Source: an uncultured Erysipelotrichaceae bacterium
GTDB lineage: Bacteria; Bacillota_I; Bacilli_A; RF39; UBA660
Direction: 5' to 3'
Assembly (NCBI GenBank): GCA_902798815.1
Contig: CADBYH010000005.1
Span: 1-63,648 of the forward strand
Length of the DNA stretch: 63,648 nt
Part shown: piece by piece, positions 1 through 63,648 of the stretch
Layout of the letters: each line of letters opens with the position of its first letter
Position numbering within the stretch: the first letter of the stretch is position 1
Position numbers and translations under genes: made by a program
Notes under the pieces: generated by a model
The model's input: the letters and a program-made list of their open reading frames with translations, nothing else
The model's database searches: none
What the model was told of the DNA's origin: nothing

Positions 1-207
1 TCACTTTGTGAAATCTTTTTGGCATGGGATAATTTCCAATTTCAAACAAACTATTAAAAATTTCAAAATTACTATTGACTTTTAATAGTTAGTCACCTCG
101 AATCAAAGATAATTATATCATATTATAAAGCCATCTATTCAAAAATAAAATGGAAGATATAGTCAAAATAATGAATACTTTGTACTAATCTTTTTAATTT
201 TTTCAAA

Positions 208-231
208 AAAATAGAACCTAAAATAGAACCT
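208..231. repeat. Tandem 12-bp direct repeat AAAATAGAACCT x2, putative integrase arm-type site of a further element extending left of the window
   Basis: Perfect repeat about 100 bp left of core 314-323; same position and 12-bp period as the repeats at 6325/6337 and 7205/7217. Confidence 0.55.
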
Positions 232-292
232 AAATTATAATATTTTAAGTCTTAAATTTCTAAACCCATTGATATATAAAGATATAAAAAGT

Positions 293-323
293 GACCTAGT
301 CTCACGACTAGGTCTTCAGGGGG
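293..323 (-). repeat. att-like site 1: core CTTCAGGGGG (314-323) with abutting terminator hairpin
   Basis: Stem GACCTAGTC/GACTAGGTC with 4-nt loop and T-tract on minus strand; identical 10-bp core at 6421 and 7307. Confidence 0.75.
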
Positions 324-470
324 AAATCTTAATATCAGTTCGTAACAATTTAGTAATTGTCTAAATTCTTATAAAATAAGGCTTTTTAATTTTCTTAAAT
401 TTACTAAAGTTTATTAAAATAACTTTATTTTTTGCAATTAGTATCTGGATTTGGTATCTGAAAAACAAAA

Positions 471-527
471 ATGACACTATGACAATTTGTAAATACCTCA
501 CAAGTACTTATTATGTCATAGTGTCAT
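471..527 (-). terminator. Probable terminator of the ABC operon (14-bp inverted repeat, 29-nt loop)
   Basis: ATGACACTATGACA (471-484) / TGTCATAGTGTCAT (514-527), followed by T-tract on minus strand, just past the permease stop. Confidence 0.55.
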
Positions 528-563
528 ATATCATTTAATTTTACTTTTAAAAATATATTTTAA

Positions 564-2906
564 TTATTCACCTATTAATAAATTATATGGTTCTATTTTT
601 CTAATTTTTAATGACATTAAAATTGTAGAAATAACAGATATACTAATTATAAATAAAGCAGATATTATTGATAAATCCATAGGTATAACCATTGTACATT
701 TCATTATACCAAATGGTCTCATATTAAATCCAATATATGGATTTGTAATAAAGTAAGAAATGATTGTACCAATTAATGTAGCAATTATTATTATTGGCAT
801 AAACGCTAAGACATTTTGAATTACTAAATCTGTTGTTTTGTATCCTAGCGCTTTTAAAATACCATATTCATATCTTCTATCATATATCATTGATTTCATA
901 AGTAGATATAATACTAACACTATAATACATCCAGATATAATAGAAATTACTATTACCATTAAGTTAGCAATGCCAACAAAAGTAGACAATTGGCTTTTTA
1001 TTAATTCTTGAAAATCTACTGTAGTAATTATTTTATCACCATACTTTGCATTATATTTATCAATTATTTTACTTGCTTTTAAATTAGAATCAAAATAATA
1101 TACTGAACTAACTTCATCAATATTAATTAATTGTTTAGCTCCATCATATGATAATATTGCTTCACGTCCCGAATTATTTGTAGTTTGAATAAAACCAGTT
1201 ATTAAATATGAGTATTTTTTATTACCAACTTGATATTCTATTTCATCACCGATATTATATCCATTTTCTTTAGCATATTTACCTGATATAGCAACTTCAT
1301 TATCATGTTTAGGATGTCTTCCTTTATAACAATTATCTTTATTGTTAATTTTAGAAGTATCTTCTAATATATAAACTACAAATGGTGAAAAATCTTTATC
1401 ATGCATCATATAACTAGTTAGATATTTAAAATCCTTAATATCTTTATCATTTTTTAAATCATTTACAAACTCTTCTTTTATATCATTATCTACTGAAACT
1501 ATGCCATCAGCTATTTCAAATGTTAATAAAGAAAGTTTTGGTTCTCTACTAAAGTTTTGATACATAGTTACTGAAGCAACCATTAAGAAACATAAGAATA
1601 TTATAGTTATGAAACTAATTATATTTTGCTTAATATTTTTAAACATGTTTTTTAAAGATAAACTGGTATTAATAGATAATTTTGATTTATCTAGTTGAAT
1701 ATGATTTTTCTTAAAATTATGATTTTCAATTCCATCTCTTAATGCGATAATTGGTTCTATTTTTTTTATTTTCCTAATTGATATCATTACAACAAATAAT
1801 ACAAATAAGCTAATAACAATTAAAGTAATTAATGTTGAGGCTATATTAAATTTTAGATTATATGGAATACCAGATTGTGCAATTAACATATTAGTTATTA
1901 TTGGCATAAATAAGTATCCACATATAATACCTAAAACTAAACCTATTATTGTTAATATTCCAAATTGAAATAATAATGATTTTTTTAAATCTTTTGTTGT
2001 ATACCCCATAGCTTTTAAAGCACCTAAATTTTTCATATTTTCTTTAATATAATTTGAAATATTATTAAAGATCATAAGCATAACTATTCCAATAATAATT
2101 ATTACTGTCATAATAAATGAGGCAAAGAATATCATTGAAAGAAATGTTCTTGATTCTATTGTTGTATTTAATGGTGCTACTATTGTTTCAATATTTTTAT
2201 CAATAAATATTTCTCTTACAATCTTATTTGATTCTTTTAGTATAGATGTATCTTTAAAATTTTCTTTATAATTAATATATAAAGTAAATGATTTTGAAGT
2301 TGGATTATCATTTTCAATTTTAGCATAATCTTCATCACTTATAAGCATATGATATTGATTCATGTTATATGATCCACCATAAATAGTATTAATATATCCT
2401 TTTACTTTAAAACTATATGTATTTGTTGGAAATTTTATTTCGTAAGTATCCCCTATATTTATACCTCCTCCAGTATGGATATGGTAAGGTATATAAATAT
2501 AGTTATCTATAATGCTTGTATCTTCTTCAATTATTTCTACTTTAGATATATTTCTATTTAAAGCCTCACTTTTAATAAAATTAACGTATGGAGTAATTTC
2601 TCCTTCATTAAATTTTATTGATGTTTGAACAAATAAATCTTCAGTATATAAATAATCAGAAACACTATCTGGAATAATACTATCAATATATTCTTTGGTA
2701 ATATTGCCTGCATTACCTGATGAATATATTGCAGCATCTGATGCATTTAATCTTTCAGCTTCTTTATACGAACTTTTTTGAAAATCAAAAACTAATAAGC
2801 ATGATACACAAAGAAAGATTGCACCTATAAGTATTAACAAAGCAATACAAATAGATAGTCCTTTATTCTTTCTTAAATTAGATTTAGCTAGTAATATACT
2901 TTTCAT
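564..2906 (-). CDS. ABC transporter permease, FtsX/MacB-like, two repeated halves
   Basis: Two sets of TM helices with GxLKAxGY motifs and large extracellular domains; follows ATPase gene. Confidence 0.9.
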   Translation of the reverse strand: MKSILLAKSNLRKNKGLSICIALLILIGAIFLCVSCLLVFDFQKSSYKEAERLNASDAAIYSSGNAGNITKEYIDSIIPDSVSDYLYTEDLFVQTSIKFNEGEITPYVNFIKSEALNRNISKVEIIEEDTSIIDNYIYIPYHIHTGGGINIGDTYEIKFPTNTYSFKVKGYINTIYGGSYNMNQYHMLISDEDYAKIENDNPTSKSFTLYINYKENFKDTSILKESNKIVREIFIDKNIETIVAPLNTTIESRTFLSMIFFASFIMTVIIIIGIVMLMIFNNISNYIKENMKNLGALKAMGYTTKDLKKSLLFQFGILTIIGLVLGIICGYLFMPIITNMLIAQSGIPYNLKFNIASTLITLIVISLFVLFVVMISIRKIKKIEPIIALRDGIENHNFKKNHIQLDKSKLSINTSLSLKNMFKNIKQNIISFITIIFLCFLMVASVTMYQNFSREPKLSLLTFEIADGIVSVDNDIKEEFVNDLKNDKDIKDFKYLTSYMMHDKDFSPFVVYILEDTSKINNKDNCYKGRHPKHDNEVAISGKYAKENGYNIGDEIEYQVGNKKYSYLITGFIQTTNNSGREAILSYDGAKQLINIDEVSSVYYFDSNLKASKIIDKYNAKYGDKIITTVDFQELIKSQLSTFVGIANLMVIVISIISGCIIVLVLYLLMKSMIYDRRYEYGILKALGYKTTDLVIQNVLAFMPIIIIATLIGTIISYFITNPYIGFNMRPFGIMKCTMVIPMDLSIISALFIISISVISTILMSLKIRKIEPYNLLIGE

Positions 2907-2907
2907 A

Positions 2908-3663
2908 TTACCACCCCATCTTAATTAAGAAGTCAGATAATTTTTGATGACGTTCTTTATCATTTGGAATATATTTTCCTAAATTACATTCACCAACTAT
3001 TTCACCATCTTTTAGGTAAATAATTCTATTTCCTCTTCTTGCACTTTTAATATCATGTGTAACCATAACAATAGATTGTCCTTTGTTATTAAATTCTGTT
3101 AGAGTATCTAAAACATCTTTTCCAGTTTTAGAGTTAAGTGCTCCTGTTGGTTCATCTGCAAAAACAAGTTTAGGATTATTAATTAAAGCTCTTGCTATTC
3201 CTACTCTTTGAGCTTCTCCACCAGATAATTGTGTTGGAAATTTAGTCCATAATTCTTCTTTTATATCTACTTTCTTTAATATTTCTTTAGCATTCTTTAC
3301 TACTTCTTTTTTATTATTATTAACAAGAAGTCCTGATACTAACACATTATCAAGTACACTCATAGAATCTATTAAATAAGTCTGTTGAAATACAAATCCA
3401 CAGTTTTTTCTTCTAAATTGAGCTAATTTATCAATAGTCATTTTAGTTATTTCTTTATTATTAAATGATATTTGACCTAATGTAGGTTTATCCATACCTG
3501 ATAGTGTATATAAAAGTGTCGATTTACCTGCTCCTGATGCTCCCATTATAATTGTATAATCACCTTCATATATTTCTAAATCTATATTTTTAAGTACATG
3601 TTGTTGTAATCCACCATTTGAAAATGTTTTACATAATTTTTTTGTTTCTATTATATTTCCCAT
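2908..3663 (-). CDS. ABC transporter ATP-binding protein (LolD/MacB-like)
   Basis: Walker A GASGAGKST, LSGGE, ADEPTGALN, VTHD; start moved to ATG 3663 behind AGGGAGAG. Confidence 0.93.
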   Translation of the reverse strand: MGNIIETKKLCKTFSNGGLQQHVLKNIDLEIYEGDYTIIMGASGAGKSTLLYTLSGMDKPTLGQISFNNKEITKMTIDKLAQFRRKNCGFVFQQTYLIDSMSVLDNVLVSGLLVNNNKKEVVKNAKEILKKVDIKEELWTKFPTQLSGGEAQRVGIARALINNPKLVFADEPTGALNSKTGKDVLDTLTEFNNKGQSIVMVTHDIKSARRGNRIIYLKDGEIVGECNLGKYIPNDKERHQKLSDFLIKMGW

Positions 3664-3688
3664 AAAACTCTCTCCCTTTACAACATAC

Positions 3689-3743
3689 ATAGTACGCTAT
3701 TTTTTCTTAAATAACTTTAATTAATTCTTAAATATTTCTTAAA
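3689..3743 (-). promoter_or_regulatory. Response-regulator-dependent promoter of the ABC operon: tandem TTTAAG repeats and -10 TACTAT
   Basis: Minus strand TTTAAG-aaata-TTTAAG-aatta-ATTAAA-gtta-TTTAAG-11nt-TACTAT; 10-11 bp period typical of OmpR-family boxes. Confidence 0.65.
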
Positions 3744-4989
3744 TAATACGAATATAAATAGTTACAATAAACCCTGGATTAGCATTACTAAGCTCTAATT
3801 TACCATTCATATTATCCATAAAATAATTAGCTAGATGAAGTCCTAATCCTGCGCCATCTTTGTCTTTTACATCTCTTCCTCTTTTATATTTTTCTTTTAA
3901 TAAAGGTAAATCTAATTCATTTACTCCATTACCATAATCTCTAAAACTAATAATTAAGTATTCTTCTTCTTTTTCTATATTAATATCTATCTTTGTATTA
4001 GCATATTTATATGAATTATTAATTATATTATCTAATGTTTGTTGCATACGTATTTTATCTATATAAATATTACAATTAGGAACCTTATAATCATTTAGTT
4101 TATTTAGATAGTCAGCATTTTTAATTAAATTATTTAAAATATCAGAACTATAATTAGAAGGATTTACATCAATCTCTGTTATATCATTAATACTAGAATT
4201 AAATAAATTATCTACTAATATTTTTATTTGATCTGTTTTTATATTTATTTGATTAAAATAATTTTTAATATCTTTATCTTTTGTTTTTTCATAACCTATT
4301 TCTGATGTTGATTTAATAGAAGCAATTGGTGTTTTTATATCATGAGATAATTTAGATACCATTTCTTTTTTAGCATCATTTGCATTTTTTTCATTTATTC
4401 TAGCTTTTTTTAGTTCACTTCTCATTAAATCAAATGCTTCAGTAAATCCTCCAAATACATGTTTTTTATCCATATATAATGGAATATCTAAATTACCATC
4501 TGCTACTCTTACTGCAAATTTATTTAGATCATTAAATGGTTTTATAATATTTCTATTTATATATATTGAATATATTATTAATAAAAGTATTTGAATTATA
4601 AACATTATAAATACAGTAATAAATATATAATTCTTATAATTATTTATTAATTCATTAGTATTATTTTTTATAAGTATTTTACCTACTACTATATCATTAA
4701 TTTTTAAATCAAGAATAATGTCATTATTCTTAATTGCATCATTTAAAGAATTAGATTCAGATTGTTTTGTCTTATATATTAATTTATCATTAGTATCAAT
4801 TATTGAATAATCTAATATTTTACAATAATTATCTTCATCATTATAATTTTCCTCTACTTCTTTTACACATTCATTTACTTTTACTATATCTTGGTTAACG
4901 CTTTCTATTCTTTCACATAAAAATGTACATATAAATATTTCCATAAGAAAAGTAAAAATAAATAAGATTATAATTGTTTTTCTTCTCAT
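3739..4989 (-). CDS. Sensor histidine kinase (HAMP, HisKA, HATPase)
   Basis: SHDIKTP H-box, NIINNSYKY N-box, DYGNG, GAGLGL; two TM segments. Confidence 0.93.
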   Translation of the reverse strand: MRRKTIIILFIFTFLMEIFICTFLCERIESVNQDIVKVNECVKEVEENYNDEDNYCKILDYSIIDTNDKLIYKTKQSESNSLNDAIKNNDIILDLKINDIVVGKILIKNNTNELINNYKNYIFITVFIMFIIQILLLIIYSIYINRNIIKPFNDLNKFAVRVADGNLDIPLYMDKKHVFGGFTEAFDLMRSELKKARINEKNANDAKKEMVSKLSHDIKTPIASIKSTSEIGYEKTKDKDIKNYFNQINIKTDQIKILVDNLFNSSINDITEIDVNPSNYSSDILNNLIKNADYLNKLNDYKVPNCNIYIDKIRMQQTLDNIINNSYKYANTKIDINIEKEEEYLIISFRDYGNGVNELDLPLLKEKYKRGRDVKDKDGAGLGLHLANYFMDNMNGKLELSNANPGFIVTIYIRII

Positions 4990-5666
4990 TTACTTTCACC
5001 TTCAAACTTATATCCTTCTTTCCAAACGGTAGTAATATATTTTGGATTATTTGGATCTATTTCAATTGCTTCCCTTATTTTTCTTATGTGAACATTAAGT
5101 GTTCCATCTCCTGTAAACTTATCTTGCCAAACATTATCAAATAGTTCATCTTTTGTAACTAATCTATTTGAATTATTTATTAAATATGTTAATAATTTAT
5201 ATTCTAAACTAGTTAGTTTAACTAAATTATCTTTTAAATATACTTCTTTATTTTGAAAGTCAACTCTTAAATTACCATCATTAAATTCTTTTAGGTCTTC
5301 CTTTTTAAATCTTTTTAACATTACTTTTACTTTCGCAAGTAAAACTCCAAGTGAATATGGTTTTTCTATATAATCATCCCCACCTATATTTAAAGCAATT
5401 ATTTTATCATCATCTGTATTTCTTGCTGATATAAATAAAATAGGAATATCTTTTTCTTTACGTAATTGCTTACATAAATCAAAACCCGATCCATCTTGTA
5501 GATTAATATCTAAAAGTATTAGTGATGCATCATTACTTTCAAAAAAAGCATTACACTCACTTTTACTATAACAGGCATATGTATTAATGTTAAACATATT
5601 TAAATATTCACAAGTATTATCCGCAAGTTCTTTTTCATCATCTACTATTAGACAATCATATTTCAT
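4986..5666 (-). CDS. OmpR-family response regulator
   Basis: IVDDE, LLDINL, ISAR, DYIEKP receiver motifs; winged helix VHIRKIREAIE...YITTVWKEGY. Confidence 0.95.
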   Translation of the reverse strand: MKYDCLIVDDEKELADNTCEYLNMFNINTYACYSKSECNAFFESNDASLILLDINLQDGSGFDLCKQLRKEKDIPILFISARNTDDDKIIALNIGGDDYIEKPYSLGVLLAKVKVMLKRFKKEDLKEFNDGNLRVDFQNKEVYLKDNLVKLTSLEYKLLTYLINNSNRLVTKDELFDNVWQDKFTGDGTLNVHIRKIREAIEIDPNNPKYITTVWKEGYKFEGESK

Positions 5667-6245
5667 AGAATCACTCCCTTAAAATTACATTTTTTTATTA
5701 ATACATTACTAACAGCAATTACTGTGCAAGAATAAATTAATACAAATAATGAATCAGAAAAATTTAATAATTTCAATTCATTTGCATATAGAATACTGTT
5801 TAGAACAAAATGAAAAACTATACTAATAATAAGAAAACTAATATTCTTTTTTTGAAAGAAATAAAATCTAAATAAGTTAAACAAAGAAGTGCAACTAATG
5901 ATATCAATCGAGATATAATTAATAGTAATCCACTACCAAAACTAGATATTAGAACAATTGAACTTCCTATATCAAAAACTGTATGAAATATTCCTCTACT
6001 GAGACCAAACCATTTTGTTAAAAATTTATTATGATCTTTTTTTTATACATTTTTCATTACAAAATAATAACCGCATCCTTCAGAAATTGCTTGTATAATT
6101 CCAACAATGATGCATAAAACAATCAAATGATTATTAAAAATTGTTTTTAATGGCGAATATATCAATATTGCTTGTATAGGTTGCGGTAATAACAATCCAA
6201 ACGTTACTAAACTAATAACTCCTAAAAAAAGTATTTTTTATTCAT
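5663..6245 (-). pseudogene. Disrupted paralog of the YhfC-like membrane protein at 6566-7132
   Basis: ATG 6245 with RBS AAGGTGTG; collinear with intact copy but -1 frameshift in run 6224-6230, in-frame TAA 6043-6045, -1 frameshift in run 5847-5853; EE motif reads EG. Confidence 0.8.
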
Positions 6246-6401
6246 TTTTATCACACCTTATAACCATTATAACATATTATCCTTAAAACTTATCTCACTT
6301 TAAAAAATAGAAATAAATTTGGTTTGGATAGGTAGCTAGATGAATAAAACTCTATATAAATATTAAAATTTTGTTTTTTTATAAAATAAGACAAAAAAAA
6401 T

Positions 6402-6430
6402 GATAGGCCATAAGGCCTATCTTCAGGGGG
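6402..6430 (-). repeat. att-like site 2: core CTTCAGGGGG (6421-6430) with abutting terminator hairpin
   Basis: Stem GATAGGCC/GGCCTATC with 4-nt loop and T-tract on minus strand. Confidence 0.75.
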
Positions 6431-7316
6431 CGCACATTAGATCCTCCACTGTATTTTTTGATTTTCCATAATTCGTTATAAAATAAGGACTTTTTCCATT
6501 TGTCAAAAATTAGTTTTCCACTACATTTTACCCCTTTGGGTAGGTAATTTGGGTAGGTAAAATTACTATAAATTCTTTTTTATTAAAACTCTACTTACTA
6601 GAATTACTATACATGAATAAACTAGTACAAATATTGAATCAGAAAAATTAAATAATTTTAATTCATTTGCATATAGAATACTGTTTAGAACAAAATGAAA
6701 AACTATACTAATAATAAGAAAACTAATATTCTTTTTTTTGAAAGAAATAAAATCTAAATAAGTTAATTGAACAAGTGCAACTAATGAAATTAATCTTGAA
6801 ATAACTATAAGAAATCCATTACCAAAACTTGTGATCAAAATCATTGCACTAGCAATATCAAAAATTGTATGAAGTACTCCTCTACCTAAACCGAACCATT
6901 TTGATAAACAATCACTATGATCTTTTGTATATATTTTTTTCATAACAGAATAATAACCACATTCCTCAGAAATAGCCTGAATAATTCCAACAATTATACA
7001 TAGAATAACCAAATGGTTATTAAAAAAACTATTTAATGGAGTATATACCAGTAAAGCTTGTATTGGTTGTGGTATAAGAAATCCAAATATTATAAGACTA
7101 ATAATTCCTATAAAAAAGTATTTTTTCTTCATTTATATCACCAACTATAATAATTATACCATATTATTTCTAAAGCCTTTACAAAAATGGAAAAACTTTC
7201 ATTTTGGGTAGGTAGCTGGGTAGGTAAAATTTTTGATATTTTTCTATAATTCTCAGATTCCATTATAAAATAAAGGAATAAAAAAAAGTGGACCTCTATC
7301 GAGGTCCTTCAGGGGG
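6421..7316. mobile_element. Single-gene islet/cassette B (886 bp core to core)
   Basis: Direct core repeats at both ends; TGGGTAGGTA x2 inside each end (6537/6550 and 7205/7217); one cargo ORF; no integrase. Confidence 0.7.
6566..7132 (-). CDS. YhfC/PrsW-like intramembrane glutamic protease family protein
   Basis: Multi-TM; QAISEE, FGLGRG and FHFVLN motifs resemble YhfC family motifs. Confidence 0.6.
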   Translation of the reverse strand: MKKKYFFIGIISLIIFGFLIPQPIQALLVYTPLNSFFNNHLVILCIIVGIIQAISEECGYYSVMKKIYTKDHSDCLSKWFGLGRGVLHTIFDIASAMILITSFGNGFLIVISRLISLVALVQLTYLDFISFKKKNISFLIISIVFHFVLNSILYANELKLFNFSDSIFVLVYSCIVILVSRVLIKKNL

Positions 7317-7381
7317 TTCGGTTGAATATACTCTAACATTAAACCGTTAGAGATATCGGCATGATATTTTTTCTATCATGC
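7280..7381 (-). ncRNA. Putative ~100-nt small RNA (two hairpins, C-rich linker, terminator); apparent integration target
   Basis: Promoter upstream; hairpins GCATGATA/TATCATGC and CTCTAAC/GTTAGAG; unpaired CAACCGAACCCCCTGAA; terminator GGACCTC/GAGGTCC plus T-run; no ORF. Confidence 0.7.
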
Positions 7382-7387
7382 ACCTTA

Positions 7388-7416
7388 ATCATAAATGATA
7401 ATTATAGAATTGTCAA
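7388..7416 (-). promoter_or_regulatory. Sigma-A type promoter TTGACA-17-TATGAT for the small RNA
   Basis: -35 at 7416-7411, -10 at 7393-7388; predicted +1 at 7381 is the first base of hairpin 1. Confidence 0.75.
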
Positions 7417-7814
7417 TTGCATTTATTAAAAACATCAAAAACTTTACAATTTTTATTTTTTATTAATTGTTTGCAATTTTCTTGTTCCTTTTTTTCTAAA
7501 ATATACTTATTACCAAGTCTAATAAGTTTATCAAAAGTTGGTTCATCCCATAATTTCTTTTCTATTTCATTATCTCCTCTATATCCATTCCTACTAAAGT
7601 AATCTAATTCTTCTAAATATTTAAATCTAGGTACCTCATAAACAAAATGATAATATTCTAAACATATACTTGGATATAACTCTTTTATCTCACTTATATC
7701 ATATCCATCTAATATTTTTTCAACAACCTCCTCTAGTAAATCTATAAAGTACTTTGCACCTACAATCTTTACATCAAATCCATTTTCCTTTAAAAATTTC
7801 TTATATTCAATCAT
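7413..7814 (-). CDS. Hypothetical protein resembling a stand-alone Spo0A C-terminal domain
   Basis: FLKENGFDVKIVGAKY...IKELYPSI resembles Spo0A_C (IHEIGVPAHIKGYxY...TKxLYPxIA); recognition helix region not conserved; RBS GAGAGGAG. Confidence 0.4.
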   Translation of the reverse strand: MIEYKKFLKENGFDVKIVGAKYFIDLLEEVVEKILDGYDISEIKELYPSICLEYYHFVYEVPRFKYLEELDYFSRNGYRGDNEIEKKLWDEPTFDKLIRLGNKYILEKKEQENCKQLIKNKNCKVFDVFNKCN

Positions 7815-7842
7815 TATTATTCTCCTCTCATTCTTTGAATTT

Positions 7843-7849
7843 TGTCGAA
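7843..7849 (+). promoter_or_regulatory. Perfect Spo0A box TGTCGAA
   Basis: Exact consensus about 30 bp upstream of the Spo0A_C-like ORF; a single 7-mer could be chance. Confidence 0.4.
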
Positions 7850-7953
7850 AAAAAACTACGAAATAAAAATCTTTTCGTGTTTTTACTACCTATATAACTA
7901 TTCTATTAAACCCACCGAGAAACAATGATATCAAATAATAACTAGTTTGTCAA

Positions 7954-9954
7954 CTATGATTCTTTAAGTGAAATAGAATTAATCAATTTGATTTTTAATT
8001 CATCATTATCAGTATCTTTATTTAACAAATACTCTTTTGAATCTTTTTTTGCTTGTAATAGGATTTTATAATCATTCTTAATTGATGCAATCTTAAAACT
8101 CATATCTCCGGATTGTTTTGTTCCAAATAAATCACCATGTCCTCTTAATTTAAAGTCCTCTTCAGATATTACAAAACCATCGTCTTCTTTCTCCATTATC
8201 TTAAGTCTTTCTGTATCACTATCACTTATTAAGATACATTGACTCTTTGAAGTTCCTCTTCCTACTCTTCCTCTTAACTGATGAAGTGTAGATAAACCAA
8301 ATCTATCAGCATCAAAAATAACCATTGTAGTTGCATTAGGAACATCTACTCCAACTTCCACAACAGTTGTGGAAATAAGTATTTGTACTTTATTATTTTT
8401 GAATTGATCCATAATAATATCTTTTGCACCACTTGACATCTTTCCATGAACAATATCAATTTTATATAAATCTTTAAAAGCTAAAATCATTTGTTCTTTT
8501 AATTCATTAACAGTAGTTAAATCACTATTTTCACTTTCTTCAATCAATGGAGCAATAACATACATTTGATGTCCTTTTTTTAATTCTTTATACATTATCT
8601 CAAGAACATCTTTTATTTCACTATTCTTCTTTACATATGTATCTATTTTTTGTCTTCCTTTTGGTCTTTCTTTAATTGTTGAAACATCCATATCTCCAAA
8701 AATAGTTAATGCATAAGTTCTTGGTATAGGTGTTGCACTCATATATAATACATCTGGTGTTAATCCTTTATTCTGAAGATTAGCTCTTTGATGAACACCA
8801 AATCTATGTTGTTCATCTGTTATAACCAATCCAAGATTGTTATAAACTACTTCATCTTGAATTAAAGCATGTGTTCCAATTACCATATTAATTGAACCAT
8901 CCTCTAATCCTTTATAAATACTTGTTTTATCCTTCTTAGAAGTAGATCCTGTAAGTAATGCAACTTTAACATCAGTCCCTTTTAAGAATTCAACCAAATT
9001 ATTATAATGCTGTGTAGCTAGAATTTCTGTAGGTGCCATCAAAGCACTTTGATATCCTGCCAAATAATTAGCATACATTCCTATAAAAGCTACTACAGTT
9101 TTTCCTGAACCAACATCACCTTGTAATAATCTATTCATCCTATGAGGAGCTTCTAAATCATTTAAAATCTCATCAACTGCTTTTAATTGATCATTAGTTA
9201 ATTTAAATGGAATATTTTTATATAACTCATTTAACTTATCTCTATCAATTACTCTATCTAAACCATTATTCTTTTTCTTATTTATTTGTTTTAAATAATT
9301 TATCTTAAACATAAATTCAAATAATTCTTCATATTTTAATCTTATAGTAACTTCTTTTAACTTTTCACTAGTACTAGGATTATGAATTACATTTAAAGAA
9401 GTTTTCTTATTTAAGAAGTTATATTTTTCTATGTATTCACTAGGTATATAATCAGGAATATCTCTACCATAAACTAATAAAGCCATATTTATATATGTAG
9501 ACATATTCTTATTAGTTAAACCACTTGTACAATGATAAACTGGTTCTATTTTTACTTTATTAGATAAAGCTTCCATCTTTATATCACTAGCTGTAATTAC
9601 ATTTTTTAATTTATCTAACTTACCAATTACAGTAACTGAACTACCAACTCTAAGTTGATTCTTTAAAAACGCTCTATTAAAAATTGAGACACCTACTATT
9701 CCAGAATGAGTAACAAGTCTAAAATTCATTTTATTTAATCCTGCTTTAAATCTCATTAAAATAGGTACACTTTCAACTTTTCCGTCAATAACAATTTTTT
9801 CACCATCACCTACTTTAGATAAATCATCTCTTTCAAGAACATCATATCTAAACGGATAATGAGTAACTAAATCTTCTATCGTATTAATTCCAATCTTATT
9901 TAATAAAGAAAGAGATTTAGGTCCTATACCTTTAACGTCTTTTAATTCAGCCAC
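7954..9954 (-). CDS. recG: ATP-dependent DNA helicase RecG
   Basis: RLLQGDVGSGKT, DEQHRFG, MSATPIPRT, LHQLRGRVGRG; GTG start 9954 behind AGAAGGAAG. Confidence 0.97.
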   Translation of the reverse strand: MAELKDVKGIGPKSLSLLNKIGINTIEDLVTHYPFRYDVLERDDLSKVGDGEKIVIDGKVESVPILMRFKAGLNKMNFRLVTHSGIVGVSIFNRAFLKNQLRVGSSVTVIGKLDKLKNVITASDIKMEALSNKVKIEPVYHCTSGLTNKNMSTYINMALLVYGRDIPDYIPSEYIEKYNFLNKKTSLNVIHNPSTSEKLKEVTIRLKYEELFEFMFKINYLKQINKKKNNGLDRVIDRDKLNELYKNIPFKLTNDQLKAVDEILNDLEAPHRMNRLLQGDVGSGKTVVAFIGMYANYLAGYQSALMAPTEILATQHYNNLVEFLKGTDVKVALLTGSTSKKDKTSIYKGLEDGSINMVIGTHALIQDEVVYNNLGLVITDEQHRFGVHQRANLQNKGLTPDVLYMSATPIPRTYALTIFGDMDVSTIKERPKGRQKIDTYVKKNSEIKDVLEIMYKELKKGHQMYVIAPLIEESENSDLTTVNELKEQMILAFKDLYKIDIVHGKMSSGAKDIIMDQFKNNKVQILISTTVVEVGVDVPNATTMVIFDADRFGLSTLHQLRGRVGRGTSKSQCILISDSDTERLKIMEKEDDGFVISEEDFKLRGHGDLFGTKQSGDMSFKIASIKNDYKILLQAKKDSKEYLLNKDTDNDELKIKLINSISLKES

Positions 9955-10116
9955 ATAACCACTTCCTTCTTGGCATATTATAACATATTTAGTATCATTT
10001 TTAAAGAAAAACACACTTGCTATAAATATTATTTATATATCAACACAACCATTATAAATCAATGTTTTGACATAGTATCATTATTAAAAAAAAGTGCATT
10101 TTTTTTACAATTTTTG

Positions 10117-10145
10117 TTGACAAAACAATACTTTTCGATTAGTAT
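10117..10145 (+). promoter_or_regulatory. Sigma-A type promoter TTGACA-17-TAGTAT
   Basis: Points into a structured non-coding stretch; predicted +1 near 10151. Confidence 0.6.
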
Positions 10146-10150
10146 AAGAA

Positions 10151-10252
10151 GCACCAATTCGGAATTAGGCGAATTGGTCGCTAGTATCACACTAGCCAAC
10201 CCCTTTTTATTCTTTTTGGAGGTTGCCCTCAGGGGGTGCAACCTCTTAGTTT
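10151..10252 (+). ncRNA. Putative ~100-nt small RNA no. 2
   Basis: GC-rich against background; hairpins ACCAATTCG/CGAATTGGT and GCTAGT/ACTAGC, linker CAACCCC, hairpin GAGGTTGC/GCAACCTC; may extend to the terminator at 10258-10292. Confidence 0.6.
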
Positions 10253-10257
10253 GAAAC

Positions 10258-10292
10258 AAAAAAAAGAGATGCGGTCGAACATCTCTTTTTTT
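10258..10292. terminator. Bidirectional intrinsic terminator
   Basis: A-tract, GAGATG/CATCTC stem, T-tract between convergent units. Confidence 0.8.
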
Positions 10293-10774
10293 TAATTATT
10301 TTCTGTAAAATGAGTTAACAAGAACATAAAGAAGTATCCAAAGAAAAATGAAACTACAAGACAAAGTATATACAAAAGTAATGATTTAAACTTTCCTTGA
10401 GATATAAATACCGCAATTAATATTATCGCAATTGCAATACCCAATCTACTAAACCATACTGAAAAAATTGAAAGTATCTTCATAAAAGTACTGTTTTCAT
10501 CATTATACTCAACTTCATCATCATCAGATTCTACATCTACAAAAGTCTCTTTTTTATTTTTTGTTTCATATTTTGTTGTTTTAACTTCTTCTTCAGCAAA
10601 CTCTTCTTCATCGTCATTTACCTTAAAAAACTCTTCATACTCTTTTTCTTCGTCATATTCATCATCTAGTCTTTTTTCACCAGCGTCGTCTACAACTTCT
10701 TCAATTTCATAAGTATCATCATCTTCAATAAAATCATCTAAATCGATTTCAAAATTCTTTTTATTCCTTCTCAT
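10292..10774 (-). CDS. Hypothetical membrane protein, very acidic N-terminus and two C-terminal TM helices
   Basis: ORF composition; start set at ATG 10774 from RBS spacing. Confidence 0.75.
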   Translation of the reverse strand: MRRNKKNFEIDLDDFIEDDDTYEIEEVVDDAGEKRLDDEYDEEKEYEEFFKVNDDEEEFAEEEVKTTKYETKNKKETFVDVESDDDEVEYNDENSTFMKILSIFSVWFSRLGIAIAIILIAVFISQGKFKSLLLYILCLVVSFFFGYFFMFLLTHFTENN

Positions 10775-10855
10775 AACTACAACCACCCATCAATTTGCTG
10801 GTATTATAACATATTTATCAAAAAAATGCAAAAAAAACTGAAAATTTCAGTTTTT

Positions 10856-13800
10856 TTATTCTTCTTCTTTATCAACTAAAGACTGATAGAAATCATATGT
10901 TTCCATTGCATCTTCTTTATTTTTATCAAGTAGTTTTCCACCATTTTTGTTAATATTCTTTAGTGATCTATATCTATCCTCACCTAACGTAAACTCTTCA
11001 TATAATGAGAAATCAGCTTTACTATCTAACTTAAATTCTTTACTCTCTGGATTATAATGGAAGATTGGGAAGTAACCAGATTCAGTTGCTTTCTTTTCTT
11101 CATTAATAGAATTTTTCATTCCTTTAATTATTCCTTGAGCAATACATGGAGCATAAGCAATAATTATACTTGGTCCATTATAAGCTTCTGCTTCTTTCAT
11201 TACCTTAATAGCTTGCATTGGATTTGCTCCTAGTGAAATTGTTCCAACATATACATGTGGATAACTCATGGCTATCTTTGCTAAATTCTTTTTAGATGTT
11301 TCTTTTCCACCTGCAGCAAATTTCGCAACAGCTCCACTTCTTGTAGACTTAGATGCTTGACCACCAGTATTAGAATATACTTCAGTATCAAGAACTAAAA
11401 TATTAATATTTTCACGATTAGCTAAAACATGATCGATTCCATTATATCCAATATCATATGCCCAACCATCTCCACCAATCATCCATACTGATTTTGGTAA
11501 AACAAATTCCTTAAGTTTTAATAAACCTTCTATTTTTGTATCATCTATTATATCAAGAAGTGCTTTTCCATTTTCTTCATTCTGTTCATTACAATATGCT
11601 GTATATATATCTTTTTCACTCTTCTTAACTTTATCTAAATTTTTATTAATAATTGATACAATTTGATTTTTCATTGCTAGATCAGCAACTTTCATACCAA
11701 ATCCAAACTCTGCATTATCTTCAAATAATGAATTTGCCCATGGAATTGAATATGGCATTGATGGAGTACTAGCTCCATAAATTGATGAACATCCAGTTGC
11801 ATTAGCAACAATCATTCTATCTCCAAATAATTGAGTAAGTAACTTGATATATGGTGTTTCTCCACAACCTGCACACGCACCTGGGAATTCAAATTTTGGC
11901 TGTACAAACTGACTTCCCTTAATAGTATTTATAGGCATTACATTTTTCTTATTCTTTACATCATTAAATAAGTACTTATACTCTTCATCTTTTTGATCTT
12001 CATGCAATTCATTTTTCATTTTCATTACAAGAGCCTTAGCACCTTTCTTACCAGGACATACCTCACTACATAAACCACATCCCGTACAATCAGGTAAACT
12101 AACTCCTACAGTAAATTTATAATCTTTATCTTTTATATTTGCATCTTTTAAGTTTCTTACTACACTCTCTGGTGCATCCATAACTTCCTTCTCATCAAGT
12201 AAGAATGGTCTTATAACACCATGAGGACATACTAAACTACACATATTACATTGACTACAATTCTCTGAACAATAACTAGGTGCTACATCACTACTATCTC
12301 TCTTATCTAATTTAGAGGTTCCTGCTTCAAATTCTCCATTAGGCATTTTAATAAAACTACTAACAGGTAATGAATCACCTTCCATAGAATCAATTATTTC
12401 AAAGAAACTCTTCTTAGTACCAAGATCCTTAGTAAAATCAACATTAGGTACCTTAACAGGAACCAAACATTCTAAAGAATTATCAATTGCTTTAATATTC
12501 TTTTCTACTATTGATCCACCTTTATTAGCAAATTTAACAGATAAATTTTCTTTTATCTTAGCAACTGCAAAATTAAAATCAATAATCTTTCCTAATTTGA
12601 ATATAATAGTTTCCATTATAGTGCTAATCTTACCAGGAAGACCTGCTTCTTTCGCAATACGAGAAGCATTTACTATAAACATTTTAATACTTTTATTTTT
12701 TAATATTTCCTTATCATGACTACTCATAATTGCAAGTACTTCATCAGGACTTAAACTTGTATTAAGAATAAATACACCTTTATCCTTAATTTTATCTAAC
12801 ATTCTTAATCTTTTTAAATAACTATCTTTTGTACATACTACTATACTTGCTCTTTGAACATAATAAGTAGAAGAAATTGCATTCTTACCAAATCTCAAAT
12901 GAGATATAGTAATTCCACCACTTTTCTTAGAATCATATTGATAATATCCTTGTACAAAAGCATTAGTATAAGTACCTGTTATCTTCATGATATCTTTTGA
13001 AGCAGATACCATACCATCACTACCATATCCATATATTAAGAATTCAACATTCTTATTTGGAATCATAAAGTCCTCATTATAACTAATACTTAAGTTAGTT
13101 ACATCATCATTTATACCTACAGTAAAGTTTGAATGAACTTCTCTTGTATCAAGGAAATCAAATACACCCTTAATCATTGCTGGAGTAGTATTTTTACTAG
13201 ATAATCCATATCTACCACCATATACACTTACTCTAGCATCTACTTCCTTAATTGTTTTAACAACATCTAAGTATAGTGGTTCTCCATTACTTCCTGCTTC
13301 TTTAGTTCTATCAAGAACTGCTATCTTTTTAACAGTTTTTGGTAATTCTCTTAAAAAATACTTAGTACTAAAAGGTCTGTATAAATGAACTTCTATTAAA
13401 CCTACTGGTTCATGTTTTTCTTTTGATAAATATTCTACTGTTTCTTTTATTGTTTCACAAACTGATCCCATCGCAACAATAACTTTAGTTGCTGAAGGAT
13501 TTCCATAATAATTAAATGGTTTATAATCTTTTCCAGTTATCTTATTAATTTCCATCATATATTTATTTACAATATCTGGAATTGCATCATAATATTTATT
13601 TCTAACTTCCACTGATTGGAAATAAATATCTTCATTTTGAGCAGTACCTCTAATACTAGGTTTATTAGGATTCATTGCTCTATCCCTAAAATCAGCTAAT
13701 GCTTTCTCATCAATCAATTTTTTTAATTTATCTGTATCAATTACACTAACTTTTTGTAATTCATGACTTGTTCTAAATCCGTCAAAAAAGTTAATAAATG

Positions 13801-14287
13801 GAACGCTTCCTTTAATTGCACTTAAATGAGCAACTCCTGTTAAATCCATAACTTGTTGAACAGAACTTTCGGCAAGCATTGCAAACCCAGTTGAACGACA
13901 TGCATAAACATCTTGATGATCTCCAAAAATACTTAACGCATGAGTAGCTAAACTACGTGCTGCAACATTAATAACACAAGGAAGTAATTCACCTGCTATT
14001 TTATACATATTAGGAATCATCAACAACAATCCCTGACTAGCAGTATAAGTAGTAGTTAGTGCACCTGCTTGTAAAGAACCATGCACCATACCTGCAGCTC
14101 CAGCTTCACTCTCCATTTCAACAACCTTAACCGGTGTATCAAAATAATTAAGTTTCCCCTCACTACTCCATTTATCAGTAAACTCTGCCATAGGAGAAGC
14201 TGGGGTAATTGGATAAATACCTGCTACTTCAGTAAAATTATAAGAAACATGAGCAGCAGCTTCGTTACCATCCATTATTTTCATCAT
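10856..14287 (-). CDS. nifJ: Pyruvate:ferredoxin (flavodoxin) oxidoreductase
   Basis: YPITP, two CxxCxxCxxxCP ferredoxin motifs, ACAGCGE, GGDGWAYDIG TPP motif. Confidence 0.96.
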   Translation of the reverse strand: MMKIMDGNEAAAHVSYNFTEVAGIYPITPASPMAEFTDKWSSEGKLNYFDTPVKVVEMESEAGAAGMVHGSLQAGALTTTYTASQGLLLMIPNMYKIAGELLPCVINVAARSLATHALSIFGDHQDVYACRSTGFAMLAESSVQQVMDLTGVAHLSAIKGSVPFINFFDGFRTSHELQKVSVIDTDKLKKLIDEKALADFRDRAMNPNKPSIRGTAQNEDIYFQSVEVRNKYYDAIPDIVNKYMMEINKITGKDYKPFNYYGNPSATKVIVAMGSVCETIKETVEYLSKEKHEPVGLIEVHLYRPFSTKYFLRELPKTVKKIAVLDRTKEAGSNGEPLYLDVVKTIKEVDARVSVYGGRYGLSSKNTTPAMIKGVFDFLDTREVHSNFTVGINDDVTNLSISYNEDFMIPNKNVEFLIYGYGSDGMVSASKDIMKITGTYTNAFVQGYYQYDSKKSGGITISHLRFGKNAISSTYYVQRASIVVCTKDSYLKRLRMLDKIKDKGVFILNTSLSPDEVLAIMSSHDKEILKNKSIKMFIVNASRIAKEAGLPGKISTIMETIIFKLGKIIDFNFAVAKIKENLSVKFANKGGSIVEKNIKAIDNSLECLVPVKVPNVDFTKDLGTKKSFFEIIDSMEGDSLPVSSFIKMPNGEFEAGTSKLDKRDSSDVAPSYCSENCSQCNMCSLVCPHGVIRPFLLDEKEVMDAPESVVRNLKDANIKDKDYKFTVGVSLPDCTGCGLCSEVCPGKKGAKALVMKMKNELHEDQKDEEYKYLFNDVKNKKNVMPINTIKGSQFVQPKFEFPGACAGCGETPYIKLLTQLFGDRMIVANATGCSSIYGASTPSMPYSIPWANSLFEDNAEFGFGMKVADLAMKNQIVSIINKNLDKVKKSEKDIYTAYCNEQNEENGKALLDIIDDTKIEGLLKLKEFVLPKSVWMIGGDGWAYDIGYNGIDHVLANRENINILVLDTEVYSNTGGQASKSTRSGAVAKFAAGGKETSKKNLAKIAMSYPHVYVGTISLGANPMQAIKVMKEAEAYNGPSIIIAYAPCIAQGIIKGMKNSINEEKKATESGYFPIFHYNPESKEFKLDSKADFSLYEEFTLGEDRYRSLKNINKNGGKLLDKNKEDAMETYDFYQSLVDKEEE

Positions 14288-14416
14288 ACTATCAACCTCG
14301 CTATCATATCAATTATACCACAAAAATAATACAAATAAACAACAATCATTAAAGAAAATATTAAATATAAATGAATATGTAAACAAAAAAAGTAACTTTG
14401 TTATAAAAGTTACTTT

Positions 14417-15496
14417 TTACTTATAATTATTCTTATCAGGTAATGCAGCAGCCTTTCCTTGTCTATTAGTTACAATCCATGCATTAGAAACTGTTCTTCC
14501 TCCATATTCAGCTCCTGCACTAGGTCTATTCCATAATTTTCCACCAATACTCATTGTACATGATGCTCCACCATCTAAGTTTGCTGCATTATATGCTTTA
14601 TACCTCAACAATATTTCAATTACATCATTCATTGTTGCACCTGTTGAATAACCTGGAAGTCTTCCTTCAATACTTAATAATAAAACTACACCATCTTTTC
14701 TCTGAGCAATAACACTTCTAGGAGCTGTTCCCCATCCACCATCTCCGTGGATTTTAGATGTATTTCCATTTACTATTAAGAAAGGTCCAAAATCAACTGC
14801 ATCCATCATTCCATCTGCAATAGCTTCATCAGGCGATTTATCAGTTAAATACATTTTATGTTCTTTAGTAAATCCAATCAATCCTCCAGAACCTCCAGCA
14901 TGATTCCAAATTAATTCACCATTTTTAATAATTGCTCCATACGGAATAGAACCATTACCCCATCCATCCAGATCTTCAAAACCTCCTCCATTAATACCTA
15001 ATAAACCATCATTTTCCTTAACTAAAGTATTAACAGATTGCCCAGCTTTACCTAATTTACTACTTACAGCTAGTTCAACATCACTCGGATCATAAACAGC
15101 AGTAAGCCAGCCTTTATATTTACCTTCATTTAATCTAATAAGCTTAAAAATATCATTACCAGGATCTTTTGTAAATAATTCTTTCTCATACTTACTAGTA
15201 TATCTTTTTGTAAACATATTAGTATTATTAATAACAATATCGTCTAGATTTACATCTTCAGTATTTAATTCAATATAATTTTCACTCATTATTTTATCAA
15301 CTGTTTTTTCACTATATAAAGTATAAGCTAAATATTTATGAGACATTGTAGTCATAGCAGTAGGAATCCAAAAAGTTTTAAATTTTTCTAAATTGATCAC
15401 TACAAGCCCAGCAATAAATCCCAAATCCATCAAAACAATAAAAATTGTAAATAAACTAATTTTTAATTTTACTTTCTTTTTTACTTTCTTCTTCAT
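14417..15496 (-). CDS. Phosphodiester glycosidase (NAGPA/EpsL-like) family protein
   Basis: INGGGF, FGPFLIVNG, APRSVIAQ, AANLDGGAS; N-terminal TM. Confidence 0.85.
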   Translation of the reverse strand: MKKKVKKKVKLKISLFTIFIVLMDLGFIAGLVVINLEKFKTFWIPTAMTTMSHKYLAYTLYSEKTVDKIMSENYIELNTEDVNLDDIVINNTNMFTKRYTSKYEKELFTKDPGNDIFKLIRLNEGKYKGWLTAVYDPSDVELAVSSKLGKAGQSVNTLVKENDGLLGINGGGFEDLDGWGNGSIPYGAIIKNGELIWNHAGGSGGLIGFTKEHKMYLTDKSPDEAIADGMMDAVDFGPFLIVNGNTSKIHGDGGWGTAPRSVIAQRKDGVVLLLSIEGRLPGYSTGATMNDVIEILLRYKAYNAANLDGGASCTMSIGGKLWNRPSAGAEYGGRTVSNAWIVTNRQGKAAALPDKNNYK

Positions 15497-15500
15497 GTAA

Positions 15501-16898
15501 CTACCCCATATATGGATTATCCATTCTTCCATTACCACTTTTTATCGATTTAGAATCAATTGAAATTACAGGAACAATATGTTTTTGTTCTGTAATATCA
15601 GATTCTTCTAAAATACCATTTCCATAAGAAACATATTGAATATTTCCAATAGAAGAAGTAACATTATTTCTAAAAAAATCACTTAATTCATTATTAGATA
15701 CATAATCAAATATATTAAGCATACTTATAGGTCCATCAAAACCATTTGAATATATATTTAAATACCTGTGTCCAACTTCATCACTAACTTCACCTAATGG
15801 ATAATTATTATTAACAATAATATCTTTATAACTAAGATTATTATAGTATTCATTTAATAGATATTGAGCAATATTTCCTCTAGTTGAATAATCAAACATA
15901 TTTCCTTTATTACTATAAGGTTTAACTACTTCAGCACCTCCTATAGTAATATAACCATTAAGATACATCTTAAGTATTCCATTATTTTCACTCATTACTT
16001 TCCACATATCATCCCCAAGTTTAACATAACTATCAACATAATTAGTATCTTCACCTTGATCAATCATATAAGGATTACTCTCAGTACCATCACCTTGTGT
16101 TACCATTACCTTTTTTCTTAATGTGATAACTGCTCTTACACCATATCCATCTAGTTTATCACATGTCATTATACTTCCATCTTCTTCAACATAAATATTT
16201 TCATTATCTGAATTAAATCCTAATAAATAGTACATTTTTCCATTATTTAAGAATCCACTTTTTCCACCAGACTTAATATAATCATCTAGTGTAAGAGAAA
16301 CAACATTATCACTATATTTTTCTTTTCCATAATCAATTGTTTTATCAGATAACTTATCTATTTTATAATTTGTCTTTTTTATAAATTTCTCTTGATTAGG
16401 AAGAGTATTATAATATAGACCAGTATGATCTTCTCCAGTATTTGTTAGCCATAATCTTATATTTGACTTCTCATAACTATCTTCTTCACCCCACATAAAA
16501 ATAGATACTAAATCATTACTAACTAATTTAACACTTTTATCTTCATCATCAACAGATAAAACTCTAAACATTCTATTTCCAAACCAAACATAATTATTTG
16601 TAATATTACCTTTAAAGTAATATCCTTCTTTTTCTTTATGAAAACCATCACCAGTTTTAACTAAAATATTATTATCCATAATAGAATCATATAAACTTAT
16701 AGAATTATTCTTTTTACCCTGATGTTGTAAACTATAATAATAAAAACATCTTCCACCATAATATAAAGCTACACTAAGTGCAAATACTAAACTAATAAAA
16801 TCAAAAATAAATTCTTTTTTACCCATTAAATGACTATTACTTTTTTTCTTTTTTTTAGTATCTTTAATGTCCTTTTTTTTATTATTTTCTTTTGCCAT
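15501..16898 (-). CDS. Membrane-anchored protein with two tandem DUF6273-like domains
   Basis: N-terminal TM; internal repeat (NYVWFG/SYVKLG, YGVRAVITL/HIVPVISI, GDGTESNPY/GNGRMDNPY). Confidence 0.55.
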   Translation of the reverse strand: MAKENNKKKDIKDTKKKKKSNSHLMGKKEFIFDFISLVFALSVALYYGGRCFYYYSLQHQGKKNNSISLYDSIMDNNILVKTGDGFHKEKEGYYFKGNITNNYVWFGNRMFRVLSVDDEDKSVKLVSNDLVSIFMWGEEDSYEKSNIRLWLTNTGEDHTGLYYNTLPNQEKFIKKTNYKIDKLSDKTIDYGKEKYSDNVVSLTLDDYIKSGGKSGFLNNGKMYYLLGFNSDNENIYVEEDGSIMTCDKLDGYGVRAVITLRKKVMVTQGDGTESNPYMIDQGEDTNYVDSYVKLGDDMWKVMSENNGILKMYLNGYITIGGAEVVKPYSNKGNMFDYSTRGNIAQYLLNEYYNNLSYKDIIVNNNYPLGEVSDEVGHRYLNIYSNGFDGPISMLNIFDYVSNNELSDFFRNNVTSSIGNIQYVSYGNGILEESDITEQKHIVPVISIDSKSIKSGNGRMDNPYMG

Positions 16899-16971
16899 AT
16901 TTACAACACTCCATCATATAGAATTATATCAAAAAAAAAGTGTAAGTACAACCCTTACACTTTCATATAAA

Positions 16972-17934
16972 CTACACTTTTCCTTTTATATAATTATAAA
17001 TTGAATTAGATGTATTACTATCATAATGAAGTCCATCAGTAGTGTTAAAACTTAAGTTACTATTAGTATCAATCCATCCAACAGTACTATTTAATCCTCT
17101 TTTTACAGTTGTATTAAAACTAGCAATACTACTATTCAAATTACTATAACTTCCATCACATGGGTTTACTGAAACAAAGTATAATGAACATCCATTTTTC
17201 TTCCATTCTCCAGCATTATCATTAATATAGGAAACATAATTATTTGAATTACTTAAATCATTTACACCCATTAGTATTACAATAGCATTTCCACTTGTAA
17301 AATAAGACTTTGCATTAGGTATACCTGTACTTTTTAACCAATTTAATCCCATACTTCCTTCAGCAACATAAACATCATTTTCTACTTCATGAACTCCTCC
17401 TTGTGAAAAATTAGCCGAAGTCCAATTACCAGATTTATATGCATACATTTGCACTGTTCTTGAATCACCTATAAAAACAGTTTTACCTGTGGATTTTACA
17501 TTACCATTACCTTGAGAATCTCCAGAATCTGAAGACGCTTTAGCCGTACCCCTTTCAAAATTATTAGGGGTATAATAAATATTTGATCTATTTCTACCTG
17601 GTTCTATTTCCATATATTCCGCATTCCCACTATTATTATATGTTCCATTCCAACAAGAACTAAACTCTGTACTATCTCCCAATATCCCGACAAGAACATT
17701 AATAACCATTGGAATAAAAAATACAATCGCTAAAGCAAGTAAACTATTTTTTATTCTCTTGACATATTTCTTTTCATCAGGATTTCTTACTATCATTACA
17801 AATGTATAAATTAAACTTAAAATAGCAAGAATTGGTCCAATTATCTGAATTAAACTAAGCATGTTTTTAACAACACTAAGAATACCACTTAGTGCCACAT
17901 TTTTACATGAAGTTGTTAAATCCAAAAATAACAT
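16972..17934 (-). CDS. SGNH/GDSL hydrolase with N-terminal two-TM (pilin-like) module
   Basis: FIGDSR, MGVND, DGLHY blocks; two TM helices flanked by Cys. Confidence 0.75.
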   Translation of the reverse strand: MLFLDLTTSCKNVALSGILSVVKNMLSLIQIIGPILAILSLIYTFVMIVRNPDEKKYVKRIKNSLLALAIVFFIPMVINVLVGILGDSTEFSSCWNGTYNNSGNAEYMEIEPGRNRSNIYYTPNNFERGTAKASSDSGDSQGNGNVKSTGKTVFIGDSRTVQMYAYKSGNWTSANFSQGGVHEVENDVYVAEGSMGLNWLKSTGIPNAKSYFTSGNAIVILMGVNDLSNSNNYVSYINDNAGEWKKNGCSLYFVSVNPCDGSYSNLNSSIASFNTTVKRGLNSTVGWIDTNSNLSFNTTDGLHYDSNTSNSIYNYIKGKV

Positions 17935-17947
17935 AATCATCCCTCAT

Positions 17948-18988
17948 TTATTTTACAATCCAAAATGTTGACATATCTCTTAAACCATTTGTTCCACCAG
18001 CAACTGGTGTATTAACAATTTCATTATTTATAACAAGTTCTGAAGAACTTCCTCCATCTAGATTTGCTGCGTTATATGCACCATAATTTTCCATTATATC
18101 GCATAAATCAACCATATCTGCACCTATACTACTAGCAATTCTTCCATTAATAACTAAGAATAATACTATACCATCTTGTCTTTGACCAATTGCACTTCTT
18201 GGAGCTATGCCCCATCCACCATTTCCTTTTATAAAACTTCTTTTTCCATTAACAATTAGATAAGGTCCAAACTCAATAGCATCTCTTAATCCCATAGAAA
18301 GCGCTTCATTTTTACTCATATTACCTAAAATTAATTTGTTATTCTTATCAAACCCAATAAATCCTCCTGCCATACCAGCATCTTTATAATCACTTACAAC
18401 TTTACCATTAGAAATAACTGTACCATGAGGAAGAGCACCATTACTATTCCAATCAGGATCATAAAAACCACCAGCATTCATAGCAACAAGCGCACCTTCT
18501 CTTTTACTTACAGTAAGAATTGATTCACCTCTTACACCTAAATGTGCTGTTGTCGCTACACTTACTCTTGACGGATCATATATTGCAACTAAAAAACCTT
18601 GATAACCCTTACCTGATACATTAACAAGTTTATATACTTGATCTTTATCATGTGTAAGAATTTCCTTTTCATATTCATTTTTATATATAGTAGATGTATA
18701 TTTACGAAAACGAATTTGATTAGGATCACTAATCTCATCAACCTCTATAATACTATTACTTTTTAAAACCTTCTGAATATATGCATCACTATATAACCAT
18801 GTTGCTAAATACTTATGATTCATTGTAGTCATAGCACTAGTAATCCAAAACTCTTTAAAACTATTTATTGGACCATAAAACAAAAATAAAAAAGAAGAAA
18901 ATAATACAATATATAAGATACATCCAATAACAATAATTTTTCTTTTTAATGACCACTTACAATTGTTATTATTCCCTTTCTTTTTCAT
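17948..18988 (-). CDS. Phosphodiester glycosidase (NAGPA/EpsL-like) family protein, paralog of 14417
   Basis: AMTTMNHKYLA, NAGGF, APRSAIGQ, AANLDGGSS. Confidence 0.85.
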   Translation of the reverse strand: MKKKGNNNNCKWSLKRKIIVIGCILYIVLFSSFLFLFYGPINSFKEFWITSAMTTMNHKYLATWLYSDAYIQKVLKSNSIIEVDEISDPNQIRFRKYTSTIYKNEYEKEILTHDKDQVYKLVNVSGKGYQGFLVAIYDPSRVSVATTAHLGVRGESILTVSKREGALVAMNAGGFYDPDWNSNGALPHGTVISNGKVVSDYKDAGMAGGFIGFDKNNKLILGNMSKNEALSMGLRDAIEFGPYLIVNGKRSFIKGNGGWGIAPRSAIGQRQDGIVLFLVINGRIASSIGADMVDLCDIMENYGAYNAANLDGGSSSELVINNEIVNTPVAGGTNGLRDMSTFWIVK

Positions 18989-18991
18989 ATA

Positions 18992-19555
18992 CTACTCCTC
19001 TTCTTTTCCATCATACTTTCCATCATTATTATAATCTATATATTTCTTTTTTGTTTTATAATTCTTAATCTTTGAATTTTCATCACTAATAAGTGAATTA
19101 CACTTCTTAATATTATTATTATAATTATTAATATCTGTAACAAAATAATTTACAACTTGTTCATATATACTTTTATAATTCATACATTTTTTATTTGTAG
19201 AACTATCTGGATAATATGCATCTTCACATAATTTATTTAATTTTAAAGTGTTTCCTTCTAATTCATCAACTAAATTCTCATAATTAGATAATTTATTTTT
19301 AATATCCTTATCCCCAGAAACAATAGAATCACATACCATTCCCTCTAAAACATCTTCATACAATTTATCTCTATACTCTTCAAATACAGATGTATTTGTA
19401 CTAAATATTTCAAACTCATCATTAACATAAAACATTCTATTTAATGTTTCTCTTTTATCATTTCTTAGTCCTAACAAAAATTGTGAAAAACCTCCAGAAA
19501 CAATCAAAACTAAACTTAGTGTAAGCATTCCATAAGCTATTTTTCTTATCTTCAT
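18992..19555 (-). CDS. Hypothetical exported helical protein
   Basis: N-terminal hydrophobic segment, four Cys, C-terminal DYNNDG. Confidence 0.7.
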   Translation of the reverse strand: MKIRKIAYGMLTLSLVLIVSGGFSQFLLGLRNDKRETLNRMFYVNDEFEIFSTNTSVFEEYRDKLYEDVLEGMVCDSIVSGDKDIKNKLSNYENLVDELEGNTLKLNKLCEDAYYPDSSTNKKCMNYKSIYEQVVNYFVTDINNYNNNIKKCNSLISDENSKIKNYKTKKKYIDYNNDGKYDGKEEE

Positions 19556-19626
19556 ATTATCACCTAATTATAATTTTAACATATTTATAATTCTTTTTAA
19601 ATAAAAAAGACAAAATAATTGCCTTT

Positions 19627-20190
19627 TTAATCTTTATATTTACCTACAATCTTTTTTCCTTTAAATTCTCTCGATCTATTAGGAATCACTCCTCCAGATG
19701 TATTTCCACTTGCTTCCTTAGCACCACTATTAATGTAAAATACTTCATCATCTTTAAATACTTTTGTTTCATATGTCCTACTTTTCAATTGATCTAAAGT
19801 AGCATTATCAATCCCTTTATATACTCCCTTATATTTTTCTATTAAAGTAACATAGTATTGATAATCACTACCAATATTAGTAACCATAACATACGAAGCA
19901 TCCTTTAAATATTCATCATTATTTGGTGTAGTATCTAAAGTACCATCATTAAGATACCCTAACGTAAGAATAATACACTCATCTGTTTTTGGTTTTTTAA
20001 TATATTTGTTTTGACTACTTTTTACTTTATATTCTGCAAGAGATATTAACTTCTTTGCATCTTGAACATAAACTTTATCTTTATTTTTTTTAACAAGATT
20101 AGAAATCCCAGGTATAGCAATCATCATTAAAACACTTAATAAAACCATTACTCCTAATAATTCAACAAGTGTAAAACCTTTTTTATTCAT
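19627..20190 (-). CDS. Type IV prepilin / competence pseudopilin-like protein
   Basis: KKGFTLVELL class III signal peptide. Confidence 0.85.
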   Translation of the reverse strand: MNKKGFTLVELLGVMVLLSVLMMIAIPGISNLVKKNKDKVYVQDAKKLISLAEYKVKSSQNKYIKKPKTDECIILTLGYLNDGTLDTTPNNDEYLKDASYVMVTNIGSDYQYYVTLIEKYKGVYKGIDNATLDQLKSRTYETKVFKDDEVFYINSGAKEASGNTSGGVIPNRSREFKGKKIVGKYKD

Positions 20191-20194
20191 ACAA

Positions 20195-21079
20195 TCACCT
20201 TTTCTTCTTAAATATTAATAATTTGCTTAATATATAATTAATAATTATAACAATAATATTTGATATAATCTTTGATAAAAGTTCATTACAACTAAATATA
20301 TCAACCAATAAATACATAAAACCTAAATCAAAAACTAAAGACAAAAGTCTACAAATAAAAAAATAAATACATTCAACCATCGTCTTTTTAAAACCAACAT
20401 TTCTACTTTCGAAAACAAATAGTTTGTTAGTAATAAAAGCAAATAAAACTGATACAACCCAAGCTAAAGAATTACTTAAAAGCATATCTATATTAGCTGC
20501 TCTAAAGAGCATATAACTTATAATATTAATTAATGTTGTACATCCTCCAAAAAATAAATATGAAATAACTTCTTTATACTTATGAAACCATGCAACATTA
20601 TCTGTTTCATCAATATATTTATTTAAATTCTTAATCATATTTTTAGTATTACTCTTAAACTCTTTTGGTTTAAATTTCTTACTTTCCTTTATTAACTCAC
20701 CTAAATCATCACCATCATTATATTCAAGTAAATAACCTTGCTTTTTAAATTCACCAATTATTTGTTTTTGATGATCATTATGATGTTCCATATATTTAGA
20801 AAGTCTAGGAGCAGCAATAATCCTTTTACCCTTTTTTATTGCAGATAAAATAGTACCTGCACCACCATGAGTAATAACTAAATCTGCTTTATCTAATAAT
20901 TCTTCAAATTCAGGAGCAGGTATCAAATCAAATATTTCCATATTTTTTGATTCATATTTGGTTTGCCCAGCTTGAACTACAACTTTATCGTTAATTACCT
21001 TATCATCAATAAGTTTATCAACATCTTTAAGTAACCTATCAAATTGTTTATCTTGAGTACCTAATACAACTAATATCAT
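20195..21079 (-). CDS. PssE/Cps14G (Alg13-like) glycosyltransferase fused to a GtrA-family domain
   Basis: ILVVLGTQ...FDRL, ITHGGAGTI, EHHNDHQ; C-terminal four-TM domain (YLFFGGCTTLIN, FITNKLFVF). Confidence 0.85.
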   Translation of the reverse strand: MILVVLGTQDKQFDRLLKDVDKLIDDKVINDKVVVQAGQTKYESKNMEIFDLIPAPEFEELLDKADLVITHGGAGTILSAIKKGKRIIAAPRLSKYMEHHNDHQKQIIGEFKKQGYLLEYNDGDDLGELIKESKKFKPKEFKSNTKNMIKNLNKYIDETDNVAWFHKYKEVISYLFFGGCTTLINIISYMLFRAANIDMLLSNSLAWVVSVLFAFITNKLFVFESRNVGFKKTMVECIYFFICRLLSLVFDLGFMYLLVDIFSCNELLSKIISNIIVIIINYILSKLLIFKKKR

Positions 21080-21555
21080 TAGAAAATCCACCCCCAGAAA
21101 TCACTCTTAGGATAAATATCTTTCATACTCTCCCATTGAACAATAAATTTATCTGAAAATAAATATATTAATTTGCCGGTAGATGTTTTTGTAACCATAT
21201 TGGCAAATGTTTCAATATATATTATTTTACTACCTAAAATTTTACCTATACAACACATTGGTCCCGCTGTATGAGTACCTGTAGTAATAATATAATCAGG
21301 AGTATATTTTAAATATAAATAAAAACTTTTAAAGCAATTATATATTAACTTAAACGGATAACTAAATAAATGATGTTTTGTTCCATAAACCAAATAACCA
21401 ACTCTATCTTTATAAATGTCTTTTAAATATTCATTTGACTTTGTCTTCTCAGTTATAACTTGATAATCATAGTTATCAAACATTGGACTAAGTTGTAATA
21501 ATTCATTTAAATGTCCTCCTGTTGAAGATATAAACATTACTTTCTTTTTACTCAT
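21079..21555 (-). CDS. PssD/Cps14F (Alg14-like) glycosyltransferase partner
   Basis: SSTGGHLNEL, PDYIITTG, IYIETFA, FIVQW; TAATG coupling to next gene. Confidence 0.9.
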   Translation of the reverse strand: MSKKKVMFISSTGGHLNELLQLSPMFDNYDYQVITEKTKSNEYLKDIYKDRVGYLVYGTKHHLFSYPFKLIYNCFKSFYLYLKYTPDYIITTGTHTAGPMCCIGKILGSKIIYIETFANMVTKTSTGKLIYLFSDKFIVQWESMKDIYPKSDFWGWIF

Positions 21556-22699
21556 AAACATCACTCTCTTCAATAAGTGAAAACCACTCTTCTCCTACTA
21601 CCTCACTAGTATATTTATTAATACTTTTTCTTGCATTCTTTCCAATTCTTACTCTTTCACTTTTACTTTCAATCAAATCTTCAACTTTTTTTGCCATCAT
21701 CTCAAAATTTCTATTTCTAATTAAATAGCCATTTTCCCCACTATTAATTATTTCTCTAGCACCTTCTGCAGAATCCATCGCAATACATGGTATACCATGA
21801 CTCATTGCTTCAATCAAAACTATACCAAATGATTCTGTATAAGAAGTCATTAAATATAATGATGATTTATTCATTAATTTATCAATGTATTCTTTTCCTT
21901 GAAATCCATGAAGTTTTACATTTTCTCCTAAATTGTATTTTTCTATATACTTTTCTAATAATTCTCTATCTTTACCATCACCAATAATATCAAGTCTCCA
22001 ATCAGGATAATCTTTATTAATCAATCTATATAATTTTAATAAATCAAGATATCCCTTTTCCGGAGAAAGTCTACCAACACTTATTAATCTCTTTTCATCA
22101 AGTTTAGAAACCTTCTTTGGAACACTATCAATATAATTAGGAATATATACAGTCATGCATTTTTGTCCTAACAATCTCTTTTTATAATACTTCTCTAAAT
22201 CAGAAGAAACCAAAACTAAATAATCTAATTTTTTAACACTTCTAACAACTTTATGAGCATATTTATAATTATCATGAAAATGATTATGCTCCCAACCAAT
22301 TTTTAAAGTTTGTTGTTTACCATATAAACTTAACCATTCATTAAAAATATCTCTTGTTGATATAATCACATCACTATCACAATTTTTAATATAATTAATC
22401 ATACTTTTTTTACGATATTTTAACACTTTAGCAGCATAATTAAACTCTTTCATAATATCAAAAACATTATGAGAATTCAAAGCAACTCTAAGCGATTCAT
22501 GATTAGGAATAATATCTCTTTTATTTAAATATACTACTTTAACTTTTTTATTTAATTCAAAAACACTTTCATCATATAATTGATAACTACATGCAATTTC
22601 AATATCATATCTTTCACATAATAAATTTGCAAGAGAAACAATAGATTTTTCTATACCACCATAACCTAAATGTAATGAAAGTATTGATATTTTTTTCAT
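21548..22699 (-). CDS. Glycosyltransferase family 4
   Basis: GGIEK, VGRLSPEKG, ESFGIVLIEAM. Confidence 0.92.
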   Translation of the reverse strand: MKKISILSLHLGYGGIEKSIVSLANLLCERYDIEIACSYQLYDESVFELNKKVKVVYLNKRDIIPNHESLRVALNSHNVFDIMKEFNYAAKVLKYRKKSMINYIKNCDSDVIISTRDIFNEWLSLYGKQQTLKIGWEHNHFHDNYKYAHKVVRSVKKLDYLVLVSSDLEKYYKKRLLGQKCMTVYIPNYIDSVPKKVSKLDEKRLISVGRLSPEKGYLDLLKLYRLINKDYPDWRLDIIGDGKDRELLEKYIEKYNLGENVKLHGFQGKEYIDKLMNKSSLYLMTSYTESFGIVLIEAMSHGIPCIAMDSAEGAREIINSGENGYLIRNRNFEMMAKKVEDLIESKSERVRIGKNARKSINKYTSEVVGEEWFSLIEESDVYE

Positions 22700-22791
22700 T
22701 ATAATCACCTTAAATAAATTATAACATTATTTTATTAATTAACAAATAAATAAAAGAAAAAAAAACAACTTTCGTTGTTTTTGATTTTAAA

Positions 22792-23901
22792 TTATTGTTG
22801 AGGAACAACTGGTTGTACTGGTTGTTGTGTAACTTGAGGTACAGCTTGTGCCACTACTGGTGCAGCAGGTGCTGCTGGTGCAACTGATACAACTTCAGCA
22901 ACTTGAGGTGCTGCTGCTTGAGTTTGATCAACAGGTTGAACAACTGCTTGAACTGGCTGAACTGGTGCAGGTTGAACAACTGGTGCAGCAACTTGTTGTG
23001 TCTCAACTACTGCAGGTGTCTCATTTACAACTGGTGCAGCAACTTGTTGTGCTGGTGCAACTGGAGGAATTGGCTGAGTATTTTCCATAGGATCAGCTCC
23101 TCCATATATTTGATGAGTTTGATTATTACTTACATTTACTTCTCCAACTGCAGGATTTGCTCCACCATAAATAACTGGTGCTTCTGCAGGTGCTGCTGTA
23201 ACTACTGGAGTTTCTGCAACTGGTGCTTCGACTACAGGAGCTTCTGCAACAACTGGAGTTTCTGCAACTGGTGCTTCAACTACAGGAGCTTCTGCAACAA
23301 CTGGAGTTTCTGCAACTGGTGCTTCGACTACAGGCGCTTCTGCAACAACTGGAGTTTCTGCAACTGGTGCTTCAACTACAGGCGCTTCTGCAACAACTGG
23401 AGTTTCTGTAACTGGTGCTTCAACTACAGGTGCTTCTGCAACAACTGGCGCCTCTACAGGAGTATCAACTGCAATAGGTGCAGTTGGATCAACAGTTTGA
23501 ACACTCATTGTATCAGGTGTCATAGGTGCAGGTACATCTGCAGCAACTGGCGCTGGTGATTCCACTGCAATAGGTGCAGCAGGATCAACGACAGGTACAC
23601 TTGAATCTACTGGCGCTGGTGATTCTACCGCAATAGGTGCAGCAGGATCAACAACTGGCGCATTTGGATCAACTGCTTGAACAGCACTTGGATCAACAAC
23701 TGGTTGAACAGGTGCAGTAGTAACTCCCGGTACAGTCATTTCTGATTGTTGAGGTTGATCGTTATTAGCCATATTCTTCTTCTCTTTTTTTGATTTTTTT
23801 CCTGTCAAAATTAATACCACAAATGCCACAATTAATAAAACTACTCCAGCCGTAATTAATATTCCTGGAATCGTAGTGAACCACTTAAAATTAAAACTCA
23901 T
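22792..23901 (-). CDS. Membrane-anchored P/V/A/E/Q-rich low-complexity protein
   Basis: Single N-terminal TM then basic stretch; tandem repeats; two IYGGA(N/D)P motifs. Confidence 0.8.
   Translation of the reverse strand: MSFNFKWFTTIPGILITAGVVLLIVAFVVLILTGKKSKKEKKNMANNDQPQQSEMTVPGVTTAPVQPVVDPSAVQAVDPNAPVVDPAAPIAVESPAPVDSSVPVVDPAAPIAVESPAPVAADVPAPMTPDTMSVQTVDPTAPIAVDTPVEAPVVAEAPVVEAPVTETPVVAEAPVVEAPVAETPVVAEAPVVEAPVAETPVVAEAPVVEAPVAETPVVAEAPVVEAPVAETPVVTAAPAEAPVIYGGANPAVGEVNVSNNQTHQIYGGADPMENTQPIPPVAPAQQVAAPVVNETPAVVETQQVAAPVVQPAPVQPVQAVVQPVDQTQAAAPQVAEVVSVAPAAPAAPVVAQAVPQVTQQPVQPVVPQQ
23204..23443. repeat. Five 48-bp coding tandem repeats (VAEAPVVEAPVAETPV)
   Basis: ACTGGAGTTTCTG recurs at 23204, 23252, 23300, 23348, 23396. 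Confidence 0.9.
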
Positions 23902-23992
23902 TAAAATCTACTCCCTTTATTCTATATACTCTAAAATAATTCTAACAAAAAACATTTACAATTGCAAATGTTTTATTTTTATGACATTTTCT

Positions 23993-24649
23993 TTACAGTG
24001 TAAATAATGTCCATAACCCTTCCTGAGGAGGGTTTTCCTTAAATTCAAGAATCTCTTTTGTAACTGGATGTGTAAACGATAAATAATAAGAAAATAAACA
24101 TATTTGTCTTTTATCCTGAACTCCATATCTTTGATCACCAATCAAATAATGACCTCTTGATGCAAATTGAATCCTTATTTGATGATGCCTACCAGTCTTT
24201 AAATCAATAGAAACTAAACTACAATTATTCTTTTTATTATAGTCAATCAGTAAATACTCTAAAACTGCCTTTTTACCATTTTCGCTTATAAATGCATTCC
24301 CATTCTTATCCTTATCTATATAATCAACATATTTTCCAATAGAATCTACTTTACCATGTACAATTGCAAAATATTTTTTTACTATACTATGTTCATTAAA
24401 ACTCTTAGATAATCTTGCAGCTGCCTTACTAGTCTTAGCAAAAACCATAATACCTCCTACCGGTCTATCAAGTCTATGAACAAGTCCTAAATATACATTT
24501 CCAGGTTTATTATATTTTTCTTTTAAATAACTCTTAATCATATCCATTATAGATATATCTCCCGTATTATCAGATTGACTCAATACATTAAAAGGTTTAA
24601 CAACAACAATAATATGATTATCCTCATACAATATTTTAAAATTATTCAT
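23993..24649 (-). CDS. RluA/RluD-family RNA pseudouridine synthase
   Basis: ILYED, VHRLDRPVGG, TGRHHQIR. Confidence 0.92.
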   Translation of the reverse strand: MNNFKILYEDNHIIVVVKPFNVLSQSDNTGDISIMDMIKSYLKEKYNKPGNVYLGLVHRLDRPVGGIMVFAKTSKAAARLSKSFNEHSIVKKYFAIVHGKVDSIGKYVDYIDKDKNGNAFISENGKKAVLEYLLIDYNKKNNCSLVSIDLKTGRHHQIRIQFASRGHYLIGDQRYGVQDKRQICLFSYYLSFTHPVTKEILEFKENPPQEGLWTLFTL

Positions 24650-25514
24650 TTTCTTCCCATCTTCCATATATACCACACGGTAATATCAATTCACTATTTG
24701 AAATAGGAAGACCAATCTCCCCACAAGATATTTTTCCTGAATACTTACTATTAACATTAATATATAATAAATTTTTAAGAACATAAGAACTTAAACCAGT
24801 AGTATATGAATTAATTAGAAAAAATAAAGGTCTATCACTAAGAATTTCTGAACACAATTCAATTAAATAATTCAAATTCTTTTCTATATCCCATACTTCT
24901 CCATTCGAACCTCTTCCATAACTTGGAGGATCCATAACAATAGCATCATATTTGTTTCCACGTCTTATTTCTCTCTTTACAAATTTTACAACATCATCAA
25001 TTAAATATCTTACTTCAGCATCTTGATAACCAGATGCTTTTACATTCTCTTTACACCATTCAACCATTCCTTTAGATGAATCAACATGAACAACACTTGC
25101 ACCTGCAGATAAACATGCAACCGTTGCCCCTCCTGTATATGCAAAAAGATTTAATACTTTTATTTTTCTACCAGAATTCTTTATCTTATTAACCATAAAA
25201 TCCCAATTAATAGCCTGTTCAGGAAATAAACCGGTATGCTTAAAACCCATTTGTTTAATATTAAACTTTAAAGAATTATAATCAATAACCCAAGAAGCAG
25301 GAACATTCTTAATATTATCCCAATGTCCTCCACCTTTATTACTTCTATAATATATAGCATCAATCTTTCCATGATACTTAACTGATAAATCTCCATTATC
25401 CCATATAACCTGAGGATCTGGTCTTAATAAATATATATCCTTCCATCTTTCATATTTCATTCCACGTGATGCATCAATTAACTCATAATCCTTCCATTTA
25501 TCACATAAAATCAT
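24642..25514 (-). CDS. Class I SAM-dependent methyltransferase (RlmI/RlmK-like)
   Basis: HTGLFPEQ, VLNLFAYTG, VMDPPSY. Confidence 0.88.
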   Translation of the reverse strand: MILCDKWKDYELIDASRGMKYERWKDIYLLRPDPQVIWDNGDLSVKYHGKIDAIYYRSNKGGGHWDNIKNVPASWVIDYNSLKFNIKQMGFKHTGLFPEQAINWDFMVNKIKNSGRKIKVLNLFAYTGGATVACLSAGASVVHVDSSKGMVEWCKENVKASGYQDAEVRYLIDDVVKFVKREIRRGNKYDAIVMDPPSYGRGSNGEVWDIEKNLNYLIELCSEILSDRPLFFLINSYTTGLSSYVLKNLLYINVNSKYSGKISCGEIGLPISNSELILPCGIYGRWEENE

Positions 25515-25542
25515 ATAACCACCTCATAATTTGTATATTATA

Positions 25543-26622
25543 TCACATATTTTCATATAATTTCAGATTATCTTCACAAGCCTTATTACCCGGTTTTAAT
25601 TTTAATGCCTTTTTACTATATTTAACAGCATTTTCTTTATCACCTAAATAATAAAAACTATAAGCAATACCAAAAAAAGGTAAAAAAGCATTATAATCTA
25701 CTTCAGCTTGAGGATCATCTTCACCAAGTCTTATTGCAAGTAAAAACCAATATTTAGCAGTATCATAACATTCCAAAGAATTAAATATTTCTCCTAATTT
25801 ACAACAAACAAAAGGCGTTGGTTTAGCAAACTCCAAATACTCTAAAAGAATCTTTTTAATATCCTCTACACCCATATTAATTCTTTCATATAATTCATGT
25901 TTAATCATTATAGCATCATCAAAATAAAACTTATTATACTTATACTCATCTTTATGAGAAAAAAACTTATCAACAGTTTCTAATGCCTCTGTATTATAAT
26001 TATTACCCTTTAATTCCTGAGAAAACAAATATAAATCTCTAAGAGAAAACTCAATACCTTGCTTTTTCATTCTCCTGTATATATCCAAATTTCTAGTAGG
26101 TTCAGCAACCTCTATTTTCTTATGATGAATTGTAATATCAGTTTTCTCTATATTACCTTCAAATTCCATATATTCATGTATCATACCATGCCATCTATCT
26201 TTATGATTGTTTTTAACTATTCTTGCCCTATCTTGTAAATAAGTAGTATTATCATTTTCATCTTGTAAATAACTATAATGCATTTGATAAATATCTACTT
26301 TATCATCTAATTTATTTTTTAACTCTTTTAACTTTTCTAACTCTTCTTTATAAATCACATCATCTGCATCCAACCACATAATAAAATCACAAGTTGATTT
26401 AGAAAAGGAAAAATTCCTTGCAGCAGAAAAATCATATATCCATTCAAAATCATACACTTTAACAGGATATTTTTCTAATATTTCTTTAGTCTTATCTACA
26501 GATCCAGTATCTACAATAATCATTTCATCAAAAAGATCACAACAACTATCTAAACATCTTCCAATAACTTCTTCTTCATTCTTAACAATCATGCATAAAC
26601 CCAAAGTAGGTTTCTTTGCCAT
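25543..26622 (-). CDS. GT2 glycosyltransferase with C-terminal TPR repeats
   Basis: CMIVKNEE, VDTGSVD, DFSAARN, WLDADD, IHE; TPR-like helices. Confidence 0.88.
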   Translation of the reverse strand: MAKKPTLGLCMIVKNEEEVIGRCLDSCCDLFDEMIIVDTGSVDKTKEILEKYPVKVYDFEWIYDFSAARNFSFSKSTCDFIMWLDADDVIYKEELEKLKELKNKLDDKVDIYQMHYSYLQDENDNTTYLQDRARIVKNNHKDRWHGMIHEYMEFEGNIEKTDITIHHKKIEVAEPTRNLDIYRRMKKQGIEFSLRDLYLFSQELKGNNYNTEALETVDKFFSHKDEYKYNKFYFDDAIMIKHELYERINMGVEDIKKILLEYLEFAKPTPFVCCKLGEIFNSLECYDTAKYWFLLAIRLGEDDPQAEVDYNAFLPFFGIAYSFYYLGDKENAVKYSKKALKLKPGNKACEDNLKLYENM

Positions 26623-26636
26623 ATTAACACCTCATT

Positions 26637-27176
26637 TTATTCTTCATTTACATCTATAATTGAAAAAATATCTTTATTATCATTTAATTCAACAATATTA
26701 ATTACTGTTCCAATACCAGTAACAATACCACCTAATTCTTTAATCTTATCAACAATAACATTCATAGTATTACCAGTTGCATATATATCATCAATAATAT
26801 AAAATCTTTTTTTATTATAATTATCATTTACCAACTTAGGTAATTCCAAAATATCTTCTCCATATTCTTTTTCATAAGTTAACTGTGCTTCAACCGTAGT
26901 TGGAGGAAGTTTACCAACCTTTCTTACAGGAATAAGTCCAACATTAATTCTATCAGCAACGCTCGCTCCAAATAAAAACCCACGTGCCTCAGGAGCAACA
27001 ATATAATCAACATTTTTATTCTTTACTTCTTCTACAAAAAAATCAGTAATCTTTTTAAAAACTTCTCTTTGTAAAATCAAAGGATTAATATCAATAAATT
27101 CAATCCCCTTTATAGGAAAATCCATCTCTGTTCTAATATTTAAATCCATATCTAACTTATTATTTAATATTCTCAT
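26637..27176 (-). CDS. apt: Adenine phosphoribosyltransferase
   Basis: DFPIKGIEFIDI, PEARGFLFG, RKVGKLP, EYG, IIDDIYATG. Confidence 0.92.
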   Translation of the reverse strand: MRILNNKLDMDLNIRTEMDFPIKGIEFIDINPLILQREVFKKITDFFVEEVKNKNVDYIVAPEARGFLFGASVADRINVGLIPVRKVGKLPPTTVEAQLTYEKEYGEDILELPKLVNDNYNKKRFYIIDDIYATGNTMNVIVDKIKELGGIVTGIGTVINIVELNDNKDIFSIIDVNEE

Positions 27177-27222
27177 AAAAACCTCCTCAAATTTAAAAAA
27201 GGAACTATAATGTTCCTTTAAA

Positions 27223-28062
27223 TCACGAAATTACATTAAAAGTCTTACCATAAGTAGTTATTAACAATGAACCATTATAGGCTAATATATAATCTTTATT
27301 TTCTGTATAAGATTCAAATTCTCTCATTTCAAATTTACAAGCAACATCTGCATATTTTGTACATTCTTTTTCATTTTTAACATACATCTTAAATGCTTTA
27401 GAATCTGACATTACAAAAGTAGATCCTGAATTTTCTCCATAATAATTAAAATCAATAATACTTCCTGAAAAATCATTCTTATTATAAACCATTGTCATAC
27501 TTTCAATTGCTGGTGGTGTATTTCTATCAGCTTGTACAACTTTATATGAATATACATTTCCATCATTCTTTAATGCATAATATATACCTGCTTTTGAATC
27601 TACAGTATTAACTTTATATGTACCTGTTTGTTTCAATAATAAATCAATTATTGGATAATCTGAATCATTAGAAGCAACCTCTGTATATTTTTCTCCCCTA
27701 GTTCCATCATCTTTTAAATAATAATATTTTCCATCAGAAGATTTAAACACCTTATCATCAAATAAAGAAACAACATCTAAATCTGTATCTGCTTTTTTAC
27801 AATTTGAGTTATTAGCATATTTCTGTCCTAAAGATATTTCATACAATTCTCCATCTTCAGAAATAATACTACTACTAGTAAGATATCTGATTTTTTTATA
27901 ACTTGTATCGTCTTTATCCTCTGGCATAAATTCATCACACGAAAAATCTCCTCCAACAGAAAATCCCTCATGTCTTAATGAACGTGTTATATCTCCTTCA
28001 CAACCAGAACAAAAAACTATTACAAACATAAATACTATTAAAAAACATATGGTTTTCTTCAT
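27223..28062 (-). CDS. Putative lipoprotein
   Basis: MKK + hydrophobic core + CSGC lipobox; start ATG 28062. Confidence 0.75.
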   Translation of the reverse strand: MKKTICFLIVFMFVIVFCSGCEGDITRSLRHEGFSVGGDFSCDEFMPEDKDDTSYKKIRYLTSSSIISEDGELYEISLGQKYANNSNCKKADTDLDVVSLFDDKVFKSSDGKYYYLKDDGTRGEKYTEVASNDSDYPIIDLLLKQTGTYKVNTVDSKAGIYYALKNDGNVYSYKVVQADRNTPPAIESMTMVYNKNDFSGSIIDFNYYGENSGSTFVMSDSKAFKMYVKNEKECTKYADVACKFEMREFESYTENKDYILAYNGSLLITTYGKTFNVIS

Positions 28063-28115
28063 ATTAACATCCCTACCTTTAATATGAATATACCATACTT
28101 TCAAAACAAAATAAA

Positions 28116-28958
28116 CTAGAATTTTTTAATAGTGTCAAATATATAATTCACAGAATTATTCTCATAACCATAATAATCCTTAATTGCTGCATGAGCACTC
28201 TTAATACTCTTTTTATTATATATTTTTATAAGCTTTTTATGAACAATCTCAATACTTTCAATATCAGAAATAAACTTTTTACTCTCAACTTGCATAATTC
28301 CAAGTCTACACTTTCCACCATTTATTCTATATTTAGCATTATCTATTCTTCTCATAAATTTATTTCTTCTATTATTTTCATATATCATAATAGCATATAA
28401 AACATTTGATAATTCTCTATTATCATCATCACATTCATCATAATAAAAATATTTAAACTTTGCATAATTAGATAATATACTATTAATACTAATTTGTTTA
28501 TTATTACCTGTATTAACATTAGTAAATATTTTTTTATTCTTTGAAAAATTATAAACAAACAACATAGCAGCAGTCCATAAAATAATTCTTAAATCCTCAC
28601 CAGTCAAAAACACTTCACTAACATTATTAATAAATTCCTGATTAATAATAAAGCCAACTATAATTAATATAATATAGTATTTAACATTACCTTCACTAGG
28701 ATCAAAAAAATCATCATCAATAATATAACTACTAAATAAAATATCAATAATCATCATAAAAACAAATGCTAAAAATATATTATCAGTACACTTAACAAAT
28801 CCTAATCTATAACATATACCCGCAGTAAGTAACATAAGTATAATTGAAAAAATCAACTTATCTGACTTACTTAAATCATATTTGGCATTTAAATAATTAA
28901 TTATTATATAAAAAATAATACCAAATAATATACAAGACACTAATCCAACAAAACCCAT
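28116..28958 (-). CDS. Hypothetical membrane protein (about five TM plus soluble C-terminal domain)
   Basis: Hydrophobicity; C-terminal AIMIYEN...LGIMQV faintly lysozyme-like. Confidence 0.7.
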   Translation of the reverse strand: MGFVGLVSCILFGIIFYIIINYLNAKYDLSKSDKLIFSIILMLLTAGICYRLGFVKCTDNIFLAFVFMMIIDILFSSYIIDDDFFDPSEGNVKYYIILIIVGFIINQEFINNVSEVFLTGEDLRIILWTAAMLFVYNFSKNKKIFTNVNTGNNKQISINSILSNYAKFKYFYYDECDDDNRELSNVLYAIMIYENNRRNKFMRRIDNAKYRINGGKCRLGIMQVESKKFISDIESIEIVHKKLIKIYNKKSIKSAHAAIKDYYGYENNSVNYIFDTIKKF

Positions 28959-29010
28959 AATCCACCTCATTTAAGTAGTTATTATATATCTTTTATAATA
29001 ATTTGTAAAA

Positions 29011-29307
29011 CTATTTTTTATCATATGACTTAAGTCTCTTCTTAATTAATAATACTAAATCCATAGAACCATTAATCTTATTAAGTACTAATAAAGCATC
29101 CTGTAACTTTGTTTTATCGCTAACATTATCCTTTATATATTCTGCTTCCTTCTCATAATCAAAGTTAGAGATTGGATTAAGTTTCAAATAATCTTCTATA
29201 TATTTTTTAATATCTTCCAAAACATATTCTTTAAGACTATACTCATCCATTAAACTAACACCATAATATCCACCAACCAAATATCTATATGTATCTTCTA
29301 AACTCAT
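29011..29307 (-). CDS. Hypothetical protein
   Basis: 98-aa ORF with GGTGA RBS. Confidence 0.7.
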   Translation of the reverse strand: MSLEDTYRYLVGGYYGVSLMDEYSLKEYVLEDIKKYIEDYLKLNPISNFDYEKEAEYIKDNVSDKTKLQDALLVLNKINGSMDLVLLIKKRLKSYDKK

Positions 29308-29359
29308 TTAAATCACCAATAATATAATAACAAAAAAAAGAGTTTTATAAAACTCTCTT

Positions 29360-29905
29360 TTACTTATCAGCATCAATAGTACTATTATTACTTTTTTCAA
29401 GTAATTCTTTTCTTTCTGATTTCATTACTCTAAAGAACTCAATAACTTGATATATAAATACAATTAGAACTGGTCCAAATACAAACAATAAGAAACCAAA
29501 TTTACTCTCTATACATCCTAAAAATCCACCAACTAAACCTAATGAAACAACTTGTTTTCCAATAATTCTTTCATCAATAACAGAATAACCATCATCAACA
29601 TAATAATTAGTATCTATAATATCTTTTATTTTATCATTCTTCACAATATATTTATCGCCACTAACATAGTAATAATATATTGAATCATTCTTTTTATACT
29701 TAGGATATTCCTTAATAATAATTAAACTGTTCTTCTCGCTATTAACATACTTACTAGTCTTCTTATCTACATTAACAAAAGTATATTTACCAATTTTACT
29801 ATAACCATAACTATTATTATTAAAGAATAGAATAGTCATTAAAATAACATAAATAACAATTATTACTTCTAATACTTCCCATACCCTTTTTATTACCTTC
29901 TTCAT
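29360..29905 (-). CDS. Degenerate SipW-like signal peptidase homolog, no catalytic motifs
   Basis: TM - S26-like domain - IIGK - TM layout; GSM and THR absent; NxYG shared with 42963 and 49321. Confidence 0.55.
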   Translation of the reverse strand: MKKVIKRVWEVLEVIIVIYVILMTILFFNNNSYGYSKIGKYTFVNVDKKTSKYVNSEKNSLIIIKEYPKYKKNDSIYYYYVSGDKYIVKNDKIKDIIDTNYYVDDGYSVIDERIIGKQVVSLGLVGGFLGCIESKFGFLLFVFGPVLIVFIYQVIEFFRVMKSERKELLEKSNNSTIDADK

Positions 29906-29914
29906 AGTTTCCTC

Positions 29915-30436
29915 CTAATATTTATATTCTCTAAGTAATCCTGTATATATTTCTTTCATTCCATCAAGTTTAGCAAAATCTTCAGGTTTAACAACTTCAG
30001 GTAAATCATAATTCAATTTAGAATTTTCAAATAAATATTTAACAAACTCTGCACAATAAAATTTCCTTTTTCTATCTAAATGTTTATTAGCTAAAACTGC
30101 AATAACTCCTAGCATATTAAAACTATATCTTTCTTTACCATCACGCATTTCTTCTATTAATTTCTTAATAAGATTATATTGTTTTTTTTCTATCTCTAAA
30201 CAATAAATTGTAGATGTTGTATTTTTAAATCTCTTGAAAGTTCCAGAATTAGGAGATTCCTGTACAAATCCAGCAAAAAAAGGATTATAAGCATTATATC
30301 TACCAAAACTATACATTTGAGTTAAATTCTTATCCAATGATATAGAAACATGAGAATAATCTTTTTTTGTATATAATTTAACTACTCTTGATAAGAATGT
30401 ACCTGTATATGTTAATACAATATAAATCTTACTCAT
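29915..30436 (-). CDS. Permuted papain-like NlpC/P60 (YaeF/YiiX-type) protein
   Basis: YSHVSI precedes FYCAEFV (His before Cys). Confidence 0.7.
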   Translation of the reverse strand: MSKIYIVLTYTGTFLSRVVKLYTKKDYSHVSISLDKNLTQMYSFGRYNAYNPFFAGFVQESPNSGTFKRFKNTTSTIYCLEIEKKQYNLIKKLIEEMRDGKERYSFNMLGVIAVLANKHLDRKRKFYCAEFVKYLFENSKLNYDLPEVVKPEDFAKLDGMKEIYTGLLREYKY

Positions 30437-30479
30437 ACTACCTCTCCCAACTAGAAAAATTATATCATTTTAAACATAA

Positions 30480-31742
30480 TTAAATCAATCTTTTTATTTT
30501 TCTATATATAGAAAAACTAATCTTATATAAGTTATATCTGGTCTTATCTATAACTAAATCAAACTCTCCAACTAACTCATGTACGCAAGCATTAAATCCT
30601 CTCTTAAAATCAAATAATCCATATCCTTTAGATTTCTCATCAAAATTACCATCTATTCCATAAAAATTAAATGCTTTATATCCATTATCAATAGCATACT
30701 TAATCATTTCATACTGTAGTAAATATTGAGAATTGTATTTCATAAACTGTTTATAACTTGCTCCAAAAAGATAATTAACCTCTCTTCCATATAACATATA
30801 CCATCCACCAGCAATTATCTTCTCGTTACCATGTTCTGCAATAGTCTCTTCCAATACACTTATTTTTTTCTCAAATCTTTCTTGCTCTAAAACTAATTCT
30901 TTAAGTTGCTTTTCTTTTCTAGAATTATCCTTAAGTTCTTTTTGATGTTCTAAATTTTCTTTCAAACTTTTCTTAGAAGAATCAAGTAAATCTTTAAAAT
31001 TAATTTTTACAAGTAATACTTTAACCATATTTTCTTTTTTTAATACTTTAAACATATTTTGGTAATATGATAAAGGTCTATCAACAAATTCTCTTCTTTC
31101 TGCAGTATGTTTCATTAAATTTTTAAATTCAAATAAATTATTCTCATCAGCCTCTATTATTTCTAATGAGTTTTTTCTTGAATTATTAATTCTCCATTTA
31201 GTACTACTTCTCATGTTTTTATATGCATCATCAATTGAATTTATATTTTCCAGATCTAAAACAGATATCCATCTAGGTTCTAAATCATCCTTCTTATCTT
31301 GATCAATATAAAATCCATTATGTTTATATCCTAGTTTTTTTAACTCACTCATTAATTTATCTTTACTAGTACCTTCAACAATATCCCCATCAACAGTACG
31401 TAATTGATAATCTATATATGGATTTATTTTCAAAAATAATGCATTATGTTCTTTTAGAAAAATCTTAATACCTTTAGTAAATTCTTCAATTAGTGAAAAA
31501 TCATCATAATCAATTAAAAACCCTCTAGGTGCATAAAACATAGTTTTAAAAAACTTTATCTTTTTAGATAATAATAAAGTTGCCGCAACAATTTTTTTAT
31601 TATCTTTTAATCCAACATAAAAATGATCCCAACCATTATCTTTTTTTACTTCTGCCCATAGAGGTTGTTGAAAAAAACTTGTTATAGGACTTTTTTCTGA
31701 ATATTTTAAAAACTCTTTTTCTGATAAAGTAACAAATTCCAT
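30480..31742 (-). CDS. FemABX/MurM-type peptidoglycan interpeptide bridge ligase
   Basis: FYAPRGF, coiled-coil insert, YLFGAS, FNFYGI, GLFDFKRGFN. Confidence 0.92.
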   Translation of the reverse strand: MEFVTLSEKEFLKYSEKSPITSFFQQPLWAEVKKDNGWDHFYVGLKDNKKIVAATLLLSKKIKFFKTMFYAPRGFLIDYDDFSLIEEFTKGIKIFLKEHNALFLKINPYIDYQLRTVDGDIVEGTSKDKLMSELKKLGYKHNGFYIDQDKKDDLEPRWISVLDLENINSIDDAYKNMRSSTKWRINNSRKNSLEIIEADENNLFEFKNLMKHTAERREFVDRPLSYYQNMFKVLKKENMVKVLLVKINFKDLLDSSKKSLKENLEHQKELKDNSRKEKQLKELVLEQERFEKKISVLEETIAEHGNEKIIAGGWYMLYGREVNYLFGASYKQFMKYNSQYLLQYEMIKYAIDNGYKAFNFYGIDGNFDEKSKGYGLFDFKRGFNACVHELVGEFDLVIDKTRYNLYKISFSIYRKIKRLI

Positions 31743-31834
31743 ATATAATCTCTCCTCATTTTACATAAATAGTATATCACATAAATAACAAGATATAAAA
31801 AAAATCCACAATAATTGTGGATTAAATTATTAAA

Positions 31835-31921
31835 TGGTGCTTCCATCCGGACTTGAACCGGAACTCTATCGCTAGAAGCAGATTTTGAGTCTGCCGCGTC
31901 TACCAATTCCGCCATGGAAGC
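31835..31921 (-). tRNA. tRNA-Leu(CAA)
   Basis: Acceptor GCTTCCA/TGGAAGC, anticodon arm GCAGA-CTCAAAA-TCTGC, long variable arm, GTTCAAGTC, encoded CCA. Confidence 0.97.
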
Positions 31922-31989
31922 AACTAAAGAAATTATAGCATACCTATAAAAAAAAAGAAAGAGATTATTAATCATCTTTCTTCTTATTA

Positions 31990-33246
31990 TTAAGATCCTA
32001 CACCATATATATCTTTAGTTAAACCAAAACTAATTCTTACATTAGAGTTTTTAGAAACAACGTCATAGTTATCTATATCTTGTCCTTCTAACCAAATATA
32101 TACTCTTACTTTTGTTATAGAATTACCCGCAAGAGTAAATAATTGATTAGACACACTATAAACTGTAGATGTTTCAGGCGACATATAAGTCCCCACAGAG
32201 TCAAGTTTTCCTGTAGGATTATCAGTAGGATTATATACAGACCCAACATAACTATTATTACCATCATATATATCAACATTATCAGAAGCAACTATTGTAT
32301 CTCTAATAACGAACGAATCCCAATTTGAAGTTGTATTAAGAATATTACAAGCATTTGTTGTATATGAACCATCTGTCGCTCTCCTTTTACAAGCAGAATT
32401 AAAATAGGTTACAATTGAAGACGTATGAACTTTCTTGTTAGGTTCCCACATATTATAGTAATATTTTCTATTATCTCTAGTACTACTACATATCTTTTTA
32501 ATATTAGTAGTTGAACTTGTTGTTGAATCACATCCTAATCCAGTTATTGTTGAAACACTTGCTCCTCTTGCTTTTGTTCCAGCAAGTAAATAAAATCCAA
32601 CACGTAGAGAGTTTGCCGCTCCATAATTTGTACTTCCATCAACGGTTGCAATAGGATTTTTCATCAAATATATATATTCTGCCGCACAATTATTAGCAGA
32701 AGCACATATATAATTATCATTACTATACTGAGTTCCTGTTCCATTACGGATAAACAAATCAAATGCAACATAACCATCTGCTTCTGAAACAAGATTCCCA
32801 TTTGTAACAGTATAATTATCAACTCGATTCGCAACTATTCTATATCCTCCAGGTGTTGCAGATAAACTTGTTTTTTCAAAAAATTTAAGTCTTCCCACAG
32901 TATCATCAATTATCCCAGGAGATGACAAAGGAACTAGTCCTGATGTTGGCCATTTATTTGTATTTCCAGAATATGCATGATCTCCACTTCCTGATGTTGA
33001 TGTTATTGTAGTTTGTGATATTGTAAGTTTATCATTTCCACTTTTCCAATGCTCTCCATCAAGTGATACTTCTAATCCTCCAGCAGAAGATACTTGAATA
33101 TCAAAATTACTTGTACTTACTGTTGATAAACCTATAAACCAAGCATATGTCTCAACAACTAAGGTAACAGCAGTTATAGCAATTACAATAAAAAGCAAAA
33201 ATATTTTTCTGACTCTGTGTTTAGAAATCTTCTTCAATTCTTTCAT
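31990..33246 (-). CDS. SipW-class exported TasA/BsaA-like fibre subunit, paralog 1 (outlier)
   Basis: TYAWF signal end; family motifs GGYR, FDLFIRN, NSLRVGF, WEPN, KVRVYIWLEGQD, FGLTKD. Confidence 0.7.
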   Translation of the reverse strand: MKELKKISKHRVRKIFLLFIVIAITAVTLVVETYAWFIGLSTVSTSNFDIQVSSAGGLEVSLDGEHWKSGNDKLTISQTTITSTSGSGDHAYSGNTNKWPTSGLVPLSSPGIIDDTVGRLKFFEKTSLSATPGGYRIVANRVDNYTVTNGNLVSEADGYVAFDLFIRNGTGTQYSNDNYICASANNCAAEYIYLMKNPIATVDGSTNYGAANSLRVGFYLLAGTKARGASVSTITGLGCDSTTSSTTNIKKICSSTRDNRKYYYNMWEPNKKVHTSSIVTYFNSACKRRATDGSYTTNACNILNTTSNWDSFVIRDTIVASDNVDIYDGNNSYVGSVYNPTDNPTGKLDSVGTYMSPETSTVYSVSNQLFTLAGNSITKVRVYIWLEGQDIDNYDVVSKNSNVRISFGLTKDIYGVGS

Positions 33247-33350
33247 ACCGCTTCTACCTTTCGTATATTTTGATATAATAATCTAATATTATTATATTAT
33301 TAATTTAAAATCAATTCAACAAAAAAAGATACTAAGTATCTTTTATAAAT

Positions 33351-33926
33351 TTAATCATCTTTTTCAGTATATTTAGAAGTATATAAATCTTTATTTTCAT
33401 CTACTTCTTCATTTACACTATTCATAATATCATCTATATTAGGAAGTTCTTCTATAGAAGCAAGTCCAAAATAATCTAAAAACTCATGAGTAGTTTCATA
33501 TAATATTGGTCTTCCAGGTAACTCACTTCTTCCACTTTCTTTAATAAATCCCTTTGCAACAAGTTTCCTAATAATAGAAGTTGAACCTACTCCTCTTATA
33601 TTATCAATTTGAACTCTTGTTATTGGTTCATTATATGCAATTATTGCTAATGTTTCTAATGCAGCTTGACTAAGAAAGTTTGTCTCTGGATTTTCTAATA
33701 ACTTTTGATAAAATTCTTTATGTTCAAATTTTGTAGTAATTTTAAATCTATTACCTAAAAAATCAATTCTAAGTCCTCGTGATTCATCCTCATAATCTTT
33801 CTTTAATTCCATAACTAGATTTTTAGCATTCTCTTCATCAGTATTTAAAACATCTTCTATTTGCTCTATTGTTAAACCATCTTCTCCAACAACAAACAAT
33901 AAACCTTCAAGTACTGCTTTAAGCAT
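33351..33926 (-). CDS. scpB: SMC-Scp complex subunit ScpB
   Basis: LSQAALETLAIIAYNEPITR, GRPILYETT. Confidence 0.95.
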   Translation of the reverse strand: MLKAVLEGLLFVVGEDGLTIEQIEDVLNTDEENAKNLVMELKKDYEDESRGLRIDFLGNRFKITTKFEHKEFYQKLLENPETNFLSQAALETLAIIAYNEPITRVQIDNIRGVGSTSIIRKLVAKGFIKESGRSELPGRPILYETTHEFLDYFGLASIEELPNIDDIMNSVNEEVDENKDLYTSKYTEKDD

Positions 33927-34641
33927 TTTTGTTCACCTCACAAATAATATCATCAAAATCATTCTCCTGTTTAATAACCAATTCCCTATTTTTTGCCATT
34001 TCTAAAATTGCTAAAAAAGTCGCAACTATATACTCTTTAGAAGCAACAGGAAATAATTCAAAGAATGATATTCTTTTTTTGCTTTTTAATAATCTTTTAA
34101 TATCAAGTCTTCTAGACGATACACTAATTTCATTAATAGTTACTTTAGTATTTAATGGTTTATTATCTGCCTTTCTTTGATAATATCTTTGTAATGCATT
34201 AACTAAATCATCAAGAGTAACATCAGCATGTATTTCATGATTTTCAGGAACATAATTATCAATTCTCTCTGGTTCCTTTGTATATATATCTTTTCTTAAT
34301 AATTCTTTATCTTGTAATAATTTAGTAATATCTTTATATGCTTGATATTCAAGAAGTCTATTTACTAATTCTTCTCTAGGATCAATTTCTTCTTCCTCTT
34401 CATCTATTTTATTATTTGGAAGTAATAATTTTGATTTAATTTCCAACAATTCTGAAGCCAAAACTAAATATTCAGAAGAAACCTCTAAATTCATTTTTTC
34501 TTGTTTATCTAAAAAACTCATATATTGTTTAGTAATTTCTTCAATTTCAATATTCATGATATCCATTTTAGCTTCTTTTATTAAATGTAAAAGCAAATCT
34601 AATGGTCCTTCAAAATCATTAATCCTAAATTCAATATCCAT
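33919..34641 (-). CDS. scpA: Segregation and condensation protein A
   Basis: FEGPLDLLLHLI, IKSKLLLP, TFLAILEM. Confidence 0.95.
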   Translation of the reverse strand: MDIEFRINDFEGPLDLLLHLIKEAKMDIMNIEIEEITKQYMSFLDKQEKMNLEVSSEYLVLASELLEIKSKLLLPNNKIDEEEEEIDPREELVNRLLEYQAYKDITKLLQDKELLRKDIYTKEPERIDNYVPENHEIHADVTLDDLVNALQRYYQRKADNKPLNTKVTINEISVSSRRLDIKRLLKSKKRISFFELFPVASKEYIVATFLAILEMAKNRELVIKQENDFDDIICEVNKNA

Positions 34642-34740
34642 AACACTCACTCCGACTATACCTAATTATAACATAAAAAATTAAAGATTAAAACTTTGAT
34701 AAAAATAAAAGTATGATATATAATTATTTCAGGTGATATT

Positions 34741-35043
34741 ATGAAAAAATTCAATGAACTAGATGAAAGCTTTGTATGTGAAAATTGTAAAAAAGAAGTT
34801 CCTCCTCTAGTATATTCATCAAGAGACCATTGCCCATACTGCTTATATTCAAAACATGTTGATATTAATCCAGGAGATAGAAATAATCCTTGTAAAGGAT
34901 TACTAAAACCAATAGAAATAGAAAAATATAAAGACTCATATAAAATTGTTTATAAATGTGAAAAATGCAATGAAATACATAAAAATATCATCGCAAAAGA
35001 CGATGATATGAACGAAATAATAAAAGTATCTAAAATAAATTAA
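34741..35043 (+). CDS. RNHCP-domain zinc-binding protein
   Basis: FVCENC, RDHCPYCLYSKHVD, PGDR. Confidence 0.88.
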   Translation: MKKFNELDESFVCENCKKEVPPLVYSSRDHCPYCLYSKHVDINPGDRNNPCKGLLKPIEIEKYKDSYKIVYKCEKCNEIHKNIIAKDDDMNEIIKVSKIN

Positions 35044-35066
35044 GACTGCATAATATGCAGTCTATT

Positions 35067-36017
35067 TTAATATCCAACTAATCTAGCATGAATAACCTTT
35101 CTACCTAAATTATCATCAGTACATGTAGATAATGTAAGTATTCTTTCATTTTCATCTAAATTAATTCCAAAATCAAATTTACTTCTATTTTTTAAAGAAA
35201 CTAAAAATTCATTATACTCATCAAGACTACCAAAATTTGTCTTAAGATAATAAACTTCCGCATCACTATAATAAACAGAGAAAATTTCATAAGTATATTT
35301 ACCTGACTCTGTTAATAATATAATTCTATGACTAGAATTTCTAAACCATTTCTCAGTAAATAAATTTGATAAACTACCAAAAGCTGTTTTATTAGTTAAA
35401 TTATGTCCATAAATAATAGTATTATAATCATCAGAACTAACATTATTTCTATAATCCATAAAGATCCATCCTGATGAAGTATAATTATTATAAAAGCTAT
35501 GATTTAAATAATAATCATTATTATCTGTCTTTAATACAGGATAATTAACATTTGTACTATCAACAATAACCCAACCAACTACATTTGGATTGAGTTTTTT
35601 TAATTCTTTAAAATCAATATCTTCTATTTTATATGAAGAAAACTTTTTATATAAATTAAGTTGTTCTCCATTTGATTTTGGATTATCTTCATTTTTTTGA
35701 TTATCTGTTTTATCATCTACTTCATTAGTATCTGGAACATAAACAACTAAATCATCAGTTTTATGATAATATATTTCAAATATCATTCCACAACAAACAA
35801 TAATAATTATAACCAAAAGAACTGTAGGATTATTCTGAAGTCTTTTAAAGAAATCTCTAATTTTAATAATTATTTTATTATTAAACATTTTACTAAGAAG
35901 ATAAAATGGAAAATAAAAATAAAAGAAAAAACCTTTAGATAAAACAGTACACAAACTATAAAAACCTTTTGCTGTCGTATCAAATATAAACTTTATAAAC
36001 TTAAATACATATTTCAT
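35067..36017 (-). CDS. srtB: Class B sortase
   Basis: NYPV, DNNDYYLNH, IYGHN, TLSTC and downstream Arg. Confidence 0.88.
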   Translation of the reverse strand: MKYVFKFIKFIFDTTAKGFYSLCTVLSKGFFFYFYFPFYLLSKMFNNKIIIKIRDFFKRLQNNPTVLLVIIIIVCCGMIFEIYYHKTDDLVVYVPDTNEVDDKTDNQKNEDNPKSNGEQLNLYKKFSSYKIEDIDFKELKKLNPNVVGWVIVDSTNVNYPVLKTDNNDYYLNHSFYNNYTSSGWIFMDYRNNVSSDDYNTIIYGHNLTNKTAFGSLSNLFTEKWFRNSSHRIILLTESGKYTYEIFSVYYSDAEVYYLKTNFGSLDEYNEFLVSLKNRSKFDFGINLDENERILTLSTCTDDNLGRKVIHARLVGY

Positions 36018-36271
36018 AATATCTCATCATCCTTTATAGGAAAAGATCTTAAAGATGTATTATCATCAAGTATTTCAATATCATCATTAGAAATATTTAC
36101 CCCAGAACAAGGTACTAAAATTGGTGCTTCTTCATCTTCCTCTCTAATATCAAAAAAATCAATTTTTTCTTCATTTTTATTTTTTTTAATTAATTCAAAA
36201 AGAGTAACAAAAAGTCCAGTAATAAATGAACATAATAGTATTAATAATAATACTTTAAATACTATATTCAT
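36014..36271 (-). CDS. Small single-TM protein with acidic tail
   Basis: RBS AGGAAGTGA; ATGA overlap with sortase gene. Confidence 0.65.
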   Translation of the reverse strand: MNIVFKVLLLILLCSFITGLFVTLFELIKKNKNEEKIDFFDIREEDEEAPILVPCSGVNISNDDIEILDDNTSLRSFPIKDDEIL

Positions 36272-36374
36272 AATATCACTTCCTTTATTTTATATTACTC
36301 TCATACAATTATATTATATATCAGAATAATAAAGAGAGTGCACAATTATGTAAATCTAAATGTCTACTTTACAC

Positions 36375-36725
36375 CTAATCTTTAGGTTTAAATATTAAAG
36401 CAAATATAAAAGAAAAAACTATTGCTGCACTAATACCAGGAGCAGTCATATCAAACATTCCCATAAATAGACCTCCAAATCCCGCAACATGAGTTTTTAA
36501 TATTGCTCCATGTATTAAAGAATGCCCAAAACTAGTTATCGGTAAAAGAGCTCCTCCACCTACGACTTTTATAATATAATCATAAATATTGAATGTATCC
36601 AAAAAAGCTCCCATACATACTAAAAGAGAAATCACATGACCTGGTGTTAATTTACTATTATCAATAATCATTTGAGAAATCATACAAATAAATCCACAGA
36701 ATAAAAAGGAATTAAAAAGTAACAC
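36375..36725 (-). CDS. spoVAE: Stage V sporulation protein AE(b)
   Basis: LTPGHV, GALLPITSFG, FKPK end; operon order. Confidence 0.9.
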   Translation of the reverse strand: MLLFNSFLFCGFICMISQMIIDNSKLTPGHVISLLVCMGAFLDTFNIYDYIIKVVGGGALLPITSFGHSLIHGAILKTHVAGFGGLFMGMFDMTAPGISAAIVFSFIFALIFKPKD

Positions 36726-37714
36726 TACACCACCTCCAAACTAATCGCATGACATATTGAATTAATGTTTTCTTTTTGAAATAAAAGTGTAGGAGAAAAT
36801 AAAGCACCAGTTGCCATTAATAGAACTCTCTTAATTTTTTTATTAATCATCAACTGATAGATATATGAATACGCAACAAGAGCACTACAAGCAGGACCAC
36901 TAGCTCCAGCATGAACATCTTTTTGTTTTTCTAAATCATATAGTAATACACCACAATCATTATAATTATCCATAACAATGCCATAATTAGTATTCATATA
37001 ATCTTTTACTATTTCAACACCATACTTTCCTAAATCTCCAGTTAAAACTAAATCATAATAATGTATATCTCTTTTTGTATCATCTAAATGTCTTTTTAAT
37101 GTATCAATAACACTAGGTGCCATTACACGACCCATATCATTAGGATCATTCTGTTCATAATCAACTATTCCTCCTAATGTAGCACATTCAACTTTAATAT
37201 TACTTTTATTATTAGACAATAAACAGCTTCCAGAACCAGTAGATGTAAAAGTAGAACTATTTGGTCTAGGAGCACCATATTCTGTAGGATACCTAAATTG
37301 TTTTTCAGAACTCATATTATGAGAAGAAACAACACATATAGAATTATTAATATATCCACTATTTATCATAGTTGATGCAATAATAAGTCCCAAAACACTA
37401 CTACTACAAGCACCATAAATACCTATAAATCCATTACCTATACCATTACATCCATAACATGAAGCAGTTATTTGATTAAGTAAATCTCCCCCAATAACCA
37501 AATCAATTTCTTCTTTTTTATATCCACTTTTTTTAAGTAACATAACTAAAGAATCTTTAACAAGTTTTATCTCCGCCTTTTCAAAAGAATCTTCACCAAA
37601 ATATAAATCGTCATAAGTCTTATCAAAATATTTTTTTAAAGGTCCTTTCTTTTCATAAGGACCACACACTGTAGCACACTCTTCAATATAAACATTGTCA
37701 AAATTAAATGTCAT
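36725..37714 (-). CDS. spoVAD: Stage V sporulation protein AD
   Basis: GGDLLNQ, YGACS, EKQFRYPTEYG, TGDLG. Confidence 0.95.
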   Translation of the reverse strand: MTFNFDNVYIEECATVCGPYEKKGPLKKYFDKTYDDLYFGEDSFEKAEIKLVKDSLVMLLKKSGYKKEEIDLVIGGDLLNQITASCYGCNGIGNGFIGIYGACSSSVLGLIIASTMINSGYINNSICVVSSHNMSSEKQFRYPTEYGAPRPNSSTFTSTGSGSCLLSNNKSNIKVECATLGGIVDYEQNDPNDMGRVMAPSVIDTLKRHLDDTKRDIHYYDLVLTGDLGKYGVEIVKDYMNTNYGIVMDNYNDCGVLLYDLEKQKDVHAGASGPACSALVAYSYIYQLMINKKIKRVLLMATGALFSPTLLFQKENINSICHAISLEVV

Positions 37715-38154
37715 ACAACTCCTCCTAGAAAATATCTAATCAACCCAAATATCCATGCTGAAACAACACCATATACAATTGCATTTCCAGCCAATTTAAA
37801 CATGTTAGATCCAATACCATATATTAATCCCTCTTTTTTATAATCAAGAGCACTACTAGTCATAGAATGTGCAAAACCTGTAATCGGAATCAACAATCCA
37901 CATCTAAACTTATTTGCTAACTTATCAAATACCCCCAATGCAGTTAAAAAACTAGCAATAAAAATAAATAATAAAATCATAACTGATGAAGCATCACTTC
38001 TAGACATCTTCATCCATAAACAAAAAACTTCTATAATTAGTTCTCCAAGAAAACCAATTATTCCTCCAGAAACAAAAGCAATCAACAAATTTTTAGTACG
38101 ATTCTCTTCTGCTTTATGTCTATCAGCAATCTTATTATATTTAGTATTTCTCAT
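37711..38154 (-). CDS. spoVAC: Stage V sporulation protein AC
   Basis: AFVSGG, PITGFA, MFKLAG. Confidence 0.92.
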   Translation of the reverse strand: MRNTKYNKIADRHKAEENRTKNLLIAFVSGGIIGFLGELIIEVFCLWMKMSRSDASSVMILLFIFIASFLTALGVFDKLANKFRCGLLIPITGFAHSMTSSALDYKKEGLIYGIGSNMFKLAGNAIVYGVVSAWIFGLIRYFLGGVV

Positions 38155-38168
38155 ATAATCACCTTTAT

Positions 38169-38197
38169 TAGTTTAACCAACAGAAATTAAATAATAC
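38169..38197 (-). promoter_or_regulatory. Possible forespore sigmaF/G-type promoter for spoVA
   Basis: GTATT-14nt-GGTTAAACTA upstream of the spoVAC RBS; spacing one short of the usual sigmaF consensus. Confidence 0.4.
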
Positions 38198-38210
38198 AAA
38201 AAACTTAGAA

Positions 38211-38822
38211 TTATAAATTATTTCTAAGTTTCTTTAATATTTTATTTTCATTTCTAGATACTTGTACTTGACTCATTCCTAATAAACTAGAAGTTTCTCT
38301 TTGAGTTAATTCTTCATAATATCTAGCATAAATAAGTTTTCTTTCTTCATCAGATAACTTATCTACCTCACTTTTTAAATCTAAAATATCAGGACTAGTA
38401 TCATCATAACATTTAAGAATATTATTATCACAATCAAAAGAAATCACTTCATCTGTCGCTATTAAAGCATTACTTATTAACTCTTCTTCAACATCTAAAT
38501 ACAATGACATCTCTAATATAGTAGGAATCCTCCCTAACTTTTGAGTCATAAAATCACGACACTTAATAATTCTTTTTTTTAGATCTACTAATTCCTTACT
38601 AACTTTTACACTACTATTCTCACGGATATACTTGTTGACCTCTCCTACAATATAATAATAAGCAAAACTAGAAAATTTAGTACCATAGTCAGAATTATAA
38701 TGCTTATATGCATCTATAAGTCCAATCATACCAACTTGATAAAGATCATCATAATCATATCTTTTAGGATACTTACTTATTATCTTATATATTAACCCAT
38801 TATAGTCTAAAAGTTCTTCCAT
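38211..38822 (-). CDS. Sporulation sigma factor, SigF/SigG family (short form)
   Basis: DDLYQVGMIGL, GTKFSSFAY, LTQRE...MSQVQVSR; directly upstream of spoVA as sigF usually is. Confidence 0.85.
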   Translation of the reverse strand: MEELLDYNGLIYKIISKYPKRYDYDDLYQVGMIGLIDAYKHYNSDYGTKFSSFAYYYIVGEVNKYIRENSSVKVSKELVDLKKRIIKCRDFMTQKLGRIPTILEMSLYLDVEEELISNALIATDEVISFDCDNNILKCYDDTSPDILDLKSEVDKLSDEERKLIYARYYEELTQRETSSLLGMSQVQVSRNENKILKKLRNNL

Positions 38823-38929
38823 TATCCTCCTTTCTCTATAAATATAAAATAAACTAAATTTATTTTCTATAAATACGACAAAAGTAGATAAAAAAAGAAG
38901 CAAATTAATTGCTTCTTATATTATATATC

Positions 38930-40309
38930 TTATGAACCAGATGATGCTGATGCAGAAGGTGATTCTAACTCTTCTTCATAAATATCCTTGGTAAATCCAA
39001 AATTAATTAATAATCTTTTTGATGCTCCAAGATAATCAAGATTATCTACATCTTGTCCTTCAATCCAAATATATGCTCTTATTTTAGTAATACTATTTGG
39101 AGCAAGTCTAATAATTGGATTTCTTGATGTATTATACATATCTGCTCCTGTTAAAACAACATTTTCGGATTCCTTAAAACTATCAACTTCTTTTAAATAT
39201 TCACCAGTAGTAATAGTTCCAAAATAAGTATTAAGTCCATCATAGATATTAACATTGTTTGAAGTACCAATAACTTGATTTACACCATATGTATTAAATG
39301 ATTGTCCATCAGCAAATGCAATACCATTATGTGTTGTTGGATCCTCAGTAGGTGTACATACAGTTGAAGAATATGTAGTTGCATCAGTACGATTTCTACA
39401 TAAACGATTAAAATTACTTATTGCTTTTGGTTGATGATCTTCATCATTAGGTTCCCAAATATTCCATGTCTTTCCTTGATTTGCTGCTAAAGCAGATGCA
39501 CTACAAACACCAACTATACTATTACCTGCATTAGATGTACATCCCATTGTTTTTAGATTAGATGCTGTTGTCGTTAATGGTGCATAAGCCACCTGATAAA
39601 AAGCTACTCTCATTGAGTTTTCCATTCCATCTGTATCATCTGGATCATTTTCATTCTCCTTTGGAGGTAGAACAATATCAGAATTAGTTGTTAAATAAAC
39701 AGCTTCAGTTTCACTCTCTGTATATGCAGATGCATTAGGTAAAGTTCCTTGTGTATTAGTTGTATTCTTTAAAAAGAAATCAAATGTGATATAGTATTTA
39801 CTATCTTCTGGAGAAGTAGTTGTTACATCAAAATTTTCATCATCAGCCAAACGTTCACTAGCTTCATTTTTTATTTTTTCTGTTCTGATTCTGTAACCAC
39901 CAGTTACAGCATTTATACTGGCATTTGAGTAAAGATTAAGGTGTCCAGTAGATGTAAACGTACCTGTAGTTGATATAGGAACAAGTCCACTAGTATCAAC
40001 CCAACTATTATTTTTCATACCTTCATTAGTAAAATATTCATTACTTAAAGTTCTATTAATTTGACCAGTAGTATCCCAATCATTATCATTACCAGTAAAT
40101 GAAACTTGTAAACCTTTTAAAGTTTCAACTTTAACATCAAATTCATCAATATGTACAGTTGTAACACCAATAAACCATGCATATGTTGCAACAATTAAAA
40201 CTAATAACGTAACGCCTGATATCGCAGTTAATTTTAATAATCTTCTGTTTTTTATTTTTCTATCTTCCTCAGTATAGACAACTTCAACTATTTCATCATT
40301 ATTATTCAT
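38930..40309 (-). CDS. SipW-class exported fibre subunit, paralog 2
   Basis: TYAWFIG; GGYR, NSMRVAF, WNIWEPN, KIRAYIWIEGQD, FGFTKD. Confidence 0.7.
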   Translation of the reverse strand: MNNNDEIVEVVYTEEDRKIKNRRLLKLTAISGVTLLVLIVATYAWFIGVTTVHIDEFDVKVETLKGLQVSFTGNDNDWDTTGQINRTLSNEYFTNEGMKNNSWVDTSGLVPISTTGTFTSTGHLNLYSNASINAVTGGYRIRTEKIKNEASERLADDENFDVTTTSPEDSKYYITFDFFLKNTTNTQGTLPNASAYTESETEAVYLTTNSDIVLPPKENENDPDDTDGMENSMRVAFYQVAYAPLTTTASNLKTMGCTSNAGNSIVGVCSASALAANQGKTWNIWEPNDEDHQPKAISNFNRLCRNRTDATTYSSTVCTPTEDPTTHNGIAFADGQSFNTYGVNQVIGTSNNVNIYDGLNTYFGTITTGEYLKEVDSFKESENVVLTGADMYNTSRNPIIRLAPNSITKIRAYIWIEGQDVDNLDYLGASKRLLINFGFTKDIYEEELESPSASASSGS

Positions 40310-40317
40310 ATAAATCT

Positions 40318-41013
40318 CTACCTCTCTTTTTTATGATATGATTTAAAATCATAATGAACTTTTAATTCACCGCCAAGTATATTATTTGTACACTCTAAAT
40401 CATTTCCTTCAACCCACATAACTATCGTATATCTGTGTTTCTCACCTGGTGAAAAATTAGTAACCTTTTGAGTTAAAACTGTATTTTTATCTTTGAAAGC
40501 AATTGTTCCAACTTCTGGAGTACCATTAATACTCTTTTTAGCATAAACTTTTGCTTTACCATCATAATATACTTTAAATCTTATAGCATCATCAACATTC
40601 TTAACGACATCATCTATTATTAATTCATCATAATAATCAACAACATCTTCTCCCATATTTTCTATAAAGAATGTATATGCTACATAACTATCACCATTAT
40701 GACTTCCTCCAGAACCATCCAAGTTATCAGGTAACCATTTTTCAGATATATTATCAAAAAAATACAACGAATCAACTTGAATAGTACTTCGATAAACCTT
40801 ATAATCAGGATCATCATATATAACAACTTTATTTTTTAAATACAAGTTCTTATCTAGAGTTATAGAAAAGAAATAACCATTATACATAAAACTAACCACA
40901 GCATAAATTGTTAGAATTAGTAATACTAGTATAACCAACAGCAAACAGGCAATTTTAAAATTTCTTTTTCTTGCTCTCAATTTTTTTGCTGTAGTTTTTA
41001 TCTCTCCATTCAT
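40318..41013 (-). CDS. Short TasA-like family member with non-canonical signal (possible anchor)
   Basis: Basic N-terminus + TM ending IYAVV rather than TYAWF; YTFFIEN, AIRF, YTIVMWVEGND echo the family motifs. Confidence 0.55.
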   Translation of the reverse strand: MNGEIKTTAKKLRARKRNFKIACLLLVILVLLILTIYAVVSFMYNGYFFSITLDKNLYLKNKVVIYDDPDYKVYRSTIQVDSLYFFDNISEKWLPDNLDGSGGSHNGDSYVAYTFFIENMGEDVVDYYDELIIDDVVKNVDDAIRFKVYYDGKAKVYAKKSINGTPEVGTIAFKDKNTVLTQKVTNFSPGEKHRYTIVMWVEGNDLECTNNILGGELKVHYDFKSYHKKER

Positions 41014-41028
41014 ATTATACACTTCCTA

Positions 41029-42204
41029 TTAAGAATTTGAAAGTACAAATTTATCTTTTGTCAAACCAAAATTAATTCTAACAGAAGCATCATTTGAAAT
41101 CAAATCATAATTATCTACATCTTGTCCTTCTAGCCATATATACACTCTAACCTTTGTAATAGAATTACCTGCTAATCTAATTAAAGTAGGTTTACTACTT
41201 GTAAGGTTAGTTGCATCACTTGTTTTATATGTAACCATCTGAGTTAGCTTTGGTGAAGTACGCTCATTTATTCCATCATATATATCAACATTATCACTTG
41301 CACCTACTGCACTATTAATTGCATAAGTTGGAACATTACTTGTTGTTGTCAAAGTATCACAAGCAGTCGTTGTATATGTCCCATCGCTATTATTTCTCTT
41401 CTTACATATTCTATTAAAATAATTTACAAGTTCTGATGTATGAACATCGTGATTAGGTTCCCATATATTCCAAGTATATGTTCTCCTAGAATCTAAATTT
41501 TGAGTAGTTGGACAAACAGATGTAATACCAGTTCCTCCAGCACATGTTATTGACCTAGCAGTTGCAGCTGAATAACCATCAGCTTTTATTCTTCCTATTT
41601 CGAAGAATCCTACTCTAAGTGAATTGGCAACACCATGAGTTGTAGCTGCATTTCCATTTGCAACACTAACAGCATTAGACTCAGGAGTTAAGTAAACATC
41701 TTCAGCTCCACCCTCATTAAATTCAGAATTATAAGTTTGTCCTGTACCATTACGTATATACAAATCAAACACAAAATATCCATCAAGTTCATTAGCCATA
41801 GTATTATTTATTCTATTTGATATCAATCTATAACCACCATATGATGCAGACAAACTAGTCTTCTCATAAAATGCTAACCCACTACCCGTAGAATCAATTA
41901 AACCATTTGAAGATAATGGAATCAACCCTTCTGTAGGCACTTTATTATTATTATTACTAAATACTGATTCGATAGTCGCAGGATTAATAGTAATACTATT
42001 AGCTTGCCAATGATCTGGATCTGCATCAATAGAAAGTTCCAATCCTATCGTACTTGAAACAGTAATATTAAACTCATTTGTTTGAACTGTAGAAGTACCA
42101 ATAAACCATGCATAAGTTTCAATAACTAAGATAGTTCCAGTAATCAAAATAGCAATAAATAGTAAAAATATTTTACGCTGTTTCTTAATTCTATCCTTAT
42201 ACAT
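41029..42204 (-). CDS. SipW-class exported fibre subunit, paralog 3
   Basis: TYAWFIG and all family motifs. Confidence 0.7.
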   Translation of the reverse strand: MYKDRIKKQRKIFLLFIAILITGTILVIETYAWFIGTSTVQTNEFNITVSSTIGLELSIDADPDHWQANSITINPATIESVFSNNNNKVPTEGLIPLSSNGLIDSTGSGLAFYEKTSLSASYGGYRLISNRINNTMANELDGYFVFDLYIRNGTGQTYNSEFNEGGAEDVYLTPESNAVSVANGNAATTHGVANSLRVGFFEIGRIKADGYSAATARSITCAGGTGITSVCPTTQNLDSRRTYTWNIWEPNHDVHTSELVNYFNRICKKRNNSDGTYTTTACDTLTTTSNVPTYAINSAVGASDNVDIYDGINERTSPKLTQMVTYKTSDATNLTSSKPTLIRLAGNSITKVRVYIWLEGQDVDNYDLISNDASVRINFGLTKDKFVLSNS

Positions 42205-42222
42205 AAAACTATCCTTTCACTA

Positions 42223-42930
42223 CTATTTTAGAACTTTAATTATTTTTGGTTCATCTTCTTCAGTCTTTTTATCAATTAAAACTGAATAAACACTATTATT
42301 CTTTTTAACCTCCACTTTACTTAAAATAGTCGTTTTTGATTCACTAACTACATCACTAGGAATTTCAATATCTTCTGGAACATTAGCAACCTTTTTTCTT
42401 TTAAAACTTGATTTTAATAATTTAATATATGAATGATGTTCATCTTCTTTATCATCAACTATTAAACATATAACAAATAAAATTACTATTAAAGGAATCA
42501 ATACACCATTATTAAAAAGTGTATTTTTAACAATCCCTGTATTAGGAAATATCTTAATAACCTTCCCAACAATTTGATTATCATATATTGGTTCATCAGA
42601 AGTATTATTATGATCTCCTTTAGTTACATAAGTATTTGCATATTGTTGTACAACTCTATGAGTTATAAAATTACCATTTTCTTCATATGTAACAATATCA
42701 TTTAATTTAATATTCTTTGTATTTTTTACTAATATACAATCTCCAACATTAATAGTATTAGTCATACTACCTGTTTTTATCTCAAAAACAGAAAATCCAA
42801 AAAAGGATTTATATGTTTTTTTTAAAAAAGTTGTTTGTATATCTAAAAAGATATTGAAAAAAAGCAAGATGGAAACGCATACAATTGCAAAATCTAAAAT
42901 AATAGTTATAATCTTTTTAAATTTTTTCAT
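42223..42930 (-). CDS. sipW: Signal peptidase I, SipW/SEC11 (ER) type
   Basis: TGSM, VGD, ITHRV (Ser/His), TKGDHN, IVGKV; two TM. Confidence 0.88.
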   Translation of the reverse strand: MKKFKKIITIILDFAIVCVSILLFFNIFLDIQTTFLKKTYKSFFGFSVFEIKTGSMTNTINVGDCILVKNTKNIKLNDIVTYEENGNFITHRVVQQYANTYVTKGDHNNTSDEPIYDNQIVGKVIKIFPNTGIVKNTLFNNGVLIPLIVILFVICLIVDDKEDEHHSYIKLLKSSFKRKKVANVPEDIEIPSDVVSESKTTILSKVEVKKNNSVYSVLIDKKTEEDEPKIIKVLK

Positions 42931-42962
42931 CAATCCACCTTCTCACCTTGTAATATCATTAA

Positions 42963-44123
42963 CTACGAATTCTGACCATTATTCTGTACATTAGAAGTAG
43001 ATTGAACTCCAGCTTGAGAAGCATTATTAATTGGAATAGTTTGACTTATAACTGGAATATCATCAGATGGGCTAGGCACTGTATTTTGTTGTTGAACAAC
43101 ACTTGGTTGTGTTACCTGTTGAGGAGCAACTTGCTGTACTGGTTGTTGAACAACATTTGGTTGTGCTACCTGTTGAGCAACTTGCTGTACTGGTTGTTGA
43201 ACAACGTTTGGTTGTGCCACCTGTTGAGGAGCAACCTGTTGTACTGGTTGTTGAACAACATTTGGTTGTGCTACCTGTTGAGTAACTACCTGTTGTACCG
43301 GTTGTTGTACAACTGCTTGCTGTACCGGTTGCTGTGCAACTGTTGGTTGAGCAACTTGAGTTAAATTAGCATCTGCTCCCATAGGAACTTGTTGTTGAAC
43401 AATTGTAGGTTGAACCTGTAATTGTTGTACTCCTTGTGGAGACACTTGAGAAGCATCAACTGAAACTCCAACAACATTTTGATTTAATTGGGACTTCAAA
43501 TTATTAATTTCGTTCATTAATACGTTGATATTATCAACATTTTCTTTATCACTAGCAGTTCCAGTACCGACACTAGCACCCTCAAGAACAGCTTCATCAG
43601 TATCGAATTTAATTACAATAATTACAGAATAGATTTCATATAATAATAAGAAAAAGCAAGGTACGATAAAAATTACAAAGAATATCCACTTAGACTCTAC
43701 AAATGATATAATTCCACCAATAGAATCATATACTTTAATACTTTGTCCAGCTATATAATCTTGACCCCAAGAAGTATCATCAACATCTAAAGTAATATAT
43801 GGAGTTGCCTCCTCATTATTAACTTCCTTAATCGTTGAAGAAACTACTTTAACAGTCTTCTCTTGCTGACTAGTTTGATAAACAAAAATCTCATCACCAG
43901 CTTTTAGTTTGTCAATAAACCTCTTTTCAACAATTACCAACTGACCCTTTAAATACTTACTAGTATCCTCTTTGACATCAATTAAAGCCTTATTTCCAAA
44001 TTCAGTATAGCCATAATCATTACGACTTAATACCAATGTACTAGCTAAAATAATTATTGAAAGATAAGCAACAAGAATAACACCAAAAACAATATTTCGA
44101 ATTACTCTCAATACCTTCTTCAT
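42963..44123 (-). CDS. Catalytically dead SipW-like protein with Q/V/P-rich tail
   Basis: Aligns to SipW (KLKAGDEIFVY, IAGQ) but GSM absent and THR reads SST; short coiled coil then repeats. Confidence 0.65.
   Translation of the reverse strand: MKKVLRVIRNIVFGVILVAYLSIIILASTLVLSRNDYGYTEFGNKALIDVKEDTSKYLKGQLVIVEKRFIDKLKAGDEIFVYQTSQQEKTVKVVSSTIKEVNNEEATPYITLDVDDTSWGQDYIAGQSIKVYDSIGGIISFVESKWIFFVIFIVPCFFLLLYEIYSVIIVIKFDTDEAVLEGASVGTGTASDKENVDNINVLMNEINNLKSQLNQNVVGVSVDASQVSPQGVQQLQVQPTIVQQQVPMGADANLTQVAQPTVAQQPVQQAVVQQPVQQVVTQQVAQPNVVQQPVQQVAPQQVAQPNVVQQPVQQVAQQVAQPNVVQQPVQQVAPQQVTQPSVVQQQNTVPSPSDDIPVISQTIPINNASQAGVQSTSNVQNNGQNS
43087..43350. repeat. Coding tandem repeats of about 54 bp (QQPVQQVAPQQVAQPNVV)
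   Basis: Visible in DNA and protein; related repeats at about 45650-45815. Confidence 0.85.
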
Positions 44124-44272
44124 ATTATACCTCTATTCCCAATTATCTAATTACCATTATATCATGAAAAAAACAAAAAAGTAAATACCAGAATAAACAT
44201 AATAATTCATTTGTTTACTAAATAAAAAATCATTAATTATATTCTTTATAAAACACAACTAATGATTTCAAT

Positions 44273-45598
44273 TTATGTAATTCTAAATGCAGGAGATACA
44301 CCTTGAAAGTAAGTATTACTAGCTGCATAAGGAGAATAAGTACCATTTGTATTTACACATAAAAATGTATCTGAATCATTTTTATTAGCTGTACGAACCC
44401 ACCAAGGTCGTGAAACACTACTACCAGGCTCTTTTTTTTGTACAAAACTAAGATTATTTGATAATGTTACGCCCTTGTAACTATAATAATCTAACTTTTG
44501 TGTCGTCGAAGCTGCAGAATCGTATGAATCACTACCATATATTTCTTTACCGGATAAAAGATAAAGTTTCTCAGTCGATACAAAATTTGTAGAAATACTA
44601 GAACCATGTCCTGAAACAACCCTTGTTTTTGAAATAACATTTTGTAATTCTATAGGAAAATACTCTTCAAAAGAATCTACTTCTTGTTTAACAAGCGAAT
44701 CAGGATATCCATCTTCATTTCCAGAATAATCATCCATATAAAAACTGTAAGATAAAATATCAGCAAATTCCACAACAAACCCACAAGCAGTTTGAGAATA
44801 AGTAGAATTACTACAACTTGAAGGAGTAGTTTTATTAGCCAATCTCAATACATGTGTATAATCATTATTATTAAAATGCATAACAATAGACTTAGTATCA
44901 CCAACATGATATTTACTAGTATCACCCTTCTCAACTGCTAGTTCAATAGTATCCCAAGAATCATTAGCAAATGAAACAGTATTATCAACATATTGACTAA
45001 CTACAATTTCTATTTTAAGTTCCAATCCAGATCTTATTTGATAAGAACTATTTTGATTATGAAGTTGCTGTTCACTTTGATAAAAATTATACGCCATTTG
45101 ACCATATTGAGTATCCAGCTCATCATTACCAGAATCAAAAGGCCAAGTACATGAAACACCAAAATTACTAGTTGAATCAGCCGCTAAATATCTAGAACCA
45201 TGAGTAAATTCTAATTTAAACGGATAATCTCTTGCCAATTGTGCAAATGAAATACCATTTGTTGTAGTTACTTCAGTATTAAAAAGTCTAAAATACTTAA
45301 TATTATAAGTAATCTTTGCTGGAATATCACCATTATTATGAATTACATAATCTTCTTGAAAATCTGTCATACCTGGGGAAAGATTATTAATAGTAATATC
45401 AAAAACATTACTAACTTCAGTATTATTCTTTGTTATCTTAATATCCCAAGTCTTTAAATTAACATTCATATTAGATGTAACAGTATTTGTATATGCAAAC
45501 CATGCCAAAGTAATTGACATAATTGACACAGCAAAAAAGGCAATAGATGTTAAGTTTACTTTCGTAAACTTACTTTTTATTCTATCACTTAATTTCAT
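44273..45598 (-). CDS. SipW-class exported protein: TasA-like N-domain plus DUF6273-like C-domain (adhesin candidate)
   Basis: TLAWF; NLSPG, IHNNGDIP; C-domain DSWDTI, KLYLLSGKEI, WWVRT, GVSPAFRI. Confidence 0.65.
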   Translation of the reverse strand: MKLSDRIKSKFTKVNLTSIAFFAVSIMSITLAWFAYTNTVTSNMNVNLKTWDIKITKNNTEVSNVFDITINNLSPGMTDFQEDYVIHNNGDIPAKITYNIKYFRLFNTEVTTTNGISFAQLARDYPFKLEFTHGSRYLAADSTSNFGVSCTWPFDSGNDELDTQYGQMAYNFYQSEQQLHNQNSSYQIRSGLELKIEIVVSQYVDNTVSFANDSWDTIELAVEKGDTSKYHVGDTKSIVMHFNNNDYTHVLRLANKTTPSSCSNSTYSQTACGFVVEFADILSYSFYMDDYSGNEDGYPDSLVKQEVDSFEEYFPIELQNVISKTRVVSGHGSSISTNFVSTEKLYLLSGKEIYGSDSYDSAASTTQKLDYYSYKGVTLSNNLSFVQKKEPGSSVSRPWWVRTANKNDSDTFLCVNTNGTYSPYAASNTYFQGVSPAFRIT

Positions 45599-45625
45599 AC
45601 TATCACCTCCAATATATTAATATTA

Positions 45626-46510
45626 TTATTGATTATTTGAATTTACAACTTGAGTTGCTTGTTGTGCAGGTTGCTGAACAACATTAGGTTGTTGTACTAC
45701 CTGTTGAGCAGTAACCTGTTGAACCGGTTGTTGAACAACTGCCTGCTGTACTGGTTGTTGAACAACACCTGGTTGCACTGCTTGCTGAGTAACCACTTGT
45801 TGTACTGGTTGTTGAGTTTGTTGATTTATAATTTGTTGTTGCAAATTAACAATCTCTTGTTGTAGTTGTTCTTGCGTAACACTTGCTGATTGTGTAGGTG
45901 CAACATCTGGTTGAACCGCCATATTATTAACACTTGCATCTGTAACACCTTCTTGTGCAACTGTATTTAAATTATTTTTACGTTCATATTTTTCAATCAT
46001 TGTTTGTACAACTTCTGTTCCAATTAATAACATTATTGGAATAATCACAAAGAAGAAAAATCCTATATTACTAGTTGAATAACTATGAAAAGCCGATAAT
46101 ACAACAAGTTTTCTAGAAACTTTTCCATATATCTGATTTGCAACTATTGGTGGGTCTGCACTACTAGAAGCAATACCTTTAGTTTGAAAAATCTTTTCAT
46201 CCTTACTATCATCTATCTTTATAATTCTATGTGTTATTACCTTATCTTTAAATGATCCTTCTTTACCAAGATAAGTAATATCATCCCCTACCTTTAAAGT
46301 ATCAGTATTGACATCCTTACACAATAAAACATCACCTATTTGATACTTAGGTTCCATAGATCCAGTAACAACAGCAAACATTCTATATCCAAAAATAGAT
46401 TTATTATTCTTAGAGAATCTTTGAAAAAGTACAAAAGAAACAAACAGTAAAATAACAACTATAAAAACTGTCTTAATAACTGTTAAGAAAATCTTTAAAA
46501 ACTTATTCAT
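45626..46510 (-). CDS. sipW: Signal peptidase I, SipW type, with Q/V/P-rich tail
   Basis: TGSMEP, IGD, ITHRI, TKG, IYGKV; start overlaps upstream gene end. Confidence 0.88.
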   Translation of the reverse strand: MNKFLKIFLTVIKTVFIVVILLFVSFVLFQRFSKNNKSIFGYRMFAVVTGSMEPKYQIGDVLLCKDVNTDTLKVGDDITYLGKEGSFKDKVITHRIIKIDDSKDEKIFQTKGIASSSADPPIVANQIYGKVSRKLVVLSAFHSYSTSNIGFFFFVIIPIMLLIGTEVVQTMIEKYERKNNLNTVAQEGVTDASVNNMAVQPDVAPTQSASVTQEQLQQEIVNLQQQIINQQTQQPVQQVVTQQAVQPGVVQQPVQQAVVQQPVQQVTAQQVVQQPNVVQQPAQQATQVVNSNNQ

Positions 46511-47750
46511 CAGTTTCATCTCCTTTACTATCATCATTCTCTGATGTTGTTTCTATCTTACTTACATCAATACTCTTTTCATCTTCCTTAACCTCTTCAG
46601 GAACTTCCATATTTAAAATTGCCCCATCAGAACCAATTTGGAAGAAACTAGAGTCCATTTTTTCCATAAATTTCTTTGAATTACTATTAATCTTATTAGC
46701 AATAAATGAATAATCTACTACTTTTTCTTTTCTTACCATATCATATTCAGAAGCAACTAAATCAATTAAATCCTCCCTAGATAAATCATCATCACCTTTA
46801 GCAATATGTCTAATATTTTCTTTGATATCCTTTAATAGTAATTTATTTAATTCTTTTGTATACATTTCTTTATAATAATTATTCTTTGTACAAGTACACA
46901 TCATCATATAATAAAAACATAAGAAAGTATTATTCACTTTATCATTAAATACATTAGGTAATTCATTATAAACATCTCTATTATTTTCAACACTTTCAGC
47001 ATCAATCTTAAAATTATGAATAAAATCCCATAAATTAGCAGCCATCTGAAAGTTAGGATTCTTTAAAATAACATTAGTTCTTTTAATTGGATCAGTAACT
47101 GCCGGAGCCTTTTCCTTCTTTAATTGCTTATAAAGCATACTCTCTCTCCAAGATTTTACATTATTCATAACAATTTCTGATTTTTGTAAAAATTCATCAA
47201 TACCAGGTAATCTATCAGTTTTAGACTCTACTAAAAAACTAAATTTAATATCTTCTGCATCAACATTAGTCTTACCATTAAATGTAAAAGAATTTGTATT
47301 ATTAGTATCGTGACTATTAAGTTGATTATTAATATCCTCTAAAAATATTGCCAACTCATCAACAAGAGTACATATAAATCTATTTTCATAAGTATTAAAT
47401 GTATCCTCTTTATAAGTATTCAATAATTTTGAAGGTCTTATTTTATTTTTTTCTTCATCATACTCTTGAATAAAATTAGTATGTTTCGCAAGATGTTTAA
47501 ATGTAGGAGGTCCAACTTTTCTAACCTTCTCTATTTTTAATATCTCTTCTTCTTCTTTTAAGAAGGATTTTAAATCATTAAATATATTATTTATATATGG
47601 AATAATTCCAAAAATAAAATCAAACCAATCAAAACTAACTATTAAACCAGTATAATCTTGAGATAATAATTCTTTTTGACTTAAATTTTTGAAAAATTTC
47701 TCATTAAAAACATCTGACTGGTTTTCATATTGTATAGAATAATTCTCCAT
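46503..47750 (-). CDS. DUF2357 (McrC-like N-terminal) domain protein, no evident nuclease domain
   Basis: HLAKHTNFI, NTYENRF, RTNVILKNPNF; follows McrB-like gene; C-terminus helical/acidic. Confidence 0.65.
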   Translation of the reverse strand: MENYSIQYENQSDVFNEKFFKNLSQKELLSQDYTGLIVSFDWFDFIFGIIPYINNIFNDLKSFLKEEEEILKIEKVRKVGPPTFKHLAKHTNFIQEYDEEKNKIRPSKLLNTYKEDTFNTYENRFICTLVDELAIFLEDINNQLNSHDTNNTNSFTFNGKTNVDAEDIKFSFLVESKTDRLPGIDEFLQKSEIVMNNVKSWRESMLYKQLKKEKAPAVTDPIKRTNVILKNPNFQMAANLWDFIHNFKIDAESVENNRDVYNELPNVFNDKVNNTFLCFYYMMMCTCTKNNYYKEMYTKELNKLLLKDIKENIRHIAKGDDDLSREDLIDLVASEYDMVRKEKVVDYSFIANKINSNSKKFMEKMDSSFFQIGSDGAILNMEVPEEVKEDEKSIDVSKIETTSENDDSKGDETDE

Positions 47751-47764
47751 ATTATTTACCTATT

Positions 47765-49324
47765 TTAACCTTTCTTCAACATACTAACGTAATCAATACA
47801 TTCCTTCATTTTATCTTTTCCAAATAATCTATTTAATTCCTCAATAAATGGATCAATAGCATCACGTATATAAGCTATATTTTGTTGCTCCAATTTTCTT
47901 AAAATCTTTTTAGCAACAAAGTAATCTATTCCACCAGTTTCATCTCCACCACAAGCAACATATACTGGAACAAATATCTTTAACTGTTTCATAATACGGT
48001 TACCAAAAGAGATTTTAAAATTTGTAATCATAAAATTATCCACTGTAGCAAGATTCTTTAAACCTTTTTCTGAAACAGGAAAATCTTCACAAGCCTTTTT
48101 AAATAAAGATTCCAAATAAACAGAGTTTAAATCTAATGCTTCTTGATTTCGACAATCAAATGGATCTATTTTTGTATTAATATCGATAGGCATAGCTCTA
48201 TCGTAAACTTTATCTGTAACAGCAAAAGTAGAATCATCGTTATTGATTGTACCTATATACCATACATTACCATTAAGTCTTATCTTACCATTATTTAATT
48301 TAACTGGATCGTTATCAACTGTATTAGTAACTAAAGCAACATTCCACTCAGCTCTATTAGGCATTTCAAGTATAGATAATACTTCTGCGAAATAATACTC
48401 AACACGAGCAAGATTCATTTCATCTAGTACTATTGTATGACATCTATCATCATATAAAGCACTATATAATTCAACAAGTGCACCTGTTTCATTAAATCTC
48501 TTTGTAAACTCGTTAATATACCCAAAAAAGTCTGTCCTATCACGCCAAGATGGCTGAACAGATGAAATACATGGATCAGACTTATTAAACTTACTCCAAG
48601 CATATGCTAAAGATGTTTTACCTGTACCAGAAATACCTTGGAATATTAACATCTTACCACAAGCTAATCCACCAAAGAACACTCTTAATAAATCTTCATT
48701 GTAATATAGATGTAACTGACTTGCTGAAAAACATCTAAAATCATCAATCAATTCAGGAAGAGTCTGTGTATTATTATAATTAACAATTTTAGTCTTTTTA
48801 TTTAATTTATCAATACGATACAATTGAGGAAATCTAATATCTTCATCCAATACATTATCCTCTTCCTCAACAACTTCTCCATCTGTTCCTTCAGTAGGAA
48901 CATCTTGAGATACGGTACCATCTGCATTTATTTTACCATTATTAGAATTAGGAGTAATACCTGAATATATTTCAGCTATTTTCTCGTTTTCCTTAACCAA
49001 TCCCTCTACTTGATCATTTAATGAATTAATTTCTTCAAGCAAAGACTCTTGATTTACCAATTTCTTTTTTAATAAGAAATATTTTCTAAATATATATTGC
49101 AAAATATAGAATATTAATCCAATTATTAATAATAAAACTACTCCTAAAATAACCACAAGAACCCACTCATTAATGTGTAATTCTTTTGAATAGAAATCAA
49201 TTATCTTTTTATAATTACTAAACGAGAAAATAGTTACTAAACCACTAAATAATCCCTTAAAAACAGCACCAACTCCAGTAAACAATATAGATAAAACTTC
49301 ATATAAAAAACGTAGTACTGTCAT
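47765..49324 (-). CDS. Membrane-anchored McrB-like AAA+ NTPase
   Basis: N-terminal hydrophobic helices and coiled coil; GISGTGKT, VQPSW, LDEMNLARVEYYF, GTINNDD, KVYDRA. Confidence 0.82.
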   Translation of the reverse strand: MTVLRFLYEVLSILFTGVGAVFKGLFSGLVTIFSFSNYKKIIDFYSKELHINEWVLVVILGVVLLLIIGLIFYILQYIFRKYFLLKKKLVNQESLLEEINSLNDQVEGLVKENEKIAEIYSGITPNSNNGKINADGTVSQDVPTEGTDGEVVEEEDNVLDEDIRFPQLYRIDKLNKKTKIVNYNNTQTLPELIDDFRCFSASQLHLYYNEDLLRVFFGGLACGKMLIFQGISGTGKTSLAYAWSKFNKSDPCISSVQPSWRDRTDFFGYINEFTKRFNETGALVELYSALYDDRCHTIVLDEMNLARVEYYFAEVLSILEMPNRAEWNVALVTNTVDNDPVKLNNGKIRLNGNVWYIGTINNDDSTFAVTDKVYDRAMPIDINTKIDPFDCRNQEALDLNSVYLESLFKKACEDFPVSEKGLKNLATVDNFMITNFKISFGNRIMKQLKIFVPVYVACGGDETGGIDYFVAKKILRKLEQQNIAYIRDAIDPFIEELNRLFGKDKMKECIDYVSMLKKG

Positions 49325-51363
49325 AATTTAATCACCTCGCTACTAATAGGTTCAGAAATACAATAAGTATTATTAATCAAATCTTTAGGAACAAAACTTT
49401 CAATTTCTTTTTTGTTTTCATCTCCAACAACAAAGATATATTCTCCCATTTCTAAAATATTTCTATCAAATTCTGCATTCATCAATGTACTTTTTTGTAT
49501 CTGAATAATAAAATTGAATCCACTATTCTTAAATTTATTTAATTTATTTTTATATTTTTTTAATACATCATCATCTATAGATATTAAAATCTTCTTTTGA
49601 GAAAAAGGATCATTAAAATTATCTATAAAAGAATTAATCTTTCTATCTTTACTATATAAACTATCATTAAGATGAACAATATATCTCTTTTTATAGTTTT
49701 CTTCAAAAAGTTCATTTATTAATGTTGAACCAATTAGTTTTAAAGAAACCTCTTGTAAGTTTTCTAAAACAACAGACTGACTATATGACTTATCTATAAT
49801 ATATTCACTAAATATTTTACTAAATTTTATATTTGATTTAATCTGAGTATTATAAAGATCATCAACTATAGTATCACTAACAACAAGTTTAAATATTTTT
49901 GAAGATGATATCTTTTCAATAAATGATTTTCTTAATTTAGTATAGTTATTACCTTTTTCAACAATACAATTTACAATTAATTTTTTATCTTGATCTGTTT
50001 CAAAAGAAACAACATCTCCAATTAACTTATTCAAATTACTATAGTTATCATCTAATTTATTATAAAACAACAATAAATCTGTTATTTCTCTCTTTTGATT
50101 TACATCTAAATTTCTCTTTTTTGAAGCATATTTTTTTATTTTTTCTTCTAGTATTTCATTCTTCTTACTATAATCTTCATCACTATAATCAACTGGTTGA
50201 ATAAATCTATCAGTTACATAAGAAGAAATAATTTTTTTTAATACAGAAGCAGGATACTCCTTACCTTGAGCATCACATATAATAGTCAATATTTCAAATA
50301 TTTCATATTGTTTTAACTCTAATATTTTTAAAACAAAGTTTTTAGTACCTTTACCAATTATAGTAGGTTGCCCACCTTCATTTTTATCATTACCAATTGC
50401 TTCTAGTACCTCATTACTTGCCTCTTCTTCTTCATTACTTTCAGTATTCTCTCCTTCTTCCTTTTTTTCTTCTTTTTTCTCTTCTTTTTTAATATCAGTA
50501 TCAATTACAATTGTACTTAATTTAGTTTCAATAACATCTGCTGCAGTATTATTTTTTAATTCATCATCAGCAATATTAATATTTGGAACAACAATAATAG
50601 GATCCTCATAAACAATATTTTCTTCTGGTATTTCTTTATTTTCTTCTAATTGTTCTACAGTACTAGCATCAGTATTTTCAACAGGAATATCTTCTTGTTT
50701 TTCAATATTACTTTGCTCATTTGTATCTTGTGCAACCACATTCTGTTCTTGTACATTAGGTACAGAAACCTCATGTACAGGTTGAACAACCACATTAGTT
50801 TCAACATCATCTAATATTTCTATATTCTTATCTTTTTTAGAATTCATACGTCTTTTTAAGAAATCAAAGAATTCCACAAAAAATAGAATAACAATTGGTA
50901 TAATCAATAAGATAAATAGTATTAATCCAGACTGCATAATATATAATAAATAACCCAATTTATGAAATACACTTCCTCTAATTCCTAGTAATTCATCTGA
51001 AATCCAATGACGATTATCATTCTTTAATGTTATATATCCAGGATCAGCATCTAATTTAACCTTTTCTACTTTTGAATTAATAACATTAATGTTCTTTGAA
51101 TTAATTATTTCTTCATAAACAAACACATCATCATTAACTTTTACTTTATTAAGATCAATCTTCTTTATTACTATTAAATCCCCATCATTATATCCCTTAG
51201 TTTTAGATTTTTTACAATTACTAAAATAATAATTGTTTTTTGTTTCAATTAATCCATATTTATTTCTAAAAACTAATAATAGAGAGAATAAATACAATGC
51301 AAATATATACAATAAAATTAGTACTATTACTAATACTTTTCTAAGAACTATTCTTATTTTCAT
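49321..51363 (-). CDS. Dead SipW-like domain + acidic linker + degenerate EAL-like C-terminal domain
   Basis: GDLIVIKK...KVNDDVFVY without GSM/THR; C-terminal YIVHL..KILISI..KFKNSGFNFII..EYIFV follows EAL barrel spacing without EAL/DDFGTG. Confidence 0.5.
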   Translation of the reverse strand: MKIRIVLRKVLVIVLILLYIFALYLFSLLLVFRNKYGLIETKNNYYFSNCKKSKTKGYNDGDLIVIKKIDLNKVKVNDDVFVYEEIINSKNINVINSKVEKVKLDADPGYITLKNDNRHWISDELLGIRGSVFHKLGYLLYIMQSGLILFILLIIPIVILFFVEFFDFLKRRMNSKKDKNIEILDDVETNVVVQPVHEVSVPNVQEQNVVAQDTNEQSNIEKQEDIPVENTDASTVEQLEENKEIPEENIVYEDPIIVVPNINIADDELKNNTAADVIETKLSTIVIDTDIKKEEKKEEKKEEGENTESNEEEEASNEVLEAIGNDKNEGGQPTIIGKGTKNFVLKILELKQYEIFEILTIICDAQGKEYPASVLKKIISSYVTDRFIQPVDYSDEDYSKKNEILEEKIKKYASKKRNLDVNQKREITDLLLFYNKLDDNYSNLNKLIGDVVSFETDQDKKLIVNCIVEKGNNYTKLRKSFIEKISSSKIFKLVVSDTIVDDLYNTQIKSNIKFSKIFSEYIIDKSYSQSVVLENLQEVSLKLIGSTLINELFEENYKKRYIVHLNDSLYSKDRKINSFIDNFNDPFSQKKILISIDDDVLKKYKNKLNKFKNSGFNFIIQIQKSTLMNAEFDRNILEMGEYIFVVGDENKKEIESFVPKDLINNTYCISEPISSEVIKL

Positions 51364-51435
51364 ATACTCACATCCTCTCTCCAATTATAAAAAAATTATA
51401 CCATATTTATTTCTTTCAAATCAATAAATCAAATA

Positions 51436-52068
51436 CTATATCTGCCTAAATGTAAAACTAACATTTATATTGTAATTAACACCTTGATTATTAGCTACTT
51501 TCTCTCCTATCAATGTATCAGATGTATTTGTCGACGTACTATTATAATTATCTATCCATTGAAAATAAAATCTAAGATAAATATTAGTATGTGTTCCACT
51601 AGCAGGTAGAATTTTATTATTATTAAAAGTTTTTGAATCAGGATACAAACCTGATGAAACAAATGATACACTAGGAGTTGTAGTATTAGTTATTGTATTC
51701 GCACTAATTCTATAACCTAATACTTTTAAATTATCTATTTCACCAGTCTTTTCAACTGTAACTTCATAATTAAATGACGTTTTTATATTAGAACAATCTA
51801 TAAAAACATCAAAATAACCCTTACATCCAGGAGCAAGTTTACCAGTATTAACATTAGTACAACTATTTACCACAGGAGTAAAAGATAAATTAATCGTATT
51901 ATTAGTCGTAATATCAGTATTATTAAGTAAAATTCTCCACTTAGTCATATCTGCTCCAACTTCTCCAGAAGAACTAGAAACATATTTTGCATAACTAGAA
52001 TTAAGATTGGACAACAAAACAAAGATAGATAAAACTAGTATAAATATTTTTAGTTCAATATTCTTCAT
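51436..52068 (-). CDS. SipW-class exported TasA-like minor subunit
   Basis: SYAKY signal end, KLAPG, C-terminal F-x-Q strand. Confidence 0.65.
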   Translation of the reverse strand: MKNIELKIFILVLSIFVLLSNLNSSYAKYVSSSSGEVGADMTKWRILLNNTDITTNNTINLSFTPVVNSCTNVNTGKLAPGCKGYFDVFIDCSNIKTSFNYEVTVEKTGEIDNLKVLGYRISANTITNTTTPSVSFVSSGLYPDSKTFNNNKILPASGTHTNIYLRFYFQWIDNYNSTSTNTSDTLIGEKVANNQGVNYNINVSFTFRQI

Positions 52069-52133
52069 CTTATCACCCTATCATAATTATACAGCAAAAA
52101 AAAAGACAGTTCAATAATTGAACTAATCTTTTA

Positions 52134-52949
52134 TTAATTAGATACAGATATCGCATCTTGACATGAAATACTACTATTCTTATATACACTTAAATAGTTT
52201 GATGTATATACAGGTAAATTTATAGTTTTTGTAGTTCTCAAACTATCACAAAATCTTACATTTGTATTTGCTGTAACTAATTGTATAGAACTATAATTCT
52301 CATCATAATTTGTTATAGTATATTTACAACTATTATCTCTCTCAGCAATTGTATTTATAACAACACCAGACTTAGAAGAATCAAAGGTTATATCATATAA
52401 TGTAGTAAATTCTTTTTTATATGGACTAGTTGTTGTAATATTAATTTGAACAAAAACATGCTTTTTTGTAGAAAGTTTTTTCACTTTTAAATTATGAACA
52501 TTATACCTTTTATTATATGTAATAGTACAAGTAGAAGAAGCCTCACATTGTTCTTCTGTCATATTAGCAGGTGATGTTGTAAATGATTTATTAAGAGAAA
52601 CATTTTGTACACCATCTAAAGTATCATCAATATAACATTCAAAATTATTATCAACATCATCAACTATACACTCTATATCATATGTAATATTAGTCTTACT
52701 AATTTGGAAATCACTTTCATAATTATACACTTTAAATGGAATACTATTCCCATCATAATTACTATTTGTATGTGAAAATCTCATCTCACTATCAAAATAA
52801 AATGCTGTTGAACTATAATTGTAGTTATAAGAATTACTTTTTGCAAAAAGAGCACGAGAATATTTAAAAAATATTATTATCAAACTTAAAACAAATATTG
52901 ATATAACTGATAAAAATATAGTATATTTTATATTTTTTAATAAACTCAT
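52134..52949 (-). CDS. SipW-class exported protein, Cys-containing
   Basis: SRALF signal end; AFYFDS; operon with neighbours. Confidence 0.55.
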   Translation of the reverse strand: MSLLKNIKYTIFLSVISIFVLSLIIIFFKYSRALFAKSNSYNYNYSSTAFYFDSEMRFSHTNSNYDGNSIPFKVYNYESDFQISKTNITYDIECIVDDVDNNFECYIDDTLDGVQNVSLNKSFTTSPANMTEEQCEASSTCTITYNKRYNVHNLKVKKLSTKKHVFVQINITTTSPYKKEFTTLYDITFDSSKSGVVINTIAERDNSCKYTITNYDENYSSIQLVTANTNVRFCDSLRTTKTINLPVYTSNYLSVYKNSSISCQDAISVSN

Positions 52950-52965
52950 TTTATATACACTCCTT

Positions 52966-53499
52966 TTATGTTGATTGAATAGACTCTATTCTTAAAGTAA
53001 CAGTATCTATATTATTTGAATAATTATAACCAAATACATCTCCACTTGAATTAGTAGAAGGAAAACTTACTTTTAATGTATAACTACGCGTGATATTACT
53101 TGTATAATTCATTGTAATATATGATGAAGAACATGAAATATCAACAGTTCCAGAACACGTTAACAAATTTGTAGTGTTAGAACCTAAAACAATACTATAC
53201 TGTAATGGTAATGAATAAGAATTAACGAAAAACTTATATTTTATTTTTACATCACTTCTATTACTTGCATTAGCATTAGTAACTTGAAAATTAAATTGCT
53301 TAACAGTACCCGGTTTCATATCCTTAATATCAAAACTCAATGTATCTGTTAATTGATCATTAAAAACAAACCTTGCTAAAGGAATAGATGAAACGCTTCC
53401 ATGAGTAGTACTTTTATACATAGCATAACTACCATTTATTACATAAAATAAAGAACATAAAACAATAATAAATAATAAATATCTAATTTTTCTTTTCAT
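52966..53499 (-). CDS. SipW-class exported TasA-like minor subunit
   Basis: SYAMY, DMKPG, FQVTN, terminal ESIQ. Confidence 0.65.
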   Translation of the reverse strand: MKRKIRYLLFIIVLCSLFYVINGSYAMYKSTTHGSVSSIPLARFVFNDQLTDTLSFDIKDMKPGTVKQFNFQVTNANASNRSDVKIKYKFFVNSYSLPLQYSIVLGSNTTNLLTCSGTVDISCSSSYITMNYTSNITRSYTLKVSFPSTNSSGDVFGYNYSNNIDTVTLRIESIQST

Positions 53500-53513
53500 T
53501 GAATCACTTCCAG

Positions 53514-56500
53514 TTATTTTACAATAATATTATAATTCTCTTCAGCAAGTCTTCCAGAATTAGTTTCTAAGAAAAACTTTATATTATATGATCCAGGACT
53601 AATATTACTCTTTAAATTTAAATCTGTATAATAATTTACATTTTGTGAACCAGTAATTGTTTTAAAAGAATAATAATTACCACTTATATTAGTAAAACTA
53701 TTAGTAAATAATTGACTAGGTGCCACACTTTGAGTTGATGTTTGACTAACAAGCTTATTAACAATCATAGAAATTTTCTTACTCGAAAAACTTCCCTTGT
53801 ATTTATAATTTAATCTAATTCTGCTATTATTTAAAGATGTTTTTCCAGTACTACCATTAATAATTCGATCTCCATCAGCAATACTTGTACTAAACCCAAT
53901 ACCATTAATACCATTACAATAATTATTTGTGACTGTTACTGTATCAGTTGCTAATACAGTTCCTGCATAATTACAAACTTTAAAAACTAAATTGTAATCA
54001 CCATTTAAACAATCAATAAAATAACTATAAATATATTGATCTAATTCTATAGAATCATTTGCTCTATATTGAGATCCATAATTATAAAAATATGGCTTAT
54101 AAACTATATTTACTTTATTATTACTATTAAAAGAATAATCATCTTCATAACCATTATTATTATCATAAAATAGTTCAAACTTACCATGAAATAACTGTGA
54201 TAGATTTTCATTGTTTGGGCCAAGTAATTCTACTTTTAATATATAATCATTATTGCCAATATCAGGACCATATTTTTGCTTAACATTACCATATGAACTA
54301 TAGGATTTAGCAGTTTTCTCAAAAACTACATCGAAATAAAAATGTGCATAGTTATCAGGCCCAACTAAAGAAATAGAATCACCATCATCCTCTTCACTTA
54401 CATCAAGATTATAACTTATATGTGAAAAACTATTATACACGCTATATGCAAAGTAAGAAGCACCTTCATATTCAGAAACACCACTAGCAACAGCAACAAG
54501 TTCAGGTTCAATATATATAGGAAAATCATCATCATCAACATCAGAAAAATCAAAAGAAATTTTATAATTTTCATTTAATACACCATTACTATGATGACTA
54601 GAAACTTTATTATCATAAGCAGTATTATTAACAATAGATCTAAAATTAGCTAAATTATATACATAATATGTATCATCATCACTATTAGTATTAGCTGTTG
54701 GTGTAGAATTGACTGTATACATATAAGTTTGATCATAAAAATCATCATAAAGTACTATTTTTGTATCAATAGGTAATGGTTCTTCATATATATATAGATT
54801 TGTTCTTGCAGAAGTAGAATACCAACTAGAATAAATACTTACATCCATTTGATGAGTACAATTAAAATTTAAAACTGAATCCTTAGTAACTTGTTGTCCA
54901 TCATAAAAATCAAGTGGATAATCATTTATTCCTTCAGTAAAACTTGTTTCATATCCATCATAAACAATTAAATCAGAATTCGCATACGTAACATTTCCAT
55001 AAACATCAGTTGCTTTAACAAATATCGTTTTACAATCATTTAATTCTATATTAAGATTCGAACCATCATAAAATGAATATTGAAAAGTATTATAACCACT
55101 ATATGAATTTGAAAATCCATCTCTTATATAATACTCAATTTTTGCCAAATCTTTGTTATCATTTGCATTTATTATAACAGCGGTATCTGATGTAAGTCTA
55201 ACTCTTGAAATTGAATTTAATCCAGTCCAAGAATTTGAACCAATAACAATTGAAACAGTTGGAGAAGTATAATCATCATAATATAATACAGGTGGAAGTG
55301 AAGTCCTATATGTCCAGACATATCCATTTTGAACAGTTCCCCCTGAACCATATTTGTCAAAACCCATTGTAGATTGTATATGAGTCTGTGAAGTAAGAGT
55401 TGAATATGATACAGATGATATTCCTGCACTAGAAGCATTAGAATTACTTATATTCCCTATAGGATTACCACTACCACTAGTATAATAAATCTTAGTCCCA
55501 TTAAAAAACTGAGAAAAAGTATAACTAGATAATAATTTTACATAACCAGCTATTCTTCCACTAAAAGCACTAGTATTTTTCTGTAAATCAAAACACTTTG
55601 ATATATATAACCTATTAGCACCTTGTCTAATAAAACCAAATAATCCTCCAGAATATCTCGGACAACGTATTTCTGCATAATTATATGATAAAGTAAACTC
55701 CTTTAGTGAACAATAAGTACTTAATGAACCTACCAAACCTCCTGCATTATCAGTTGAGATAATAGTTGCTAAATTATATATTCTTCTTATAACACATACC
55801 ATACTATCAGGACAAGTGTTACCTAATATTAAACCAATAGACACCCTACCAAATACACCACCAACTGAATTATCACCAACTATTTTTCCCCTAATTACAA
55901 TATTTTCAATAGTACCACAATTTTCAAAACATCCAATAAATCCTGTTTTATCCTCATGAGAATACTCTTTATATGACAAATTTGTAAATGTAACATTACT
56001 TGAAACAGGTGTAACAGTAATGGTACTAACATGATTAGATAATTCAATTGAAAAAGCACCTGAACTATATGTATTACCACCATATTTGAATGATGCACTA
56101 GCAGTACCACTTACAACATATTTATAATATGGTTCCTCAGCATAAACAGGATTACTACCACCATTCAGATTAATTACATTTTGCGAAGGTGAAGAAGCAG
56201 ATCCATTGTAAGTATAATCAACATTTTGATTCTTAATAAAACCCGAAAAAACAATATCTTTAACTGTATTACCAGTTGCAGTACTAGTATATGAATAACC
56301 AACAACACCTAAATAAGATGCACATCCAGAAATATAAGTATTCAAAAATCTAACATTTTGTACTGTTGCATCCTGAATTATTTTAAAAAAACCATATTCA
56401 TCATAGTATGTGTTACTATAATAAAATAAACCATTAATAGTTTTTCCATTACCATTAAAATTACCAGTAAAAGTAAAATCAGTCCTTGGTAATTGATTTA

Positions 56501-56924
56501 TAGTTCCCACAGGATTATTATTCAAAATATCCTGCACAGAGTTATAATATTTATCACCAGATATAAGATATTCTTGATTATCTTTATAATACTTGGGATT
56601 ATTTTCATCTTCATAATCAAAATAACCCTCATTTAAATAAATATCAGCAGTAAGTTTATAATACTTTGATCTATAATACGAAGATGAATTACATCTATTA
56701 ATAAAAAGTTTTAAATCTGCACCATTTGAAATCAAATATGGAGAAGAACTAGTTCCACTACCAGAAAGAGTAGAAGATACAGAAGAACCATCCCAATAAT
56801 CAGTATTATCATTATTAGAAAGATATCTTGCATATGAAACCTTAAAAAGCATAATAGTACCTAAAACACCTATTATGCCAAAAATAACTAAATTAAAAAT
56901 TGTTATTTTCTTTAAGTTTTTCAT
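53514..56924 (-). CDS. Large SipW-class exported protein with GLUG-type repeats (tip adhesin candidate)
   Basis: SYARY; GSGTSSSPYLI, YKLTADI, FTGNFNGNGKTI, VGGVFG/AGGLVG/SGGLFG; beta-rich C-terminal domains; no wall anchor. Confidence 0.7.
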   Translation of the reverse strand: MKNLKKITIFNLVIFGIIGVLGTIMLFKVSYARYLSNNDNTDYWDGSSVSSTLSGSGTSSSPYLISNGADLKLFINRCNSSSYYRSKYYKLTADIYLNEGYFDYEDENNPKYYKDNQEYLISGDKYYNSVQDILNNNPVGTINQLPRTDFTFTGNFNGNGKTINGLFYYSNTYYDEYGFFKIIQDATVQNVRFLNTYISGCASYLGVVGYSYTSTATGNTVKDIVFSGFIKNQNVDYTYNGSASSPSQNVINLNGGSNPVYAEEPYYKYVVSGTASASFKYGGNTYSSGAFSIELSNHVSTITVTPVSSNVTFTNLSYKEYSHEDKTGFIGCFENCGTIENIVIRGKIVGDNSVGGVFGRVSIGLILGNTCPDSMVCVIRRIYNLATIISTDNAGGLVGSLSTYCSLKEFTLSYNYAEIRCPRYSGGLFGFIRQGANRLYISKCFDLQKNTSAFSGRIAGYVKLLSSYTFSQFFNGTKIYYTSGSGNPIGNISNSNASSAGISSVSYSTLTSQTHIQSTMGFDKYGSGGTVQNGYVWTYRTSLPPVLYYDDYTSPTVSIVIGSNSWTGLNSISRVRLTSDTAVIINANDNKDLAKIEYYIRDGFSNSYSGYNTFQYSFYDGSNLNIELNDCKTIFVKATDVYGNVTYANSDLIVYDGYETSFTEGINDYPLDFYDGQQVTKDSVLNFNCTHQMDVSIYSSWYSTSARTNLYIYEEPLPIDTKIVLYDDFYDQTYMYTVNSTPTANTNSDDDTYYVYNLANFRSIVNNTAYDNKVSSHHSNGVLNENYKISFDFSDVDDDDFPIYIEPELVAVASGVSEYEGASYFAYSVYNSFSHISYNLDVSEEDDGDSISLVGPDNYAHFYFDVVFEKTAKSYSSYGNVKQKYGPDIGNNDYILKVELLGPNNENLSQLFHGKFELFYDNNNGYEDDYSFNSNNKVNIVYKPYFYNYGSQYRANDSIELDQYIYSYFIDCLNGDYNLVFKVCNYAGTVLATDTVTVTNNYCNGINGIGFSTSIADGDRIINGSTGKTSLNNSRIRLNYKYKGSFSSKKISMIVNKLVSQTSTQSVAPSQLFTNSFTNISGNYYSFKTITGSQNVNYYTDLNLKSNISPGSYNIKFFLETNSGRLAEENYNIIVK

Positions 56925-56939
56925 ACTACAATCCTTTCA

Positions 56940-58553
56940 TTAATCTTTTACCTCTTCATCCTTCATCTTTTTTATATTAATTAAAAAACTAATTTCATCA
57001 ATTGTATGTTGAAACTTTGATATTTTCATTTTATTTTTTAACTTCTCATAATTAGAAAAAACTAATTGCTGATTATCCTCTTCAAAAGTAGTCTCATTAA
57101 CATTTAAATTATCAAATCTATATGCATCCATTAATCTTAACTCAAAATTTTCATTTGAAAAAATAGATTTCATATCAATCAACTTTCTATTTCTATTATA
57201 CAAAAGATCATATATTTCATTATATTTATCAGTAACCTCTGTTGCATTCTCATATTCAAAAACACTTTTAATTATTGATCTTGAAAAATACGGATAAAAT
57301 ACAATCAATTCAATAATAGAAGATATAAATGAATTTGGCTGTATTTTTTGTTTTAATTTTAAATTATAATACATTTTATTACGTTCTAAATATTCTGAAT
57401 AAATTTCTGTTAAATTCTTTTGTTGCTCTATTATGCTGTTAATATCAACAGTAGTTAAACTATTTTCAATATTATCAAGAGTTAATATTTTATTAATAAA
57501 CCCTTTTTTTACCTTAGAATTCATCTTACTTATTTTTTTATCATGTGCTTTAAAATCCTTAATCATTTGTTTCTCATCTAAAGAAGAAATATTCTTGTTA
57601 AATGTATTCTTAATATTTTCAAATAAAGGATCATTCACACTATAACATTGATATTCTAGTAAATTATTATAAAATGTATCAATCCTATTTACTGTCTGAT
57701 TTAAGATATTAATATCTTCAGTATTAATTGGTTTAATCAAAAAGTAATCTAATTCTCCATATAAGTTATTCATTGTATTTTCATATACTCCAAAATCAAG
57801 ATTACCATCCATAAAATCAGTTATGATATCAGCTTCATCTTTATCTTCAACCTTTTCTTTTTCAGCTTCTACCTCAAACAATCTCTCTAATACTTTATCT
57901 CTATTTTCAAAACCATTCTCATTTAATACTTTCTTTTCATAAGAACTAATAAATGATTTGAATTTTTTAATATTTTTATCAATTAATATCTTAATACTTA
58001 CAATAATATTTTCATACATTTTTGGACATTTCCAAAATAATTTTTTCAAAATTTCTATATCTATTTCTTTACCATTAAATAACTCAAATAAATTTAACAT
58101 ATAATTATATGTAAATACATTTATTTTAAAATCATCTGCAGATATCTTAATACCCGCAATCGTAAATTTAGAAATAATTTTCCTTATTATTTCGTTATTT
58201 TCTTGTAAAGAATAATCATAATAGTGTTCTAATTCAAACAATAACATATCAAAACCTAGTTTTTCATAAAAACCGGTAGTTGGATTAGTAAGATTTATAA
58301 TTTCTTTTAATCCAACTATTTGATCATTATAACTATTTATTGTTGGAATTTTATCAATTCTATGTGGACGTAATTTTTCATATTTATAATCAATAAATGT
58401 CCTAGTACTATCAATTAAAGATTGATACGTATCTACTATTCCATCTATTGTATCTTTATACTTTTTAACTCTAGCTTCAGTATTCATTGGCAATAAATCC
58501 AATAATACCTTTTTCTCTTCAATATCTTTATCTATATACTCTTTAAAATTCAT
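56940..58553 (-). CDS. Hypothetical cytoplasmic helical protein
   Basis: 537-aa ORF, no signal or TM, RBS GAGGAG. Confidence 0.75.
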   Translation of the reverse strand: MNFKEYIDKDIEEKKVLLDLLPMNTEARVKKYKDTIDGIVDTYQSLIDSTRTFIDYKYEKLRPHRIDKIPTINSYNDQIVGLKEIINLTNPTTGFYEKLGFDMLLFELEHYYDYSLQENNEIIRKIISKFTIAGIKISADDFKINVFTYNYMLNLFELFNGKEIDIEILKKLFWKCPKMYENIIVSIKILIDKNIKKFKSFISSYEKKVLNENGFENRDKVLERLFEVEAEKEKVEDKDEADIITDFMDGNLDFGVYENTMNNLYGELDYFLIKPINTEDINILNQTVNRIDTFYNNLLEYQCYSVNDPLFENIKNTFNKNISSLDEKQMIKDFKAHDKKISKMNSKVKKGFINKILTLDNIENSLTTVDINSIIEQQKNLTEIYSEYLERNKMYYNLKLKQKIQPNSFISSIIELIVFYPYFSRSIIKSVFEYENATEVTDKYNEIYDLLYNRNRKLIDMKSIFSNENFELRLMDAYRFDNLNVNETTFEEDNQQLVFSNYEKLKNKMKISKFQHTIDEISFLINIKKMKDEEVKD

Positions 58554-58556
58554 AGA

Positions 58557-58718
58557 TTAAGACTCCTCTTTTTCCTCATCTTTAACTACTTCTGCTCCAT
58601 CTTTCGATTTTTTCAAAAATAGTACAAACTCAGTCATAGATTTATATACCTCAAACAAATCATTATAACTTAAGTCCTTAAGTTCAAAAGTATAAGATAC
58701 TGTCCCCTCATTATCCAT
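58557..58718 (-). CDS. Small 53-aa acidic protein missing from the ORF track (MDNEGTVSYTFELKDLSYNDLFEVYKSMTEFVLFLKKSKDGAEVVKDEEKEES)
   Basis: Hand translated; RBS AAGGATGTG; fills the gap between neighbours exactly. Confidence 0.75.
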   Translation of the reverse strand: MDNEGTVSYTFELKDLSYNDLFEVYKSMTEFVLFLKKSKDGAEVVKDEEKEES

Positions 58719-58732
58719 TACGAATCACATCC

Positions 58733-59767
58733 TTATTTATATCCAGCTGTATCCTTCTCAAAATCTATTTTAAAAATAAGTCTATATCCAGGTGAATCTG
58801 TTTTAATTATATCTATATCTTCCCCTTCAATCCACAAATATATTCTAAATTTTGAAATCCCTGAAGGTAATTCAAAAACAGAATTATCTAAATTTGTAAT
58901 TGTATTTTGGAAAGAAAATATATTACTATCAAATGCCACATTAGAATTATATACACCTGACCATAAATTTATTTTTTCTCCTTCATTATATATACCATAG
59001 GTAGGAACAACAGAATTATTTGTAATATTAATATTACGTCTTTTTAAAAATTCTATACTTCCATCATTATGAGTTGTATCTGCCTCATAAATAAATTGTT
59101 TACAATCTCCTACATTACAATTAATACTTTGTATTTCTCCTAGTGAGGATTTTTTATCAACTGTTCCAACATAAACCATTCCAAATCGAATTGCCTTTAA
59201 AATGAATTCATCATCTTCAGTTTCTGGAACAAATAAATTTTTCTCATTTCTTATATATAAATTATCATTAAATGGTGACCCTGTATTATTTCTTATAAAA
59301 ATATCAAACGCAAAATAATTTGAATTTAAAACAGGTTTACTCTCATCAGATAATTTAGGATAAATATATTCATTACTTGCTAAACCACCAGTACGAGAAA
59401 AAGGTCTTTTGTTTTCATAAACAGAAAATTTATAACCATTGTTTAATAATCCAACTGTAGAAACTGGTGACATATATTCAGACCATCTATTAGTATTACC
59501 AGGATAAAGATTATTTAAATCATTTATCAAAGTATTCTTAGAAATATTAATACTTTGTTGCCAATTTTCTCCATCCAAAGAAATAGCTAAATCTGAATCA
59601 TGATCTACATGTACATTAAATCCATAGATTTGTACATTTAATGATGATGAAAACCAAGCATATGTTGAATATATTAATACAACTCCCGTAATAAGAGTAA
59701 GGAATAATATAAGATAAAACCTTATATCATTCCTTTTATTTTTCAAAAAACTATTATTTTTTTTCAT
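58733..59767 (-). CDS. SipW-class exported fibre subunit, paralog 4 (most divergent)
   Basis: TYAWF, ISLDG, FDIFIRN, KFRIYLWIEGED, FEKD. Confidence 0.68.
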   Translation of the reverse strand: MKKNNSFLKNKRNDIRFYLILFLTLITGVVLIYSTYAWFSSSLNVQIYGFNVHVDHDSDLAISLDGENWQQSINISKNTLINDLNNLYPGNTNRWSEYMSPVSTVGLLNNGYKFSVYENKRPFSRTGGLASNEYIYPKLSDESKPVLNSNYFAFDIFIRNNTGSPFNDNLYIRNEKNLFVPETEDDEFILKAIRFGMVYVGTVDKKSSLGEIQSINCNVGDCKQFIYEADTTHNDGSIEFLKRRNINITNNSVVPTYGIYNEGEKINLWSGVYNSNVAFDSNIFSFQNTITNLDNSVFELPSGISKFRIYLWIEGEDIDIIKTDSPGYRLIFKIDFEKDTAGYK

Positions 59768-59795
59768 AGTTTTATAAACCTATCTTCTTTTACAA

Positions 59796-61172
59796 TTATT
59801 CTCCGGATGATGCTGATTCTTCAGCTGATGATTCTGGAGCAACCTCATATCTATCTTTAGTCAATCCAAAATTAAATTTTAAAGTTTGATATTCTGTTGC
59901 TAAATCAAAGTTGTCAACATCTTGTCCTTCCAAATATATATATACTCTTATTTTAGTGATACTAGATGGTGCGATAAATAGTAATGGATTTCTTGTAGCT
60001 TCACTACTATTTTCAGTATCAGTTAATGTTGGTACATATGTCATTTTTGGATTTGTATAACCATTTAATCCATCATATATATTAGAAATTGGTGTATCAG
60101 ATGATAAAATCGTATTACTAATTGTATAAGTCTTAATATACTTATTGTCAGCAAGTGCTTCATTTTCAGAAGTTCCTGCTGCTAAACAATTGTTGTTAGC
60201 TTCGTTTAATAAGAATGCTCCTGCTGCAGTTCTCTTTATACATGCATTATTAAATCTTGTAACAGCCTTTGCAATATGAGCTTTATCATTTGGTTCCCAT
60301 ATATTCCAGTTGTATCCACGAGGTACAGCTGTTGGAGTTCCACTTCCTTCAGTCTTATTACATAAAGAAGTTACATCTCCTGTTCCACCACAGTTAATTC
60401 CTTGAATAGTAGCCTTTGCAATTCCACGAGAATTAACTCTTCCTAATGCATAAAATCCAACACGCACAGAATTTTGTATTCCATTACCAACGCTAGATCC
60501 TGATGTATCATATGTTACTGTTGAAGTACCAGTTAAGAAAATCGCTTCATCATCATCTTTGTTATATGCAGCAGTATAAGAAGATCCAGATGCGTTCTTT
60601 ATAAATACATCAAATGCAATATAACCAGTAGCACTTGCAGAAGTAATATCTCCAGCTGCCAATCTATATCCTCCAGCTTCTGATGTCAATGTAGTTTTAG
60701 AATAAAACTTTGCTTGTGAATTAGTACCATCTAATTGTGCAGAAGATGATACAGGTTCCAATCCTTTGTGATTATCATCCTCTCCAGCAGTTGCCCAGTG
60801 ATTAACATTTCCATTTGCTGCTGGATATGCACTATTAGCAGGAGTTTCAGTATCTATTAATTTAATATTATCTGCTGTACTTCCGTTTATAACCATTGGT
60901 TCAGCACCTTCAATAATACCCTTTGTTATATGTAATTGAGTTTCCCAATGATCTCCATCTAGTGATAAGGACAAACCTTCAGTAGTAACTATATTTACTT
61001 CAAATGAATCAACTGATACTGTTGTAATACCTATAAACCATGCATAAGTTGCAACAACAAGTACTATTGCAGTTAATCCAATCGCAATTATTGTCTTTTT
61101 ACTTCTAGTAATTGCTCTCTTTCTATTCTTTTTATTAACTCTCTTTACTGTAATTTTTGTTTCGTTATTCAT
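59796..61172 (-). CDS. SipW-class exported fibre subunit, paralog 5
   Basis: TYAWFIG and all family motifs; S/A/E tail like paralog 2. Confidence 0.7.
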   Translation of the reverse strand: MNNETKITVKRVNKKNRKRAITRSKKTIIAIGLTAIVLVVATYAWFIGITTVSVDSFEVNIVTTEGLSLSLDGDHWETQLHITKGIIEGAEPMVINGSTADNIKLIDTETPANSAYPAANGNVNHWATAGEDDNHKGLEPVSSSAQLDGTNSQAKFYSKTTLTSEAGGYRLAAGDITSASATGYIAFDVFIKNASGSSYTAAYNKDDDEAIFLTGTSTVTYDTSGSSVGNGIQNSVRVGFYALGRVNSRGIAKATIQGINCGGTGDVTSLCNKTEGSGTPTAVPRGYNWNIWEPNDKAHIAKAVTRFNNACIKRTAAGAFLLNEANNNCLAAGTSENEALADNKYIKTYTISNTILSSDTPISNIYDGLNGYTNPKMTYVPTLTDTENSSEATRNPLLFIAPSSITKIRVYIYLEGQDVDNFDLATEYQTLKFNFGLTKDRYEVAPESSAEESASSGE

Positions 61173-61209
61173 TTTTACACCACCTTAATCAATATGAACA
61201 ATCAAATTA

Positions 61210-62385
61210 TTATGTATTAACATTATATTTATCTTTAGTAAATCCAAATTTTACTCTAATGGATTTTCCTTTAGAAACTAAATCATAATTATCTACATCC
61301 TGCCCTTCCAAATATATATATACTCTAACCTTTGTTATACTATTTGCAGCTAATTTAAAAAACTCAGGCCTAGCATTTCCACTTGTATTCTTCTCTGTAT
61401 CTGTAAAATAATCCATTTCTTGCAAGTAAGTAGATGATGAAGTATAAGTATTGAAATCTGCTCCATCATATACATTTACATTATTAGAAGCGGTTATAGC
61501 CTTTTTAACAGCATACGTATGAACATATGCATTATTAGCCACCGTTCCACAACTTCCACTATATGTATTAGCAGCAGTCCTTGCCTTACATACATTACCA
61601 TAATAAGTTATTAAATTAGTATCATGTGCTTTATCATTTGGTTCCCATATAACAGTACCAACGCTACTGCATAGACCTGTTACCGGAGATTGAGTACTAC
61701 AAGTAATCCCCTTAGCAACAGACGCAGAAGAATTATACTTAACTCTACCTATTTGTGCAAATGCAACTCTTACAGAATTCTGAAGACCTTTAGCATTCGT
61801 TGGATCACCAGTTCCAGAGGGGCTAACAGTAACAGAAGAAGCAGTACTCAAATAAACAGCTTCATCCGCATTAGCATCATAACCAGAAGCATAAGCATCC
61901 TTTTTACCATTTCTAATATATAGATTAAAAGCAATATATCCATCTTGCTCTGTAGAAGAAGAGTTTTCTATCTGAGAAGAAATAAGTCTATAACCTCCGC
62001 CAGTAGCTGCCAAAGAACCTTTACCATACAATTTTAAAACATTCTGTGAAGTATTGATCTCTCCTATAGTTGAAATAGGAACAAGCCCTTCTCCTGTAGT
62101 AGTAGATACCCATTTATTATTATTACCAGTAGCAGCTTCAACAGCGCTTTTAGTAACAGACAAGGTTGTAGAAGTCCAAGTTGAAGCATCAAGAGACAAT
62201 TCCAAACCTTCACCACCAGAAATAGCAATATCAAACTGATCAACAGACACAGTTGAGATTCCTACAAACCAGGCATATGTCTCATATACCAAAACGATAC
62301 CAGTGATAGCAATTATTATTATAAAAATGTATATTTTCCTAATTCTTCTCTTTTGTTTTATCTCCTCAATAGAAGAACTATTCAC
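61210..62385 (-). CDS. SipW-class exported fibre subunit, paralog 6
   Basis: TYAWFVG and all family motifs; GTG start. Confidence 0.7.
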   Translation of the reverse strand: MNSSSIEEIKQKRRIRKIYIFIIIIAITGIVLVYETYAWFVGISTVSVDQFDIAISGGEGLELSLDASTWTSTTLSVTKSAVEAATGNNNKWVSTTTGEGLVPISTIGEINTSQNVLKLYGKGSLAATGGGYRLISSQIENSSSTEQDGYIAFNLYIRNGKKDAYASGYDANADEAVYLSTASSVTVSPSGTGDPTNAKGLQNSVRVAFAQIGRVKYNSSASVAKGITCSTQSPVTGLCSSVGTVIWEPNDKAHDTNLITYYGNVCKARTAANTYSGSCGTVANNAYVHTYAVKKAITASNNVNVYDGADFNTYTSSSTYLQEMDYFTDTEKNTSGNARPEFFKLAANSITKVRVYIYLEGQDVDNYDLVSKGKSIRVKFGFTKDKYNVNT

Positions 62386-62559
62386 CTCATCTCACCACCA
62401 TTCGTACCGCCTTGTATTCTCTATCATGTAAAATTATACATACTACCATTAAAATTATATCAATTTTTTTTTCCATTTTCAAGATATATTATAAAGTTAT
62501 TTAGTTTACAAATAAGTGTAAATTCAAATAAAAAAACCAACTCGTTTTTAAGTCGGTTT

Positions 62560-63648
62560 TTATGAACCTACACCATATACATCTTTAGTTAATCCAAAAC
62601 TAATTCTTACATTAGAGTTTTTAGATATTACATCATAGTTATCTATATCTTGTCCTTCTAACCATATATATACCCTTACTTTTGTTATAGAATTACCCGC
62701 AAGCGTAAACAAACTATTACCAGTTCCATAAGTTGTAGAATTATCAGGCGATTTATAAGTAGTAATAGTATTAAGGAATTTATCGTCTGTTGATCCTGAT
62801 GTTGCTGTATAACTATTAACACCACTACCATCATATATATCAACATTATCAGATGCAGTTATTGTATTCTTTATAAAATACGTGACCTTGTTCGTTGTTG
62901 TAGTAATCGCTGTACATGCTGTTGTCGTATATGCACCTGTAGAATCTCTTTTTTTACAAGCATTATTAAAATATGATACAGCCCCATCTGTATGTACATT
63001 ATGATTTGGTTCCCACACATTCCAATAATATTTTTGAGCTGATATCGAACAAATTTTATATATATTTGTCGAAGAAGAAGTGGTTGAATTACACCCTAAT
63101 CCTGTAACAGTTGAAACACTTGCTCCTCTTGCTTTAACACCTGCTAGTGGATAAAAACCTACTCTAAGTGAGTTTGCCGCTCCATAATTTGTACTTCCAT
63201 CTACGGTTGCAGTTGGATTTTTCATCAAATATATATATTCTGCTGCACAATTATTAGCATTGGTACATGTATAATTATTATTACTATATTGAGTACCTGT
63301 TCCATTACGAATAAATAAATCAAAGGCCACATATCCTTCCGCTTCTGAAACATAAGTTGTTGGATTAGTAGAAGCAACACTATAATTATCAACTCTATTC
63401 GCAACTATTCTATATCCTCCAGGTGTTGCAGATAAACTTGTTTTTTCAAAAAATTTAAGTCTTCCCACAGTAGTATCAATTGTTCCGGGAGATGACAATG
63501 GAACTAGCCCTGATGTTGGCCATTTATTTGTATTTCCTACATATGCATGATCTCCACTTCCTGATGTTGATGTTATTGTAGTTTGTGATATTGTAAGTTT
63601 ATCATTTCCACTTTTCCAATGTTCTCCATCAAGCGATACTTCTAATCC
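62560..63648 (-). CDS. SipW-class exported fibre subunit, paralog 7, 5' end beyond window; near-duplicate of 31990-33246
   Basis: Frame open to the window edge; 63391-63648 matches 32821-33078 with 13 mismatches in 258 nt. Confidence 0.75.
   Translation of the reverse strand, partial: GLEVSLDGEHWKSGNDKLTISQTTITSTSGSGDHAYVGNTNKWPTSGLVPLSSPGTIDTTVGRLKFFEKTSLSATPGGYRIVANRVDNYSVASTNPTTYVSEAEGYVAFDLFIRNGTGTQYSNNNYTCTNANNCAAEYIYLMKNPTATVDGSTNYGAANSLRVGFYPLAGVKARGASVSTVTGLGCNSTTSSSTNIYKICSISAQKYYWNVWEPNHNVHTDGAVSYFNNACKKRDSTGAYTTTACTAITTTTNKVTYFIKNTITASDNVDIYDGSGVNSYTATSGSTDDKFLNTITTYKSPDNSTTYGTGNSLFTLAGNSITKVRVYIWLEGQDIDNYDVISKNSNVRISFGLTKDVYGVGS

Follow-up and report, generated by a model that had tools for sequence, protein, structure and literature searches.

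Decayed integrative elements, probably stacked in tandem, at the 3' end of a small RNA gene in an uncultured member of the Bacilli

In streptococci, ICEs of the ICESt1/ICESt3 type and IMEs integrate at the 3' end of a conserved gene and accrete there in tandem. A CIME, according to the available part of that account, is a decayed resident that keeps attL and attR without genes for integration or transfer, and tandems arise when newcomers enter its att site (PMC5704250). The islands at ssrA in Dehalococcoides, as far as the accessible text describes them, stand in tandem downstream of one stable-RNA gene and are marked by short direct repeats of the 3' end of that gene; some have an integration module beside attL and others, proposed to be CIMEs, have none (PMC3146451). 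Among enterobacterial small RNA genes, ryeB and ryeE are already on record as phage targets in the portion of the source available (PMC3603311).

The locus described here follows the same sequence of events as the streptococcal accretion, as far as the available text sets it out, but the target encodes a small RNA and neither a protein nor a tRNA, a single 10-bp core serves many integrase clades whose arm words differ, and mobilization in cis is only putative. A tandem stack at a stable-RNA gene is shared with Dehalococcoides. There, the accessible text reports a CcrB-like serine recombinase and a 20-bp tmRNA repeat and describes no arm sites, whereas tyrosine recombinases, arm repeats and an uncatalogued RNA are found here. 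Islands and prophages at tRNA, tmRNA and ryeB/ryeE genes also enter the 3' part of a structured RNA gene and restore its end, to go by the available part of the literature, as would happen here; compared with the ryeB/ryeE islands, the present locus belongs to a different phylum, involves a different RNA and packs its small cargo units into a much denser stack.

The window, that is the whole stretch of 63,648 nucleotides that was analysed, holds with a probability of roughly 0.85 decayed integrative elements that are stacked in tandem at a small RNA gene and belong to a family with tyrosine integrases and core-plus-arm sites. The earlier note had proposed an integration hotspot at a non-tRNA gene with accreted cassettes, which is supported by variable cargo, by linked integrases and by a core 10-mer that is not a terminator motif. 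The comparison with integrons in its phrase "like a cassette array" is an analogy only. Integrons are likewise arrays of short exchangeable, mostly single-function units bounded by recombination sites, but here there is no intI beside an attI and there are no attC hairpins, and the units have their own promoters and lambda-type core-plus-arm sites. Upstream of the array are recG and a 133-aa ORF and not an integrase, the junctions consist of the 10-bp core with arms, and the core-linked integrases score far below the cut-offs for integron integrases; the integron reading was rejected since neither intI nor attC is present. The features, in minus-strand order from the small RNA towards the contig end, are as follows.

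7389..7416, minus strand: predicted sigma-70-type promoter of the small RNA (TTGACA 7416-7411, 17 nt, TATGAT 7394-7389)
7278..7385, minus strand: small RNA gene, putative attB-bearing target (conservation, covariation, fold)
7307..7316, minus strand: core 3, CCCCCTGAAG, 3' end of the small RNA; small RNA/element A junction, attL-like
6431..7306, minus strand: element A, 876 bp from core to core (886 bp when one core is counted), both ends intact
7290-7307: terminator-like hairpin of element A, first in minus-strand order
~7262-7275 and 6475-6487: palindromes of element A
7205-7228: left arm pair of element A, TACCTACCCA twice
6566-7132, minus strand: gene of element A, 188-aa membrane protein
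6537-6562: right arm pair of element A, TACCTACCCA twice
6421..6430, minus strand: core 2, element A/element B junction
324..6420, minus strand: element B, hybrid, 6097 bp between cores (6.1 kb)
6403-6421: hairpin of element B, left part
6325-6348: decayed left arm pair of element B
~5690-6240: frame-broken paralogue of the element A gene in element B, 83% identical
4986-5666, minus strand: OmpR-type response regulator of element B (ORF and Pfam)
3739-4989, minus strand: histidine kinase of element B (ORF and Pfam)
2908-3690, minus strand: ABC ATPase of element B (ORF and Pfam)
564-2906, minus strand: FtsX-type permease of element B (ORF and Pfam)
471-527: terminator inverted repeat of element B
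441-466: right arm pair of element B, AGATAC word
369-381: palindrome of element B
314..323, minus strand: core 1, element B/third element junction
1..313, minus strand: left end of the third element, truncated by the contig boundary; hairpin at 293-314, left arm pair (TAGGTTCTAT twice) at 208-231
129..191, plus strand: integrase gene stub, last 19 codons and stop, with position and orientation as in intact elements

A search of the window gave CTTCAGGGGG at 314-323, 6421-6430 and 7307-7316, all on the plus strand, which agrees with the three copies in one orientation first reported; 0.01 copies are expected (mean of 100 shuffles). On the minus strand the same 10 bp form a direct repeat, with one copy at the small RNA's end and another at each junction that follows. 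Six copies of CTTCAGGGGG were found in the organism's own 1.45-Mb assembly (reversed control pattern, 0), and because the surroundings are alike at all six the 10-mer is not a general motif of unrelated terminators. The same core and arm architecture stands on two further contigs of this assembly, with unrelated cargo. The exact 10-mer is present in 33 of 36 genomes of the same genus, with 1-7 copies each (control 0-1). It occurs in 1-2 copies in 11 of 24 genomes of other genera, where matches were dropped as a sign of the system since the reversed control is similarly frequent (0-4). A better measure of spread than the bare 10-mer is the 21-mer formed by the small RNA end and closing in the core, which is found in contigs of at least 119 species. 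Copies were collected by means of the exact 10-mer or 21-mer, and the invariance of those bases in the set is therefore by construction. One junction with a mismatch to the core, TCCCCTGAAG, was seen. An exact 10-mer inside a 1654-aa ORF of L034 is not a junction, and neither are several in the loci of relatives that are part of a different conserved hairpin upstream of recG.

To judge from its conservation and predicted folding, a conserved small RNA without an Rfam match is encoded at 7278-7385 on the minus strand. The RNA is about 105 nt long with its own predicted promoter, lies just downstream of recG and has the minus-strand 10-mer as its end; two hairpins are followed by the single-stranded linker UAUAUUCAACCGAA-CCCCCUGAAG, after which a terminator hairpin leads into a U run. 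In the minus-strand sense, the promoter and the two hairpins come before core 3 and the terminator hairpin (7290-7307) with a T run comes after it. Core 3 had been described as the C-rich linker of a promoter-bearing structured RNA, and promoter, hairpins, terminator and covariation were all found: compensatory changes occur at 11 of 12 predicted pairs in an alignment of 111 sequences, and the fold has a z of -6.6. The promoter hexamers recur upstream of the small RNA in relatives, and in loci of the same genus the RNA is kept downstream of recG with promoter and terminator. A leader or riboswitch was rejected, as the downstream genes vary between species. The Rfam gathering-score scan of the whole window gave only a tRNA, and no family was found for the small RNA at gathering score, either there or when 1-8000 was scanned by E-value and 7260-7420 with lax settings. 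In the latter region the best match was SraC/RyeA on the opposite strand (E 0.28, 18.1 bits against a gathering score of 37), and this row and those of FopS, Bacilli-1 and DUF3800-I, all far under their gathering scores, were read as chance. A 172-nt contig of RNA run X19 covers 7141-7312, with none listed over the body of the small RNA, and has no bearing on expression. A text-based literature search, not by sequence, returned known parallels and nothing on the small RNA or its site.

Element A is an intact-ended mini-element, element B is a hybrid and the third is the start of an element with an integrase stub. Element A retains cores and matched arm pairs at both ends in the manner of attL and attR, and its arm word is also found in L036/L101, beside an integrase that follows the small RNA and is truncated by the contig end. 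Its protein matches Pfam YhfC when scored as a whole (E 1e-8, 35.4 bits, cut-off 24.2), with no single stretch passing alone. Retention is partial in element B, which has the cores and a different arm word at each end and may for this reason be immobile as it stands. By eye, its right end is very similar to the one that the AGATACCA element has on G000:C37, and element B is probably an A-like remnant fused to a two-component and ABC-transporter module with an AGATACC-type right end. Pfam searches of 324-7306 that covered five ORFs, namely the gene of element A and the four of element B that are intact, gave transporter, two-component and membrane-protein domains only, and no genes for integration or transfer. 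Base 1 of the window is also base 1 of its contig, so the sequence further left is unreadable. The arm word of the third element recurs at both sides of elements that carry an integrase (L019, L029) and of one that does not (L024), and the third element would be a AGGTTCTA-type start with its integrase cut to a 20-codon stub. In tblastn, 20 of 20 residues encoded at 129-188 agree with the L019 integrase over its positions 348-367 (E 3e-5), and a similar stub of 48 aa is found in L024. The description of the cassettes as integrase-less is correct in that the window has no intact integrase, but 129-191(+) encodes the C-terminal end of one.

The cargo that follows the same small RNA in relatives is either absent or different, comprising Mrr with a KAP NTPase, GmrSD, Thoeris ThsA/ThsB or AbiE and further BrxC/D-like proteins, ABC transporters and proteases; it is thus not fixed and syntenic, the outcome that the earlier note would have counted against a hotspot. 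Empty sites, which it had suggested looking for in related genomes, are frequent: 50 of 106 distinct small RNA flanks are without an arm pair and look empty (e.g. L001, L004-L008). Phage structural genes are absent from the elements whose cargo was scanned. Positions 222-7363 of the window are 99.4% identical to a contig of another species, in which the small RNA/recG flank is only 77-80% identical and the A+B block follows different upstream sequence. The difference in identity between block and flank means that the A+B block moved recently, and it has spread between species.

This transfer bears on the strongest of the rival explanations, by which the elements arrived through an integrase but the window is now fixed and vertically inherited. 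Such a fossil array is unlikely, although it retains some weight. It would suit the integrase stub, the broken paralogue and the hybrid element B, and no integrase of the core-linked family is found in the organism's own assembly, which is 75.7% complete and so leaves a quarter of the genome unassembled. Against vertical inheritance stand the A+B block itself, so much more alike between the species than its flank and set behind different upstream sequence, the intact and matched arms of element A, and metagenome contigs with other neighbours exactly at cores 1 and 3. The latter come from a search for joints in contigs of four runs, which were placed at 90% likeness and may belong to other strains or species. 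In run X9, one contig passes from 7306 by way of the core to 324 and beyond, its shorter side measuring 79 nt, and a second continues after 323 with the right end known from G000:C6; the 7306-to-314 junction fits a circle of A+B and could equally reflect another array order in another strain. The junction of the 886-bp circle (7306 to 6421), which had been proposed as a check, is not among the 15 of 45 joints listed, and nor is a deletion of element A. No circle junction could be assigned to the organism itself among these, in keeping with a fossil, nor could an empty site. A joint of 313 to 7307 (X3, X5), which would put the small RNA directly next to the third element, was rejected with only 20 nt on the shorter side and a hairpin shared with other species, and many other short-sided joints in AT-rich sequence were disregarded.

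Repeat pairs are present at every core as the earlier note described. Of the pairs with a 12-bp period, 208/220 is exact (ATAGAACCTAAA twice) and 7205/7217 agrees at 10 of 12 positions, but 6325/6337 agrees at 6 of 12 only and is a decayed copy. The 13-bp pairs agree at 11 of 13 positions (6537/6550) and at 8 of 13 (441/454, common word GTATCTG), and a ATAAAATAAG-like palindrome is found near 371, 6381, 6478 and 7265. Across many species, a repeat pair lies at +35..+150 in 56 of 106 distinct small RNA 3' flanks, compared with 1 of 94 stretches upstream of the small RNA and 0 of 106 shuffles. The left word equals the right word in eight complete segments (element A, the G000:C37 element, L019 twice, L029, L024, L023 and L021). 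Mapped on the tree of 24 full-length integrases, the 10 word labels require 9 changes, the fewest possible. The core-plus-arm reading is strengthened by both patterns, although the agreement of word with clade and of left with right could stem from shared descent alone.

The same repeats have a place in a different explanation, in which the array is a local tandem duplication without site-specific recombination and the pairs are operators, for example for the OmpR-type regulator encoded at 4986-5666. Winged-helix regulators typically use direct repeats of 11-13 bp period, which suits the pairs seen here; the left arm pairs lie upstream of cargo promoters, and the gene at 6566-7132 and its broken copy are paralogues 886 bp apart. 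Operators are nevertheless very improbable, as the right arm pairs sit downstream of cargo terminators, the words vary with integrase clade and not with cargo, and mini-elements of about 620 bp have both arm pairs without a regulator. The architecture is moreover repeated with unrelated cargo on the two other contigs and is found in dozens of species, with integrases abutting the core.

The stack reading receives further support from these integrases, since the absence of any integrase linked to the core, which would have weakened it, is not what was seen. Relatives have a tyrosine integrase of about 370 aa with an arm-binding domain, 48-250 nt from the same 10-mer, at the element end beside the att site, where the window keeps only the stub. 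In the loci of relatives, 37 of 42 tblastn integrase matches lie within 250 nt of a core; 28 distinct integrase ORFs are 48-144 nt from a core and run on the strand opposite to it, and for 26 of these ORFs the core is that of the small RNA. Within the genus, 7 of 12 integrase places are within 170 nt of an exact core. PF00589 scored above its cut-off in 5 of 124 ORFs scanned and all five adjoin a core; four match SAM-like N-terminal domains and two of these also Arm-DNA-bind_4. The nearest solved relatives are the 'Int protein' chains 6emy/6emz/6en0 (E 7e-11), with IntI4 of integrons far behind (E 6e-4). The family shares its PF00589 catalytic, SAM-like and arm-binding N-terminal domains with integrases of Firmicutes phages and ICEs. 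The best phage matches, 33-35% identical, are from the C. difficile phages phiMMP02, phiCD505 and phiCD508, a phage recorded as Wrath and Bacillus phage phIS3501. Unlike such phages, the elements lack phage structural genes where cargo was scanned, and none of the 2034 phage records matched reaches 60% identity to the integrase.

Arm-type repeats are a trait of lambda-type integrases and not of Xer or serine systems. That host XerC/XerD or a serine recombinase acts at the core, with the neighbouring integrases there by coincidence, is scarcely credible: the only recombinases of the organism's own assembly are indeed XerC- and XerD-like and six serine-recombinase matches (PF00239), and the window elements carry no integrase, but the 28 distinct integrases stand at fixed distance and orientation from the core, core-linked integrases have arm-binding-type N-termini, and no dif-like 28-bp palindrome was recognised around the core on reading the sequence. 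An element exploiting Xer was dropped, as was a hairpin element of the IS200/IS605 type, for which there is no transposase whereas integrases are present.

In the preferred reading of a tandem stack, CCCCCUGAAG, the last single-stranded bases of the small RNA, would be the attB core for tyrosine-integrase elements hosted by uncultured gut and rumen Bacilli. Crossover would take place inside the 10-bp core, a copy of which would arise at the far end of the element, and the incoming element would supply its own terminator-like hairpin so that the small RNA keeps a 3' end. Arm-type direct-repeat pairs would lie about 70-100 nt inside the left end and about 115-140 nt inside the right end, each with a word private to one integrase clade that is probably read by the N-terminal arm-binding domain of the integrase. 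Newcomers would enter at one of the existing cores, leading to tandem accretion, and residents that lose their integrase would become passengers, movable only with an integrase from a matching element; in this way the elements may still be mobile today. A more tentative extension, which is possible but doubtful, is that one invariant core and at least 10 integrase clades with private arm words make up an orthogonal addressing code, a lambda-type counterpart of the integron and a cross-species library.

If this extension is correct, many unrelated elements could stack at one site and would be excised singly or en bloc by whichever integrase is present, and the 3' flank of the small RNA would be a set of exchangeable defence, immunity and transporter units. 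Units would shrink to about 620 bp, with little beyond two sets of arms and a gene for a toxin-like peptide, and as their target an uncultured lineage of Bacilli would have a new C-rich small RNA that is widely conserved.

The small RNA, which over 100 species conserve and for which Rfam has no family, provides together with the 10-mer at its end a sequence handle for finding a hotspot of gene exchange in a large group of uncultured gut and rumen Bacilli. In relatives the hotspot gathers anti-phage systems (Thoeris parts, GmrSD, AbiE, Mrr/KAP and BrxC/D-like proteins) and in the organism's own genome peptide-sensing transporter modules, which makes it a convenient locus in which to look for new genes of defence and immunity. 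Related integrases that use one core and many arm words form a natural test bed for the evolution of arm recognition and, if the arm words are orthogonal, would be a source of mutually independent recombination tools.

The array of cores and elements in the window has, with a probability of about 0.85, grown by accretion of elements at an integration hotspot, the 3' end of a small RNA gene. This is the interpretation of the earlier note, which the analysis supports; the observation behind it is real. The 10-mer core CTTCAGGGGG was found on the plus strand at all three positions claimed, 314, 6421 and 7307 (cores 1-3), against a mean of 0.01 in shuffles, and reading the sequence confirmed the coordinates of the A/T palindrome and of the repeat pairs, of which 6325/6337 is decayed (6/12 matching). 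The window is contig C5 (1-63648) of its assembly. The whole assembly (1.45 Mb, 52 contigs, 25.8% G+C, completeness 75.7%) contains the 10-mer six times and a reversed control pattern not at all, and 33 of 36 genomes of the same genus carry one to seven copies each (control 0-1). Since every gene of 1-10014 is on the minus strand, the array is read in that sense, in which the 10-mer is CCCCCTGAAG. One layout is common to all six copies in the assembly (minus-strand sense, relative to the core):

about -115 to -140, upstream: direct-repeat pair
-56: palindrome CTTATTTTATAAG, in some of the six copies
directly after the 10-mer: G+C-rich hairpin and T run
about +70 to +100: second direct-repeat pair

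The window itself is arranged as follows:

7278..7385, minus strand: small RNA of about 105 nt, downstream of recG, with core 3 in its 3' end
6431-7306: element A, with matched arms and one gene, for a 188-aa membrane protein
324-6420: element B; its left end is A-like but decayed and is followed by a paralogue of the element A gene with a broken frame, then by response regulator, histidine kinase, ABC ATPase, FtsX permease and an AGATACC-type right end
left of core 1: hairpin, then a AGGTTCTA arm pair at 208-231
129-191, plus strand: integrase stub, last 19 codons and stop, 20/20 identical to the protein of locus L019

The small RNA gene starts upstream of core 3 with a promoter (TTGACA, 17 nt, TATGAT), which two hairpins, the linker UAUAUUCAACCGAA-CCCCCUGAAG, a terminator hairpin and finally a U run follow in 5' to 3' order. 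Among same-genus loci collected by their 10-mer, most have this unit 3' of recG; in some genomes, this window included, a small ORF separates the two. The window's ORF (133 aa, 7413-7814, minus strand, between recG and the small RNA promoter) matched no Pfam or NCBIfam family, and several relatives have another small ORF, or none, in this gap. A 21-mer ending in the core occurs on contigs of at least 119 species; among the matches listed, the records are uncultured Bacilli, Tenericutes or Erysipelotrichaceae MAGs, Candidatus Onthousia and Clostridium sp. CAG:417. RNAalifold on 111 distinct aligned copies, the last 21 bases of which are invariant by construction, gave two hairpins with compensatory changes in 11 of 12 pairs. 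The fold of the window's copy has z = -6.6, and no Rfam family reached its gathering score at any setting tried. The conserved unit, the compensatory pairs, the fold z and the Rfam result together indicate that the small RNA is real, structured, promoter-bearing and uncatalogued. Its single-stranded linker, rich in C, presumably resembles the seeds of regulatory RNAs in Firmicutes.

Another conserved non-coding element occupies about 10150-10260 (minus strand), between an ORF at 10292-10786 and the recG start at 10014; in most loci of the genus it is placed 2.4-3 kb 5' of the small RNA. It consists of a hairpin GAGGTTGCA-CCCCCTGAGG-GCAACCTC, the loop of which differs from the integration core by one base, an A-rich stretch and AAGGGGTTGG, and had no Rfam match at gathering score. 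Base-pairing of its G-rich stretch with either of the two C-rich words is conceivable.

The integrase stub is placed exactly where intact elements have the integrase gene. Among 124 ORFs from 10-mer flanks in relatives, scanned against Pfam, five of 366-380 aa scored above the cut-off for PF00589; four have SAM-like N-terminal domains, two of these also Arm-DNA-bind_4. Each is encoded on the opposite strand, immediately behind a core, which in three cases (L019, L029 and L023) is that of the small RNA itself. In 155 loci, 37 of 42 tblastn integrase matches were within 250 nt of a core, and 28 distinct integrase ORFs lie 48-144 nt from one, the small RNA being the site for 26. Among 47 genomes of the genus, nine have the family, at 12 places in all, and seven of the 12 are at most 170 nt from an exact core. 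Phage relatives (33-35% identical) belong to Clostridioides difficile phages, a phage recorded as Wrath and Bacillus phage phIS3501, and the closest solved chains are 6emy/6emz/6en0, 'Int protein'; by sequence the core-linked integrases are ordinary Firmicute phage/ICE-type enzymes. The family was not found in the window's own genome (assembly 75.7% complete), where the only two PF00589 genes are XerD- and XerC-like (324 and 325 bits, slightly below the equivalog cut-offs and above the 'tyrosine recombinase' subfamily cut-off).

The direct-repeat pair is present on 56 of 106 distinct small RNA 3' flanks (controls 1/94 and 0/106); the other flanks look like empty sites. In every complete inter-core segment examined, one and the same repeat word follows the left core and precedes the right one. 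The arm words are distributed as follows:

TACCTACCCA: element A of the window, no integrase
AGATACCA: element on contig C37 of the same assembly, no integrase; L023, integrase and relaxase
AGGTTCTA: L019 and L029, integrase; L024, 48-aa integrase stub only
TTTACATTAAC: L019/L020, integrase
TAGGTGGCA: L021, no integrase

In L036/L101, TACCTACCCA also adjoins an integrase that follows the small RNA and is cut by the contig end, so that each of the window's three words has an integrase-bearing counterpart elsewhere. On a tree of 24 full-length integrases the 10 word labels require nine changes, the fewest possible. This agreement is consistent with recognition of the arms by the integrase; relatedness alone could give the same result, and arm recognition is held with lower confidence than accretion at the hotspot.

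The element A protein matches YhfC on the score for the whole protein (35.4 bits, cut-off 24.2 bits), no single stretch passing alone, and the frame-broken paralogue in element B is 83% identical to its gene. Element B can be read as a fusion of two elements, in which a deletion would have taken out an internal junction; its gene order presumably resembles Bce-type peptide-sensing modules. Base 1 of the window is the contig end. On contigs of metagenome runs X3, X5 and X9, sequence ending like the window up to 3738, plus seven extra bases, stands directly before base 1. A stretch resembling the sequence 5' of the ABC ATPase gene (3691-3738) may therefore open the missing left flank, and such a repeat would explain the assembly break. 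Contig C37 has two further junctions; since it shares its far flank with another species (L015), it is probably where this same array ends distally. Its AGATACCA-armed element (1888-4444, locus L158) encodes an HTH-fused ABC ATPase, with the lantibiotic-protection ABC ATPase subfamily as best NCBIfam match (211 bits, below the 310-bit cut-off), and a 534-aa membrane protein that matched no family. On contig C6 a 431-aa ORF (130-1425, minus strand), about 1.8 kb from the core, is like an IS30-type transposase by eye.

Cargo between cores varies from genome to genome, and in relatives comprises Mrr with a KAP NTPase, GmrSD, Thoeris ThsA/ThsB, AbiEi/AbiEii, a BrxC/D-like ATPase with TerB and a helicase, a Mob_Pre relaxase with an AAA_25 protein, HTH-ABC transporters and trypsin-like proteases. 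Mini-elements of about 620 bp (L018:3733-4350 and L011:3934-4535) stand immediately 3' of the small RNA and have AGATACCA arm pairs at both ends. All that is visible inside them is a promoter-like site and an ORF on the other strand that has a Shine-Dalgarno site and encodes a hydrophobic peptide of 27-33 aa, resembling a type I toxin.

Between the window (222-7363) and a contig of G008, another species, identity is 99.4%, whereas the small RNA/recG flanks of the two genomes share only 77-80%, so the spread of the A+B block was recent. What precedes the block in G008 is a diverged small-RNA-like sequence, and the canonical small RNA is on a different contig, followed by an integrase-bearing AGATACCA element. 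The look-alike forms the last 74 bases before the contig end (L017, G008:C5), with two hairpins, CACAACCAAAA and the core. The AGGTTCTA-type integrases L019:3986-5086 (G023) and L029:4289-5389 (G022), from two species, have 99.7-100% protein identity, another sign of recent between-species spread.

Bovine gut metagenomes from nine coded studies contain the window stretch. Contigs from four runs (three of DNA, one of RNA), all of mixed communities, were compared with it at 90% likeness, and most breaks fall at cores. One X9 contig passes from 7306 through a core to 324 onward (shorter side 79 nt), as would be expected for an A+B circle, an A+B tandem or another array order; a second passes from 323 to the right end found on C6. 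Such contigs show that neighbours change exactly at cores; from mixed communities at this likeness they are no proof of excision in this organism. The chances that something in the window is still able to move are about even.

The array is not an integron. Its behaviour matches the site-specific accretion and decay to cis-mobilizable elements outlined for streptococcal ICEs and IMEs in PMC5704250, and in tandem arrangement it is like the Dehalococcoides ssrA islands, which, as summarized in PMC3146451, use a serine recombinase. Integration of enterobacterial phages at sRNA genes is on record in PMC3603311. What is new is the small RNA as target, how many arm-word classes share one core, and how small many of the units are.

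Follow-up and report, generated by a model that had tools for sequence, protein, structure and literature searches.

The stretch of DNA analysed here (the window) is a whole contig of 63,648 nucleotides from an uncultured Erysipelotrichaceae bacterium, and it carries seven minus-strand genes for related proteins, designated P1 to P7. P1 (31990..33246; 418 aa; ORF, alignment, profile) is a stand-alone copy with six cysteines, and P2 (38930..40309; 459 aa; ORF, alignment) has a gene for a 234-aa protein upstream of it. P3 (41029..42204; 391 aa; ORF, alignment) is the protein that we modelled with AF2. P4 (58733..59767; 344 aa) is divergent, with a single cysteine pair; P5 (59796..61172; 458 aa) contains a variable insert that is long, and it ends in an acidic, S-rich tail; P6 (61210..62385; ORF, alignment) encodes 391 aa. 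P7 (62560..63648; ORF, profile) is open at the contig end with 362 aa seen; its N-terminus is missing, as an earlier sequence-only reading of this DNA had noted, and the reason is that the window is the whole contig and ends there. In a MAFFT alignment, the seven paralogs share 27 invariant columns, and identity to P1 is 34% for P2, 52% for P3, 25% for P4, 40% for P5, 42% for P6, and 78% for P7; P1 is a recent duplicate of P7 and of a further copy on contig C29. The family profile recovers all seven in the genome at E-values from 1e-158 to 5.5e-73, far beyond chance. These results bear out the sequence-only reading, which had described seven paralogs with common ordered motifs, present only in part in P4; the motifs are present, and P4 is without GGYR, WEPN, and IYDG.

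That reading had also described variable segments rich in serine, threonine, and asparagine, and composition agrees: these three residues make up 0.27–0.35 of the mature P proteins, compared with 0.188 on average (sd 0.036) across 27 other proteins of the window. Within the family alignment, conservation (majority fraction) is 0.64 in predicted strands versus 0.52 in coil, and three loops hold most of the insertions. No LPXT[GAN] motif occurs in any of the seven proteins, as expected from the earlier claim that they have no wall anchor, and the translations do not end in a C-terminal hydrophobic tail. We ruled out a sortase-assembled pilin, as the seven proteins have neither an LPXTG-type sorting signal nor a C-terminal membrane anchor. 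A class B sortase gene is present at 35067-36017, with no evident substrate among the seven P proteins. A type IV pilin was likewise ruled out, as the hydrophobic helix lies N-terminal to the T-Y-A-W-F site and there is no class III signal; the N_methyl model (PF07963) matches no P gene, only an unrelated gene at 19627-20190.

The P family comprises 2797 cluster representatives. It has no Pfam or NCBIfam model, and our literature search found no publication on it; this family of secreted, cysteine-paired proteins is undescribed. A profile search identified ~11 copies in this genome of about 1.5 Mb, including additional copies on contigs C1, C4, C22, and C29 and fragments on C3 and C20. Short homologs of ~320 aa sit in an equivalent cluster in Acholeplasma, and profile comparison aligns them with the P family over their full length (Prob 98.2%). 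Some relatives have C-terminal DUF6273, Flg_new_2, or glycine-rich domains; C-terminal domains of such kinds are frequent in adhesive fibre subunits.

The signal peptide links the family to a known export route. All of 53 family sequences share A32 and W33, and almost all share T30, Y31, and F34; the predicted cleavage site reads TYA/WF in 48 of the 53, and the corresponding site reads TYA/LF in 31 of 40 PF12389-family (TasA/CalY) proteins. Aligned with hhalign, the P family and PF12389 match over the signal (Prob 83.6%, E 8.2e-6), and the short forms match PF12389 across 53 columns (Prob 75.5%, E 2.4e-5), up to a point ~29 residues beyond the cleavage site. The UniRef name of an Acholeplasma homolog is “SipW-cognate class signal peptide,” and no NCBIfam signal model matched the P signal at E ≤10. 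Passages of PMC10269814 attribute the dependence of TasA on SipW to an aromatic residue at P2'. With small residues at −3 and −1 and an aromatic residue at P2', the P signal peptide belongs to the SipW/TasA class.

Two genes for SipW-type (archaeal/ER-type) signal peptidase I lie within the locus, at 42223..42933 and 45626..46537 (both minus strand); they score 70.5 and 89.2 bits, respectively, against TIGR02228 (cut-off 51.85 bits), both retain the catalytic Ser and His, and the second has a Q-rich tail. Together with the invariant A32/W33 and the PF12389 match, this pair of active-type enzymes supports export by a SipW/TasA-class signal. Two further minus-strand genes encode signal-peptidase-like proteins: a paralog without the catalytic Ser/His and with a Q/P/V-rich tail (42963..44123), and a 687-aa protein in which Ser/His are replaced and which has a long C-terminal domain (49321..51384). 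The genome has five SipW-type peptidase genes in total, and of the 21 genomes that have a P-family match, 20 are also SipW-positive, compared with 129/250 overall. At the level of loci, a SipW-type gene falls inside the 8-kb flanks in only 13/66 cases, contig ends cutting many of the loci.

Other genes of the cluster, all on the minus strand, are also conserved. The order runs from the 234-aa gene through P genes and a P4-type gene to a gene for a 537-aa cytoplasmic protein without signal peptide (56940..58553) and one for a secreted protein of 1136 aa whose signal reads S-Y-A-R-Y, a candidate adhesin or tip (53514..56924); the cluster also includes SipW genes, peptidase paralogs that are inactive, and the gene for a McrB-like AAA+ protein of the membrane. 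Of 66 related loci, 50 have the 234-aa gene, and in 48 of these a P gene comes next. P4-type genes form a separate clade of 47 leaves (support 1.0) and hold a fixed position, with a P gene before 46/47 and the 537-aa gene after 41/47; P2 has positional orthologs in loci L006 and L012. The McrB-family gene (47765..49324), whose product appears to have an N-terminal hydrophobic region, and its DUF2357 partner (46503..47750) keep their place between two SipW genes in genomes from Acholeplasma to this rumen bacterium. The remaining neighbours encode a protein of 441 aa whose signal reads T-L-A-W-F and in which Pfam identifies a C-terminal DUF6273 domain (44273..45598), secreted proteins of 210 aa (S-Y-A-K-Y signal; 51436..52068) and 271 aa (S-R-A-L-F signal; 52134..52949), and a 177-aa protein that profile comparison identifies as a remote camelysin/TasA-family relative (52966..53499; Prob 93.9% against PF12389 with the signal included). 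In an Acholeplasma locus (L072), a 186-aa ORF resembles an ORF of locus L001 (a different genome, G072) that matches PF12389 at E 8.4e-7.

The 234-aa protein (40318..41022) is an eighth, remote relative of the P core within the interval that the seven genes span. The short forms tie it to the family (Prob 94.6%, E 6.6e-8); it has a membrane helix at its N-terminus and lacks the T-Y-A-W-F site. Its predicted structure (pLDDT 84.7) matched AbpA 7ueg and the TasA fibre 8aur in Foldseek (E 1.3e-3, prob 0.97-0.98), and structural comparison gave Z 6.5 for 8aur and Z 5.9 for 7ueg.

AF2 modelled P3 with pLDDT 89.0 and pTM 0.86, with a signal helix at residues 2-35, predicted cleavage after A32, and an N-terminal strand at 42-51. 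Among 48,161 PDB chains, the top three structural neighbours of this model are TasA-superfamily fibres, namely the Saci_0406 thread 7pnb (Z 5.8, 140 residues aligned, rmsd 4.4), the TasA fibre 8aur (Z 4.8), and cannulae 9h8b (Z 4.8), followed by AbpA 7ueg (Z 4.0) and chaperone-usher pilins; all Z values are below 6, with ~140 of ~355 mature residues aligned, and for this tool a best Z of 7–8 is usual for models without a true match. Glycosidase beta-sandwich domains score about as high as the fibres. The Foldseek comparison with TasA, CalY, and AbpA that the sequence-only reading had suggested returned nothing from the PDB for P3 at E ≤0.001, TasA 5of1 ranking 26th at E 0.83. In Pfam, PF12389 matches none of the paralogs at E ≤0.01 and nothing else in the genome, and the mature P domains reach only Prob 0.2–0.5% against PF12389 profiles in hhalign; the sequence link is therefore confined to the signal and the ~29 residues after it. 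This failure rules out membership of the Pfam family but not of the broader TasA superfamily; to our knowledge, archaeal members of that superfamily also lack a PF12389 match. The model lends weak support to the TasA-like fold of the earlier reading. The AF2 monomer is self-complete, its own N-terminal strand included. With self-complemented FimA structures the alignment begins at model residue 37-38 and so takes in strand 42-51; with TasA in its fibre form and with the thread it begins only at residue 53.

Mature cysteines number 6, 4, 4, 2, 4, 4, and 6 in P1 to P7, always in pairs 5–18 residues apart, which confirms the paired cysteines noted earlier; four cysteines are present in 45 of 53 sequences of the family alignment. 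Because the short forms align over their full length and are mostly cysteine-free (32 of 47 short Acholeplasma-type homologs have no mature cysteine), the cysteine-pair region is an added insert. Two disulfides probably lock the large insert region of the mature P protein. The 75.7%-complete genome yielded neither a DsbA-like nor a VKOR gene, so disulfides in a gut anaerobe are an assumption. The earlier description “larger, disulfide-bearing” fits the P proteins, with the disulfides putative.

Considering these observations together, the best explanation, at about even odds, is that the P proteins are SipW-processed subunits of a multi-type, TasA-like surface filament joined by donor strands. 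Precursors of ~400 aa would be exported by the TasA-class signal and cut after T-Y-A by the adjacent SipW-type peptidases, and cleavage would free an N-terminus, W-F-I-G...F-x-I-x-V, able to become an amphipathic beta-strand. The mature protein may fold as a beta-sandwich like that of TasA or donor-strand pilins, with a large insert and S/T/N-rich variable loops, and its N-terminal strand would be given to the next subunit, yielding a head-to-tail filament on the surface. Ordinary P subunits would form the shaft and P4-type proteins a specialised subunit; the 234-aa membrane relative, with no cleavage motif, is a candidate membrane-anchored base or nucleator, and the 1136-aa and small camelysin-like proteins might be tip or minor parts. 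Between the two uses suggested earlier for the paralogs, the conserved subunit types in fixed gene order favour a heteropolymer, whereas antigenic variety receives no support, dN/dS being 0.33 overall with no 50-codon window above 0.66.

Among known systems, the proposed filament resembles TasA/CalY (PF12389) with SipW and TapA of Bacillus (facts taken from passages of PMC9674648): the signal class is the same (T-Y-A, aromatic P2'), a dedicated archaeal-type peptidase lies alongside, a beta-sandwich core follows the N-terminal strand in both (for P, as predicted by the model), and the operon includes an accessory relative, TapA there and the 234-aa protein here. It differs in that P proteins are about twice as large, with a big insert bearing two conserved cysteine pairs, and have mature domains without a PF12389 match; there are many ordered paralogs as opposed to one major subunit, and the P cluster further encodes inactive paralogs of the peptidase, the McrB-like AAA+ protein of the membrane, and the 537-aa cytoplasmic protein. 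BsaA/BsaB of Clostridium perfringens are likewise remotely related to TasA and encoded in a SipW operon of several genes, and passages of PMC11580942 note several such paralogs per operon as possible heteropolymers. However, the BsaA donor strand is locked by an Asn-Lys isopeptide, and the P N-terminal strand has no invariant Asn, Asp, or Lys; moreover, BsaA secretion was tied to type IV pilus genes, whereas at the P locus 12 kb separate the cluster from a ComGC-like pilin gene. Structurally, the models come closest to the Saci_0406 thread, AbpA, cannulae CanA, and AbpX; archaeal TasA-superfamily fibres use donor-strand complementation, and their loci often carry signal peptidase I and accessory and minor or tip subunits (passages of PMC9715654 and 10.64898/2026.01.04.697558). 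These likenesses come with weak Z values and no sequence similarity, and archaeal subunits are much smaller than P; the AbpX-type peptidase has ten membrane helices (a passage of 10.64898/2026.01.04.697558), whereas those of the P locus appear in alignment to be of the two-helix SipW kind. The chaperone-usher pilins FimA, CfaB, and CooA also resemble the P3 model (Z 4.1–5.3), the self-complemented FimA alignment including the N-terminal strand. Chaperone-usher systems are Gram-negative, with a periplasmic chaperone and an outer-membrane usher, and here the resemblance is one of fold and principle, not membership.

Rather unlikely, in our judgement, is that the P proteins are exported, non-polymerising surface-coat or adhesin proteins, held otherwise or by an uncleaved signal anchor, whose copies serve surface diversity as in the variable surface proteins of Mollicutes-related bacteria. 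The self-complete P3 monomer, the S/T/N-rich loops, and the fusion of relatives to binding-type domains would suit such proteins, as would copy number (~11 here, compared with 1–4 matches in those 11 of the 27 same-family genomes that have any). The stand-alone copies also fit, being flanked by promoter-like and terminator-like sites. A promoter-like site at 62454-62482 upstream of P6 (11/12, with TG extension) was the best in the scan, and terminator-like hairpins lie 3' of P7 (62532-62561) and P2 (38895-38917). Against this, the motif at the cleavage site does not vary, many genomes keep the ordered subunit types and a membrane-anchored relative, the nearest structural neighbours are donor-strand fibres, and dN/dS is below 1 throughout. 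Paralog identity is also highest at the ends, at 45% over the mature N-terminal 29 aa and 53% over the C-terminal 48 aa, versus 34% in the middle.

More doubtful is a new filament machine in place of a self-assembling TasA, in which the AAA+/DUF2357 pair and the dead peptidases would drive energy-dependent assembly or retraction of a heteropolymer. The membrane McrB-family AAA+ GTPase, its DUF2357 partner, and the dead peptidase paralogs would hold uncleaved or freshly cleaved N-terminal strands while a large, disulfide-locked TasA-like fibre grew on the membrane-anchored base protein; such a machine, if real, would operate in cells both with and without a wall.

We consider it improbable that P is a secreted carbohydrate-binding or enzyme-accessory beta-sandwich for rumen plant or host glycans. 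Glycosidase beta-sandwiches and CBM/PA14-like modules equal the fibres in score, both against the P model (8k2h, Z 4.1–4.6; sialidase N-domains, Z 3.5–3.9) and against the 234-aa model (3ac0, E 3.6e-4; 8zqf, E 4.8e-4; 8k2h, Z 6.9). An invariant charged cluster (R197, E249, H255, K351, R353, E359, D362, and D364) could form a sugar or calcium site, and near-identical DNA is present in runs labelled ruminant gut metagenomes. However, Pfam assigns no glycoside-hydrolase or CBM family to any cluster gene, signal peptidases and TasA-class signals are at the centre of the cluster, and the system is also found in Acholeplasma. A spore-surface appendage or coat protein made in sporulation is highly improbable: P2 immediately precedes the genes for a SigF-like sigma factor and spoVAC/AD/AE, with the same adjacency in locus L009, but P2 and the sigma gene have a terminator-like hairpin between them, sigma matches occur in only 2/66 loci and spoVA in 1/66, and a homologous cluster is present in a genome with a protein that carries the name Acholeplasma hippikon, Acholeplasma being a genus that does not form spores.

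Seven paralogous open reading frames (ORFs), P1 to P7, lie on the minus strand at 31990, 38930, 41029, 58733, 59796, 61210 and 62560, as the sequence-only reading had proposed; they belong to a family of undescribed secreted proteins of about 400 aa (hereafter the P family). Their products align with 25–78% identity to the first and share 27 invariant columns, and a profile built from 53 family members matched all seven (E 1e-158 to 5.5e-73). The ordered motifs attributed to them are present, though only partly in P4 (58733), and P7 (62560) is truncated by the contig end. The cysteines are indeed paired: the mature proteins contain 6, 4, 4, 2, 4, 4 and 6, respectively, invariably in close pairs, and 45 of the 53 family members have four. 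The reading was also correct that a wall anchor is lacking, with an LPXTG-type signal in 0/7 paralogs, and that the proteins are rich in serine, threonine and asparagine, which together account for 0.27–0.35 of the mature P proteins vs. an average of 0.188 across 27 other window proteins. Among the window paralogs, conservation is 45% in the mature N-terminal 29 residues, 34% in the middle and 53% in the last 48 residues.

Every full-length member begins with a basic stretch, followed by a hydrophobic helix that ends in T-Y-A-W-F. Across the 53 aligned sequences, A32 and W33 never vary, and T30, Y31 and F34 rarely do. The corresponding place in PF12389, the camelysin/TasA family of Pfam, is occupied by T-Y-A-L-F in 31/40 aligned proteins, and hhalign matched the P family to PF12389 over the signal region (Prob 83.6%, E 8.2e-6, 34 columns). 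In the available text of PMC10269814, an aromatic residue at the P2′ position of the cleavage site is reported as the reason why TasA requires its own archaeal-type signal peptidase. Two genes of the locus (42223–42933 and 45626–46537) encode such SipW-type peptidases, scoring above the TIGR02228 cut-off with Ser and His in place, and the genome holds five intact genes of this type. Based on alignment to SipW-type peptidases, three further signal-peptidase-I-like paralogs on the minus strand (29360–29905, 42963–44123 and 49321–51384) have Ser and His replaced while retaining the fold and both membrane segments; one of these inactive-type paralogs carries a 500-aa C-terminal domain, and its equivalent elsewhere is a long SipW-type ORF of ~680–840 aa. 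In a sample from the class, 21/250 genomes have a P match (E ≤1e-10), and 20 of these 21 are also SipW-positive vs. 129/250 overall, a co-occurrence that serves as a consistency check only, since kin genomes are not independent. Long, low-complexity tails rich in Q, P and V (of the V-Q-Q-P-V-Q-Q or A-P-V-V-E-A-P-V kind) occur on the minus strand in an inactive paralog (42963–44123), a peptidase (45626–46537) and an unrelated membrane protein (22792–23901); these tails may serve as linkers, either wall-spanning or cytoplasmic.

No Pfam or NCBIfam model matched any window paralog, and Pfam gave no match on the P domain in 49 relatives. When the N-terminal 70 residues of 12 proteins from the cluster were scanned against NCBIfam, no SipW-signal model matched at E ≤10. 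A word-indexed search identified 898 relatives, the few named ones as "hypothetical protein," and an exhaustive search identified 2797 representatives, counted at 50% identity, with E ≤1e-3 (986 with E ≤1e-10 and 374 with E ≤1e-30). None of the 10 P clusters for which a name was looked up carries one. Some relatives have a C-terminal DUF6273, InlB-type B-repeats or a glycine-rich domain. The ESM Atlas contains thirty look-alike clusters, all nameless; the nearest named neighbor is PF12389 (0.86, 164 shared features), which we treat as a lead only, as the likeness could rest on the signal peptide. We found no description of the family in the literature, although the member lists in the supplements of the BsaA and AbpX preprints might include P proteins.

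The P genes are embedded in a conserved cluster. Across 66 related loci, the number of P copies ranges from 1 to 7, with three copies in 30 loci. A gene for a 234-aa protein (40318–41022 in the window, minus strand) is present in 50/66 loci, with a P gene following it in 48/50. The divergent member P4 represents a type whose 47 leaves group as a single clade (support 1.0) in a 206-sequence tree of the family; a P gene precedes the P4-type gene in 46/47 cases, and a gene for a 537-aa protein (56940–58553 in the window) follows it in 41/47 (89% of the leaves in the tree clade). The latter is in turn followed by a gene for a 1136-aa protein (53514–56924) in 19/48 cases, with 10 at the locus edge. 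SipW-type genes lie within the 8-kb flanks of 13 of the 66 loci. Positional orthologs of P2, P3 and P6 exist in other bins; P1, P7 and the copy on contig C29, by contrast, are recent duplicates, as are P2 and the copy on C4. Terminator-like hairpins lie 3′ of P7 and of P2, and P6 is preceded by the best promoter-like site of the scan; both assignments are consensus matches only.

The cluster occurs in compact form (locus L072) in a genome of the same class; NCBI/UniRef assigns one of the proteins there to Acholeplasma hippikon, and UniRef calls it "SipW-cognate class signal peptide." The genes of L072 are ordered as follows: a 226-aa gene resembling the 234-aa gene, two P-like genes (306 and 320 aa), SipW, an McrB-like gene, a DUF2357-like gene, SipW, small proteins and a third SipW. 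The small proteins bear A-W-L or A-W-F signals, and one resembles a PF12389-matching protein. An alignment of 47 such short forms matched the long P family along the entire mature protein (Prob 98.2%, E 6e-14, 260 columns) and over the first 76 columns (Prob 99.1%). Because mature cysteines are absent in 32/47 short forms, the cysteine-pair region, W-E-P-N motif included, represents an insert in the long forms. In addition, the short forms matched the 234-aa protein (Prob 94.6%, E 6.6e-8, 135 columns), which is only weakly matched by the long P family directly (E 1.8e-4), and their match to PF12389 (53 columns, Prob 75.5%, E 2.4e-5) reaches beyond the cleavage site. In the 234-aa protein, the cleavage motif is absent and the N-terminus forms a long helix. 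Its predicted structure (pLDDT 84.7) matched the AbpA and TasA fibers in Foldseek (E 1.3e-3, prob 0.97 and 0.98) at ranks 3 and 4, after a PA14-like insert and a carbohydrate-binding module (CBM); aligned to the TasA fiber, it scored Z 6.5, tied with two unrelated sandwiches.

AlphaFold2 predicted the structure of P3 from the 53-row alignment with a pLDDT of 89.0 and a pTM of 0.86: a helix at residues 2–35, a weak linker, a strand at 42–51 and then a mainly beta domain. The sequence-only reading had inferred a TasA-superfamily pilin. Foldseek against the PDB gave no match for the P model with E ≤0.001, TasA (5of1) being at rank 26 (E 0.83); the viral BFVD likewise yielded no match with E ≤0.001. 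In a Foldseek-independent scan of 48,161 chains, the top three matches were TasA-superfamily fibers: the Saci_0406 thread (7pnb; Z 5.8, rmsd 4.4, 140 residues aligned), the TasA fiber (8aur; Z 4.8) and cannulae (9h8b; Z 4.8), all weak by the tool's own yardstick. They span ~40% of the mature P chain, and glycosidase sandwich domains score alike. Below these fibers came a CanA-like tube (Z 4.3) and AbpA (Z 4.0), along with numerous chaperone-usher pilins. Self-complemented FimA aligns from residue 37–38 of the P model, taking in strand 42–51, whereas for fiber-form TasA and the thread the alignment starts only at residue 53. Judged by these alignment ranges alone, this is as expected if strand 42–51 were of the donor type and folded back in the monomer. 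PDB sequence searches with P family profiles A1, A3 and A6 gave chance-level rows only (E ≥0.11), but this search is insensitive, as even the PF12389 alignment misses TasA by sequence. Profile comparison of mature P parts with PF12389 was negative (Prob 0.2–0.5%), and for this reason we do not file the system under PF12389. The P system is probably a distant member of the TasA superfamily and would work in a like manner.

The most likely mechanism, to which we give about an even chance, is a heteropolymeric TasA-like fiber assembled by donor strands. SipW-type cleavage after A32 would free an amphipathic N-terminal strand, and each P subunit would be a TasA-like sandwich made larger by a cysteine-locked insert together with variable loops. 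Head-to-tail joining by donor-strand complementation would then produce a fiber that combines several conserved subunit classes. Remaining uncleaved, the 234-aa relative could act as membrane base or nucleator, in a role comparable to that of TapA as presented in the available part of PMC9674648. Of this picture, the paralogy, the class of the signal, the peptidase genes, the conservation of the cluster and the subunit classes are established here, whereas cleavage, disulfides, polymerisation and the roles of the parts are inferred.

The P proteins could instead be variable surface proteins that do not polymerise, which we consider possible but doubtful. Insertions in the P family alignment concentrate in three loops, and conservation is higher in predicted strands than in coil; among recent duplicates, dN/dS is 0.33 overall and ≤0.66 in all 50-codon windows, and no positive selection between recent P duplicates was found. 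A two-copy complex prediction for mature P3 (residues 33–391, own alignment; score 0.00, mark 0.42) argues neither for nor against binding. A role as glycan-binding modules is improbable. That they are spore-surface proteins is very improbable, and sortase pilin and type IV pilin identities were rejected.

TasA-type fibers are the chief protein scaffold of Bacillus biofilms, and related donor-strand fibers are now turning up across bacteria and archaea. To our knowledge, characterised TasA-type subunits are all small (about 150–260 aa), and their assembly is thought to need no energy source. What sets the P system apart from every TasA-type system described is the size of its subunits, their cysteine pairs, and the number and order of subunit classes, and its cluster differs in the inactive peptidase paralogs and the membrane AAA+ pair. 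If the donor-strand fiber is correct, the P system would add a double-sized, cysteine-paired subunit type and fixed subunit classes in conserved gene order, together with an AAA+ protein, inactive peptidase paralogs and a possible base in the form of the membrane-anchored relative. P proteins are abundant in uncultured, small-genome Bacilli/Mollicutes of the gut and rumen, whose surface biology is hardly explored; as a cysteine-free short form occurs in the same cluster in culturable Acholeplasma, the system is directly testable.

The AAA+ pair consists of an McrB-family protein of 519 aa, whose first ~80 residues are hydrophobic, and a neighbor with DUF2357. It lies between two SipW-type genes, at 46503–49324 on the minus strand of the window and at 5570–9011 in L072. 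The 519-aa protein matched the McrB AAA+ domain in the PDB (E 7e-6) and NCBIfam (E 5.7e-7), as well as the PADLOC candidate PDC-M26A (E 6.2e-30). An McrB-like gene is found within the flanks of 9 loci, with a SipW-type neighbor in 9/9. Given the membrane segment and this fixed SipW-flanked place, we set aside a reading of the pair as a defence system; the two genes either belong to the filament system or constitute an embedded McrBC-like defence pair.

Among the other cluster proteins, the 177-aa protein (52966–53499) aligned to PF12389 with a Prob of 93.9% with its signal and 18% without it. The 177-, 210- (51436–52068) and 1136-aa proteins have the signal variant S-Y-A-x-Y, and the 271-aa protein (52134–52949) has S-R-A-L-F. 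The 537-aa protein lacks a signal peptide and matched nothing in Pfam, NCBIfam or the ESM Atlas. At least nine more ORFs, on contigs C1, C4, C9, C10, C11, C15, C16 and C40, match the DUF6273-bearing 441-aa protein (44273–45598); DUF6273 features in the available portions of papers on phage receptor-binding proteins and targets of diversity-generating retroelements.

The bin comprises 1.45 Mb in 52 contigs (completeness 75.7%), and the window is the entire contig C5, with a GC content of 0.21–0.35 and nearly all genes on the minus strand. Outside the window, a genome profile search identified two fused P forms of ~640 aa (on C1 and C22), one copy on C4, and a partial copy that opens C29. There are also P fragments on C3 and C20, and the C20 fragment contains a stop. 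The end of C5 and the start of C29 interrupt the P family alignment at the identical position (57), and C3 terminates in an N-terminal fragment. In the 5′ parts of these copies, which are nearly identical, dS is 0–0.10, vs. 0.8–1.3 in the middle. The shared break position and the near-identical 5′ parts indicate that the assembly broke in a repeat whose copies were homogenised or are very recent, and the P copy number is therefore a floor.

Among named public records, the nearest in which P relatives occur are metagenome bins; their labels read uncultured Erysipelotrichaceae, Bacilli, Mollicutes or Tenericutes. Near-identical DNA (at least half of sampled words) is carried by 18 sequencing runs from up to 12 studies, labelled mostly as bovine, goat or sheep gut; no RNA run is among them, the two labelled metatranscriptomic being "probably DNA." Among the matches listed, contigs of three other ruminant runs show dense differences at 60759–60905, within the long variable insert of P5.

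A SigF-like sigma factor (under the equivalog cut-off) and spoVAC, spoVAD and spoVAE are encoded at 36375–38903 (minus strand); in a bin of ~1.5 Mb, within a class sample of mostly 0.6–2 Mb genomes, this suggests that sporulation genes were kept in a reduced lineage. A class B sortase gene (TIGR03064, 185 bits) lies at 35067–36017 (minus strand), between the stand-alone P1 and the main cluster, and no sortase substrate was found among P family members. A ComGC-like type IV pilin gene with an N_methyl motif is located at 19627–20190 (minus strand), ~12 kb outside the cluster. By analogy with BsaC of C. perfringens, whose secretion requires a type IV pilin according to the available text of PMC11580942, this gene may be relevant to the P system.

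What the first reader, a model, noticed from the sequence alone, without database searches (positions are those of the whole stretch)
46503..49324. McrBC-like pair apparently repurposed: membrane-anchored NTPase and nuclease-less partner inside a secretion operon
Seen: overlaps couple dead-SipW/EAL to the NTPase (ATGA 49321-49324) and DUF2357 to active SipW (46503-46510), with a 14-bp gap between the pair; the NTPase N-terminus is TM + coiled coil rather than a DNA-reading domain; no PD-(D/E)xK motif recognisable in the partner. Known: McrB hexamers are stimulated by McrC inserted in the pore. Inference: a defence-derived motor recruited to fibre assembly, retraction or regulation; a membrane-sensing defence role is the alternative.
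Basis: partly seen in the sequence, partly recalled or inferred. Interest (0 to 1): 0.85.

Follow-up and report, generated by a model that had tools for sequence, protein, structure and literature searches.

The report
McrBC-derived GTPase pair in fibre operon
A membrane-anchored relative of the McrB restriction GTPase and a nuclease-less McrC-like partner sit inside a conserved operon for secreted TasA-like fibres in an uncultured ruminant-gut bacterium; this kind of system was named CoCoPALM in 2024 but has never been tested, and here it appears tied to a cyclic-di-GMP-type sensor domain.

Summary

The interpretation (a restriction-derived motor recruited to fibre biogenesis) is supported by conserved gene order. 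SipW genes flank the pair in 14 of 15 close loci, 19 of 20 loci from other families and 7 of 8 loci of a 4-TM sister clade. No nuclease domain was found.

It is not new as a kind. Bell et al. 2024 (eLife, PMC11090510) named NxD-motif, FtsB-like-anchored McrB GTPases linked to signal peptidases "CoCoPALM" and left them unexplored.

I found three things that their main text does not mention:
- Canonical GGDEF-EAL genes lie beside the operon in 13 of 20 loci from other families.
- A conserved family of pseudo-SipW proteins accompanies the system.

Function remains inferred. I read it as a member of a named but uncharacterised class, with a testable c-di-GMP link.

The parts
47765..49324 (-). 519-aa membrane-anchored McrB-type AAA+ NTPase of the NxD branch
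   Evidence: NCBIfam McrB E 5.7e-7. PDB McrB chains E 7e-6. PADLOC PDC-M26A E 6.2e-30. Single copy in the genome. Invariant Walker A, Walker B and NxD residues in 35 aligned sequences.
49091..49165 (-). Transmembrane segment of the NTPase, about residues 54-78. The positive cluster RKYFLLKKK on its C-side places the AAA+ domain in the cytoplasm (inference from the positive-inside rule).
   Evidence: Hydropathy scan: residues 54-72, mean Kyte-Doolittle value 3.31. Flanking sequences printed.
48953..49057 (-). Short heptad-repeat (coiled-coil-like) stalk, residues 90-124
   Evidence: The eight best 28-residue heptad windows of the whole protein start at residues 90-97; 27 of 2000 shuffles reach the observed score. 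Pfam DivIC/FtsB matches residues 71-113 at only E 0.087. A stricter first scan that forbade Gly found nothing.
48614..48637 (-). Walker A, GISGTGKT (residues 230-237)
   Evidence: G230, G233, G235, K236 and T237 are invariant.
48413..48433 (-). Walker B, IVLDEMN (residues 298-304)
   Evidence: D301 and N304 are invariant. It aligns to the DEIN of E. coli McrB.
48227..48253 (-). McrB signature in its shortened NxD form, GTINNDDST (residues 358-366)
   Evidence: [GA][TS]xNxDxST occurs in 142 of 151 relatives, and D or E follows the NxD in 139. N361 and D363 are invariant. This matches the definition of the NxD branch in PMC11090510.
46503..47750 (-). 415-aa McrC-like partner: a DUF2357 (McrC N-terminal) domain plus a helical C-terminal region, with no nuclease
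47298..47594 (-). Stretch matched by Pfam DUF2357 (residues 53-151)
49321..51384 (-). 687-aa protein: pseudo-SipW membrane domain, acidic linker, helical domain, EAL-like domain. Translationally coupled to the NTPase. The real start may be the ATG seven codons in (MKIRIV...).
50857..51360 (-). Pseudo-SipW domain (about residues 9-176), lacking the Ser-Met and His boxes
   Evidence: Its best matches are the pseudo-SipW paralogs (window gene 42963-44123, E 2e-18) rather than active SipWs.
49351..49905 (-). EAL-like fold (residues 494-678 of the 687-aa protein), degenerate in sequence
45626..46510 (-). Intact SipW-type signal peptidase with a roughly 100-residue Q/V/P-rich C-terminal tail. Overlaps the partner's stop by 8 bp.
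   Evidence: TIGR02228 E 2.5e-25, 89.2 bits against a 51.85-bit cut-off. GSM and THR boxes present. Junction shown.
44273..45598 (-). 441-aa DUF6273 protein with a SipW-type N-terminus (LAWF). It is the conserved gene after SipW.
   Evidence: Pfam PF19789 E 3e-9. Present after SipW in all 15 close loci except L025; L025 has no DUF6273-like ORF listed.
42223..42933 (-). Second intact SipW (236 aa). It is most like the SipW domain that is fused to the EAL-like domain in sibling genomes.
   Evidence: TIGR02228 E 1.4e-19. 42-52% identity to the N-termini of the fusion proteins. GSM and THR boxes present.
42963..44123 (-). 386-aa protein whose N-terminal 164 residues are a second pseudo-SipW domain
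   Evidence: hhalign against the SipW alignment: probability 97.6, E 2.7e-12. Catalytic boxes absent.
51436..56924 (-). Four genes (210, 271, 177 and 1136 aa) for proteins with an N-terminal anchor followed by SYAKY, SYAMY or SYARY. Presumed SipW substrates (minor fibre or tip subunits).
   Evidence: Translations. Homologs occupy the same positions in sibling loci.
56940..58553 (-). 537-aa soluble protein of unknown family, conserved at the head of the cluster
   Evidence: No Pfam family. Homologs in L014-L017, L020, L032 and L058.
58733..63648 (-). Four TasA-like paralogs (344, 458, 391 and at least 362 aa; the last runs off the window end) with TYAWF-type N-termini. Presumed major fibre subunits.
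   Evidence: Translations. Homologs in related loci carry xTFAWF or xTYAWF motifs. Terminator-like hairpins lie at 59699-59735 and 62532-62561.

Best explanation
The two genes are the McrB-like and McrC-like core of a CoCoPALM-type system. This is a descendant of McrBC restriction enzymes that has lost both its DNA reader and its nuclease, and that works at the cytoplasmic face of the membrane together with SipW-type signal peptidases in making or controlling TasA-like surface fibres.

Proposed working:
1. The NTPase is held in the membrane by its N-terminal helix and a short coiled-coil stalk, and forms an AAA+ ring.
2. The DUF2357 partner inserts into the ring and stimulates GTP hydrolysis, as McrC does for McrB.
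3. The EAL-like protein encoded just upstream is tethered to a pseudo-SipW membrane domain. It serves as a sensor or adaptor, probably for c-di-GMP, that couples the motor to the peptidase and pseudo-peptidase platform.
4. Processing, release or polymerisation of fibre subunits is thereby switched or driven from the cytoplasm.

Shown here: the homologies, the intact nucleotide-binding motifs, the absence of any recognisable nuclease, the EAL-like fold and the conserved gene order.

Inferred: ring formation, stimulation by the partner, GTP as the nucleotide, c-di-GMP binding, physical contact with SipW, and which step of fibre biogenesis is affected.
For: Identity of the pair:
- McrB similarity and motifs.
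- DUF2357 match and McrC-like fold of the partner's N-terminal part.

No nuclease recognised.

Translational coupling.

Conserved order, (pseudo-SipW)-(SipW and/or EAL-like)-NTPase-DUF2357-SipW-DUF6273:
- 14 of 15 close loci from the same family have a SipW hit.
- SipW genes are on one or both sides in 19 of 20 loci from 11 other families, together with TasA-like xTFAWF proteins.
- SipW is directly upstream in 7 of 8 loci of the 4-TM sister clade.
- In the tree, the 1-2 TM SipW-linked NTPases form one clade (SH-aLRT 99) and the SipW-free forms are nested in it.

Phyletic pattern unlike a sporadic defence gene, among high-quality genomes of the class: f19 7/7, f29 11/11, f20 20/22, f13 24/30, f10 20/25, against f5 0/38, f12 0/22, f22 0/21. 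The NTPase is 50-59% identical across genera.

c-di-GMP link:
- EAL-like fold of the upstream protein.
- Canonical GGDEF-EAL genes beside the operon in 13 of 20 loci from 8 families.
- In genome G477 the only 2 EAL genes are these two.
- A GGDEF-EAL gene lies 13 bp upstream of a second NTPase paralog in G414.
- The window's own genome has 2 GGDEF matches.

Published precedent for the class: PMC11090510, section 7, read in full.
Against: - No experiment exists for any member; the only description is three sentences.
- In the window's own order the NTPase was found in only 51 of 150 high-quality genomes, while SipW-type peptidases were found in 145 of 150. Most SipW systems there run without it, so it cannot be a core assembly factor.
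- Five close loci (44-47% identity) keep the EAL-like/NTPase/DUF2357 trio but have no adjacent SipW. The same is true of the tandem copies in L077 and the 10-11 TM forms in L126 and L127.
- The nearest curated profile is a candidate defence protein, PADLOC PDC-M26A.
- The EAL-like domain has no Pfam match and no conserved catalytic or binding residues, so ligand binding is a guess.
- Similarity of the stalk to FtsB/DivIC is insignificant (E 0.087).
- My crude scan found no coiled coil in the window's McrC-like protein, although the class 'usually' has one.
Confidence: 0.6

Rival explanations
1. It is still an anti-phage defence system. A membrane-anchored McrBC-type sensor would detect infection at the envelope, or guard the fibre (a likely phage receptor), and respond by shutting down or remodelling fibre export or by membrane damage rather than by cutting DNA.
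For: - Ancestry in Type IV restriction.
- The best curated hit is a candidate defence protein, PADLOC PDC-M26A, E 6.2e-30.
- Patchy presence in the window's own order: 51 of 150 high-quality genomes, 34 of 86 genera.
- Two or three paralogs in many genomes.
- Nuclease-less McrC homologs also occur in the CoCoNuT systems, which are predicted to be defensive.
Against: - No nuclease, HEPN domain or other effector was recognised in or next to the pair. The PADLOC scan of the partner, the 687-aa protein and the 537-aa protein returned nothing.
- Neighbours are secreted-fibre genes, peptidases, c-di-GMP enzymes or an ABC transporter, not restriction, methylase or mobile-element genes.
- Near-universal presence in five of the 30 families tallied.
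- High conservation of the NTPase.
Confidence: 0.2
2. It is a regulatory or quality-control module rather than an assembly motor. The ring would extract, unfold or hold uncleaved fibre precursors or the (pseudo-)SipW proteins themselves, in the manner of an AAA+ membrane-protein remodeller, so as to time fibre display in response to c-di-GMP.
For: - The motor is dispensable for most SipW systems of the order: 51 against 145 of 150 genomes.
- Fusion of the EAL-like domain to SipW or pseudo-SipW domains in 8 loci (the window, L013-L017, L032, L058).
- Conserved pseudo-peptidases that could bind but not cut signal peptides.
- GGDEF-EAL neighbours.
Against: - McrB-family rings are not known to thread proteins; their pore is occupied by McrC (PMC11090510, passages seen).
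- No substrate-recognition domain was identified.
- This reading overlaps the best explanation and differs only in which step is acted on.
Confidence: 0.15
3. The adjacency is a historical accident. A McrBC-like cassette inserted once into a fibre operon and has been inherited with it without any functional link.
For: - Kin share gene order by descent.
- All the loci examined come from one bacterial class.
Against: - The link survives extensive rearrangement: SipW on one or both sides, fused or unfused EAL-like domain, 1-2 TM and 4-TM anchors, McrC homologs of 360-900 aa.
- Overlapping stop and start codons.
- Fusion of the third component to SipW domains.
- Loss of DNA-binding and nuclease parts.
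Confidence: 0.05

Closest known systems
[quoted passage not shown] I read section 7 in full and passages elsewhere; the supplements are closed.
   Same: - NxD-type McrB GTPase with an N-terminal transmembrane helix and coiled coil.
- A DUF2357 McrC homolog.
- Tight association with signal-peptidase-family genes taken to be pilus assembly factors.
- Found in Bacillota.
   Different: - The window's McrC homolog is short (415 aa, against 500-900 aa in other families), and my crude scan found no coiled coil in it.
- The similarity of the stalk to FtsB is insignificant.
- An EAL-like third component is fused to a pseudo-SipW domain. GGDEF-EAL neighbours and pseudo-peptidases are not mentioned in that paper's main text; Supplementary file 1, which I could not open, may list them.
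E. coli / Thermococcus McrBC Type IV restriction enzyme (PDB 6ut6, 6hz4, 6ut5)
   Same: - The AAA+ core with Walker A, Walker B (DExN) and the asparagine-aspartate signature.
- A partner with the McrC N-terminal domain encoded next to it.
   Different: - No DNA-reading N-terminal domain; a TM helix and stalk stand in its place.
- The signature is shortened to NxD.
- The partner lacks the PD-(D/E)xK nuclease.
- The neighbours are fibre genes, not restriction-modification genes.
CoCoNuT systems (same paper)
   Same: - The NxD branch of McrB.
- Coiled-coil fusions.
- McrC homologs that often lack an active nuclease.
   Different: CoCoNuTs are said always to carry HEPN or other nucleases nearby and RNA-binding domains. 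None was recognised here.
FimX and LapD: degenerate EAL-domain c-di-GMP receptors that control pilus assembly or adhesin release (PDB 4ag0, 4fou, 3pjt)
   Same: - It sits next to an NTPase of a surface-fibre system.
- Like LapD, it is tethered to the membrane beside a protease-type protein.
   Different: - No sequence-level relationship.
- Only about 175 of about 240 EAL residues align.
- c-di-GMP binding is untested.
- The partner NTPase is of McrB type, not a PilB-type secretion ATPase.
Bacillus subtilis tapA-sipW-tasA and Clostridium perfringens sipW-bsaA fibre operons (B. subtilis recalled from general knowledge; for C. perfringens only listings and abstracts were seen)
   Same: A SipW-type peptidase is encoded with its TasA-like substrates, which carry the typical aromatic-Ala-x-aromatic N-terminal motif.
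   Different: Those operons have no NTPase, no McrC-like gene, no pseudo-SipW and no EAL-like component. The cluster here spans more than 25 kb, with two intact SipW-type genes, two degenerate SipW-like domains and about ten presumed substrates.

Membership tests
McrB-type AAA+ GTPase, NxD branch | Significant sequence similarity to McrB GTPase domains | tested here: met
   NF008457 E 5.7e-7, well below the equivalog cut-off, so not an McrB ortholog. PDB McrB chains E 7e-6 to 1.5e-5 over residues 175-394. Pfam AAA_5 only at E 0.11.
McrB-type AAA+ GTPase, NxD branch | Walker A, Walker B (DExN) and an Asn-x-Asp signature, usually followed by D or E | tested here: met
   GISGTGKT, LDEMN and GTINNDDST are present. 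N361 and D363 are invariant in 35 sequences. The motif occurs in 142 of 151 relatives, and D or E follows in 139. The definition was read.
McrB-type AAA+ GTPase, NxD branch | Hexameric ring; GTP-specific hydrolysis stimulated by the McrC partner | not testable with these tools
   Needs biochemistry or a structure.
McrC (DUF2357 + PD-(D/E)xK nuclease) | N-terminal DUF2357 domain | tested here: met
   [not shown]
McrC (DUF2357 + PD-(D/E)xK nuclease) | C-terminal PD-(D/E)xK nuclease domain with catalytic D, D/E and K | tested here: not met
   No Pfam nuclease family in the protein or in the 120 best homologs. No invariant residue after W241. Residues 262-366 are modelled as four helices, at pLDDT mostly 56-89. 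No nuclease appears among the fold matches, but the tool warns that the C-terminal part is barely tested.
CoCoPALM | McrB GTPase fused to an FtsB-like transmembrane plus coiled-coil domain | tested here: inconclusive
   A TM helix and a heptad-repeat segment are present. Homology to FtsB/DivIC is not shown: PF04977 E 0.087.
CoCoPALM | Association with signal-peptidase-family genes | tested here: met
   Intact SipW overlaps the partner's stop. There is a second SipW and two pseudo-SipW domains in the cluster. The association is conserved in 14/15, 19/20 and 7/8 related loci.
CoCoPALM | Coiled coil fused to the McrC homolog ('usually') | tested here: inconclusive
   A crude heptad scan flagged nothing in the window's 415-aa partner, but flagged segments in 4 of 4 long homologs tested, from L062, L064, L066 and L071. 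No dedicated predictor was available.
Canonical McrBC Type IV restriction system | N-terminal modified-DNA-binding domain on McrB and an active nuclease on McrC | tested here: not met
   The N-terminus is a TM helix and stalk. There is no nuclease.
EAL domain (PF00563), for the C-terminus of the 687-aa protein | EAL fold | tested here: met
   [not shown]
EAL domain (PF00563), for the C-terminus of the 687-aa protein | Sequence match to the family and conserved metal and c-di-GMP-binding residues | tested here: not met
   No Pfam EAL hit even at E <= 10. A profile search against PDB found nothing. There is no invariant column in 23 aligned sequences.
SipW / ER-type signal peptidase (TIGR02228), for the N-terminus of the 687-aa protein | Catalytic Ser (GSM box) and His (THR box) | tested here: not met
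   The boxes read KKS/KSK (depending on the alignment) and NSK, while 16 of 17 aligned sequences keep His. TIGR02228 scores 16.7 bits against a 51.85-bit cut-off. That these boxes hold the catalytic residues is recalled from the literature on SipW and Sec11, not taken from a call.
PADLOC candidate defence system PDC-M26 | Presence of the system's component proteins | tested here: inconclusive
   Only the A component matches, and only over its AAA+ core (residues 205-323). The partner, the 687-aa protein and the 537-aa protein match nothing in PADLOC. The composition of PDC-M26 was not looked up.

The most novel reading that the evidence does not exclude
TasA-type fibres are thought to assemble outside the cell without any nucleotide-driven machine. 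In a large group of gut Bacilli they would instead be governed by a GTP-driven, McrBC-derived membrane motor that reads c-di-GMP through a degenerate EAL domain tethered to a (pseudo-)signal peptidase. That would be an independent, restriction-enzyme-derived counterpart of the FimX/PilB or LapD logic, and a clear case of a defence motor being turned to cell-surface biogenesis.
Probability: 0.3. Interest if true: 0.85.

Novelty: new member of a known kind. Interest (0 to 1): 0.5.

Why it matters
McrBC is a textbook restriction enzyme. A branch of it that has shed both DNA recognition and the nuclease, and has become welded to signal peptidases and fibre genes, would show how a defence motor is re-used for cell-surface biology.

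The class has a name but no data. This locus and its relatives are widespread: near-universal in five of the 30 families tallied among small-genome gut and rumen Bacilli, and present in ruminant gut metagenomes from many studies.

They also offer concrete handles:
- a three-gene core (EAL-like protein, GTPase, McrC-like protein);
- a recurrent c-di-GMP connection;
- conserved pseudo-peptidases.

If the link is functional, it would add a nucleotide-driven, second-messenger-controlled step to TasA-type fibre and biofilm-matrix formation, for which no such step is known. It would also give a first function for the NxD variant of the McrB GTPase.

Tried and rejected
- **Foldseek, whole McrC-like model against PDB:** no match at E <= 0.001; the top rows were kinesins with TM 0.1. 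I took this as uninformative for an extended multi-domain model (pTM 0.48).
- **Sequence and profile searches against PDB:** nothing significant for the partner or for the EAL-like protein.
- **Homolog search with the EAL-like part alone:** 3 proteins, two of them fragments. The alignment therefore had to be built from fetched loci.
- **hhalign, G414 GGDEF-EAL protein against the EAL-like alignment:** no relationship (E 0.38). No sequence bridge from canonical EAL to this domain was obtained.
- **Complex prediction, NTPase residues 80-519 with the EAL-like protein:** 'no answer', score 0.00 in both runs. This is neither for nor against binding.
- **First coiled-coil scan (no Gly or Pro allowed):** nothing in the NTPase. 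A second scan allowing Gly placed the best heptad windows at residues 90-124. Both are home-made scores, not a validated predictor.
- **Promoter and terminator scan:** 168 promoter-like sites against 152 +/- 12 in shuffles, and 4 terminator-like sites against 2.8 +/- 1.7, so not informative. No terminator-like site was listed between 43800 and 58135.
- **Expression:** no listed holder is on record as RNA. Two runs whose library text says METATRANSCRIPTOMIC are flagged 'probably DNA'. Their short contigs cover parts of all four genes, and single contigs cross the DUF2357/NTPase junction and the NTPase/687-aa junction. I draw no conclusion on expression from them.
- **SipW co-occurrence as a test of coupling:** rejected, because SipW is near-universal in the order (145 of 150).
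- **Other genetic code or a frameshift:** considered and dropped. All frames are open under table 11, and no insertions or deletions were seen in four metagenome runs.

Full report
**Setting.**

The window has about 25% G+C, and nearly all its genes lie on the minus strand. It is contig C5 of a 1.45-Mb, 52-contig genome bin rated 75.7% complete.

Its nearest named relatives are uncultured 'Erysipelotrichaceae' rumen MAGs (87-88% identity for the NTPase), 'Bacilli bacterium' gut MAGs, and Clostridium sp. CAG:567 and CAG:609. Near-identical DNA is held in bovine and goat gut metagenomes from about a dozen studies.

**The observation.**

- The 687-aa ORF (49321-51384) and the 519-aa NTPase (47765-49324) share ATGA.
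- The NTPase and the 415-aa partner (46503-47750) are 14 bp apart.
- The partner's stop lies 8 bp inside the SipW gene if SipW starts at the ATG at 46510, which has an AAGGAG 9 bp upstream.

The NTPase:

- It matches McrB weakly but specifically: NF008457 E 5.7e-7; PDB McrB chains E about 7e-6 over residues 175-394.
- It keeps Walker A (GISGTGKT), Walker B (LDEMN) and the family signature, all invariant in a 35-sequence alignment.
- Its N-terminus has one strong hydrophobic helix (residues 54-72) followed by RKYFLLKKK. By the positive-inside rule this puts the AAA+ domain in the cytoplasm.
- Next comes a stretch (residues 90-124) that holds the best heptad periodicity of the whole protein.

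The partner is DUF2357 and nothing else.

**No nuclease.**

- Of the partner's 120 best homologs, 119 carry PF09823, one carries no Pfam family, and none carries any other family.
- In a 32-sequence alignment the invariant residues stop at W241.
- The AlphaFold model (pLDDT 74) shows four helices from residue 262 to 366.

**What it belongs to.**

The signature reads GT-I-N-N-D-D-ST. Among the query and its 150 best 50%-identity representatives:

- 142 of 151 have [GA][TS]xNxDxST.
- In 139 of these the next residue is D or E.

This is exactly the 'NxD, usually followed by E or a second D' variant that Bell, Makarova, Wolf and Koonin use to define a major branch of McrB GTPases (PMC11090510, section 7, read in full).

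[quoted passage not shown] It names them CoCoPALM and defers them to a forthcoming paper.

A full-text search for the name found only that paper and its preprint. Searches for McrB with SipW, and for McrB with signal peptidase and pilus, found nothing else relevant.

The finding is therefore a member of a named but uncharacterised class.

**Neighbourhoods.**

I fetched 20-kb stretches around 20 homologs from the window's own family, 20 from eleven other families of the class and 10 around more distant forms.

*Same family, 15 loci at 47-55% identity.* The order is: small SipW-signal proteins, pseudo-SipW, (SipW-)EAL-like protein, NTPase, DUF2357, SipW, DUF6273.

- A SipW hit was found in 14 of the 15; L023 has an unannotated 520-bp gap where SipW would be.
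- Five further loci at 44-47% identity keep the upstream protein, the NTPase and DUF2357. They are followed by a membrane protein of about 420 aa (558 aa in L027), which in L024 is Asp-rich, and lie among housekeeping genes with no adjacent SipW.

*Other families.* 19 of 20 loci have SipW genes on one or both sides of the pair, plus TasA-like genes with xTFAWF N-termini. The exception is L077, with tandem NTPases.

*More distant forms.*

- A sister clade has a 4-TM anchor. SipW lies directly upstream in 7 of 8 loci, and an ABC transporter lies downstream.
- Two forms with 10-11 TM segments have a DUF2357 partner but no SipW.

*Tree of the AAA+ domains.* The method was quick IQ-TREE with SH-aLRT support only, and the rooting is insecure because the outgroup is not one clade.

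- The 1-2 TM forms are a clade (support 99).
- The window's family is a clade (97) that includes the SipW-free trio loci.
- The window sits with the seven loci whose upstream gene is a SipW/EAL-like fusion (100).
- The window has a long end branch: 0.53, against 0.14-0.30 for its siblings.

**Distribution.**

- In the window's order the NTPase was found in 51 of 150 high-quality genomes (34 of 86 genera).
- SipW-type peptidases were found in 145 of 150, usually in several copies.
- Across the class, 151 of 381 high-quality genomes have the NTPase at E <= 1e-20. The split by family is sharp: f19 7/7, f29 11/11, f20 20/22, f13 24/30, f10 20/25, f8 20/40, against f5 0/38, f12 0/22 and f22 0/21.
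- Many genomes have two or three copies.

So the system is an accessory to SipW fibre systems in the window's order, but close to a fixed trait in five of the 30 families tallied.

**The third component.**

The protein upstream of the NTPase is conserved in position and weakly in sequence. It is free-standing (300-380 aa) in 13 loci. It is fused behind a SipW-type membrane domain in 8 loci: the window, L013-L017, L032 and L058.

- Folded with a 23-row alignment it gives a confident model (pLDDT 88.7, pTM 0.85).
- By sequence it is not recognisable as EAL, and it has no invariant residue. It is most likely non-catalytic.

**A c-di-GMP theme.**

In the other families, where no such protein is present, the operon is instead bordered by canonical GGDEF-EAL genes.

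- Typically there is a pair: one of about 850 aa with two TM segments and one of about 475 aa with one TM segment. In L062 they score EAL 6e-63 and 9e-59.
- Local BLAST found such genes in 13 of 20 loci from 8 families. The 7 without are L058, L065, L071-L073, L076 and L077; two of these are cut by contig ends.
- Whole-genome counts show this is not background. G477 has 2 EAL genes in all, and both are these. For G203 it is 2 of 4, for G318 2 of 5, for G426 2 of 10 and for G414 2 of 8.
- In G414 a further, weaker GGDEF-EAL gene lies 13 bp upstream of a second NTPase/DUF2357 pair, in the same position as the EAL-like gene of the window.
- The window's genome has two GGDEF matches and no Pfam EAL match (the bin is incomplete).

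The main text of PMC11090510 contains none of the words c-di-GMP, EAL, GGDEF, diguanylate, TasA or SipW. A search for McrBC with c-di-GMP and EAL domain returned 18 papers, of which the listing shows 17; none has McrBC in its title or abstract, and I opened none.

**Pseudo-peptidases.**

- The SipW-like N-terminus of the 687-aa protein lacks the His box (NSK for THR) and the Ser-Met box. The seven orthologous fusions keep both.
- Its best matches are not active SipWs. They are a family of SipW-like proteins of about 180 aa that lack both boxes in all 11 loci examined, together with the N-terminus of the window's 386-aa gene at 42963-44123.
- In sibling loci such a pseudo-SipW gene lies just upstream of the SipW/EAL-like fusion. 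In the window that separate gene is missing, and the EAL-like part is joined to a pseudo-SipW domain.
- A stand-alone SipW most like the fusions' SipW domain lies at 42223-42933. A deletion that fused the two genes is a plausible history, but this is inference.

**Mechanism.**

The evidence shows a three-gene cytoplasm-facing module (EAL-like protein, NxD GTPase, McrC-N-like protein). It is welded by overlaps, fusions and conserved order to membrane peptidases and pseudo-peptidases and to their secreted TasA-like substrates.

By analogy with solved McrBC complexes I infer a ring whose hydrolysis is triggered by the partner. By analogy with FimX and LapD I infer a second-messenger input.

Which step is acted on (precursor processing, release, polymerisation, or timing) cannot be told from sequence.

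A defence role is the main rival. It rests on ancestry, on the PADLOC PDC-M26A hit and on the patchy presence in the window's order. It is weakened by the lack of any effector and by the gene company the pair keeps.

**Limits.**

- All context comes from one class. Kin are not independent, so the locus counts overstate the number of independent observations.
- ORFs in fetched loci were called by a simple longest-ORF rule and labelled with profiles built from the window's own operon.
- TM and coiled-coil calls come from home-made scans.
- The complex prediction gave no answer.
- No RNA evidence could be secured.

Noticed in passing
window 42963-44123 (-); L013:6582-7121, L014:6558-7082, L015:12859-13413 and others: A conserved family of SipW-like proteins lacks the catalytic Ser-Met and His boxes ('pseudo-SipW'). 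They are about 180 aa when free-standing. They occur in all 11 sibling loci examined, and twice in the window, as the N-termini of the 386-aa and 687-aa proteins.
   Followed up: partly
L061-L064, L066, L069, L070, L074, L075 (e.g. L062:1224-5227): Other families of the class have a conserved tandem of membrane GGDEF-EAL proteins (about 850 aa and about 475 aa) directly beside the SipW-NTPase-DUF2357-SipW operon. In genome G477 these are the only two EAL genes.
   Followed up: partly
L118-L125 (e.g. L118:7732-17894): A sister system has this order: a 3-TM SipW-like gene, a 4-TM McrB-like NTPase (about 610 aa), a protein of about 450 aa with a C-terminal zinc-ribbon-like match, an ABC ATPase, an 11-12 TM permease, a protein of about 810 aa, and a protein with a Listeria-Bacteroides repeat. 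It is preceded by small proteins with a TGFAAW motif.
   Followed up: partly
L126:8080-12326, L127:7872-12147: McrB-like NTPases of about 900 aa have 10-11 predicted TM segments, each with a DUF2357 partner of about 515 aa. No SipW lies within 20 kb.
   Followed up: no
L128:5235-9918 (G414): A second paralogous set in one genome: a degenerate GGDEF-EAL protein (455 aa), 13 bp upstream of an NTPase (512 aa) and a DUF2357 protein (587 aa). It lies next to a 2664-aa ORF and an S9 peptidase.
   Followed up: partly
window 45626-45940 (-), C-terminal third of SipW: The intact SipW carries a roughly 100-residue low-complexity tail rich in Q, V and P (QQPVQQ-type repeats) after its second membrane segment. 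The SipWs of sibling loci lack it.
   Followed up: no
window 38211-38903 (-): A SigB/F/G-type sigma factor gene (TIGR02980 E 1.3e-45, below cut-off) lies at the downstream end of the fibre cluster. It might be the cluster's dedicated regulator.
   Followed up: no
L024:6933-8204 and the equivalent genes in L026-L029: In the SipW-free trio loci the gene after DUF2357 encodes a membrane protein of about 420 aa (558 aa in L027). In L024, the only one whose sequence was printed, it has Asp-rich DxDxDG-like repeats (calcium-binding look) and a C-terminal beta-rich part. The two scanned (L024, L026) match no Pfam family.
   Followed up: no
L077:6356-12278 (G233, a 3.3-Mb genome): Two nearly identical NTPase copies flank one DUF2357 gene. 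A third, weaker NTPase-like ORF lies upstream. There is no SipW nearby.
   Followed up: no
window 47765-49324 (-): The window's NTPase has a much longer end branch (0.53) than its seven nearest relatives (0.14-0.30) in the tree. In this same lineage the EAL-like domain is joined to a pseudo-SipW rather than to an active SipW.
   Followed up: no
window 50390-50500 (-), linker of the 687-aa protein: The acidic and lysine-rich linker (KKEEKKEEKKEE...) is a hotspot of contig breaks, loose ends and small rearrangements in all four metagenome runs laid. It is probably a repeat-length polymorphism or an assembly problem.
   Followed up: no
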